Source: Spizellomyces punctatus DAOM BR117 (Eukaryota). From it: a stretch of 33,044 bases of DNA. Shown here piece by piece: positions 1-33,044 of the stretch. Numbering within the stretch: the first letter of the stretch is position 1; the number at the start of each line of letters is the position of its first letter. Made by a program: the position numbers and the translations under genes. The notes under the pieces are model-generated. The model saw only the letters and a list, made by a program, of their open reading frames with translations. It made no database searches and was not told where the DNA came from. The stretch lies in the NCBI GenBank assembly GCA_000182565.2, contig KQ257458.1. One strand, given 5' to 3'.

Positions 1-809
1 AATATTTCTCATTTTCGTATTTTAGTATTAGGATTCACGGAACGGATCGCCCAGTATCCCCCTCTGGACACCTCATCCGCACTCGAGAAACCGTATGCAC
101 GAATTGTGGGGTAATAGAGTCGCCGCTTTGGAGGAAAGGAAGGGGTGGAGTAGTGTTATGTATGTTTATGCGTTTTTGAGAAACATACGAGTGGTTTTTA
201 AATATTGTTTTTCGTTTTTGTGTCAGGTAATGCGTGTGGATTGTTTTGGAAGATGCGAGGTGGGATGCGGCCAACGGGTAAACAAGCGAGTGGATAGGGT
301 TTGGAAAACCAGACAAAAAGTAGTTGCAGATGGCAAGGCGAATATCGGTTGCTTTGTTCAAGTTGCTTTGTTGGTTTTGTTTTGCTTTGGTTGAATCTTG
401 TCCGTTGGTTGCAAGGAAGAAACGCCAGACTAAGCCTCCTTTGTGTGGGGAAACGGATTCCCTTCTTTTGATGAGGTCACCATGAAGTCTGTTCTTTTCC
501 AACGTGTTTGTTTTTTGGGTGATGATGATGATGAATGTTTACGCTTTGAGGAGTGTGAGGGTGTTGATGATGATGATGATGATGATTGGATTGTGATGAT
601 TGGTAAAAGAACAAGAGTCCTTTTTTTTGACATCACACCTTGGTCATTTTCTTTTTTTTTTATTCTTTTTGTTCATTGAAATATATAAAGGAGGCATTCG
701 ATGCCCTTTTTGCATTTTGTCTCCCTTTCTTTTGGAACAAACTCTACATACTTTGTTGAAAGCCGCTAGTTTACTACAAACCACTCGAAAAGACCAAACA
801 CACACAAAA

Positions 810-2519
810 ATGGCCATGAACACTGCATCCAACGTCCTCGAAAATTACCTCGGCGACAAACCCACTGCAACTCCCAATAAACCCACCCCAACCTCGCAAA
901 CCATGAAAGCCCTCGCCTGGTACGGCAAACACGATCTCCGTCTCATTGACACGCCCGTCCCCACAATCTCGCATCCAAAGGACGCCATTATCCGCGTCAC
1001 GGGTACAACCGTCTGCGGAAGTGACTTGCACCTCCTGCACGGGGAGATTCTCCAACTCAAAAAGGGCGATATCCTTGGACATGAGTACATGGGCATTGTG
1101 GAAGAGGTTGGAAGCCAAGTAACGAAAATTAAAAAGGGCATGAGGGTCGTCGCCGCGTTCAATATTGGGTGTGGTGAGTGTGAGTATTGTCGTAAACAGC
1201 AGTATACCGAATGTGATGCGACGAATAATTCGGCGCTGATGGAAAAAATGTATGGACAAAAGTTGGGTGGAATTTTGGGTATGTGTTCTTGCTTTGAATG
1301 GCCTTTTTCCTTCTTTCAGTCTTGTTTCATGAGTACTTATTCATTTTATATTATGTAGGATACGGTCATTTTGGAGGGTAACGTATTCTCAAATACTGCA
1401 CGTACCTATCCGGATTTCGTCTCACCCATTTTCATTTTTTTCTTTTTATTTCTAAAAACAGCGGTTTTGCAGGCGGGCAAGCCGAATACGTTCGCCAACC
1501 CTTTGCAGACGTCAACCTCCTCCCCCTCCCCTCAGACATCCCCGACGAAAAAGCTCTCTACCTCTCCGACATTGTCTGCACCGCCTACCACGCCGTCGTT
1601 GAAAGCGGTGCCCAACCCGGAGAAACAATCGGAGTATGGGGATTAGGTCCCATAGGCCTCCTCGTCGCTCAATGGCTCCGTGTCAAAAAAGTCGGACGCA
1701 TCATTGCAATTGATAATGTCCAATCTCGTATGGCGCTTGCCCGCGAGAAATGGGGAGTAGAAACAATTGATTTTGAAGAGTACCCTGATGTTGTTGGAAG
1801 GATTATGGAATTGGCTCCTAAAGGGTTGGATCGAGCCATTGATTGTGCGGCTTTTCGGTATGCAAAGAGTATGGTGCATAAAGTCCAACGGGCGATTGGG
1901 TTGGAGACGGACTCGTCCGAGATTGTCAATGAAGAGATTCGGGCGGTTAAAAAGTTTGGAACTGTTGCGTTGATTGCTGATTATGCTGGTATGCAACATG
2001 AGAACCCATTTCTTGTTATGTTCCTGAGTGCTGGATCTAATCATTGTGTATTCTGCTAAAAGCCAACACGAACGGATTCATGATTGGCGCCGTCATGGAA
2101 AAAGGTAAAGAGCAAAGGAACTGTTGTCACCCCCTTGCCGCCAACACTTGGTCTCTCGAACCCCACCGCTTACACACAACACTGCATCTGTTTAGGTATC
2201 CGCCTCATAGGCTGCGGCCAAGCCCCCGTACAACGCTACTGGCAAGAATGTCTCGACTACATCCGTTCCGGCGAGGTAAAAGTGATTCAAAATTACCCTC
2301 CCCTATCTTTTGTTTTAACACATTTTACCACCCCCTTAGTTTGACCCCACCATCATCGTAACCCACCGGTTCCCCCTCGACCAAATTGTCGAAGTCTACA
2401 ACCGATTCGACAAAAAGGAAGCAGGCATCATTAAAGTGTTTTTGCAAACACGATTTTCGGCACCGGCTTCTAAAGGCACGCCCGAGTTGAGTGATGTGCG
2501 GCAGCTAAAAGAGGAATAA
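810..2519 (+). CDS. Zn-dependent medium-chain alcohol dehydrogenase (glutathione-dependent formaldehyde dehydrogenase-like); exons 810-1278, 1359-1377, 1462-1988, 2063-2104, 2196-2275, 2340-2519; 438 aa
   Basis: Five GT-AG introns splice to a 1317-nt open frame. Motifs: TVCGSDLH, GHE, structural Zn CGECEYC..C, GGQAEY, LSDIVCT, GLGPIG Rossmann motif, C-terminal THRFPL. Confidence 0.92.
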
Positions 2520-4046
2520 GTGTAAGATGGACAAACGTTTGTATAGGGCGTGAAATGGTGTTTTGTGTACATACTTGTTTTTTCGAACGTTGGGTTCGTT
2601 AGTAAAGTTTTTTGTATACGTTTTTCATCGTTTGGATATCCACCAAAACCGTTGCATCCAGGTTCCGATGTTATCAACTGATCATTCAAAATCCTATATT
2701 TTCTCCTGCGGACAAGGTTGTCTGTCTCCCATTTTGAGCTGGAGTGACGGGATCTGCGGTGATGACGCTTGTCCAATGTCCCCCTCCCAAATTCCGTACT
2801 TCTCGGAAATACCAAATCACTGTACTATCTACAAACCATCTCCATTCCTCCATCCGAATTTAAGTTTGCAATCCAACTGTTTTCTTGTTTGTCCCCGTTC
2901 ATACCCAAAATTTCCATTGGCCACTGAATGGAGGGGGATTCCGAATGCCACAATGGTCCCATCGCAGATATGCATACAAGTAGGACACATTTACCCGTTT
3001 CTCACCTTGTTCCAACACACAAGAATGACAAACGCTTGCCCGTTCCCCACCTTGTTCCCGCAACAATGCTCTTGGAGCCTGTCATCTCTATCGTCGGTCA
3101 CCGTGCTGTAGCAATAACCATTTAATTAAAGCCAGGTGCCAAAACCAGGAACCACAACCCCCAAAAAAAACCCCTAGTCAAGGGCCAACCAACAACTGAT
3201 CCATGTGGCCCGGGCACCCTTTCATATGTTGCTTTAGGCGCCCTGTGTACAGACGCAGTATATGGTACCTGTCTTGTTATTGGGACTGTCACTAGTTCAA
3301 CCTCCCCGACAAAGGCAATCACTTCACGAACGCATCTCAAGCAAGCTAAAAACAAAACACAATAACACGTCAATCCCCGGTTCATCCCCCACTACAAAAA
3401 AAAAACGTCCCCGTAAACCTTCTTCACTCGCCATCCTAAAAAGATCAACCCTTTCAATCCCATGTCACATCATGAATCATCTGCACCAGTCCATTTCAAA
3501 TCCTCTCTACTCTACAGCATTGACGAAAGGGGTGTGCATATCTCAAACCCCGTTTAACACATCGTCACGACTCTGACTCAATTCAAGCTCCGGTCCCAAC
3601 ATGTTAACAACATGCCTTCTGTTAACATGCATCGGTGAAGGACTGGTTGGAAATCTAAAGTTCTTTGATGAGTTGGGACCGGAGCTTTGAATTGCGTCAG
3701 AGTCGTTGCTACCATGCGAGGCACTAGAGAGTTTTTTGTTAACATCTTCCCCAGCAATGTTGAATAGGGAACGAGAGCGTTGTTAGTTGGCTTTAGACGT
3801 TTATTCTGGGGAGTAGATCCCGGATTTTTGTCACCAGAATACTGAACATGTTCACTACAGGCAGACATCATTTGTAGAAAATACAATAAAAACATCTTGC
3901 CTGCTGACAATGTGCATAAAAGGACGACGAGCAGGTAACGTTCCTCCTTTCATTCACCATCTTCTCTTTGGGTATTGTAAACCTCGCCAAACATTCAACA
4001 AAAAAAAAGCAAAACCCAAACCAAAAAAAACCAGCGACCCCAAGAA

Positions 4047-4337
4047 ATGACCTGCTTTTCGCGCATCTACGCAATCTTGTTCGTCGTTCTCGCCTTGCTA
4101 GGCGTATCAGCTCTGGCCGCTCCATTCCCTCAAAATGCAGCACCGAGACCCAGAGCCGTTAAAATCGTTCCCGGGCCCATCAAATTTCCAAGCCCGCCAG
4201 CCATCCCCAAAACGAACTTACCAAAAGGCGAGAGAGTTCCCGTTAAAGATAACAAATATCCGAGCCCGCCTCCTAACGTTGGCGGAGGGGATAACGTTAC
4301 TCCTACCCGACCCGGCGGCGGTGATCCGAAAAAATGA
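4047..4337 (+). CDS. Small secreted proline-rich protein (96 aa)
   Basis: Signal peptide (RIYAILFVVLALLGVSALA-AP) followed by a Pro/Lys/Gly-rich mature part. Flanks are A-rich and UTR-like. Confidence 0.7.
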   Translation: MTCFSRIYAILFVVLALLGVSALAAPFPQNAAPRPRAVKIVPGPIKFPSPPAIPKTNLPKGERVPVKDNKYPSPPPNVGGGDNVTPTRPGGGDPKK

Positions 4338-4944
4338 TCAATGTGCCATGTCGAAACGTTGGTGAATTCGTGTATGGACTGGCTTGTATATAAAACAAAA
4401 AAAGAAAAAAATGTGTACATAGTGGAAGTAGGTAAAAGGCCATTAAGCGTTCGGCAACGATGGAGGAAACTTGTATGGAAATTCGAAATGGACTGGCTTG
4501 TACATACAATATAAAAATAAAAAAAAAAGTTTTGGGTGAGCGGAGATGCTGGATTTCTGTCATTTACATTGACTGAAGGAAGTCCAACCATTGGAAATAC
4601 CTCGGGGACCTCTAAAACCTCTTTTGAAATATTCTTGTGATGAAAGCCTTTTTTTTTTTTTGGTGCCGAATGATAGTCGGAATTAAGAAACTGGGTTTCA
4701 AAACGTATTTTGAGAATGGGGAGTATTTCACCAAAGATGGGGACCAAAAAACCAAACATTTTGGAGATACCATAAACTGCATAGTGCGGAGCCGATGGGT
4801 ATTGGCACTAGTACATAGATTCCAACCAATTTAATCATAATTTTACTCGATTTAGACTCATGAACTATGGTTTGATCCAAAAAATCCTATATAAGTTGTC
4901 GTGCCCATTTTCCCAGGCTTTCATCTTTTTCCACAGATATCATC

Positions 4945-5859
4945 ATGCCACCAAAAAAGAAGCAAAAGCTTGAAAACCCTACCTTACATACCTGCAACAA
5001 GACTTCCTTTGCAAAAGCTTTCCTGCCAAACGACATCTACCGCCAACGGCTTTTAGATTACACTGCCATCATCCATCAACTTGCTGACCATGCTTCCCAC
5101 GCTCTCAAATTCTACATCCTATCTGCACCATCCTTTCCCACGGTAGATCAAGATACAATCGAAGCGATTCTCTATCTTCTCAACAAAGGAGAGGCTTGGC
5201 AACCAAAAGCTGATGCGAAAAAGGCATTGCGCAAATCCTTGTTGCTGTATGTCCAACAGTACTGCCACATTGTCGGCTTCGTTCATCCAAATCTACAAAA
5301 AGAGCAGCAATCAGTCAATTACCTGACAGCGAGTATGATGACGAACCTGAAAGTCAACGTTCAAGAGCATTTCATGCAGATGCTCCTTCGGTATATCAAT
5401 CTGCGGCTCGATGTGAAGGGACAGAAGCAGCGACTGCCACTGAAAAGCGATGCACGGAAAGCTTTCTTTACTCGGCTATGCTACTTAAAGTCAATTTTCC
5501 TTTTTGATATCGTGCCCAAGTCACTTGATGACTTGACCGCTGAAGAGAGTGAGCTTCTAGAAGAGATGTGGTCCTTCATTCCCCTTTCCGACCAGCCGCT
5601 CGCATATTCAGTTGCTGTTGACCCTCTCGCTTTCTTTCCTGCTTACTGCAAACTCTCTGTGCTGTATGAACGACATGGCTTCCATCGGTTCAGTGCAATA
5701 CCTCTTCGTCGGTCTCTGATTCAGTCCCATATTTGCATCGACACGGTCATCCTGTACCAGCATATCCTTTGCATCATGCGACGGGAAGTGGAAACTGTTG
5801 AAAAGGTCAACTTATGGTTGCGCATCTGTAATCTGCGGAACAAGGCTTTTAGATCTCAT
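4945..5859 (+). pseudogene. Fanzor1 (eukaryotic TnpB-like RNA-guided nuclease), N-terminal half, interrupted by LTR insertion
   Basis: N-terminal NLS MPPKKKQK. Segments MMTNLKVNVQEHF..LLRYIN, FSAIPLRRSLIQSHI(C)IDT and LW..ICNL..KAF resemble Fanzor1 REC/WED regions from memory of the family. The frame is cut where the LTR TG begins (5860), and no RuvC motifs are in the window. TATA box at ~4888. Confidence 0.65.
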
Positions 5860-6432
5860 TGTAACGGATTTTTTGTTGGTAGACTATGGTAAAGACAACT
5901 TGGGTCTCCTAGCAGGTTGTGTGGGTGTCCGTACTAGGAATCGTAGTCTCCAAATCCTTTCTTTGGGCGTCAGTAGCGACTTGAGGGTGAGAGGCAAGGA
6001 GAGTCGGTTAGTTGTGAACCGAGCAGGATTTAGAGGCTTCAGTGTGGGTGATCAGGCCGTTGAAGCGCTCTGTTAGGTTCCTGTTAACCTAGGATTGGGG
6101 TTGAGAAGCTAGTTGTGGGGATTTTTTTGTTGCTACGGCTTCTGGCCGCCGACTTATTTTATTGAATTCCTCTTTTTATACAAGAATATGCTACAGTAAC
6201 GTCTACACTAGTTTCTGTAGCCTTCATTAGGGTGGCGGTGTCCAATCTTCCCATCTCGGACCATCGCCATGATCGATCATGGCTGCGTAACGTATCCTTC
6301 ACGCTGCACTGGTGTAGCCCAGAACCGAGCTTGATCTTAGGGGTTTCGAAGCTTAGGTTACAATTGCGGAAACCTCAATCATGGTCACCTGATGCCTTTG
6401 AGCGAACCAGTTTATCAGAGTCGTTCGCTACA
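5860..6432 (-). repeat. 3' LTR of the Gypsy element (573 bp)
   Basis: Ends TGTAACGGA...TTCGCTACA (TG..CA imperfect inverted termini) and abuts the PPT. Minus-strand TATAAAAA at 6173-6180 and AATAAA at 6158-6163. Predicted TSD is CTCAT (5855-5859). The partner LTR is not in the window. Confidence 0.82.
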
Positions 6433-6442
6433 TCCCCCCTTC
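6433..6442 (-). promoter_or_regulatory. Polypurine tract
   Basis: Minus strand reads GAAGGGGGGA immediately before the TGTAGC LTR start. Confidence 0.85.
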
Positions 6443-6489
6443 GAAAAAGAAGGTTCGGCGACTCGTCTGTGAGTGCCCGAACCTCGCTT

Positions 6490-9400
6490 CTACCATGACG
6501 CAACTGGATAGTCGTTGTCAGCTTCAAGGCTGTCTTTGTTGATCGTCCAGATTATGGTAGCGTGCCCCATGACGTTCGCGCAGAACCAAATTTGGTCAGT
6601 GGCTTCCGGAGCCGGGGTTCCAGGTGTCCTGGAACTGTTGGGTCAGGTTACATAGAGGGCTGTGAACGTCTCTGCGGCCCTTTTCAAGTTAACCACTCGA
6701 AAGTGGTAATAGGCGTGCTCCCGATGCTTGGGACAGAGCTGCTCTTCTGTGGTTTCAGCTGCATTGGCTAGCTTTAACAACACTGCTCTCGCGGCTTCGA
6801 TGGCTATGTCCGCGAAATCGTGGGCCTCGTGATCAGGCCAGAGGGTGAAGCGGGCCATTTTGGGGTTTCCGGCCGCATGTTGAGGGACCCCAGCATCAAG
6901 CCAGGCAGCGCAGGGTATGTCCCGTAATCTCTTGCCTATCTTTTTTGCATCGGCGACAATACCGACAGCAGCTTGACCGCCGTTGGAAGCCCTACTGTAG
7001 GGCTCCGTGATATGCATCATGAGGGGCTGGCTCATGGCGTAAGGCTTCGAAGCCCCGTCAACCACCCAATCTTCACCACAATAGTGTTCAAGGGTTTTGT
7101 TTGGGTCTTCATACAACTCACGAATCCAAACTTCGACCCAGGTGGCCATGGCTGCTCCGAGCCGCTCGATAGAGTTCTCGGCAGCGAAGGCGTCGCTTAC
7201 TTCTGACCAGGGATAGCCTTCCTCAAGGGTAGAGAGGATGCTGACTCCTTGTTGTCCTCGGATATCAGTGGTCATGGTGTTGGAAATGAAAGCTTTTGTT
7301 TCGGTGTCGATAGAAAGGGTTTGCGAAGCAGAGTGAGTGTGTAAGGGAAGTAGTTCGTTGGTAGTTGAAGAAGAAAAATGAGGGGGGGCGAGCAGGGGCG
7401 CCCTTTTAAGGTCGTCGCCGGCTGATTTTGACAGCTCGGACGCGCGTAAGCGTGATCGGGAGGCTTGGTGTGGCGTTCTCGACTGGTGAGGTAAGCCACG
7501 CGAAACTGGTTTTCTTTCTGGTGAGAGGGCATGATTATCATGTGAGCTATCGTCCGGATAAACTGCGAAGCATTGGTGGTCGGAAGCGTAAGCCATATCT
7601 TCCGGGGCGTCGCCTGCAAGGCTGACTACTGAAGAGTCATCTACTAGTGTGCTAGTGGGGGCTCTGGATCTCCAGTACTCTTCTAAGGCTTCGGAAGCCT
7701 CTGTTAGGGCTTCCTCTGGTTCCCAGGTATCCTCATGGGGTGGGTATCCGGACCAACGTATTCGAAATTGACATTTTCCGCGCCTGGTTCGATGGTCTAC
7801 TATTGCTTCCACTTCAAACTCGCCCTCTGAAGCGTTGGAATCCTCCGCTTGTGCTTCCGCGACCTTTTCCTCAGTTTTGGCGTCGACAGGCTTCTGGTAC
7901 GGATGTAATTTCGATATGTGAAACCATGGATGAAGTCGTCTCATCTTGTCTGGCAGTTTTAACTCGTAGTTGTCACGGAGAGGGTTACAGTCGGTCACCG
8001 TGACTGGTCCCAGCCATTTCGGAGTGATCTTGGACTCATACCCTGCTAGGTTTTTTGTGCTCAGAAGCACCTTATCTCCTCTCTGGAACTCCAAATGTCG
8101 TCGCGATAAATCATAATATCTTTTCTGCGAATCCTGGGCTTTGATCATCAGATCTTGGATAAGGATGTTTAGGTCGCCGAGGTGTTTACAGAGCTCTTCC
8201 GCATCTGCATTTCTGGTTTCTGACGGCCTTTCGACGATATCCGCCAGTGGATTGTGGGGCTCATAGCCTAGGTCCATTCTGAATCGCGTCATTTTTGTCG
8301 CCTCATGTACCATATTGTTGATAATGAATTCCGCAACCAGAAGAAAGGTGTCCCAGTCGTCTAATCGGGTGTTGACCATTGTGGTAAGGACCTGCAAGAC
8401 CGTTGCGTTGTCTCTCTCTGATTGTCCATCACCTTGAGGGTGGTAGGCTGTGGTGAGCTCTTGATTAATCTTTAGGTTTTTGCAGACCTCCTGCCAAAAT
8501 CGACTCGTAAACTTGGGGTCGTGGTCCGAGATAATAGTCTCCGGAATGCCGTGCAATGGGACGTAGCATTCTATAAAGAGTTCCGCGACCTGAATAGCTG
8601 TCGCAGTGCTCTTGAGGGGCCATACGTGGATCCTCTTTGAGCATTTACATGCTATTAGCCAAAAGGCGTCGTACCCTCTGGAAGTAAGTGGGAGCTTGGT
8701 TACGAAGTCAGTCGTGATGACTGTCCAGCATCCTGGAGCTGGTGGTATGGGTTTCAGCAACCCCGGAATCAGTTGCGGTACCCTTTTTGAGCGTTGACAG
8801 ATTTCACATCCTGCGCAGTGTTTTCTGAAATCTTGTGCCATCTTTGGCCACCAGACTTGCGCTGCGGCTCTGGCATAGGTTCTTTCGAATCCGAAGTGTC
8901 CTCCCCCCTCGTGAAAAAGCTTGCGCACCTTGGGGGTGCAAGCAGGGGGCACGTAGAGGCGCCAAAGGTCTTTGGAGACTGAAAAACGGTGCCACAGCAG
9001 GTTATCTGCACGTTGCCAGTCCTGAAGAAAGCGTGTGTCGGCTGTAGTGTAGGTGTCGGGGCTGGTCTCCCATAGGAGCGTGCGGGCCTGTTGGGCTATG
9101 GGGTGGAGCTGGCCGGTGAGGCCAGTGCAGATGGCGGCAATGAGTGCAGGCTGTAATGCCAGACGGAAGGCGGCATCTGCCAGTGTCAAGGAAGGTGCGA
9201 GAGCCGCTGGTGTGGTGCGCAGCCGTCATCTTCCGCGTTCCGCCACCCATATTTGGGTCGCGCTGGAGCAGAGGAGGGTTTCTGCTCCTAGTAGCCGTGA
9301 AAGTGTATCAGCGACAATGTGAAAACGTCCTGGTTTGTGAACGATTGTCATCCATTCAGACCAGTAACTAAGATCGAGGGCCCAGCGGAGAAGCTTACGG

Positions 9401-11827
9401 TTCTCACCTTTGTATTTAGCGAGCCACAAAAGAGCTCGGTGATCGGTAATGACCATGAAAGGCAGGCCTTCGAGGTATGGGCGGAGTTTTCTGAGGCCCC
9501 AAATGAGGCATCCGGCCTCGAGTTCGACAGGGGGGGCCTTCTTTTCCGAGGTGGTGGTGCCTCAGGAATGGTAGCACAGCGGGCGTTTAGAAGCATCCGG
9601 CTGTAACTGTTCGAGCATGACATTAAACACTGTGTAGGAAGCATCACTGTGAAGGGTGTAGGGGAACCCTTTTCTGGGTGCCGCAAGCACTGGAGCTGTT
9701 GTCAGAGCCTGCTTGGCGGCTGTGAAGGCAGAGTTTCGGGAATCGGTCCATGAAACTTCATGCTTCGCGATAAATCTGCACAGACCTTGGTCGGGGCACT
9801 TGCGAGCAAGGCGTCTGACACAAAAGGGGTCAATGGGCAAGTCCACCAACGATGATTGGCATAGATTGACCGCCGGTAGGTCTGAGGAGCTAGATTTCGG
9901 ATGTTGCGAAACCTCAAATCGGACTCCAGTGGCTGTGATTGTAGGGGCCACCGCCGTGTCGAGCATGGATGGTGAATTGAGCTTTTCAGCGCCTTTCTTT
10001 GGGTCAGCACGACCCTTTTTAAGGTCTCGGTATTCGCGAATGCCCTCTTGGATAGCGTCTTGCAGGGGTCGGATGAGTTCCGCGTAGCGGGGGATGAATT
10101 GGGCATAGAACCCTAGGAGACCCACGAAGGACCATAGGTCACCTATGAATTTGGGTCGTGGCCAATCGACTATGGTTGCGACCTTGTCTGGATCAGTAGC
10201 GAGACCCTGAGAGGAGGCAACGAAACCGAGAGCCATGAGCTGGTGAAAGAGCCATTGACACTTGTCGAGTCTTAGGGTGAGTTTGGCTCTGGAAAAGCAG
10301 TCGAGCCAGTCCGCGATGGCGTCTAGGGCTTCCGCGGCTGTCTCCACTCGTGTGTGGATATCGTCGACGAAGTTGTTGATATTTCACCATTTGGAGGGAC
10401 CCAAGGTGTCGTCCATCACCCGACAGAAGTGCGAAGGGGCAGTCTTGGGTCCGAAGGGCATAAAGAGTGGTTCGTAGATGCCGTCATGGAGTCTGATCGC
10501 GAGCCATTTGCGTACCGACGCATCGGTGATGGCGATTTGGTAAAATCCTTTGTTTGCGTCACCTCCCGATATGTATCGGAATGGGACTGTGATGATCCAG
10601 TTCAGGATGTCGAGCATGATGGGAAAGGGATATGGGTCCCAGGCCATGCAGTCATTGGCTCGGCGATAGTCGAAGGCTACCCGCAGGGGTTTGTCTGTGT
10701 AGCGAATGATAACAGGATCGCTGGCAAAGGTTACTTCGGTGGTTCGTTTCCACCTCTGAAGCCCCATCATGGTGTCTCGCTCCGTCTCAAGGGCTGTCCG
10801 CTCCAACGGAGAGTACGACCGTGGCCTCGAAAGGGGTGGCGGAGCCAAGATAAATCGAGGCACATAAGGAATCTTGGTGTAGTTCCCTATGAGATGACCC
10901 TCATAGCTGAAGGCTTGATGGAAGTGTCATAGAATGTTGATTAGGGCCCAGACCACGGGTTTGGGTCGCTTGAGATCGATGTGGAAACGTTCTGTGTCTT
11001 TTAATTGGGCTTCGAAGGCCCCTGGAGCCCTCTCCGTAGAGTCGAGGTTCCATTTGTTCTGAAGTGTCTGCCATTCTTCTTTGGAAATGTTCTCTTCGGG
11101 GTCCGCAACCGAATTATGGGTCGCGGTGGACAGTTTGAGGCCTAACGGGGCCGTTGAGCTAGCAGCGGTGGCCTCAAGAGGGTTTTCGATGAGAAAAGTT
11201 TGGGCTGCCACGCGCATCTGTCCCGTGATTAACATGGTTAATCTAGACTTCTGAGCTTTGGCTTTGGTCAGCCGTGGCATTGACACATCCTTCATGAATT
11301 CACCCTGCTTGGTCTTGTATGGCATGCCGCGCATGTGATCGGTGTCCAGCTCATCCGTTATGGAGCAAGGGATAAGGATGTCCGGATTCTTGAGCATCAC
11401 CGCGAAACTGGGTAACGGGGGTTCCTGAACCAAGGTTTGGAGTTTCAAATGTCCCAGAACATCGTTGGCTAGGATGATGAGAGGTTTCCCGTATGCAATG
11501 ACTCGGAAATAGGCACGGAAAGTCAGGTATTCTCCTCTGCGGCCTCTGAGGGAAGTTTCGAGGCATACTGTCTTGGTAGATGAGATACGTCCACCAATGC
11601 CTTTGAAAGCCATCGTTTCTGCATCCTGCAAATTGGTTTCGGAGAACAGAAGGCCCTGGTACGTGTCGGAAACCAGAGACTCGCAGGCTCCTGTGTCTAG
11701 TACCACAGGTGCCCAGAGCTGAGCGATGACGGCTAGCGTCCAGCAAGGCTGTGTTTGGGTCTTGGTCTGGCTTTTGAGTACATTGCCTAAATCTACCGAC
11801 TAGAAGGCGTTGATGGAAGGCACCGCA
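6490..11827 (-). pseudogene. pol: Gypsy pol polyprotein (protease, RT, RNase H, integrase, chromodomain, long C-terminal extension); one frame with 5 internal TGA and 1 TAG
   Basis: Motifs: LDTGA (PR); MPFGPKTAP and FVDD (RT); SDAS, ELE, TDH, ADTLSR (RH); H..GH..C..C, TDFV, SD(H)D, ERDN (IN); chromodomain at 7672-7818. The ORF-track pieces 10927-11706, 10384-10863, 9562-10347, 9226-9456 and 6643-9189 share one frame, which stays open to a TAG at 6490-6492. Confidence 0.92.
11822..11827 (+). repeat. 6-bp target site duplication ACCGCA (left copy)
   Basis: Identical hexamer flanks the right TIR at 32682-32687. Confidence 0.93.
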
Positions 11828-12172
11828 ACTACAAAGTGAGGCACTTTGAGACAATTTCATCAAAAATATTCCCAGGAAGAAAGTGCCACAGGATAAAACC
11901 AATGGTAAAAATTGGAAGCTTATGGAAAGTAAAAAATTATGTAGAGACATGTAGGGATGAGAAATGTCCCCATTTTCCTAGCAAGATTGCAAAAAGAATA
12001 GAAATATCCACATGTTTAAATGGCAACATTGGTTTCCTTGTTTACACAAAAATCCACAGAAGATGTAGGCAACTCAGGCGTCAGAACTCATCCCATCTCA
12101 ACATTACCTTCGAGGCATACCATGCTCTGGAAACATTCTCTTCCCTACATCCCTGACGGCATCTTCCGCCGC
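11828..12172 (+). repeat. Left terminal inverted repeat (345 bp)
   Basis: Reverse complement of 32337-32681. One mismatch seen (12080 vs 32429, in a CpG). Confidence 0.95.
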
Positions 12173-12428
12173 TTTTGATGCTACTTTTTTTACATGTAGC
12201 CCTGGGATTTCGTTTTCTTTCTTCATGCATGCCGGCACGGCGAGCGGCGAAAGCGGTAGATATGTACTGTTGACAATCATGATGAACAATAGCATGATTT
12301 CGACCATGCGAATAGTTTTTTAGTTTATCCAAACATTCATAGCAGGAATACACAGCGCATTTCAGACATATGCAGAGTTGATATTCTTTAAAGCCTGTAC
12401 AAGTATCGCAACGCATCGAAACGCGCAT
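12081..12428 (-). CDS. Small Cys/His-rich putative zinc-finger protein
   Basis: CDTC, CLKC, CYEC and HHDC motifs. AT-rich leader before the ATG. The C-terminus runs into the TIR. Confidence 0.5.
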   Translation of the reverse strand: MRVSMRCDTCTGFKEYQLCICLKCAVYSCYECLDKLKNYSHGRNHAIVHHDCQQYISTAFAARRAGMHEERKRNPRATCKKSSIKSGGRCRQGCREENVSRAWYASKVMLRWDEF

Positions 12429-12466
12429 TTTTATTATAATGAGTGGAAGATTATTCAGCGTGCGTT

Positions 12467-12862
12467 TTAAGTACCTTTAGAAGCAATATTCTTCAACTGA
12501 GCATATTCTTTCCCCACATTCATAATGTGGTCATCCATGTCCAATAGAGTTTCCTGATGCTGCAATATGCATTTGCAGATCGCCCTTTTATCTAGCGTAG
12601 GATCCTTGATGACAGGCATTAGGGTTTTCAGGTTTATGGTGATAAGATGCTTTCGATTTCTGAAAAATGCTATAGACGAATAATTTATGAAGCCATTATG
12701 GTTTGTATCAGATAATGTAGGGTCTTGAAATGACAGCGAGAATTGCTTCGTTTGTAGAATATCAGAGAAGTCTTTGATCATGTTTTTGAATGATCCTTGA
12801 TGTAGGTCATCAAACATGGTTATAAAGTCGTCTTTGGTAGACCGTACAGATATGAAATGCAT
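12467..12862 (-). CDS. Hypothetical viral protein (131 aa)
   Basis: ATG-initiated ORF tightly packed and co-oriented with its neighbours. No motif recognised. Confidence 0.5.
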   Translation of the reverse strand: MHFISVRSTKDDFITMFDDLHQGSFKNMIKDFSDILQTKQFSLSFQDPTLSDTNHNGFINYSSIAFFRNRKHLITINLKTLMPVIKDPTLDKRAICKCILQHQETLLDMDDHIMNVGKEYAQLKNIASKGT

Positions 12863-12863
12863 T

Positions 12864-13172
12864 CTATTTGACTCTCATCTCTAAAAAAAACAGCCGTTCG
12901 TTTCTCGAATGACCCAACAATACAAAATTGTTGAGAATAGCGAGATAACCACTACGCTTGAAGCATAATTGGTCGAGTTTCTTCAAGTGGACGATGGAGA
13001 GAATCTCTTGAAAGATATGTTCATTTTCAGGTGTTTGGGGTAAATAGAGAATTACCCTGCTCTTGTCCCCTCTTAACATACTTTCACAAAATTTCCAAAA
13101 TTTATCCATGTCATCCTTTACAGCATCTCTTATATTGAAAACTGAATGACTTTCAATATCCGCGCGTCGCAT
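12864..13172 (-). CDS. Hypothetical viral protein (102 aa)
   Basis: ATG ORF starting 49 nt after the fibre stop. Its stop is 1 nt before the next ATG. Confidence 0.5.
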   Translation of the reverse strand: MRRADIESHSVFNIRDAVKDDMDKFWKFCESMLRGDKSRVILYLPQTPENEHIFQEILSIVHLKKLDQLCFKRSGYLAILNNFVLLGHSRNERLFFLEMRVK

Positions 13173-13221
13173 TCTTATCTTGCATAGCTTCTTTTTTAAA
13201 TGATGGCAGTGCGCGCGTCAT

Positions 13222-16200
13222 CTATTGTCCGAGTTCAGTGATTTTAATGAGGGAAACATCAGTTGTGTTATCGGGAGCAGCCTGACTGATACTAAAATTT
13301 GTGAAGTAAGCAACGTTATCGGCCATCCCTGTAACAATGAATGATGCTGTGATTGTATGATTGACCCCGGAATTAAAGTTAAAGTCGCTCGAGTACACGA
13401 GAGGCATCGACCCAGCGCTTTGGCCGAGAAATATTGACAATGTACCATTTGAGTTTGCTGTGCCATGGAGGTTGACCGTCCACTCCATAAGTACTTTACC
13501 TGGTGTTGAAACATAGAAGACCTTCGAGGCATTGTTGGATTGCCACACGTCTTTAGTCAAAAGTTTGAACACTTGAACATTTCTTAGAAATGTTTGACTG
13601 GAAACCCATGGTTGAGTAGCACAAACCTGACCATTGCTATAGACAGCACCGTTCGAATACAGATTCTCTCCTGCAACAACATGTGCACCAATAGCAACAC
13701 CTCCATTCACCACCAACGCACCTGTTGTACTCGATAAAGCCGGAGTGGTACTTTCAATGATGACATTTCCTGTCGACGATGCAATAGTAATACCCTTCGC
13801 TCCCTGCGCTTGCAATCGCACCGCACCTGCATTGTTCCTGATTGTGAAGGTGTTCACGCCTCCATCCACAGTCCTATTGTTCCCATTCAAAAACATAACA
13901 GCACTCCCTGCGGCATTCTGGAAGTATTGGATTGCGCAACTATTGCTTCCAGGATCAAGGTTTTTAAGAATAATAGCCCGTAACCTGTTAAGTGGCGAAC
14001 CAATAGTTAGATTACCGGACGAGATGAGGTCTCCGGTGTAGGTGTTAACTGAGAATCGGCTATTCCATGTTCCAAAGGTATCACTGGAATAATGACCGAA
14101 TTCATAACGACGTTGGTCTATGCTATCAGACGAGCCGGCGAGGTGAACATGAAGGGCGTCTCCGGAATTGTTATAGCCGATAGTATAATCACCTTTCGTT
14201 GCAGGAGTATCACTTCTCAACTTGAAATATCCACCTGTAGAGGCGGCTATGAGAACTTTTCCTGTAATGTTTCCACCTGAGAAGATACTTTTAGAAACCC
14301 CTATTCCTCCTTTTACCTGTAGAGCCCCACTTGATACGGTTGTTGCCTCGGATGTATCATTAGCAAGAATTGTATTTACCGACAGATTGCTGGTAGGTGT
14401 GAGTAAATCTTGTTTCGATGTTTGCAGTGCTGATATGCTGGGGGCATAGTCAACAATGTTTAAAATACTTCGCACAGCGACGTCATTTGTGAGAGTGAAT
14501 CCTTGGACATCATCTCCCATGAGAAACATATTGCTCATTGGTGACATCGCAGCGAGAGTAGAGAGTAAGGGTGATGCATTTTGCTTCACTGAGAGATCGA
14601 CATTTGTAATGCCTAATAATGTCTTCACCTCTTCAGGAGTTTTCACCGCGAATGTCGTTGCAGAACTCCCTAAAATGAAAGAATTTGCAGATAGTGTGAC
14701 TCCACTAATGGAATCTAGGAGCAGACTCGATGTCTGTTTTGAAGCAATGGCTGCCCCTACATAACTCTCGGTTGCAACTTTCAGATTATTGGAGTACAGA
14801 CTCCCTCCACAGTAGAGATTCTTCGATATTCCAACACCTCCCTTTACTTGGAACGCACCTGTGATTGATGATGAAGCATCTGTGCTTGTATTTACAATGA
14901 CATTCCCAGATGAGAGAATATCTAGTTGAGATGAACTATTTGTTACACCGAATCTCAGGTTCGTATTCCACGCCCTCAGGCAGACGTCGTTAATCTGATC
15001 GTTGAAGAAGGCTTGGCCATTCGAAGATGGGGAGAAGAATGTCATGTCACCAGTATTGACATTTCCACCTATGCTACCCCATCCAAAACCATACCCTGTT
15101 CCTTTCCCACTTGTTACCTTATTACCAACCCACAGAGTCTTCGATATTCCTACACCTCCTAATACCTGTAAAGCCCCTGTTGTTGCAGACGAGGAGTCTG
15201 TAGCAGTCAACACCTTAACTTCGTTTGAAATAGAAACAATCCGCAGACCTAATCCTAGACCAGATTTCCCTTGGATGTTCATGTCTCCACAATCGTTATG
15301 AAGAGTAGCGTTATTTGACGAGCCATCAGCAGTCCTTGTAGAAGAGTTGAGAAAAAGTAAGGCTGCATTTCCGCTATCATTGGAACAACCAATAGCAGTG
15401 TATGCGTTTACGCCAGATGAAATGTTTCTAGATTGCACCCAGTTTGGAGCATCCACAGAGGTGCTACCAATTACATTTCCTCCAGCATACAAGTCCTTGG
15501 CAACACCTAAACCACCACTTACTAGAAGTGCTCCTGTAGTCGAACTAGTCGATTGTGAGGTATTTGTTATCTGTGTAATACCGGTATTAGAAATCTTGAA
15601 CACATAGCCAATGTTGTTATATGAAGAGTTGATTCCGAACCTGCCTGCTGGGTTAGAGCCATCGGCGGTTGAACCTGCAACTCGAATACCCCAAGTCACG
15701 TTTGATGAAGTATTTACCAGTGACATAAAGGTGGGATTGGCGCCATTTTGAACACTCAAATAACCATTTGCAGTAACAGAAGCAAGACTCAGATTTGTTG
15801 ATGTTGTGATACTGGGTTGTTTCCCAGAAAGAAGTGTGTTCACGCTAGCATTTGTAGCAATATCGAGGATGCCTTTCACTTGACTGGAAGTAACATTCTC
15901 GAATGTAGTCCCAGCAGAAGAATAAAGCCAACTGTCTGGCTGCACCATCATCGTGTACAGGCTATTAGTTGTAGCGTTCATAGGCTGCTTCGAGGCGAGT
16001 GCAGAAGTGAGGGAATTGTTGTTATTAGTTACCGTCGTTGTCAATGAAGACAAGGATTGACTTATTGGAGCAGTGTTATCAATTACAAATTTTTGAGAAG
16101 CAACTTCGAGACCTCCGATGTAAGCCATTCCACCGATATACGCATCAGTTGATACTCCTAGGCCTCCACTCACGACCGTATTACCTGATGGGTCAATTCA

Positions 16201-19200
16201 GAATATGTATCCTTTATCTTGGTATGACGAGTAAAAGCCTAATGCTCCAGAAATTAGGTTTCCATTCGATGAACCAGCCACATGGATATTCCATGTCTGT
16301 GCAGCGCTAGAATTTCCTAGTGTGATTGCCGTAGCATTGGTGTTTGAATTCTGTACCGTTAGACCGCTAAGGTTAAGGACACTCGCTGGTGTAATCAACG
16401 GCTGATATGCGCTGAGGATTTCATCTTTAGGTACAATCCGGAAAAAACCACCATTTCCACCCATCAAAAAAGTGCCATCAGTCGGGGTCAGACTACTGAT
16501 ATTGTCGAGCAAAGGAGATAAGTTTTGCTTCGATGCTAATCCAGTCATAACGAATGTTTCCGTTGCTACTTTCATATTGGTGGAGGCATAGATATTACCA
16601 CCAATGAATATGTCCTTTGCAATACCGACACCACCAGGACAAACTAGGGCACCCGTTGTTGAAGATGTTGATACTGTTGTGCTATCCAGTGTAACAATTC
16701 CAGTGTTTGCCTGTATTGTTAGTCCTCTAGCGGTCTGTGCTTGGAGCCGAAGATTTCCAATATCGTTTCTCAATGTCATTGTGTTTTGCCCTCCATCGAC
16801 ACTCCGGTTGTTTCCGTTCAAAAACATCACTCCAGACCCTCCTGAGGCCGTAAGACAAAGAATACTACATGCGTTTCCTCCTGTATTAGTATTGCTCAAA
16901 ACGAGATAACGTAAACTGTTTACAGAAGAGGCTCCAACTGTTAGGTCGCCCCCTACAGCACATGAACCATTTGTGTCCACTCTTAGACCTAGAGTAGGCG
17001 TGCTAGATGTCCTAGGATATATGAACATGGGTAAATCCTGAGCACCGAGCCATGTTGAAGCACCGGGGTTGTATCCTAAGAATCCTGTTCCATCGAGCCC
17101 GAACCATGAACTCTTAGTTCCATCGAATGTTGAATATGTCGTGACCGATGAAGTGCCTGTCATAGATGGAGAAATATTCAATCTGGTTCCACTGATTACT
17201 TTACCACCGATATTACCACTGAATGTCACATTATTCGAAGTTAATGCCGTTATCTGGCTTCCAACCCAAGGTTTGATGACTTCGGTATCATAATCCCTTA
17301 GCATAGAGAGGTTAATTGCTTGCTGAGGGTATTCGTATTTGATGCCTCAATAACATGAAGGCGTATCAAACAAGAGACGAGTACAACCTCCTATGGGATC
17401 AGAAGCAATTGTGACATTGCTCCCGGGTTCAAGTGGTGGCATGAAGGTAACAGGGTCTATTGGTTCATAAACGGGGTTTCCATCGCCATCGAGTATAGGT
17501 TGGCCTTCCGCATCTCGTTGAACCTTACGTTTGCATGACCCTCCGAAAATCATTCCCCAAGGGAACGTTGAGACGATTGGGAGGATGGAGTTTACAGCCA
17601 TAGGGACTGTCAAGGGTGGGGAGACCATCGCTGGAAAAGGTACGGTTGATAATGGAGTTGCTCCGGACAAAATAACAGTGTTGCCTGATGGAACATCCAT
17701 TTTTAACACTTCTGCGGTATCACTCTGTTCAGTATTATCGGTATCCCTTTGCTTTGATAATGGCATAGGGTCAATGAGGGTAAAGTTATAAAGTGGATAC
17801 GAACCTGTAATGATGAGATTTGGACTGTTACTTACGAATTGAGGAGGAATCATGTTATACTGAATCATATTTCCAACAACAATAATACTTCCATATGAGT
17901 TGGTACTGCCCACATAATTACCTCTTAAGGTATCGCCTACGCGAAGAATAGTATCGCTTCCTGAAATCGAACATGAAATCAAATCACCGCTAACTTGCAC
18001 TCCATTGATACCTCTTAGGTTTGTTGACAAAATCGCACCATTTTTTTGCAGTCCAATTCCCGCAGCGATGTTTGAACTCAGAACACCATTGTTTAGAGTA
18101 AGATCGGGTGACTGTGCTGTTAAACTCAGTCTGAAGTCGTTCCCCGTCCTGGTTACCCCTTGGGAGGCTGTGAAGGTATCCCGTATGGTTCCCCTGTTGA
18201 CCATAGCCAAACCTGAATTAGCATCAACTTTTAGATCGAGTTGAAGGTCATTCTGTACTCTCTCAATACCATTGCTGCAAGTCAGTACATCTTTAATGGT
18301 ATCTGCTTTGACCATTTGGAGACAACTGCCAGCCTCGCATTTAAGAGATAATACCACATCATTGGTCGTTCCAGGTCGAATAGATACGCCATTAAAGTCC
18401 TGAAAAATGTACCCACCTGTGAGTGCATTTCCAACAATTCTGATGGTCTGATTATCGACCAAACAGCCTATCTCTCGACGTCCGTTAAACTCGGGTCCCA
18501 CTGCAAGCACTCCTGTTTGAGAGCCTTGATAAAATTGGGAAAGATAGTCTTTACTCACTGCATATGAGCCACCTCCAATAGCAGGAAATACTCCAGTTAA
18601 TTTGACATTTGGTACACACAACTCCTGAAGCGTGGACGAATAAGTGAATGAAGAACTTCCCGAGTAGCCATAAGTAAGGTTCCCATACAGGATTTGTTCA
18701 TAGCCAGGTGATCGTAATGAAAGTTTCGATCCCGCTTGACTGAATGTAGAAGAATCGACCATTAAGCGAATTGCTGTGGTGTCTACTTCTCCTAACACAT
18801 CAGTCATTTCGGTCAAACTATTGAATCCAAAGTCGAGCCATGAAGACCCGATGTCTAACAGCATATCCGCACCTGAACTCGATTTCAGAGCGCCAAATGC
18901 TTTTAGTACCGACTGAATGTTAGTTTCCAATTCGTCATTATTGTTCACCTTTAGACTTTTATGAAGTTTGATTCCAAGGCCGCTCTGGTCACGATACAAC
19001 GGCTTTTTCAGCATCTCAGGATCAGGAAAATTAACCGATAGACCGTTTTCAGTTATAAGCAAAGTATCATCTGCTTGTAAACCAACCGTATGTGATTCGG
19101 CATCCCTGTAGAGTGGAAAATCATAGTTATAAGGTATGACTGTTAATTTTCCACCCCCAACTTTTAGTTCATCATCATCAATGTTTAGGCTTACTGTTCG

Positions 19201-19554
19201 TGAGTTGGGAGCCCTATAGAGAGGTTGCAGGAGTGTCTCTGGTTTAACAGATAAGCCGTCTTCTGTTATAAGCAGAGTATCGTCTGTTACAAGCCTGACA
19301 TCATGTTCATCATTAATTAATGGAAAAACATAAGTTGTCTCGGCAAGAGAGATGGTATATTTACCTTTATTTTTCTGAATGGAGAGACTGGGCGTTTGAC
19401 TATCCAAATCGAGTATAGTGACTATACCATCTTTATTTCGTAGGCTCTCTCCATAGATAGAATTGGCTTTAACTTTTCCGGACTTGAAATTATCTAGGAC
19501 TTCTAAATTTCTTCGAACCGTATATGTGCCTTGAATGCTATTAGGCAAAGGCAT
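13222..19554 (-). pseudogene. Giant fibre/spike-like virion protein (~2110 aa) broken by two in-frame TGA (17347-17349, 16198-16200)
   Basis: The 735, 368 and 983 aa ORFs share one frame, separated only by single TGA codons. Contains beta-spiral-like repeats (PLYR..L.L..D.L.I..GLSV), six TGALxVxGGxG repeats and three FLN..R..DG..N..TLRN modules. Rich in S/T/G/N. Confidence 0.8.
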
Positions 19555-19612
19555 CTTCTTATTCCTTTATATCATCATAGCTTAGAAAATGAATTGCATG
19601 CCGACATTTGGT

Positions 19613-20464
19613 CTATACAATCTCATCAAAGACGGGATATGGCTCTGCGCCGGGATCCCTGCCGGGATAGGCCACTCCGTGCCCGGCATGCCTGCCGGGA
19701 TATGGCTCTGCGCCGGGATCCCTGCCGGGATTGGCCACTCCGTGCCCGGCATGCCTGCCGGGATATGGCTCTGCGCCGGGATCCCTGCCGGGATTGGCCA
19801 CTCCATGCCCGGCATACTCATGTCCATTTTTAAAACGGACTACATCTGCGCGAGTGGGATGAACAGGGCGAGTTCTCTTTCTCTTGATGACTTTAAGAAC
19901 CTCATAATCATCATCATCTGAAGAATCATCTGACGATTCCTCAACTACAATCTGCCGTCTTTTTTTCGGTATTGGCATTTTAATTCACTTCGCTTTAGTC
20001 TTGTGACTTTGTAAGTCCTTCATATAGTTGCGGAGCCTAGCCTCGACACATTTTTCCTGTTCCACTCTAAGGGCTTCGGCCTTAGCAAGAATCCGTTCAT
20101 CCTCTTTTCTCTTCTTTTCTAGTTCTCTCTCTTCTTTTCTCTTGGCGGCAAGTTCTCGTCTAACCTGAAGAGCCTTTTCTTGGCTTTTTTCTAAATGTGC
20201 TCGCTGCTTCTCTGATGCAGTATGTTTTTTGGGAGCGCTGGTATTGACCTCTCCGGGATTGGCCGCTCCGCGCCCGGCATGCCTGCCGGCATTTGGCTCT
20301 GCGCCGGCATATTTGTTTACAAGTTCTTGAACATAGTCTTGATGATCATCGTCATTAGTTTCATCATCATCATTCAAACTTTGTTCTTCATCTGTAATGT
20401 CCTGGTCAGGTATGCCTGCCGGCATTTGGCTCTGCGCCGGCATAGATTCCTTTTTTTTAGGCAT
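19613..20464 (-). pseudogene. Charged coiled-coil viral protein (~283 aa) with one in-frame TGA at 19985-19987
   Basis: The MPKKKES ORF continues in frame (AAG TGA ATT AAA ATG) into the 121-aa ORF. Contains an acidic tract, a SEKQRAHLEK coiled coil, a KKRRQIVVEESSDD segment and a 21-aa repeat. Confidence 0.65.
19633..19815. repeat. GC-rich 63-bp tandem repeat x2.9
   Basis: Units start at 19633, 19696 and 19759. Related dispersed copies occur elsewhere in the element. Confidence 0.95.
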
Positions 20465-20504
20465 TTTAGCTTTGTAAATAGAAAATAAAAAAACCCAAAT
20501 ATGC

Positions 20505-21482
20505 TTAGCGAGGTTCTTTTGTCCATGATGATGGTACCTTATAAGAATTACTCGCCCACTCTTTCTTAAGTTCCTTGTGTACCTTACCATTTTTTCTAAT
20601 CCAATTACCGGTTCTTGGATTGTAAACTTCCTGCAAGGATGAATCTCTCGGGTTTCTTCTCTCATGAAGCCTTGGCGATGGCTGCATTGTTGTGAAGTCA
20701 AATGCAGTTGATGATGGAGATGGTGATGCATCCATCGGCGTTAGTGATGGTAAGCCTGAGGTTGGTGATTCAGATCGCCTATGTAGAACTAATTGTGTAG
20801 GTGGCATGCCTCCTTCCTCATAAAAGATGTTCTCAGACAAAGCAGGAGTAGGTCGTATCACGCCACGTTGCATGTTGTATTCATCTCTTGAGGCAGAAAT
20901 GTCTGTGCCCCGCGTTCCTAAGCCAGTTGTTTCTAGCAAACTCTCCCCAGGATTGTGAATACCATGTGAAGAGTGGAAATGCTGTATGTCAGCCAATTCC
21001 TTACGTTTTTCCTCTTTTATAAACTCTTCATAACCTTCGTGCATTCGTCGGATGCATGCAATCAAATCTATGTCATTTTTGTATCCATCGCGACCATGGA
21101 TTATCGGATACCGAGTCTCTTGATTAGATTTGGGATGGTAATCAACTGAACGCCCAGAAGCCATCCGTTTGAGTTCTGCATCTGAAACAACTGGCCGAAA
21201 GGTATCAGGATCCAAAGACCGGCCGTTAGCATCCCTTAGTTCACCGAAGCATCTATTATCAATTTCGATATAGTATGGGTCACTGACAAATTGTGTATCT
21301 ACCTTACCAAATGAATGATACTTGTTTAACAATGGGTGCTTGAAATAGCCTGTAGGTAACTTTGAATCAACCCATTTTCTCTTCTCTCTCCAAAACACAT
21401 CACGTTCGACCTGCTCAGAGTTGTAATCAGTTACATCAGTGTTGCCCTTCTGTAATAGTTTTACCAATTCGGCAACAGACAT
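20505..21482 (-). CDS. Hypothetical viral protein (325 aa) with C-terminal NPxTG (2-cysteine-adaptor-like) motif
   Basis: Long intact ORF ending in EVYNPRTGNWIRKNGKVHKEL. Confidence 0.7.
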   Translation of the reverse strand: MSVAELVKLLQKGNTDVTDYNSEQVERDVFWREKRKWVDSKLPTGYFKHPLLNKYHSFGKVDTQFVSDPYYIEIDNRCFGELRDANGRSLDPDTFRPVVSDAELKRMASGRSVDYHPKSNQETRYPIIHGRDGYKNDIDLIACIRRMHEGYEEFIKEEKRKELADIQHFHSSHGIHNPGESLLETTGLGTRGTDISASRDEYNMQRGVIRPTPALSENIFYEEGGMPPTQLVLHRRSESPTSGLPSLTPMDASPSPSSTAFDFTTMQPSPRLHERRNPRDSSLQEVYNPRTGNWIRKNGKVHKELKKEWASNSYKVPSSWTKEPR

Positions 21483-21532
21483 ATTGTACTATTCTGTATT
21501 TTACTATATTAGTATTATTAAAAAAAAGAAGC

Positions 21533-21790
21533 ATGTCGTCTCAACAAAGGAAGGAATGGATACAAGAGCGTTTGAGGAGGAAGTTGGCTGAAAGGCATGC
21601 CGGGCGCGGAGGACCCGTCAAAGACGATTCCGACTCATTAGGAGTGCCAATGCCGGGCTCAGGCATGACGAATATATACAGTAAGGAAACCATCATTCCA
21701 GACGCTGATGCGAGTGATATTAACTGGAATGAGTATGTTATTATTCCTGAAAATCCTCTTTACATTGATGACTTGAATGAAATCATTTGA
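21533..21790 (+). CDS. Small hypothetical viral protein (85 aa)
   Basis: ATG follows a 50-bp AT-rich spacer, divergent from the ORF starting at 21482. Confidence 0.5.
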   Translation: MSSQQRKEWIQERLRRKLAERHAGRGGPVKDDSDSLGVPMPGSGMTNIYSKETIIPDADASDINWNEYVIIPENPLYIDDLNEII

Positions 21791-21804
21791 CGCTAAAAGT
21801 AGCA

Positions 21805-22122
21805 TTAATACCCCGCTAATTCGACAGGAAGCGATTTCCTTAGCGCTGAATCAAAATTCTGTTGGATCTCATAGGATTGCCCTAGACCTTTATGGAGATC
21901 ATCGATATAACCTCATCCTCGTGAAATTGTCTCTCTTACTTTGATGGGTACAGATTCGTCATGGACTAGAGATTGATGAACCTTTCCATAAATATCTCTG
22001 GCTTGGCCGGCATGGTTTACAAATTGTCAAATTCCATTGTTTACTTTGCTGTAACTGTTCAACGCCCGAAGACCAAAGTTCTTTGCACTTGAGAGAAAGT
22101 TTGCAAATTTTTGACGCAACAT
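21805..22122 (-). pseudogene. Hidden 105-aa amphipathic-helix protein (adenovirus protein VI / Polinton PX-like candidate) with two in-frame TGA
   Basis: Manual translation: MLRQKFANFLSSAKNFGLRALNSYSKVNNGI*QFVNHAGQARDIYGKVHQSLVHDESVPIKVRETISRG*GYIDDLHKGLGQSYEIQQNFDSALRKSLPVELAGY. It fills the gap directly after mCP. Confidence 0.6.
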
Positions 22123-22149
22123 CTTTTACATGTTCCAAATGAAAAAAAA

Positions 22150-22893
22150 TTAATCATCTGCAAAGCCGGAGGAATGACAATCGAGAACCAAAGTGAACCC
22201 TTTGCCCTGTAAATCAATCGGTAATAGCATTTCAGCATCAAGCAAACGGATGTTGATGGTACTAACAAGGCCTGACTCTGTGTCAATGAAGTTGGTATCG
22301 AAATAATTCTGCGCACACAGCACGGTGTCTATTTCCTGGCTTATTGGAATCGATGCTAGAATATTTAGATCATCGGCTCCAGCAACTATAACATCGCTAG
22401 AACATAAGTTTGTCGATGAGACGAGCACCATCTTAACACCTGTCAAATCGATTGGATTCGCGAAAGTTATTGATCTCCCAGGGTCAGATTGCTGCGTCTG
22501 AACTAATCCAAGCAGTTTGCTCGCTGTTGTTTGAGGGTAGAGAACTTTGAATGGTGTTGTACCCGCGGTCACTGTTATTTGACTGTTTATATGATTGTAT
22601 TCTACAGTGTATGCTTGCGTCCCAGTCGAGTTGAATCCAGCAGTCAGTGCATCCACTAAATCATCTGGAGAGTAAGTACCAGGAGGAATAGCAAAAGTCC
22701 TTGCAGCATTACCCATCCCAGCATCATAAAAGGAGACAATATTGTTCTTGTCATTTACTATGTTCCACGAAAGGGGCAAAATGATCGAATTGTATTGAAT
22801 TTTATCACATGCGATGGGTTTGGCTAGAGTCCATTTAGGTTCATTCTTGTTTCTGTTCGTCGCCCTGTTGCTATCGAGAATCAACTTTTTCAT
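22150..22893 (-). CDS. Minor capsid protein (penton, single jelly-roll), 247 aa
   Basis: Motifs LILDS, IPPGTY, KLLGL, ILASIPI and INIRLLD..PIDLQG..FTLVL are typical of PLV/virophage pentons. Adjacent to the ATPase and MCP. Confidence 0.8.
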   Translation of the reverse strand: MKKLILDSNRATNRNKNEPKWTLAKPIACDKIQYNSIILPLSWNIVNDKNNIVSFYDAGMGNAARTFAIPPGTYSPDDLVDALTAGFNSTGTQAYTVEYNHINSQITVTAGTTPFKVLYPQTTASKLLGLVQTQQSDPGRSITFANPIDLTGVKMVLVSSTNLCSSDVIVAGADDLNILASIPISQEIDTVLCAQNYFDTNFIDTESGLVSTINIRLLDAEMLLPIDLQGKGFTLVLDCHSSGFADD

Positions 22894-22940
22894 TTCTTCT
22901 AATGTATTATAGATACAGAGAGCAAATAAAAACAAGTGCA

Positions 22941-23612
22941 ATGAAGCCAATCACAATAGCCCCTTTACCTAGTCAAGTCTCTGGATGCATAAAGGATAAT
23001 ACAGATCCACGGCTTCCTAGAAAGTATGGTTTTATCATATACAATGGCGCTCGATTTAGCGGTAAAACGCTAAACATTGCTGTGATATGCAAATTGTTCT
23101 TGAAGAAGCAGTATTCGAATATCATAATATTCACACCAAATCCGCATGACACCAATTGGAACCCCTTAAGAACGAGCAAAAAGGTTCATATATTTGACAA
23201 GATTTCCAATGAAATACTCAATTTTATACACGAAGAGCAACTTTATGAATTTGTTCGAAGTGGAAGAAAACGAGACCTGCTTCTAATCATAGATGACTAC
23301 AACATGCAAAAGGGACATAAGAAGTCACTCGATGAGTTGGCAACTTGTGGAAGGCATGCTGGTATCACTTGCATCCTGTCGAGTCAATATTTTTATCACA
23401 ATAGTCCCGCTGTACGTAGCAATGCAACAAACTGGATCATTTTTAGACCTTTGAAAAGCGAACTTAAGAAAATGGTCGAAGCAGGCTTATCTCTCGCTTT
23501 ACCTGAAGATGTATTTGAAAAGTTCGTTATGGATAATACAAAGAAACTGTTTCATTTTGTGCACATAAATCTACAAAGTTCGAAACGACCATTTAGAGTT
23601 GGTTTTTCATAA
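22941..23612 (+). CDS. A32/FtsK-like DNA packaging ATPase (223 aa; alternative start at 22902)
   Basis: Walker A GARFSGKT, Walker B LLIIDD, and the GRH..I..ILSSQ and VRSN motifs. Confidence 0.92.
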   Translation: MKPITIAPLPSQVSGCIKDNTDPRLPRKYGFIIYNGARFSGKTLNIAVICKLFLKKQYSNIIIFTPNPHDTNWNPLRTSKKVHIFDKISNEILNFIHEEQLYEFVRSGRKRDLLLIIDDYNMQKGHKKSLDELATCGRHAGITCILSSQYFYHNSPAVRSNATNWIIFRPLKSELKKMVEAGLSLALPEDVFEKFVMDNTKKLFHFVHINLQSSKRPFRVGFS

Positions 23613-23646
23613 CGACTTTTTTTTTTCTAGATGTGTAAAGTAAACC

Positions 23647-25050
23647 ATGTCATCCGATATTGAAGTAACAGAGGTCAGACGTGTCCCATCGGCATTTACT
23701 TATAAAAGATCCGCAAAAAATGGAGTCATTCTAAACTTCCAGCCATCTAGTCAGGTTCGCTTCGAGCCAACAAACGGAAGTGGAGATTGCCGACCAGGCG
23801 GGAAACTAGTTTTTAAAATAGCAGACGACAAGCGCTTCTGGCTCGTTAATGAAACGCTGCACAAATATCGTGTAGTCGGCTTAAAAGCAGATGGTTTGCC
23901 AGCAGTAGCAGTTAATGCTGACTACAGGCTCTGTCAATCTGGAACTGATGCTGTATGGAAACGTCAATCTCTCCTGATTAATGGAAGGATCATTGAAGAT
24001 CTCAATGACTATAATTTGTTCACTGTGCATGAAAATGCCTTAACATCATGGGAAACCAAACAACATCTAGGCCAATGCGAGTATTATTCAAGTGAGGATA
24101 ACAACCGTTCAGCAGTGGTCGCTCAAAACAACGCATACACCGTTACCGGGTCATTGCTATCATTCTTTCAAAATGAAGTGGCTTTTCCTCTCTGTCTTGT
24201 GAAAGGAGGAGTAAGCCTGGAGATGACCGCCGAGACAGACCTTTCCAAAATATTCCCAAAATCCACAGGGATTACGTCCTTCAAAGTAGAACAAAACAAA
24301 TTAATATGTCAGTTTGCTGAACCGGTCAAGGCTTACTATGATAAAGTGCTTGCTTTGATGCAGGCTGAGGATCCTACACCCCTGACTATCCCCACTCAAA
24401 TAGTATGGAGTCAAGAATTTGCAGGACAAGATAGTTGAGTACAACAACTCTCGCTTGTAACAGGTGAGCAGTCCTCTGTTTCGTCATTGATGTTGGTGAC
24501 AACTGACAATGTTCTAACAGATGTAGACAAACTGAATTATTCGGACGATGCAGGTATTAGAACAGTGTCTATGCAAGTAGGAATGGAACGGTTCCCACAA
24601 GGGAAGGCTATTGGACATGGCTCTGAGAAAACAGGATTTGTCTCTACTATTGACCCTGAGATGTATGCATTGAGTCAACGTAACAAGGATTTCAATGATG
24701 TGAAGTTTGCGCCCACTATGTCTGATTTGAAAGGATGGGATCTAGGAGGCAAAAAGATAAAACATTGGTCATGGAGACAAAATTTCAAGCAAACCCCAGA
24801 CATGATTGGCAGCGGTCTTCAGACTCTAGCCGATGGACGAATTTTAATCAATGTTTCTCAATATCCAAATCCTCCAGAAACAGCCGATTTCCCAAGCGAA
24901 ACTATAACTACAGGAACCGGAGATTCACAAACGACATCGCCTAACCCCGCTTACATTCCTACATTCAAGAACAAGATGTTTCATGTATTTTGGACTACTG
25001 ATCATGTGATGAGCATCGACAAAGATGGTATTAGATTGGTTCCGGCATAG
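23647..25050 (+). pseudogene. Major capsid protein (double jelly-roll, PLV-like), ~467 aa with one in-frame TGA at 24436-24438
   Basis: The 263 and 187 aa ORFs share one frame. Motifs F.P.NG..PG..L.F.I, L.INGRIIEDL.DYN, FPL....GG..LE, V...RFP and GSGL. Lies just downstream of the ATPase. Confidence 0.8.
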
Positions 25051-25109
25051 TAATGCGAACAATTATATTCTTCACATATGTATAGGACTACCTAATATTG
25101 AATCACATT

Positions 25110-25283
25110 ATGGCTAAGAAATCCCATAGAAAACTCGTCAACATATCGGCTATGCCAAATAAAGGACTTAGAGCGGCTGCTCGTGCAAGAAACAGGCACA
25201 TCATTGCTGCTAGAAAAGCCGCAGCAACACGTAAGCGACGCTACGGTTCTGGAAGAGTCGTGAGGCGTGTTGTTTATGTTTAA
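25110..25283 (+). CDS. Small Arg/Ala/Lys-rich basic protein, putative DNA-condensing core protein (57 aa)
   Basis: MAKKSHRK...RAAARARNRHIIAARKAAATRKRRYGSGRVVRRVVYV, with no acidic residues. Directly follows the MCP. Confidence 0.65.
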   Translation: MAKKSHRKLVNISAMPNKGLRAAARARNRHIIAARKAAATRKRRYGSGRVVRRVVYV

Positions 25284-25448
25284 AAAAACGGCGCCAAGAA
25301 ATGCCAAGACTATGCCGGGCGCAGCGGCCTATCCCGGCAGGGGATGCCAAGATTCTTTCCATTGAATGGAAGGGCATCCCTGAGTACAAGCCGGTGGCAT
25401 AAAAAGGCACTCGGTGTATCTTTTCTCCCATTAGCACAAGTACGGGTT

Positions 25449-25592
25449 TGAAATATCAGGTATGATTCGAAACATTTAACCGAATCTGAAACATCCGATA
25501 CGTGTTCTGAAACACACGCCATAATTCTGAAACATCTAACCGAATCTGAAACATAGCTACATTTTCTGAAACACCTAACCGAATTTGAAACA
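25449..25592 (+). repeat. Iteron-like array of 8 x (T/C)GAAA(C/T)A at 19-21 bp period
   Basis: GAAAYA at 25450, 25469, 25488, 25509, 25529, 25548, 25568 and 25587. TAACCGAATYTGAAACA occurs three times. Confidence 0.85.
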
Positions 25593-26191
25593 TGTCCATG
25601 TCAAAGAGTCAATGGGGGCAAGCGACTAGCTATGTCGGAGGCTTGCTACATCCCCTAGCGCGTCGTGCTATCAAGACTGAACTAGAGGATCTCACCTTCG
25701 AGCAAAGCGAGTGTTTATTAGAAAATATAACTGATAATAAGAAAAGGGTTAAGAAAGACAAGGGGTTGCTAAGATCACTTAAAGGTCATCTGGGACGACT
25801 CCTAGAGCGGAAGGAGCGAGAAGAGGATAAATGGAAATCTTCATCTCTCAAGTTAAAGAGAAAGTTCAAAGATTTCGAGTCTGATGGTGAAACCTTGAGT
25901 TCTGGTTCTGACGATGATTCCGATGATGCCGATGACAGCGATTACAGTCCACAAAAGGCTAAACGCAGATGTGTCAAGCGGTCAAGCCCTGAGCATGATG
26001 GGGAACCCGCTAATTTAGAGCCATCGCTCATGGAGCGTCTCGAGCGGCAACAGATGCAGATTAACGCACTCCTAGCAGCTAGCACTCCTAAGCGCAGAAA
26101 GAGCGTCAAGGCTAAAGTGAGCGATCAGGACATTGTCCATGCTGATGTTATCAATCCTCCAGATGTAGGAAGCAGTAGCGCCGCTGCTTGA
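25592..26191 (+). CDS. Hypothetical charged protein with acidic tract and NLS-like motifs (199 aa)
   Basis: Intact ORF with KRKFK, PKRRK, a D-rich tract and a short coiled coil. Confidence 0.65.
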   Translation: MSMSKSQWGQATSYVGGLLHPLARRAIKTELEDLTFEQSECLLENITDNKKRVKKDKGLLRSLKGHLGRLLERKEREEDKWKSSSLKLKRKFKDFESDGETLSSGSDDDSDDADDSDYSPQKAKRRCVKRSSPEHDGEPANLEPSLMERLERQQMQINALLAASTPKRRKSVKAKVSDQDIVHADVINPPDVGSSSAAA

Positions 26192-26448
26192 TTCTCTTCA
26201 ATTACCGTTGACACACGCTAAAAAATCCATGAAATCAACAAAAAAATTACAAAACAACAAAACCAGAAAAAAAATACAAAACGACAAAAACAGTCTGTAA
26301 AGGTGTTTCGTAGCACAATGTACATAGATATCCCTTTGTTTAGCGTCATGTAGGGGCGTTGTTATAGAGCTTTTGTACAACGTTTGCTAATAAACACACA
26401 CGTTTAAACAAAGAGAAATAATATTTTGTATACACAATATATTTTAAC

Positions 26449-26760
26449 ATGGGACGCAAATCAGGATCGATAAACACGAAGGATCGCTACAGGGTATACA
26501 AGATCGAAGAAGATGGTTCTAGAACATTTGTAAATGACTATCGGGCAGCCATAGAGATTGCTAACAGGTTAGGTGTCTCGCGCTCGTACATTCATAATAT
26601 AATACATGGGTTAGCAGAATCGCCTATTTCAAAGATGTATGCTATAGAAAAGTTACCATGTATACGAAAACCACCACCTCGTCCTAAGCGGAGATGCTTT
26701 AAAATAAATCGAAAAGTGGCTATTCCTGATGATCCAGTAAAAGTTGCTCACTTCGCATGA
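26449..26760 (+). CDS. Small helix-turn-helix (NUMOD1-like) DNA-binding protein
   Basis: DYRAAIEIANRLGVSRSYIHNII fits an HTH pattern. Basic termini. Confidence 0.7.
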   Translation: MGRKSGSINTKDRYRVYKIEEDGSRTFVNDYRAAIEIANRLGVSRSYIHNIIHGLAESPISKMYAIEKLPCIRKPPPRPKRRCFKINRKVAIPDDPVKVAHFA

Positions 26761-27062
26761 ACATCCCTGCCGGGATTGGCCGCTCCGCGCCCGGCATCAT
26801 TTGAAGAACAAATACGTTTAAAGCTTTGAAAATATTTATTTTTTAACACTATATATTTCTATTTACTATGCCTTTGATTTTTAACCCAATCACCAACAGA
26901 CACGTAAAAGAAGACTCGAAGCCTTTTGAGAGGATGATGCGAAAGATTGTATCTGGAAACTTCTCTAGTGAAAACTGGACTAAGAAACAACTAGATGCAC
27001 TAGAGAACCTTCAAATACATCGAGTACCAAGATTCCTACAATCTGAGCGAGAAAAAAGAATT

Positions 27063-27382
27063 GCTGCTGCGAGACGCACTGAGGCTCAAAAGCAGGCTAT
27101 TGCTGAAAAGGCCAGAGAGACGAGAAGGCTTAATAAAGAAGCAGAAGAGCGCGAGATGAGAGAAATTCAAGAGAGGGCTCAGGCTGCTATTAAAAAGCGA
27201 AAGGAAGCCACTAAGAAGGCTGCTGCGAGACGCACTGAGGCTCAAAAGCAGGCTATTGCTGAAAAGGCCAGAGAGACGAGAAGGCTTAATAAAGAAGCAA
27301 AAGAGCGTCAGATGAGAGAAATTCAAGAGAGGGCTGAGGCTGCTATTAAAAAGCGAAAGGAAGCCGCTAAGAAGGCTGCTGC
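27063..27382 (+). repeat. 156-bp (52-aa) tandem duplication in the pPolB N-terminus
   Basis: Near-identical units start at 27063 and 27219. Confidence 0.95.
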
Positions 27383-29682
27383 CACTAGGGCTAAACGTAA
27401 GTATAATCTTCGAAAGCATCAAGAATCATTCTCACCTTTAATATCTGTCAAAGAGATCAAAATCAAAGGTATCGGTTATACAAAGGAACTTTATCGGTTC
27501 AATCCAAAGTACACCTTCGCTACTCATGATGATATTGTTTCATTTTTCAATGATGTCATCAAGGAATCACTTGTAGGCCTTGAACGCGGTGACAAAGTGC
27601 AAATAGGGTTTCAACATCAAAGTCTACACAATGGATTTTGGTCATCAAAAGTTGTATCAGTTAGTGATCTGATTGCTTCTGATGTGATAGACGATATTAC
27701 TGCGAGAATGCAATCGGCTGAAATAGCATCAATCGATGAAAGCATGACTATCGAGGTGCGTCGTTTAGTTTCGGTAAAGGGCGGCGCCTTCAAAAACTAT
27801 CATGACCATCTATCAGCACAGTCAAAAAGATGTGTCATTGTTGTGAAAAACAATGGTAACGATTGTGGTATGAGAGCAGTTGCCTTATCCGTAGCATTCC
27901 ATACAATGGATCACTCAACAAATGAATATGCGTACATCATGAAACAAAGAAAGCCACTGGACAAAATTGTTACTAACTATTATGAAGGATGCGGGTTACC
28001 TGTTGGTCAGAAGATGTCTTACGGCGATTTTCCAAAGTTGGTTTCATTCCTCAAAAGGAACATCATTATTGTTGATCTAGAGAACGGTGGTAAACCTCTC
28101 ATGGTCAAAGGTGTTAACAATGAGTGATACGATGAGAAACCTGCTACTATCCTACGTAAAGGGGATCATTTCGATTGCATAACCAAGATTAACGCCTTTT
28201 ACTGTGCATTGTATTTTTGTTTCCAATGCATGAAAGGACACAAGCATACCAATCATAAATGTGATAAGAAACGAGGATGCAACCTTTGTGGTTGGGTCAC
28301 ATGTAAACAAGGATCTCCCGATGATCTAGTGTTGTGTTTAAGTTGTAACTTAGGTCACTTTTCAGGAGATTGTGATGATTATCACAAGGAGAAAAAATGT
28401 GATAAAATATGGAAATGTAACAAGGAAGGCGGCTGCGGGCGTGTATTTGAGCGTGCTTATTATGATGGTAATTGTGCTGAGTTACACGATTGCAACCACC
28501 ATCTCTGCCGTCCTTGCAAGGCTTATGTCACTCCTGACCATCGATGCTTCATACAGAAAAAGAAACCCAGAAAGCACATTAGCAAGATCATAGCATTTGA
28601 TTTTGAATCAGAGTTTCTACATGATGGTGAACATCGTGTAAAGTTTACGGATTGCAAGGTAGTTTGTACCGGTCTATGCCAATCTGTGTGCCAATGTCAT
28701 GAGCATCACTCCTTCTTTGAATTTGACGCTTTTTATCAATTCATCTTCAAGAACCCTAATACAACATTCATTGCTCACAATGGTAAGGGTTACGATTTCC
28801 ACTTTCTCTTCAAAAAGTTCAATGACAACGGTGTTAAGCCTAAGTATATCTCAAATGGGTTGAAGATCATTTCAATGGTGCTGCCCAAGTTCAACATCCG
28901 GTTCATTGATAGCATGTTGTTTTTGCCTATGGGACTGTCAAAGTTGCCTTCCATGTTTGGATTAGAGGAACATGTTCGTAAGGGTTACTTTCCACATTGG
29001 TTCAAATGTTCAAATGATTATAAAGGCGTTTTACCATCTTTGGATGATTTCCGATTTGACAGTATGCCCTATGATAAACGCGCTGATGCACAACGCTGGT
29101 ACAAGAAAACCCTACGCAAATGCATGAAGGGTAGGTATGTTTTTGATTACACTAAGGAACTTGTTGAATACTGCAAGAATGATGTCGATATTCTAGCAGC
29201 GGCCGTGAAATTGTTCCGAGAGCAATTCCTTGTAGCAACCGATGGTGAAATTGATCCTTGGGCTTATAAAACCATAGCATCGGCATGTATGGGGACTTAC
29301 AGGCATATGTTCATGCCTGAAGAAAGCATACCCACACATCATGAAGAAGGAATGCGGCGTCATTCAGACAAGGCTGTCCAGTGGCTCGAATATCTACGCG
29401 ATAATGGCATTCTGGATATGCGACGTGTTCTACGTGGTGGAGAGAAATGGATTGACCGATTAAATGGGAAAAAATTCTATGCCGATGGCTATTCTCCTTC
29501 GACAAATACTGTGTATGAATTTAATGGTTGTGAATTCCATGGGTGTAAACAATGCAAAGACGATGATGCCGTTAATTATCATGGTGTCCCTTATAAGTCT
29601 TTGAGACGATATACCGATAATAAGCATGAAGAATTGATTGCTCTAGGTTACAATTATGTCTCGATCTCAGAGTGTGAATATG

Positions 29683-29782
29683 NNNNNNNNNNNNNNNNNN
29701 NNNNNNNNNNNNNNNNNNNNNNNNNNNNNNNNNNNNNNNNNNNNNNNNNNNNNNNNNNNNNNNNNNNNNNNNNNNNNNNNNN
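29683..29782. other. Assembly gap (100 N)
   Basis: Run of Ns inside pPolB. Confidence 0.99.
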
Positions 29783-31263
29783 AAACAAGAAGATATGTGA
29801 TTATGTTATGAGTAAAGACCTCGACATTGAATATATCCGACCTCTAGATCCTCGTAACGCATTTTTTGGTGGTAGAACAAATGCCAGCAAACTTTACTAC
29901 AAATGTTCTGAGAAGGAAAGAGTGAAATACTGCGATTTTACATCACAGTATCCTTGGGTAAATGCTTTTGGAGAGTACCCATGCTACTCGTTCCCCACAA
30001 GGATTCTTAACAACTTTGATGGCCAACTGAACTACAATGGTTTCATCAAGTGTCGAATAGTACCCCCTCGTGGGTTATATCACCCTGTACTTCCTGATAA
30101 GATTAACAACAAGACCATGTTTGTTCTTTGTAAGAATTGTGCTGAAAAAGGTATCTCTGTTTGTCGCCACTCTGTTGAACAGAGGGCTTTTGTTGGGACT
30201 TGGTGCATTCCAGAAGTGAAGTTAGTGCTTTCAAAGGGCTATGTCATTTCTCAAGTTTATGAGGTTCTTCATTTCGAAAATACGGGATCTGATCTTTTCA
30301 AAGATTACATCTTCACATTTCTCAAAATCAAGCAGGAAGCATCAGGGTACCCTAAATGGTGTAAAAATGATGACGACAGAAAAAAGTATATTGACGACTA
30401 CAAAAGCAAGCAAGGTATTCGTCTTGATCCAGCCAAAATTGTCTACAATGAAGGATTACGTCTCGTGGCTAAGTTGATGCTCAATTCATTGTGGGGTAAA
30501 TTCGGTCAAAAGAACAACATGCGTAAGCATATCACGATCAATGCTGAGGAAAATCCTGATGAATACTACTCCATCATGTTCAATGCTAAATATATCGTAC
30601 ATGACATAGTTGATTATGATAATGGTCGCACTTTGGATCTGTCATACTCCTTGCATAAGGCTGCTGTTCGTGATGACAAGAATACTAGTATTTTCATTGC
30701 TGCATACACTACCGCTTTGGCTCATTGTAAACTTTACAGTGTTCTGGATACTGTAGGGGAAAAGGTGTTGTACTATGATACTGATTCTATTATATATGTT
30801 GATGATGATATAGGATCAACTGAAAAGACTTTGCCCTATGGTAATTATCTTGGAGACCTGACAGATGAATTGAAAGGCGACCATATTGTAGAATTTGTTT
30901 CAGGTGGCGCTAAGAATTACTCTTACATTCTCAACAAAACAGGGAGAGCAAAGACGGTCTGTAAAGGCTTCACACTTTCATATGAAAATGGACTCAATCT
31001 TGGACATGAGTCTATGAAGGATATAGTATTTAACCCTAGGTACATTGATGATGAAGGGATTGAGAAAGAGAGTTGTGTTAATTTTAACTTTAGCGAAATC
31101 AACATTAGTAAAACACACAGTGTGCGTAACAAGACAAAGATCATCATACCAGAAAAAAATAACTTACCCAGCAAAAAGTACAAGTTTGTCTACAACAAAC
31201 GTGTGGTTCAAGAATTTAACTCTGAGTCTAAGGTCATAGAGACACTTCCTTTCGGTTTTTAAA

Positions 31264-32364
31264 ATGGGGACAAAAACCGAACTAATCAAGAAAGTTTACT
31301 ATGATCCCAAGACTGGACTTCAGAGCGTAGAAAAGCTCTACCAGAGACTCAAGGATCAGGGTATTTCCAGAAAGGATATAAAGACATTCATCGACAGTCA
31401 GCATGTGCAACAAGTACACAAACCTCTTGTCAAGCCTAACTACATGCATATAACAGCCAATGGTGTTGATCACATATGGCAATCGGATTTGTGCGACATG
31501 CAGAAATATGCTACCTACAACAACGGTTACCATTATCTGTTATGTATTGTAGACATGTACTCTCGTTATGCCTTTGTTTTTCCTCTCAAGAATAAAACCA
31601 GAGAAAAGATTGCTGATTGTTTTACAAAGTTACTCGCTAGGCGGCGTCCTAAAAATATCACGACTGATAGGGGTTCAGAGTACAACAACATTGTTTTTGA
31701 GCAATTGCTCTATAAGTATGGTATAAACCATTACATGGCTGAAGTTGCTGACCATAACCATATGGGTCTGGTCGAAAGGTTTAATTGTACACTGAAAAGT
31801 GTTATCTCCAGATACATGACCATATTTAAAACTAAGCGCTACATAGATGCTCTTCCTGACCTTGTTATGAACTACAATACTTCATATCACAGTCTATTGA
31901 AAAAGGCACCTGTCAATGTTGCTGATGGTGATTATGTGCGCGATAATAGCAAGGCTGTAAGTGATTTCAAGAAGTTTGACATTGGCGACCATGTAAGAAT
32001 ATTACTCAAATGGGATATTTTCAAAAAAGGATATGAGGCAAAATGGTCTGATGAAGTATACCATATAGTCAATGTCGATGGCTATCGATTCATAGTAGCA
32101 TACGCCAATGGTAAAGAAATAGACCAGTGTTTCAAATACTATGAATTACAGAAAACCAATGCACCGATTACCGAGAAACCAGGTCATCGACCAGTAAAAT
32201 TGACTAGAACACAAAAAGAAGTTCGCAAAGAAATTCGTCAGTTGGAGCCTGTACAAACACGACCTACTAAAACCAGATTGCAACAGAAAAAGTTAAAAGT
32301 TCATCTGAAGGGTACATTTTCACACATAGAAATTCCGCGGCGGAAGATGCCGTCAGGGATGTAG
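31264..32364 (+). CDS. int: Polinton-type retroviral-like (rve, DDE) integrase, 366 aa, no chromodomain
   Basis: YYDP..G N-terminus; catalytic WQSDL, TTDRGSEY, VERFN; YN..YHS; F.IGD.VRI..F.KGY..KWS. Confidence 0.93.
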   Translation: MGTKTELIKKVYYDPKTGLQSVEKLYQRLKDQGISRKDIKTFIDSQHVQQVHKPLVKPNYMHITANGVDHIWQSDLCDMQKYATYNNGYHYLLCIVDMYSRYAFVFPLKNKTREKIADCFTKLLARRRPKNITTDRGSEYNNIVFEQLLYKYGINHYMAEVADHNHMGLVERFNCTLKSVISRYMTIFKTKRYIDALPDLVMNYNTSYHSLLKKAPVNVADGDYVRDNSKAVSDFKKFDIGDHVRILLKWDIFKKGYEAKWSDEVYHIVNVDGYRFIVAYANGKEIDQCFKYYELQKTNAPITEKPGHRPVKLTRTQKEVRKEIRQLEPVQTRPTKTRLQQKKLKVHLKGTFSHIEIPRRKMPSGM

Positions 32365-32681
32365 GGAAGAGAATGTTTCCAGAGCATGGTATGCCTCGAA
32401 GGTAATGTTGAGATGGGATGAGTTCTGATGCCTGAGTTGCCTACATCTTCTGTGGATTTTTGTGTAAACAAGGAAACCAATGTTGCCATTTAAACATGTG
32501 GATATTTCTATTCTTTTTGCAATCTTGCTAGGAAAATGGGGACATTTCTCATCCCTACATGTCTCTACATAATTTTTTACTTTCCATAAGCTTCCAATTT
32601 TTACCATTGGTTTTATCCTGTGGCACTTTCTTCCTGGGAATATTTTTGATGAAATTGTCTCAAAGTGCCTCACTTTGTAGT
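32337..32681 (-). repeat. Right terminal inverted repeat (345 bp)
   Basis: Reverse complement of 11828-12172. Confidence 0.95.
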
Positions 32682-32687
32682 ACCGCA
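32682..32687 (+). repeat. 6-bp target site duplication ACCGCA (right copy)
   Basis: Matches 11822-11827. Confidence 0.93.
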
Positions 32688-33044
32688 ACCTCGAAATGGG
32701 GCACGATGTCATTAATTGTTGCTTCCATAGCCTTGATCGCACTCTCAAAGTGCTCTCTAGATTTGTCATTTTGTGGTTTTGTTGTTTTATTCTGGCGAGC
32801 AACTTGTTCAATAGCCAGCATGACTATACACGTCCGTTCACTCTCTTCGTGTCTTTGGAGACGTGGATGGTCTTTAACGTGCAGAAATTTGGGGTTTCCG
32901 CGACGATAATAATAGTCTGAGCGAACGATATTGCCTGTCAGGAGAAATGTGTAACGACGAGGACGTCTTCGAGAGATCGCGAGTAAGCCCAAATCGGACG
33001 CGGGAAGCACGAATCGCGTGACCAACTCCACCGATTGGGTTACC
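32682..33044 (-). pseudogene. Upstream part of the Gypsy polyprotein frame (gag/pre-protease region), open to the window edge
   Basis: Removing the Polinton and one TSD copy gives ...HFEVAVPSINAF*SVDLG...APVVLDTGA, in frame with the protease. Confidence 0.75.

What the first reader, a model, noticed from the sequence alone, without database searches (positions are those of the whole stretch)
6643..32040. Twelve in-frame TGA stops, no frameshifts: CpG-targeted inactivation of a very recent insertion
Seen: TGA at 6643, 9226, 9562, 10384 and 10927 (Gypsy) and at 16198, 17347, 19985, 21913, 22027, 24436 and 28125 (virus), each with the frame continuing. The preceding base is evenly spread (3 each of A/C/G/T). 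YHS* sits where RNase H has Y.SR. Conserved Arg codons are also hit: ERFNCTLK, TALAHCKLY, TCGRH, SDHD, DLWSF, and TLHND versus TLRND in sister repeats. The only TIR mismatch is CG>CA. Inference: 5mC deamination or a CpG-directed RIP-like defence acting much faster than background mutation. The ancestral virus can be largely rebuilt by reverting TG/CA to CG.
Basis: partly seen in the sequence, partly recalled or inferred. Interest (0 to 1): 0.7.

Follow-up and report, generated by a model that had tools for sequence, protein, structure and literature searches.

The report
CpG-decay stop codons in silenced chytrid virus
A Polinton-like virus that landed inside a Gypsy retrotransposon in the chytrid fungus Spizellomyces punctatus has been knocked out almost only by CGA-to-TGA changes, the ordinary mutational scar of cytosine methylation on silenced mobile DNA.

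Summary
All 12 coordinates are TGA on the stated strand. Ten of them interrupt otherwise open long frames. Two lie in an unsupported 105-codon ORF.

The window is Spizellomyces punctatus DAOM BR117. It holds a 20.9-kb Polinton-like element with 345-nt TIRs and a 6-bp duplication, inserted into a Ty3/Gypsy chromovirus.

- **Homologous residues:** at the five stops that can be tested, homologues carry Arg or Arg/Lys and never Trp.
- **Polarised protein changes:** 25 fit CG>TG/CA and 3 fit the reverse.
- **Reads of other Gypsy copies:** the window has TG/CA where the majority has CG at 26 of the 40 best-supported differences.

A reassigned TGA codon is rejected. Classical RIP at CpA is not supported.

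Published nanopore data say 5mC in Spizellomyces is confined to transposons (PMC12695648). The best reading is therefore spontaneous 5mC deamination after silencing. This is a clean but ordinary case. A CpG-directed enzymatic process cannot be excluded from sequence alone.

The parts
810..1990 (+). Host zinc-type alcohol dehydrogenase gene. Two exons were traced, 810-1280 and 1463-1990. Used here only as an unmethylated-type control.
   Evidence: Translation. ADH_zinc_N-type clusters. No in-frame TGA in the two exons. CpG obs/exp is 0.99 over 810-2400.
6490..11706 (-). Ty3/Gypsy chromovirus pol ORF (PR-RT-RNase H-integrase-chromodomain, plus about 390 further codons), open except for 5 TGA.
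   Evidence: Pfam RVT_1, RT_RNaseH, Integrase_H2C2, rve, Chromo.
6643..6645 (-). In-frame TGA (residue 1688, C-terminal extension).
   Evidence: No homologue covers it.
9226..9228 (-). In-frame TGA (residue 827, variable linker).
   Evidence: 15 of 26 homologues have a gap here.
9562..9564 (-). In-frame TGA in RNase H (residue 715).
   Evidence: Homologues: R 17, K 6, others 3, of 26.
10384..10386 (-). In-frame TGA in RT, just before the FVDD motif (residue 441).
   Evidence: Homologues: K 10, R 7, others 9, of 26. No W.
10927..10929 (-). In-frame TGA upstream of RT (residue 260).
   Evidence: Variable column, R in 3 of 26.
11822..11827 (.). Left copy of the 6-bp target-site duplication, ACCGCA.
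11828..12172 (+). Left terminal inverted repeat, 345 nt.
   Evidence: It has 5 CpG. The one mismatch is at 12080.
13222..19554 (-). Fibre-like repeat protein, 2110 codons, with TGA at 16198 and 17347.
   Evidence: Paralogues in the same species. At residue 736: R 4, C 1, Q 1 of 6. At residue 1119: R 4, Q 1, H 1 of 6.
19613..20731 (-). Low-complexity ORF, 372 codons, with TGA at 19985.
   Evidence: No family hit. The stop was not testable.
21805..22122 (-). Unsupported 105-codon ORF holding the TGAs at 21913 and 22027.
   Evidence: No homologue search was left.
22902..23612 (+). A32-like packaging ATPase, intact.
   Evidence: Pfam Pox_A32, 27.5 bits against a cut-off of 22.8.
23647..25050 (+). 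Putative major capsid protein, 467 codons, with TGA at 24436.
   Evidence: Identical to the S. punctatus gene model SPPG_05487, which skips the stop. R in 9 of 9 homologues at the stop. The fold was not confirmed: pLDDT 39.
26868..31262 (+). Protein-primed family-B DNA polymerase with a long N-terminal region. TGA at 28125. 100-N gap at 29683-29782.
   Evidence: Pfam DNA_pol_B_2 on both halves. The stop sits in a variable loop: K in the nearest relative, no W or C in 23.
31264..32364 (+). rve-type integrase, intact frame.
   Evidence: Pfam rve, 62.4 bits. The Cys codon in ERFNCTLK is TGT.
32337..32681 (-). Right terminal inverted repeat.
   Evidence: It has 4 CpG.
32682..32687 (.). Right copy of the target-site duplication, ACCGCA.
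32688..33044 (-). Continuation of the interrupted Gypsy element, upstream of its protease.
   Evidence: Reads and a contig of other Gypsy copies run from 11826 straight into sequence matching 32688 onward (table 7).

Best explanation
**What is there.** The window comes from the chytrid fungus Spizellomyces punctatus. A Ty3/Gypsy chromovirus copy was already decaying when a 20.9-kb Polinton-like virus integrated into it by its rve integrase. That integration left 345-nt TIRs and a 6-bp duplication.

**How it works.** Both elements sit in repeat DNA that this species marks with CpG 5-methylcytosine (published). Methylated cytosines deaminate to thymine far more often than other bases change, so CG becomes TG or CA. 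The only codon that this route turns into a stop is CGA (Arg), which becomes TGA. This explains why every premature stop is TGA, why none is TAA or TAG, and why the long frames are otherwise intact.

**Cause and effect.** Silencing probably came first, and the stops are its mutational by-product (inferred).

**Shown and not shown.**
- Shown: the stops replace Arg, and the changes are polarised and CpG-specific.
- Taken from a paper: methylation of transposons in this species.
- Not measured: methylation of this particular locus.
For: **Arg at the stops.**
- MCP-like ORF: R in 9 of 9 homologues.
- Fibre: R in 4 of 6 at both stops. The other copies carry Q, H or C, which are also CpG-decay products of Arg codons.
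- Gypsy RNase H: R 17 and K 6 of 26. Gypsy RT: K 10 and R 7 of 26.

**Polarised changes.** I compared the window with the 75% or greater majority of relatives.
- MCP-like ORF: 27 differences, 8 explicable by CG>TG/CA, 0 by the reverse.
- Fibre: 37 differences, 17 forward, 3 reverse.
- Combined, 3 of 28: binomial p = 2.7e-5.

**Reads of the same organism (runs X16, X17, and contigs of X1).**
- One search printed the 40 best-supported of 1,646 differences. All 40 lie in Gypsy 7080-8569.
- In 31 of the 40 the window has T or A where nearly all reads have C or G. In 26 of those 31 the window is TG or CA and the reads give CG. The expected share is 0.25, p = 1.3e-11.
- Row 8522 shows directly that other copies have CGC (Arg) where the window reads SDHD.

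**Rate.** In that stretch 26 CpG were lost and 85 remain, against 14 other changes over about 1,270 bases. That is about 10-fold per base.

**TIRs.** The only mismatch is CG against CA. One of 10 CpG sites has decayed, and there are no non-CpG mismatches. This is compatible with the 9-12% CGA>TGA loss in the virus ORFs: 5-7 stops against about 52 remaining CGA codons.

**CpG obs/exp.** It falls from 0.99 (host ADH gene) to 0.83 (Gypsy) and 0.77 (virus).

**Paper.** PMC12695648 (passages read) says that in Spizellomyces 5mC is confined to transposons.
Against: - Methylation of this locus was not measured here.
- Only 5 of the 12 stops could be tested against informative homologous columns. Five fall in variable or unique sequence, and two are in an ORF with no support.
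- The TGA positions themselves were not among the 40 read rows that one search printed.
- The read analysis covers 1.5 kb of the Gypsy only, and only the best-supported rows, so the 10-fold figure is rough.
- The relatives' Arg codons are known only as protein. CGA rather than AGA at the ancestral stop positions is therefore inferred, not seen.
- The window shares His in TLHND with one paralogue. Some changes may therefore predate this insertion.
Confidence: 0.85

Rival explanations
1. An enzyme-driven, CpG-directed hypermutation of repeated DNA (a RIP-like genome defence) made the changes in one or a few bursts, rather than slow spontaneous deamination.
For: - Both elements are multi-copy. 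Gypsy depth reaches hundreds in X16/X17, and there are at least six fibre paralogues.
- The changes are almost purely C>T-type at CpG.
- The non-CpG background is very low: 0 non-CpG TIR mismatches.
Against: - The 5' base is evenly spread, 3 each.
- There is no CpA-type signal. Non-CpG transitions are balanced, 5 window-derived against 6 reverse among the 40 rows.
- Both strands are hit in an interleaved way, 16 T-type and 10 A-type.
- GC stays at 41-53%.
- Only about a tenth to a quarter of CpGs are gone.
- A roughly 10-fold excess is what I recall for plain 5mC deamination.
Confidence: 0.07
2. The stops were inherited. This copy was made from an already dead, already CpG-decayed master copy, so some or all of the stops predate this insertion. 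This differs from the best explanation only in timing.
For: - One paralogue shares the window's His in TLHND.
- One CG>CA change lies in both copies of the Gypsy target-site duplication, so Gypsy decay had begun before the insertion.
- Contigs of other virus copies, 1-5% different, exist (table 8).
Against: - The TIR decay (1 of 10 CpG) is compatible with all virus decay having happened in place.
- At both fibre stops the other paralogues have R, Q, H or C and none has a stop.
Confidence: 0.2
3. TGA is read as an amino acid (variant nuclear code, readthrough or selenocysteine), so the genes are intact.
For: All 12 internal stops are TGA and none is TAA or TAG.
Against: - Homologues have Arg or Lys and never Trp at the tested stops. 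Cys occurs only as 1 of 26 and 1 of 6.
- Three small virus ORFs end in TGA.
- The two host ADH exons have no in-frame TGA and encode Trp with TGG.
- Other copies keep Arg codons at a neighbouring decayed site (row 8522).
Confidence: 0.01

Closest known systems
CpG decay of methylated transposons and endogenous viruses by 5mC deamination (textbook for vertebrate and plant repeats; recalled, and stated in general terms in PMC12695648)
   Same: - CG>TG/CA changes dominate.
- Arg codons turn into stop, Cys, His, Trp and Gln.
- CpG obs/exp is lower in repeats than in the neighbouring gene.
   Different: The host is a chytrid fungus in which 5mC is said to be confined to transposons. The decay is at an early stage, with CpG obs/exp still 0.77-0.83, so frames remain readable.
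5mC silencing of endogenised giant-virus DNA in Amoebidium (known to me only from a citing passage in preprint 10.64898/2026.06.19.733378)
   Same: Integrated virus DNA in a unicellular opisthokont relative is put under host cytosine methylation.
   Different: Here the virus is a 21-kb Polinton-like element, not a giant virus. Only the mutational footprint was seen here, not methylation itself.
Integrated Polinton-like virus of S. punctatus ('S. punctatus group'; Bellas and Sommaruga 2021, PMC7805220, passages read)
   Same: Same species, integrated in a large contig, with TIRs and an rve integrase.
   Different: I could not tell whether it is this locus or a paralogue, because the paper's tables are supplementary and closed. 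The passages I read do not mention CpG decay or stop codons.
Repeat-induced point mutation (Neurospora type; recalled)
   Same: C>T transitions that inactivate repeated DNA in a fungus.
   Different: RIP prefers CpA and makes DNA AT-rich. Here the changes are at CpG, with no CpA signal and no AT enrichment.

Membership tests
5mC-deamination decay of silenced repeats | Derived changes are predominantly CG>TG or CG>CA. | tested here: met
   26 of 31 window-derived transitions in reads. 25 forward against 3 reverse protein-level changes.
5mC-deamination decay of silenced repeats | The locus carries CpG 5-methylcytosine. | not testable with these tools
   Only the published statement for transposons of this genus is available (PMC12695648, passages).
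5mC-deamination decay of silenced repeats | Neighbouring expressed genes are spared. | tested here: met
   CpG obs/exp is 0.99 in the ADH gene, against 0.83 and 0.77 in the two elements. This rests on one gene only.
RIP (Neurospora type) | C>T mainly at CpA, with strong AT enrichment. | tested here: not met
   Non-CpG transitions are balanced, 5 against 6. GC is 41-53%.
RIP (Neurospora type) | A RID-type cytosine methyltransferase homologue is present. | not testable with these tools
   No genome is held for this window.
Variant genetic code with TGA as sense | Homologues carry one consistent residue (Trp, Cys or Gly) at TGA positions. | tested here: not met
   Arg or Lys at the five informative stops.
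Variant genetic code with TGA as sense | No gene ends in TGA. | tested here: not met
   Three small virus ORFs end in TGA. These ORFs are themselves unverified.
Polinton/Maverick-like virus | Terminal inverted repeats and a short target-site duplication. | tested here: met
   345-nt TIRs and the 6-bp duplication ACCGCA.
Polinton/Maverick-like virus | Protein-primed PolB, rve integrase and A32-like ATPase. | tested here: met
   Pfam hits above cut-off.
Polinton/Maverick-like virus | Double jelly-roll major capsid protein. | tested here: inconclusive
   No Pfam, PHROG or PDB sequence hit. The model's pLDDT was 39, so no fold search was run.
Ty3/Gypsy chromovirus | PR-RT-RNase H-integrase order with a C-terminal chromodomain. 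| tested here: met
   Pfam domain order.
Ty3/Gypsy chromovirus | Long terminal repeats. | tested here: inconclusive
   No direct-repeat pair in the window. The 5' end runs off the window.

The most novel reading that the evidence does not exclude
Chytrids possess an active, CpG-directed deamination process that hits newly repeated DNA, including freshly integrated viruses. This would place a RIP-like genome defence near the base of the fungal tree and tie it to the CpG methylation machinery rather than to the CpA-preferring RID system.
Probability: 0.07. Interest if true: 0.65.

Novelty: new member of a known kind. Interest (0 to 1): 0.3.

Why it matters
- **Clean example.** This is an early-stage case of methylation-linked decay. 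A dated event (a virus inside a transposon, with TIRs as an internal clock) lets CpG and non-CpG rates be compared in a chytrid, a lineage where 5mC biology has only recently been mapped.
- **Annotation artefact.** The public gene models at this locus skip the stops, so these pseudogenes are listed as proteins.
- **Limit.** It does not change what is known about how methylated DNA mutates.

Tried and rejected
- **Whole-genome search.** No genome is held for this window.
- **Earlier notes of this scan.** Nothing by place, sequence or words.
- **Related DNA loci.** Scans of viral contigs and metagenome contigs with the MCP-like alignment found none. The codons of relatives therefore could not be read.
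- **Gypsy relatives.** Only 22-46% identical. The test of conserved Arg columns was weak: 14 of 24 conserved Arg columns differ, against 146 of 331 other conserved columns. Of those 14, 4 are W, Q, H or stop.
- **pPolB stop.** It falls in a variable loop and is uninformative.
- **Structure of the MCP-like protein.** pLDDT was 39, so no fold search was run. There were no PDB or PHROG hits.
- **Host identity from the ADH exon.** The Atlas placed it only as eukaryote or fungus-like.
- **RNA.** No RNA holder was listed. In the RNA run X15, 200 of 26.4 million records read lay on the 20-kb stretch. There is no baseline, so I make no claim about expression.
- **ChIP runs X16 and X17.** Their depths differ over the virus, but the antibodies are unknown to me, so I drew nothing from this.
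- **Supplementary tables of PMC7805220.** Closed, so the published S. punctatus element could not be matched to this locus.
Full report
**What is in the window**

The putative capsid ORF at 23647-25050 is identical, apart from a skipped stretch, to the NCBI gene model SPPG_05487 of Spizellomyces punctatus DAOM BR117. A fibre-like ORF matches SPPG_05485 on the same contig. The window is therefore from this saprotrophic chytrid fungus.

The left end of the window holds a host zinc-type alcohol dehydrogenase gene with short introns.

From 6490 to 11706 on the minus strand runs a Ty3/Gypsy chromovirus pol frame with the order PR, RT, RNase H, integrase, chromodomain.

At 11828-32681 lies a 20,854-bp element. 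It has:
- 345-nt terminal inverted repeats that match at 344 of 345 positions;
- a 6-bp target-site duplication, ACCGCA;
- a protein-primed PolB, an rve integrase and an A32-like ATPase;
- a 2110-codon fibre-like protein.

Reads and a contig of other Gypsy copies run from 11826 straight into sequence matching 32688 onward (table 7). The virus therefore landed inside a Gypsy copy.

An integrated Polinton-like virus in this species is already published (PMC7805220, passages read). Whether it is this locus I could not check, because the paper's tables are supplementary and closed.

**The observation**

All 12 coordinates are TGA on the coding strand. Reading TGA through fuses the split frames into five long ones, with no internal TAA or TAG.

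Ten stops are thus firmly in frame. The two at 21913 and 22027 lie in a 105-codon ORF with no support.

The base before the stop is A, C, G and T three times each, read from the contexts.

The pPolB frame crosses a 100-N gap, so continuity cannot be judged there.

Small indel differences to other copies exist. They fall in non-coding stretches or small ORFs (table 4).

**Are the stops former Arg codons or a variant code?**

| Stop | Residues in homologues |
|---|---|
| MCP-like ORF, 24436 | R in 9 of 9 |
| Fibre, 17347 | R 4, C 1, Q 1 of 6 paralogues |
| Fibre, 16198 | R 4, Q 1, H 1 of 6 paralogues |
| Gypsy RNase H, 9562 | R 17, K 6 of 26 |
| Gypsy RT, 10384 | K 10, R 7 of 26 |
| 10927, 9226, 6643, 28125 | variable or unique sequence, uninformative |
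| 19985, 21913, 22027 | not tested |

At the two fibre stops, sister copies carry other CpG-decay products of the same Arg codon.

No homologue has Trp at any tested stop. Three small virus ORFs end in TGA. The two host ADH exons have no in-frame TGA. A sense reading of TGA is rejected.

**Is the damage CpG-specific and polarised?**

I compared the window with the 75% or greater majority of relatives.
- The MCP-like ORF has 27 differences. Eight can be made by a single CG>TG/CA change and none by the reverse.
- The fibre has 37 differences, 17 forward and 3 reverse.
- Combined, 3 of 28: p = 2.7e-5.

Independent reads of the same organism were laid on 6400-26399. The call printed the 40 best-supported of 1,646 differences, and all 40 lie in Gypsy 7080-8569.
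- In 31 of the 40 the window has T or A where nearly all reads have C or G.
- In 26 of those 31 the window is TG or CA and the reads restore CG. The expected share is 0.25, p = 1.3e-11. One of these, at 7630, is doubtful because the next base also differs.
- Non-CpG transitions are balanced, 5 against 6.
- Only one row shows the window keeping a CG that the majority lacks.
- Row 8522 shows other copies with CGC (Arg) where the window reads SDHD.

The loose end across the empty site differs from the window at 4 of 30 letters. Three of the four are window CA against CG. One of these lies in both copies of the target-site duplication, so it predates the virus insertion.

**Rates and timing**

In the 1,490-bp Gypsy stretch, 26 CpG were lost and 85 remain. 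There are 14 other changes over about 1,270 bases. That is about 10-fold per base. The figure is rough, because only the best-supported rows were printed.

In the TIRs, 1 of 10 CpG sites has decayed and no non-CpG base differs.

In the virus ORFs there are 5-7 TGA against about 52 surviving CGA codons. This implies roughly 9-12% loss per coding-strand C. A TIR result of 1 or fewer out of 10 has probability 0.24-0.74 for per-CpG decay between 10% and 25%. All virus decay could therefore have happened in place after a recent insertion.

One shared His with a paralogue leaves room for some inherited changes.

**Mechanism**

[quoted passage not shown] A preprint (10.1101/2025.03.17.643675, passages read) reports H3K9me3 and H3K27me3 on this species' transposons.

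CGA is the only codon that a CpG transition turns into a stop. That accounts for TGA-only stops and intact frames. Spontaneous deamination of methylated CpG in silenced DNA is therefore the best explanation.

A RIP-like enzymatic process is not required:
- there is no flank preference;
- there is no CpA signal;
- both strands are interleaved, 16 T-type and 10 A-type;
- GC is 41-53%;
- most CpGs are still present.

Sequence alone cannot exclude it.

**Novelty**

My four literature searches listed no paper whose title or abstract start concerns CpG decay or stop codons in these elements (17 papers). I read only passages of four papers.

The process is textbook, and the instance is new and tidy.

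Noticed in passing
window 23647-25050 and 13222-19554: The public gene models at this locus (SPPG_05487, SPPG_05485) avoid the in-frame TGAs by skipping or starting after them. Decayed virus genes are therefore listed as ordinary proteins.
   Followed up: partly
window 16198 and 17347 (fibre residues 1119 and 736): Paralogous copies in the same species carry Q, H or C at exactly the codons that are TGA here. This shows independent CpG decay of the same Arg codons in different copies.
   Followed up: yes
window 19633-19821, 20224-20311, 20400-20444, 26741-26803: A GC-rich 45-63-nt motif recurs five or more times in the virus. Three copies are tandem inside an ORF, where they encode PGRDPGAEPYPGRHAGHGVA-type repeats. 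One copy sits just upstream of the polymerase start. Its function is unknown.
   Followed up: no
window 12122 to 19724/20253: Reads (4 in X16, 25 in X17) and one X1 contig join 12122 to 20253 or 19724. Other copies of the virus in this organism therefore lack the roughly 8-kb block that holds the fibre gene.
   Followed up: no
window 6490-7364: The Gypsy frame stays open for about 390 codons past the chromodomain. Most other family copies diverge from the window at 7364 (loose ends and the start of a contig), and depth drops there. The tail is a low-copy addition of unknown origin.
   Followed up: partly
window 11826-11827 and 32686-32687: Both copies of the target-site duplication read CA where other Gypsy copies read CG. 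This CpG change in the Gypsy therefore predates the virus insertion.
   Followed up: yes
window 27063-27374: A 156-nt tandem duplication (5 differences) in the N-terminal region of the polymerase gene encodes a repeated charged, helix-like stretch.
   Followed up: partly
window 4945-5892: A 315-codon ORF between the host gene and the Gypsy has no Pfam hit. Its nature is unknown.
   Followed up: partly
window 29683-29782: A 100-N assembly gap lies inside the polymerase gene.
   Followed up: yes

Follow-up and report, generated by a model that had tools for sequence, protein, structure and literature searches.

The window analysed here, a 33,044-nucleotide stretch of contig KQ257458.1 from Spizellomyces punctatus DAOM BR117, carries a 20,854-bp element bounded by terminal inverted repeats (TIRs) and a target-site duplication (TSD). 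An initial annotation had read it as a complete, recently active polintovirus of a possibly undescribed lineage, with an adenovirus-like virion kit, in a fungal genome. This raises the question of what kind of element it is, whether this copy is functional and whether its family is new. We consider it highly probable that the element is the provirus of a Polinton-like virus (PLV) of S. punctatus, probably a member of the published "S. punctatus group" (Bellas & Sommaruga 2021, Microbiome, PMC7805220), and that the copy in the window has died by decay.

Boundaries, host and insertion site

The TIRs are perfect and are flanked on both sides by the hexamer ACCGCA, as previously claimed (Table 1). 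In a read contig representing a paralogue of the interrupted retrotransposon that lacks the element, ACCGCA is present once (with one mismatch and a loose end at 11826), as expected of a 6-bp TSD. The fungal host is likewise corroborated: the MCP ORF is 100% identical over the matched stretches to the S. punctatus DAOM BR117 gene model SPPG_05487, which avoids the premature stop of this gene by splicing, and SPPG_05485 matches the fibre ORF at 100% identity across 100% of the ORF length.

Table 1. Features of the element and its flanks (window coordinates)
Feature	Position	Strand	Evidence or remark
Ty3/Gypsy chromodomain retrotransposon	6643..11827, resumes 32688-33044	-	insertion target of the element
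Left TSD copy	11822..11827		ACCGCA, 6 bp
Left TIR, 345 nt	11828..12172		starts 5'-AC; 100% complementary to 32337-32681
ORF, 115 aa	12081..12428	-	Cys/His-rich, pI 9.3; no Pfam match above cut-off
ORF, 131 aa	12467..12862	-	no family match
ORF, 102 aa	12864..13172	-	no family match above cut-off
Fibre	13222..19554	-	one 2,111-codon frame, two in-frame TGA; partly annotated as SPPG_05485
Highly charged repeat protein, about 283 codons	19613..20464	-	in-frame TGA at 19985-19987; no family match
ORF, 325 aa	20505..21482	-	sub-threshold 2-cysteine-adaptor (PF08793) near C-terminus
ORF, 85 aa	21533..21790	+	no Pfam match above cut-off
Penton (minor capsid) protein, 247 aa	22150..22893	-	no internal stop; structural matches to capsid chains
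A32/FtsK-type genome-packaging ATPase, 236 aa	22902..23612	+	PF04665, E 2.7e-6, 27.5 bits (cut-off 22.8)
Major capsid protein (MCP), double jelly-roll	23647..25050	+	one in-frame TGA; AlphaFold model, Foldseek
ORF, 199 aa	25592..26191	+	charged
ORF, 103 aa	26449..26760	+	pI 10.2; possible helix-turn-helix DNA-binding protein (HTH_3 below cut-off)
Protein-primed family-B DNA polymerase (pPolB)	26868..31262	+	PF03175, E 1.9e-43
rve (retroviral-type) integrase, 366 aa	31264..32364	+	PF00665, E 5.4e-17
Right TIR, 345 nt	32337..32681		pairs with left TIR
Right TSD copy	32682..32687		ACCGCA, 6 bp

Replication and integration module

A Pfam scan of the 19 ORFs of the element yielded three that pass the curated cut-off. 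The pPolB and the rve integrase are both recovered and, along with the TIRs and the 6-bp TSD, uphold the view that the element is virus-like dsDNA that integrates and has a replication and integration module of the Polinton type. In relatives, pPolB is a single gene of about 1,430 codons. The closest matches are chytrid and metagenome (ENA) relatives; the next nearest named ones are proteins from animal genomes, 33–38% identical in alignments that cover as much as 100% of the length and include the N-terminal Cys/His and zinc-rich regions; we infer these proteins to be Maverick/Polinton polymerases.

Capsid module and giant fibre

The AlphaFold model of the MCP (pLDDT 77.3, pTM 0.80) agrees with the double-jelly-roll (DJR) assignment: the top Foldseek match is Vp54 of PBCV-1 (E 8.8e-16, TM 0.57–0.61), and 228 PDB matches were obtained at E <= 0.001, with all chains listed being DNA-virus capsid or scaffold proteins, including the mavirus MCP (6g44, E 3.3e-11). 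Against BFVD the matches are mostly giant-virus MCPs. Sequence searches retrieved proteins of Powellomyces hirtus and Geranomyces variabilis (63–72% identity), metagenome proteins of ~400–470 aa (23–30%) and a single S. punctatus MCP, namely the window's own SPPG_05487. PMC7805220 assigns the S. punctatus MCP to a PLV group of its own rather than to the animal Polintons, in keeping with the PLV-type capsid proposed earlier. The penton model, although of low confidence (pLDDT 61), supports that gene's identification: EhV-201 (Z 12.4) and PBCV-1 (Z 11.4) supply the best-matching capsid chains, followed at Z 5.9–6.5 by mavirus (6g41, Z 6.5), aviadenovirus (8roq_M, Z 5.9) and Sputnik entries. The penton has a 95% identical paralogue, SPPG_09548, on another contig, and relatives in P. 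hirtus and G. variabilis at 55–62% identity. As modelled, both MCP and penton are closer to the proteins of giant viruses than to those of adenoviruses. The packaging ATPase passes its family cut-off.

The giant fibre predicted earlier is indeed one 2,111-codon frame, and its C-terminus is predicted to form a trimer: the last 227 aa scored 0.86 in a trimer test, as against 0.00 for the best control, with contact agreement between runs of at least 86% and pLDDT of at least 83; of the proteins solved as pairs, 21 of 30 attained that mark, and of those solved as single chains, 0 of 23. A repeat motif of the fibre (SSTTGAL.V.GG.GI.K.L) matches phrog_697, "structural protein" (E 4.1e-6), and PF13884 is present in 4 of 62 homologues. 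The 968-aa and 735-aa fibre ORFs gave no match to an adenovirus fibre at E <= 1 against PDB sequences. S. punctatus has five fibre paralogues (52–84% identity), and its penton and fibre paralogues are distributed over four contigs.

These structural genes bear on whether the family is now merely a self-synthesizing transposon, with capsid and fibre genes as relics and virions never made. The polymerase and integrase would suffice for movement to other loci, the structural genes of the window copy are broken (see below), and the accessible text of PMC7805220 and of a 2026 preprint (10.64898/2026.06.19.733378) reports no particle of a fungal Polinton or PLV. Nevertheless, we judge such a reading very improbable: MCP and penton are kept in three Spizellomycetales genera at the identities given above, a fibre frame of 2,110 codons has acquired only two stops, both by single CGA-type changes, and the fibre paralogues diversify, yet the window fibre retains a C-terminus predicted with high confidence to be trimeric. 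Moreover, PMC7805220 counts the S. punctatus group among five groups of PLVs built on MCP genes from a lake metagenome.

Remaining ORFs

The adenovirus-like virion kit of the initial annotation stands only in its generic components, i.e., the DJR MCP, penton, ATPase and fibre; the structural neighbours of its capsid proteins are giant-virus proteins. An adenain-type maturation protease was not detected by Pfam in the 19 element ORFs. The likely counterpart of the reported "basic core-like" ORF is the highly charged repeat protein, whose gene contains a 63-nt GC-rich tandem repeat; with a pI of 6.9 (K+R 51 vs D+E 52), it is not basic. None of the small ORFs exceeds a Pfam cut-off, and none is identifiable as the amphipathic pVI-like protein formerly listed. 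The 103-aa ORF approaches HTH_3 (E 0.0027, below cut-off), and the 325-aa ORF, which an AT-rich intergenic region separates from the divergently oriented 85-aa ORF, approaches PF08793 (E 0.0015, 19.2 bits, cut-off 22).

In-frame TGA stops and decay

Far from being complete, the element is broken by five premature stops, all of them TGA: two in the fibre gene (17347-17349 and 16198-16200) and one each in the genes for the charged protein, MCP and pPolB. Eight large genes terminate in TAA or TAG, and the adjoining Ty3/Gypsy pol frame shows the same pattern, its internal stops being TGA in four of four cases. These observations, together with perfect TIRs and a TSD as in a young, possibly competent insertion, would suit a functional copy in which TGA is read through or recoded (programmed, or by a helper-virus suppressor) and the stops are regulatory. 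We hold this to be most improbable, given that sister copies or relatives encode an ordinary residue (Arg, His or Gln) at each of the three stop sites, out of five, where the comparison is informative (MCP and both fibre sites, not 19987 or 28125). At the MCP site relatives have R or H; the fibre sister copies, known from predicted gene models that are in turn spliced or truncated, have R or Q at 17347-17349 and R, R and H at 16198-16200. The sole aligned relative at the pPolB site, P0049, has I, not R; that stop (28125-28127) falls inside the conserved N-terminal Cys/His domain, where it comes between a Cys and a His that are both invariant. At the MCP stop, position 24436 is C in 8/8 reads of the ChIP-DNA run X16, restoring CGA. 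Furthermore, four small ORFs themselves terminate in TGA and, when TGA is taken as sense, gain nothing but TGA-rich sequence, and the window contains no tRNA genes.

The stops are consistent with deamination at methylated CpG, by which CGA would become TGA. Among the transitions listed relative to sister copies, 13 of 22 fall on CpG/TpG/CpA sites (background about 25%), and in 12 of these 13 the decayed state is on the window side; this bias explains the exclusivity of TGA without recoding. None of 198 CAA/CAG and none of 50 TGG codons have turned into stops, and 43 CGA codons are still present. For Spizellomyces, PMC12695648 states that "5mC is confined to transposons". TIR identity would usually imply a very young insertion, which is hard to square with five nonsense mutations; given that there are only 5 CpGs per TIR arm, this difficulty is eased but not resolved.

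Alternatively, near-identical copies might have been collapsed or joined chimerically in the assembly, such that the perfection of the TIRs or some of the stops are unreal at any one locus. A 100-N scaffold gap (29683-29782) lies inside pPolB, sister copies are many (346 variant places in the X16 reads) and the window's T at 24436 occurs in 0/8 X16 reads. However, independent X1 and X2 contigs carry this T, one X2 contig matching 24380-25217 with 0 differences; an X2 read contig spans the N run with 4 letters, so that the frame is kept; and the left retrotransposon junction with its TSD is coherent and matched by the empty paralogous site. An artefact thus appears highly unlikely. The window copy is dead, disabled by its five premature stops.

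Copies, mobility and transcription

Two read contigs with other flanks stop exactly at 11828, marking two further insertion junctions. The element family was therefore mobile, and the earlier description "recently active" suits the family but not the window copy. From one RNA run, of which about 1,029 million letters (about 6%) were used, 49 reads fell over 20 kb, with a depth of at most 0.17 in the element as compared to 1.02 in a flank bin; the element is essentially untranscribed in this sample.

Silence is also the usual state of endogenous virophages and PLVs, described in PMC10945749 as "usually silent" and induced by giant viruses. This raises the prospect of a virophage-like family that replicates only during giant-virus infection by using that virus's transcription machinery, with a member of the Mycodnaviridae (newly reported from zoosporic fungi) as candidate partner. 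Such a lifestyle, which is compatible with the provirus reading, would accord with the giant-virus proteins being the closest structural matches of MCP and penton, and with the sub-threshold matches to the 2-cysteine-adaptor, a giant-virus-associated domain. In addition, 9 of 14 genes have TCTA within 60 nt upstream (mean of composition-matched shuffles 4.46; 62/5000 reached 9). We take TCTA to be the core of the CroV/mavirus late promoter, a role for which our literature search found no source. This signal is weak and was picked post hoc; the silence is equally accounted for by methylation and a dead copy; and the element has a polymerase and an integrase of its own, as is presumed for autonomous Polintons. 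The main text of the Mycodnaviridae paper contains 0 occurrences of Spizellomyces, Powellomyces or Geranomyces. We know of no giant-virus partner of S. punctatus and regard dependence on one as unlikely.

A model for the intact virus and the window copy

Returning to the favoured reading, a PLV provirus, the gene set predicts particle and free-DNA stages for the intact form. Its genome would be a linear dsDNA with inverted terminal repeats, replicated by its own protein-primed polymerase and loaded by the A32-type ATPase into an icosahedral shell of DJR capsid trimers with pentons at the vertices. The very long trimeric fibre would serve attachment, plausibly to wall-less zoospores, and the rve integrase would insert the genome into a chromosome, duplicating 6 bp of target. 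The window copy entered a Ty3/Gypsy retrotransposon and then probably came under the 5-methylcytosine cover that the species restricts to transposons (PMC12695648); later CpG loss by deamination probably turned Arg CGA codons into the five in-frame TGA.

Comparison with known systems

The lineage is not undescribed: PMC7805220 reported in 2021 one integrated PLV in S. punctatus, sitting "into the middle of a large contig", and named the group that its MCP defines. The window element shares with it the host species and the integrated state, and the window's MCP is the sole S. punctatus MCP recovered. The preprint 10.64898/2026.06.19.733378 cites this PLV and adds related ATPases from many chytrid genomes. 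In the accessible portions of these two sources we found no mention of five in-frame TGA, a fibre gene of 2,110 codons, further insertion junctions as seen in reads, fibre and penton paralogues on four contigs or an N-terminal Cys/His domain of the polymerase.

Animal Polintons/Mavericks (Polintoviricetes; adintoviruses) share with the element pPolB, rve, long TIRs, a 6-bp TSD, an A32 ATPase, a DJR MCP and a penton; they differ in that the window element has a fungal host, an MCP in a PLV group (PMC7805220) and no detected adenain-type protease among its 19 ORFs. Mavirus and the Cafeteria endogenous elements are similarly integrating and encode pPolB, rve, a DJR MCP, a penton and an ATPase between TIRs; the Cafeteria mavirus-like elements are also silent when endogenous, as per PMC10945749. 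In contrast to mavirus, the window element has a very large fibre gene and no detected cysteine maturation protease, and its capsid models are matched better by giant-virus MCPs and pentons than by those of mavirus. Adenoviruses have in common with it a DJR MCP, a penton, a trimeric fibre and protein-primed replication from inverted terminal repeats, whereas the element has an A32-type ATPase and an integrase, shows no adenain, strongly basic core protein or identifiable pVI among its ORFs, and has only a weak aviadenovirus match to its penton. Finally, the Polintons of Glomeromycota (Glomus/Rhizophagus) are likewise endogenous Polinton-type elements of fungal genomes (PMC7805220 and 10.64898/2026.06.19.733378); while, according to PMC7805220, an MCP had yet to be identified in G. 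intraradices, the S. punctatus element presents a recognizable full set of capsid genes.

Boundaries, insertion site and host

The element is enclosed by the only long inverted repeat of the window, whose two 345-nt arms are 100% complementary, and the hexamer ACCGCA flanks both arms as a 6-bp target-site duplication. The ends proposed in the initial annotation are thus exact. Long terminal inverted repeats (TIRs) combined with a 6-bp duplication are Polinton/Maverick features, 6 bp being the typical duplication length of Polintons. Bellas & Sommaruga (PMC7805220) give 5–7 bp for their integrated elements. The target is a Ty3/Gypsy chromodomain retrotransposon with rve, chromo and RNase H domains, which resumes past the right end of the element. 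As to the host, the MCP ORF is 100% identical to SPPG_05487 across the matched stretches and the fibre ORF 100% identical to SPPG_05485 over its full length. Both are gene models of S. punctatus DAOM BR117, located on a contig of 1,037,365 bp, so the host is a chytrid fungus, in agreement with the fungal genome originally surmised.

The ends are independently confirmed by public runs labelled as the same species. One read contig tracks the left flank up to 11826, beyond which it closely matches the window's right flank, with ACCGCA present once; this contig represents a target paralogue without an insertion, an empty paralogous site. Two further read contigs stop at 11828, each with a different, unrelated flank. 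These are other insertions sharing the element terminus, and the element family was thus mobile. Set beside the flanking duplication and the read contigs, an assembly artefact is a hardly credible account of the element.

Coordinates of the element, its flanks and the features discussed in the text
Feature	Position	Strand	Remarks
Zinc-type alcohol dehydrogenase gene	600-2059		with intron
315-aa ORF	4945-5892	+	lysine-rich N-terminus; between dehydrogenase gene and retrotransposon; no Pfam family
Retrotransposon pol frame	6643-11799	-	internal stops at 10929, 10386, 9564 and 9228
Target-site duplication, left	11822-11827		ACCGCA
Element	11828-32681
TIR, left	11828-12172
Charged-protein gene	19613-20464	-
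63-nt tandem repeat	19633-19815		in charged-protein gene; GC-rich; 2.9 copies
27-mers related to the 63-nt unit	20282-20308, 20415-20441
27-mer, inverted copy	25315-25341		spacer between MCP and ORF199
325-aa ORF	20505-21482		2-cysteine adaptor PF08793, sub-threshold, E 0.0015
Penton candidate	22150-22893
MCP	23647-25050
419-aa ORF	26868-28127		N-terminus of polymerase
Polymerase start	26868-26950		'NP.T...V'
156-nt tandem duplication	27063-27382		2.1 copies, 96% matches
Polymerase zinc-rich and 'YEFNGCEFHGC' regions	28230-29681		site of weak RING and Vsr matches
Scaffold gap	29683-29782		100 N, within polymerase gene
TIR, right	32337-32681
Target-site duplication, right	32682-32687		ACCGCA

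Replication and integration genes

In a Pfam scan of the 19 ORFs of the element, three exceed the curated cut-offs, namely the protein-primed polymerase (pPolB; PF03175, E 1.9e-43), the rve integrase (PF00665, E 5.4e-17, 62.4 bits) and an A32-type ATPase (PF04665, 27.5 bits; cut-off 22.8). The first two are the polymerase and integrase that characterize Polintons/Mavericks, though one TGA breaks the polymerase gene in the window copy. The polymerase has 185 homologues with E <= 0.001; with chytrids and one ENA contig set aside, those matches that bear a name are proteins of animal genomes (33–38% identical), which we take to be Maverick/Polinton polymerases. Its C-terminal part has no relative in IMG/VR. 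The 100-N scaffold gap inside the gene is spanned by four letters in a contig of the sequencing run X2, and the frame is accordingly kept.

The 419-aa ORF was rejected as a separate gene, having proved to be the N-terminus of the polymerase itself: the two ORFs share a frame and align jointly, end to end, with the 1,362-aa metagenome protein P0049 (57% identical). By itself, it finds no notable sequence match in the PDB and only unnamed, mostly nematode clusters in the Atlas (0.91–0.94). An alignment of 26 homologues shows C333 and H434 to be invariant in this N-terminal region, which precedes a zinc-rich stretch and is the sole Cys/His domain in the element. A PDB profile search with the same homologues recovers the phi29 polymerase (E 5.9e-6) and, weakly, a BRE1-type RING finger (E 0.006) and a segment of a Vsr-type mismatch endonuclease (E 0.02). 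One homologue is labelled by its source as a very-short-patch repair endonuclease.

The N-terminal Cys/His motif may be OTU-like. The idea of an OTU peptidase at this end is without support from Pfam, in which 0 of the 26 homologues match an OTU model at E <= 1 and none matches another peptidase family, or from the PDB profile search, which returned no peptidase. A literature search for an OTU-like domain associated with a Polinton polymerase led to a passage about Helitrons. Two further features of the N-terminal region are a tandem duplication that doubles a coiled-coil-like segment, and a sub-threshold 2-cysteine adaptor match (E 0.0069) in one of the 26 homologues, with the window polymerase starting similarly. 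The 325-aa ORF has a comparable sub-threshold match to this domain, which is presumably typical of giant-virus proteins.

Capsid and penton

The MCP has no Pfam or PHROG family and, searched as a single protein against IMG/VR, no relative; outside chytrids its relatives are metagenome proteins only, at 23–30% identity. A structural model built from 36 sequences (pLDDT 77.3, pTM 0.80) has 228 PDB matches with E <= 0.001, headed by Vp54 of PBCV-1 (E 8.8e-16, TM 0.57–0.61) and followed by the double jelly rolls of iridovirus, Sputnik, mavirus, faustovirus and poxvirus D13. The named matches of this model in BFVD are mostly giant-virus capsid proteins. The penton candidate has purely viral clusters as its Atlas neighbours (score 0.98). 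Its model is weak (pLDDT 61); EhV-201 (Z 12.4) and PBCV-1 (Z 11.4) supply the capsid chains that match it best, ahead of the mavirus penton (Z 6.5) and of chains from an aviadenovirus and Sputnik (Z 5.9 each). The element thus displays the Polinton/Maverick set of a double jelly-roll MCP, a single jelly-roll penton and an A32-type ATPase, with the penton resting on a low-confidence model. It is very improbable that the family represents a capsid-less transposon.

Fibre

The giant fibre recognized at the outset is borne out and is larger than the ORF map implies: three consecutive minus-strand ORFs of 735, 368 and 968 aa form a single 2,111-codon frame with just two stops, and sister copies in the same genome are uninterrupted at both sites. 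By sequence, the fibre has no Pfam family, its 968-aa and 735-aa parts have no meaningful PDB match, and the only family recovered is phrog_697 'structural protein', matched by the repeat motif 'SSTTGAL.V.GG.GI.K.L' (E 4.1e-6). Among its homologues, 4 of 62 contain PF13884, presumably the intramolecular chaperone of phage tail spikes. The last 227 residues modelled as three copies attain an interface score of 0.86 against 0.00 for the best control; 21 of the 30 proteins solved as pairs attain this mark, and none of the 23 single-chain ones does. At least 86% of the contacts, which chiefly involve residues 2–107 of the 227, agree between runs, with a pLDDT of at least 83. The modelling therefore supports a trimeric C-terminus while falling short of proof.

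Probable erosion and silencing of the window copy

While the element was initially described as complete, its fibre (two), charged-protein, MCP and pPolB (one each) genes contain five internal in-frame stops, and the window copy is dead. All five are TGA; the natural ends of the eight large genes are TAA or TAG. The same frames retain 43 CGA codons, and 0 of 198 CAA/CAG and 0 of 50 TGG codons have turned into stops. If C-to-T or G-to-A hits fell evenly over all one-step precursors (48 + 198 + 100 sites), all five stops would land on CGA with a probability of about (48/346)^5, roughly 5e-5. Direct comparison covers three of the five stop sites. The MCP site is occupied by R or H in the MCPs of Powellomyces hirtus and Geranomyces variabilis, and position 24436 is C in 8 of 8 reads of the DNA run X16, i.e., a CGA codon; of the fibre sites, the first is R or Q and the second R, R or H in sister genes. 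Among the transitions between window and reads in the element, 13 of 22 lie at CpG/TpG/CpA sites against a background of about 25%, and in 12 of these 13 the window has the TpG or CpA state, these counts being a sample drawn from 40 of the 346 variant places.

The retrotransposon pol frame has four internal stops, likewise all TGA, so that internal stops in the mobile-element ORFs of the window are TGA in 9 of 9 cases across two nested elements. The dehydrogenase gene has a CpG observed/expected of 0.99, the element one of 0.77. A 2025 study (PMC12695648) states that '5mC is confined to transposons' in Spizellomyces. On the simplest reading, the stops would have arisen by deamination of methylated CpG following insertion. 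The perfect TIRs are just mildly at odds with such decay because there are only five CpGs per arm.

Two ways of retaining function despite these stops may be considered. That the TGA codons are read through or recoded is most improbable, as sister copies or relatives carry Arg, His or Gln at the three comparable sites, small ORFs end in TGA and there is no tRNA gene in the window; re-extending the ORFs with TGA as X was uninformative. A short intron over the MCP stop was also rejected: the only in-frame GT..AG interval is 30 nt, generally too short for a fungal intron, and the relatives read straight through. The intron of the flanking dehydrogenase gene is roughly 100 nt, as judged from the ORF map. 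The SPPG_05487 and SPPG_05485 models bypass the in-frame stops via predicted introns. At the RNA level, 49 reads from the ~6% of one run that was analysed (about 1,029 million letters) could be placed on 20 kb, with a depth per bin of at most 0.17 inside the element versus 1.02 in the flank bin. The element is thus essentially silent in the RNA sample examined. Taken together, we consider it highly likely that this is the provirus of a chytrid Polinton-like virus (PLV) that pairs Polinton-type genes for replication and integration with a capsid resembling those of giant viruses, and that the window copy has been silenced and eroded by CpG deamination.

Sister copies and chytrid relatives

S. 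punctatus encodes fibre paralogues that are 73% (SPPG_02563), 52% (SPPG_03315), 84% (SPPG_08557) and 80% (SPPG_05632) identical to that of the window. SPPG_05632 lies on the window's own contig, and the fibre genes, inclusive of the window's, occupy four contigs. A penton paralogue, SPPG_09548 (95% identical), shares a contig with SPPG_08557. In four reads of X16 and one contig of X2, position 12122 within the TIR is fused to 20253 through an additional G, suggesting that a sister copy has undergone internal deletion or rearrangement and lacks the fibre region.

Beyond this species, P. hirtus and G. variabilis have relatives of the MCP (63–72% identical), penton (55–62%) and pPolB (63%), and Fimicolochytrium jonesii has a fibre relative. 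In P. hirtus, the MCP, penton and polymerase relatives (P0003-P0005, P0040, P0044, P0047, P0050) are all on contigs of ~10–16 kb, roughly the size of the element, which might represent either collapsed repeats or non-integrated genomes.

Upstream motifs and potential lifestyle

The 60 nt upstream of 14 element genes are AT-rich. TCTA is present in 9 of the 14 (mean 4.46 in composition-matched shuffles, 62 of 5000 reaching 9), and TTTCTA in 4 of the 14, namely fibre, charged protein, MCP and pPolB (14 of 5000 shuffles reaching 4). As the motif was picked after looking, it is a mere lead for a common promoter. A literature search found no report of a 'TCTA' late promoter in mavirus. Dependence on a giant virus in the manner of a virophage, a question of lifestyle compatible with the provirus reading, draws on the giant-virus-like predicted folds of the MCP and penton and on this weak post hoc motif; we regard it as unlikely.

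It is doubtful, and less probable still, that sister copies are intact and inducible in DAOM BR117. Were they so, they would yield fibre-bearing icosahedral particles infecting the wall-less zoospores. They might be induced by the loss of 5mC or by infection with an undiscovered chytrid giant virus, against which the element would act as a virophage-type defence. Among fungi that can be cultured and genetically transformed, this would be the first case of a DNA virus with an extracellular route, and the 52–84%-identical fibre paralogues would be a record of an ongoing receptor arms race. S. punctatus is reportedly both culturable and transformable, making the family practical for asking whether fungal PLVs still make particles. 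The element is also a handy marker of the silencing and erosion of invading DNA in this fungus.

Relationship to known elements and viruses

The central claim, while real and well delimited, is already published. Bellas & Sommaruga reported in 2021 a PLV integrated in S. punctatus, with one element in the species, and named a PLV group after it, founded on its MCP (PMC7805220). Our MCP search returned the window's own protein as the sole S. punctatus MCP; this protein probably belongs to the S. punctatus group, and the window element may be theirs. The same work argues that PLV-type capsids co-occur with Polinton gene configurations (pPolB + RVE), anticipating the mosaic of Polinton module and PLV capsid that had been thought possibly new. 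A 2026 preprint (10.64898/2026.06.19.733378), which cites the S. punctatus PLV, places A32 ATPases 'in numerous Chytrid fungal genomes'. Neither the Mycodnaviridae paper nor Gong et al. 2020 mentions S. punctatus or a Polinton/Maverick in its phylum. With a capsid-encoding integrating DNA element of a fungal genome in print since 2021, no new category is opened here. What is added is anatomy: the exact ends with the target duplication; a polymerase encoded by one gene of ~1,430 codons, its N-terminus bearing a conserved Cys/His domain; a fibre gene of 2,110 codons, with a positive trimer test for the last 227 aa; the extra insertion junctions in reads along with diverged fibre paralogues on four contigs; and a clean mutational signature of the kind that deamination of methylated CpG predicts.

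The adenovirus-like virion kit once attributed to the element does not hold up. The aviadenovirus match of the penton is minor, and no protease family, including the adenain-like cysteine maturation type that is also a Polinton/Maverick trait, is detected by Pfam at E <= 0.1 among the 19 ORFs, although an unassigned ORF may encode a divergent protease. The candidate for the supposed basic core-like protein has a pI of 6.9, with 51 K+R against 52 D+E, and an amphipathic pVI-like ORF is not identifiable. In contrast to Adenoviridae, the MCP is nearest to those of PBCV-1 and iridoviruses, with no adenovirus hexon among the PDB chains listed. The element is adenovirus-like only in the sense of the plan shared across its virus kingdom.

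Follow-up and report, generated by a model that had tools for sequence, protein, structure and literature searches.

Adenovirus protein VI (pVI) is made as a precursor that is cut at both ends; it has a lytic helix at its N-terminus, a PPxY motif and, at its C-terminus, a cofactor for the protease, and an L40Q change impairs its lysis (excerpts of PMC8310329). Lysis needs no cleavage, as precursor and mature forms are both lytic (excerpts of PMC4113798), and residues 48-74 of pVI bind hexon (passages of PMC5996824 citing Matthews and Russell 1995). Further precedents for proposed pVI-like or lytic functions, likened to the protein studied here by description, are the adintovirus Cupiennin-like, PLA2X and GasderminX proteins, adomavirus LO6 and the C-terminal helix of the mavirus capsid protein. 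For LO6, moderate HHpred matches to pVI have been reported, with pVI left unclustered with these proteins (parts of 10.1101/341131), and for mavirus a lytic helix has been proposed in the capsid tail (excerpts of PMC6048507). The original prediction for the locus described below had taken Polinton PX as the counterpart of pVI, which is mistaken: PX is the penton (passages of PMC4028283), a single jelly-roll protein, whereas the small protein considered here is predicted to be all-helical and has the penton as its neighbouring gene.

From chytrid fungi, Starrett et al. 2021 (PMC8502044, in part) described six Powellomyces MELD viruses, and the legend of their Fig. 6 carries a 'VI' label whose bearer virus is not stated in those portions; together with the weak LO6 match, this label is possible prior art. 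Bellas and Sommaruga 2021 (PMC7805220, in part) described an integrated group of Polinton-like viruses (PLVs) of Spizellomyces punctatus, which is likewise integrated, capsid-encoding and from a chytrid, and which may be the element studied here or the second family treated below; those parts of the paper do not discuss the small gene. Our literature search turned up no publication that assigns a pVI homologue to Polintons or PLVs, and the portions consulted of PMC11071308, 10.1101/2023.08.22.554363, 10.64898/2026.06.19.733378 and PMC11296320 hold nothing on pVI homologues.

An integrated Polinton-like element and its capsid module

The window analysed here is a 33,044-nucleotide stretch of S. 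punctatus DAOM BR117 (contig KQ257458.1), and it holds a whole Polinton-like element of 20.9 kb (11828-32681), recognised by its terminal inverted repeats and target-site duplication. The 345-nt repeats (11828-12172 and 32337-32681) are 100% identical, the duplication is 6 bp long, and the element sits within a Ty3/Gypsy-type retrotransposon. The hallmarks of Polinton-like viruses are present in the form of a penton, an A32 ATPase, the terminal inverted repeats and an integrase. The penton, or minor capsid protein (22150-22893, minus strand, 247 aa), is a single jelly roll whose AlphaFold model matched the mavirus penton best in Foldseek (E 1.1e-8), followed by the Sputnik and adenovirus pentons; its nearest named sequence homologues come from Spizellomyces punctatus (95%) and Powellomyces hirtus. 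An A32-type packaging ATPase (22938-23612, plus strand; PF04665, E 2.4e-6) is followed by the candidate major capsid protein gene (23647-25050, plus strand), labelled from its size, its position beside the ATPase and the published S. punctatus PLV group. This candidate has a stop at codon 264, is open over 462 aa in a sister copy and found no match in a PDB sequence search.

Behind the capsid gene lies an Arg/Lys-rich ORF of 57 aa (25110-25283, plus strand) that falls below the 80-aa ORF cut-off, has no Pfam match and is conserved in a sister copy (L022, about 5520-5720); it could possibly encode a DNA-condensing core protein. The remainder of the element comprises three long fibre-like genes (13222-19554, minus strand), labelled from repeat-rich sequence and position with no Pfam match, a polymerase gene (26868-31262, plus strand) with a stop at codon 420, which by its motifs would encode a protein-primed family B polymerase, and an RVE integrase (31264-32364, plus strand; PF00665, E 5.4e-17). 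Among the 22 proteins scanned we recognised no Adenain/Ulp1 maturation protease, and no lipase or fusogen; a genome search for the protease was empty, and its control was likewise without any match.

Several features of the element stand apart from the capsid module. The 5' part of the polymerase gene contains a 156-nt tandem duplication (97%, 27063-27374) that, judged by the length of the alignment, a sister copy lacks. A G+C-rich 63-nt repeat in three tandem copies is accompanied by related motifs, on either strand, at several further places in the element; the positions involved are 19633-19821, 20224-20444, 25315-25342 and 26741-26803. In another sister copy (L019, 2984-4114), the same capsid module is joined to a different integrase, 34% identical to that of the window, without adjacent replication genes on the integrase side, an instance of modular swapping.

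A conserved small gene behind the penton gene

The gap after the penton gene is filled by a 105-codon frame on the minus strand, read from 22122 to 21805 (ATG to TAA), which starts 27 bp past the penton stop and has internal TGA codons at positions 32 and 70. This is the frame that had been predicted behind the penton gene as missed by the ORF track, and both points were borne out; the ORF list misses the gene because the longest open stretch from its ATG spans only 31 aa. On the combined evidence of the frame, six copies, homologues, helix prediction, dN/dS and profile comparison, we annotate 21805-22122 as the pseudogenised copy of a small helical capsid-module gene, a candidate for remote kinship with the N-terminal domain of pVI. 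A further ORF of 85 aa (window 21533-21790, plus strand) converges on the small gene and is about 60% identical in sister copies.

To follow the frame beyond this copy, we searched the genome, and all six candidates returned matched at 91-100% identity, a count that leaves out a seventh, divergent copy of the module with incomplete sequence. The original prediction depended on the frame being conserved in sister elements, and we found open sister copies as well as intact homologues beside the penton gene. The small gene is open in two of the six genomic copies, the other four carrying one or two TGA codons (at codons 19, 32, 68 or 70), and the order of penton followed by small gene was the same in the copies inspected. 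Between subgroups, dN/dS was 0.09-0.11 in all nine pairs; within subgroups, CpG-type transitions made up 34 of the 36 pairwise differences, and dN/dS was 0.2-0.9 where defined. The low ratios between subgroups, together with the CpG decay within them, indicate that purifying selection acted on the gene while it belonged to a virus, and that decay set in once it had integrated. An alternative genetic code or read-through was ruled out, given that the stops vary among copies, that two of six copies are stop-free and that 34/36 of the within-subgroup differences are CpG-type. Since its stops are attributable to recent CpG decay, the studied copy represents a conserved gene that has become a pseudogene. 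With stops in the small, capsid and polymerase genes of this element alike, the suggested inference of a true infectious entry pathway cannot be drawn from the studied copy. One RNA run placed 62 short reads scattered across 7.4 kb, which is uninformative.

These data also bear on whether the frame might lack a function or encode a non-structural protein engaged in host interaction or regulation. Virion location is something we infer from gene position only, which leaves some room for a non-structural protein; the dN/dS of about 0.1, however, excludes a functionless frame, and the gene stays within the capsid module across elements with 35%-identical pentons and across copies with different integrases, so that we regard either explanation as highly improbable.

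Querying with an open natural copy, we found six homologues outside the genome at 34-75% identity, two of them (P0003 and P0004) at 73-75% and four (P0006-P0009) at about 36-62%; these last four were kept from the five non-redundant rows that remained once P0010, a YadA repeat, and P0011 had been discarded as chance matches driven by repeats. A profile search of the family gained no further member. P0007 is DAC81669.1, a 'hypothetical protein' of Powellomyces chytrid fungus MELD virus 4, and is a true sequence homologue (55% identity, E 1.9e-26). It is annotated at 202 aa with no function assigned, compared with 105 codons for the small protein, by virtue of an N-terminal extension of about 100 residues; its first helix is degenerate, and the combination may reflect a fusion, a mis-called start or decay. 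In four cases, homologues of the small protein and of the penton lie on equal-sized contigs (7908, 7601, 10796 and 3938), an indirect sign of linkage. An ESM Atlas search gave best scores of 0.88 and 0.85 to unnamed clusters, which serve as leads only. Neither IMG/VR nor JGI yielded a match when scanned with the small protein, the penton or the ATPases. Conservation extends over the full length of the protein, and the family has a net charge of +6 to +11. AlphaFold predicted a helix at residues 2-53, a short loop and a second helix at 60-97 (pLDDT 76, pTM 0.47, 7 rows); Foldseek with this helical hairpin returned nothing at E<=0.001, listing generic coiled coils only. Collectively, these findings establish the small gene as a real, conserved and unannotated fourth gene of the capsid module in chytrid Polinton-like viruses.

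Likeness to the N-terminal domain of pVI

For comparison with adenoviruses we assembled 36 natural pVI genes by motif and a further 17 by way of the neighbouring hexon gene; the full motif is missing from every one of these 17, and all the pVI genes look mastadenoviral. Residues 6-23 of the small protein (codons 6-23, 22054-22107, minus strand), a basic amphipathic helix segment by moment and alignment, pair without gaps with pVI 44-61, the best register being family residue i on pVI i+38. A second block (codons 73-99, 21826-21906, minus strand), which is independent of the helix first picked out by eye, pairs with pVI about 80-108 and on its own scored 19.2, a value that none of 150 class-preserving shuffles attained. 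For the seven N-termini, which are mutually non-independent, comparison with random sequences matched in hydrophobic and charge pattern gave p values of 0.0005-0.012. When a pVI-helix profile was run over 1862 natural frames, the four best were copies of the small gene, by a thin margin (7.7-10.5 versus 7.4 bits).

A more distant member came from a metagenome scan with the penton only, which yielded two loci from 315 candidates. One of them (L073), with a penton 35% identical to ours, has the order capsid, ATPase, penton and then a 104-aa gene in the same slot. With the family profile, this gene, whose discovery made no use of pVI, came first among the contig's 188 frames (13.0 bits, E 0.001); with the pVI-helix profile it led again (13.4 bits, E 0.0006), and the register was the same. 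Shuffles within residue classes matched its observed score in 1 of 3000 trials, compared with 38/3000 for P0002 and 78/3000 for P0008. Another locus (L074) was too short to hold the small gene, and a further candidate (L075) was a false positive, a phage protein. The likeness to pVI noticed in the original prediction therefore held to the extent that it beats pattern-preserving nulls and recurs in the held-out metagenomic gene; the register, in contrast, lies one heptad off the proposed pairing of KNFG with KNFG.

With L073 included, HHalign placed family residues 3-99 collinear with pVI 41-108 over 67 columns at 84% probability (E 7e-6), and at 81% against the 17 motif-independent pVI sequences; without L073, the probability fell to 21% and 12%. 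The family-pVI profile score was 36.8, compared with 17.2 and 13.4 for reversed profiles, and was reached by none of 150 free and none of 150 class-preserving column shuffles. On 2278 adenoviral frames, the family profile placed pVI in 43 of the best 50 positions, with one non-pVI frame above every pVI. Broader pVI profiles interleaved chance frames with family members. Three PDB searches with the family profile did not list pVI at E<=10, though nine pVI sequences were present; unrelated helical proteins stood higher, and the Pfam family PF02993 (MCPVI) was matched in no family search. By our arithmetic, screening 50,000 profiles would turn the pairwise E of 7e-6 into about 0.3. Profile comparisons are known to yield false matches where short amphipathic helices are involved. 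As judged from these comparisons, the likeness of the small protein to the pVI N-terminal domain would be full-length yet sub-threshold, and is suggestive.

Set beside pVI feature by feature, the small protein shares N-F, K-x-aromatic-G-x-K/R and a later D-x-A-I/L-x-K, as well as a small helical N-terminal domain and a gene located among the capsid genes. It differs in being about 105 aa long where pVI has 200-290, in lacking the 33-residue propeptide, the proline-rich middle, the C-terminal cofactor and its cysteine, and in having about 30 extra residues in the middle. PPxY occurs in none of seven family members but in 35 of 36 pVI sequences, and a cleavage-like motif was seen in only one of the seven. 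The small protein starts at the equivalent of pVI 39 and has no counterpart of the Trp-rich 34-41 stretch. Because several defining features of pVI were tested and found absent, the small protein should not be classed with the pVI family.

We then considered whether the small protein could be a dedicated membrane-penetration protein, which would leave the capsid and, as pVI does, use its N-terminal helix to rupture endosomal or plasma membranes, the role originally proposed for it. The stretch that it shares with pVI includes part of the lytic helix, namely the distal half, Leu2 of the family (six of seven rows) falls on pVI position 40, where L40Q impairs lysis, and pVI lysis is independent of cleavage (excerpts of PMC4113798). 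A non-enveloped virus, moreover, needs a penetration device, and no lipase or fusogen was recognised among the 22 scanned proteins. On the hydrophobicity scales applied, which underlie all moments and interfacial energies given here, the N-termini of the seven core members have moments of 0.31-0.57 and charges of +2 to +5, equalling pVI 42-59 (0.44, +3). The predicted N-terminal basic amphipathic helix is accordingly present (residues 5-22, moment 0.41, charge +3), but it is not outstanding and not the most amphipathic part of the protein, with windows near residues 61-81 reaching 0.54. The Trp-rich first half of the pVI helix has no equivalent here: pVI 34-38 is unmatched, Trp41 and Trp59 are replaced by Arg and Leu, and Trp occurs in 0/7 core members. 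The best family 18-mer has an interfacial energy of -1.3 to +0.5 kcal/mol, weaker than the -4.5 of pVI 34-51 and similar to the -0.4 of pVI 42-59, and conservation over the full length is what would be expected of a protein-protein scaffold. For these reasons the proposed lytic role found no support, and we consider it unlikely.

We favour, at a probability of roughly 0.4, a small inner-capsid protein of chytrid Polinton-like viruses that corresponds to the N-terminal domain of pVI and acts as capsid cement or assembly partner. The two long amphipathic helices with their short loop would equal the helical N-terminal domain of mature pVI (about residues 39-108), and the protein may bind major-capsid trimers from inside, cementing them or chaperoning assembly, as pVI 48-74 does for hexon. 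As the protein starts directly with the helix, no maturation cleavage would be needed, which fits an element without a recognised protease gene. Once freed at uncoating, the protein could make contact with membranes through the basic helix at its N-terminus, though probably less strongly than pVI does. Given that the Trp-rich half, the propeptide and PPxY are absent, and that the match takes in the hexon-binding residues, the part of pVI that appears to have been kept is the capsid-binding rather than the strongly lytic one; capsid binding, common descent and any membrane role are what we infer from these likenesses.

A second virus family and the question of origin

The same genome contains a second, distant virus family, with an ATPase and penton about 30% identical to those of the element. 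Beside its capsid gene, tail to tail, lies a gene for a basic helical protein of 99 aa, identified by this position (L024:4198-4497 and L028:5008-5307, both plus strand; also L030-L036), open in 7/7 copies, with a dN/dS of 0.10-0.18 and two N-terminal Trp residues. Among 1862 frames, these genes ranked right after the family members (8.5-10.8 bits versus 5.1), and on this ranking they are probable counterparts of the small gene. By composition, the 99-aa protein is the better lytic candidate of the two. HHalign of the small-protein family against it gave 3% with the untrimmed alignment and 38% with the trimmed one, and its own comparison with the pVI profile gave 0.5%.

This second family is pertinent to the possibility that the small protein is a virion protein of independent origin, whether cement, scaffold or DNA-binding core, whose likeness to pVI, first picked by eye, reflects convergence or chance. 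The probable counterpart there has no pVI match, library-wide searches did not reach pVI, the match leans heavily on the one added member, L073, the net charge also suits DNA binding, and the penton is nearest to mavirus, not adenovirus. Against this, L073 was held out and matches in the same register, better than the query; the second collinear block passes its own null; and class-preserving nulls never came near the observed score. Weighing these observations, we judge an independent origin somewhat unlikely, and put descent of the small protein from a common ancestor with pVI, as read from sequence, at about even odds.

For the favoured inner-capsid protein, this would mean that chytrid PLVs carry a minimal, protease-independent pVI homologue and that the helical domain, which binds the capsid and contacts membranes, predates adenoviruses, so that a fungal DNA virus would employ a device of the pVI type in assembly and entry, a proposal that we place a little short of an even chance. 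The propeptide, Trp-rich tip, PPxY and protease cofactor would then be later acquisitions of the adenoviruses. If the proposal is true, part of what adenoviruses use for entry and assembly may be of more ancient origin. A stand-alone 105-aa relative of the pVI N-domain would connect these adenovirus processes with the Polinton-like world, and, its chytrid host being culturable, it would be open to study with peptides and purified proteins. Should the likeness be convergent instead, the capsid module still gains a conserved, unannotated fourth gene.

The fibre-like genes differ from the capsid genes in how they compare across the two virus families: those at 13222-19554 are 70-83% identical to their counterparts in L024, L027 and L028, where pentons and ATPases are only ~30% identical, and the attachment module thus appears, from these identities, to have been recently exchanged between the two families.
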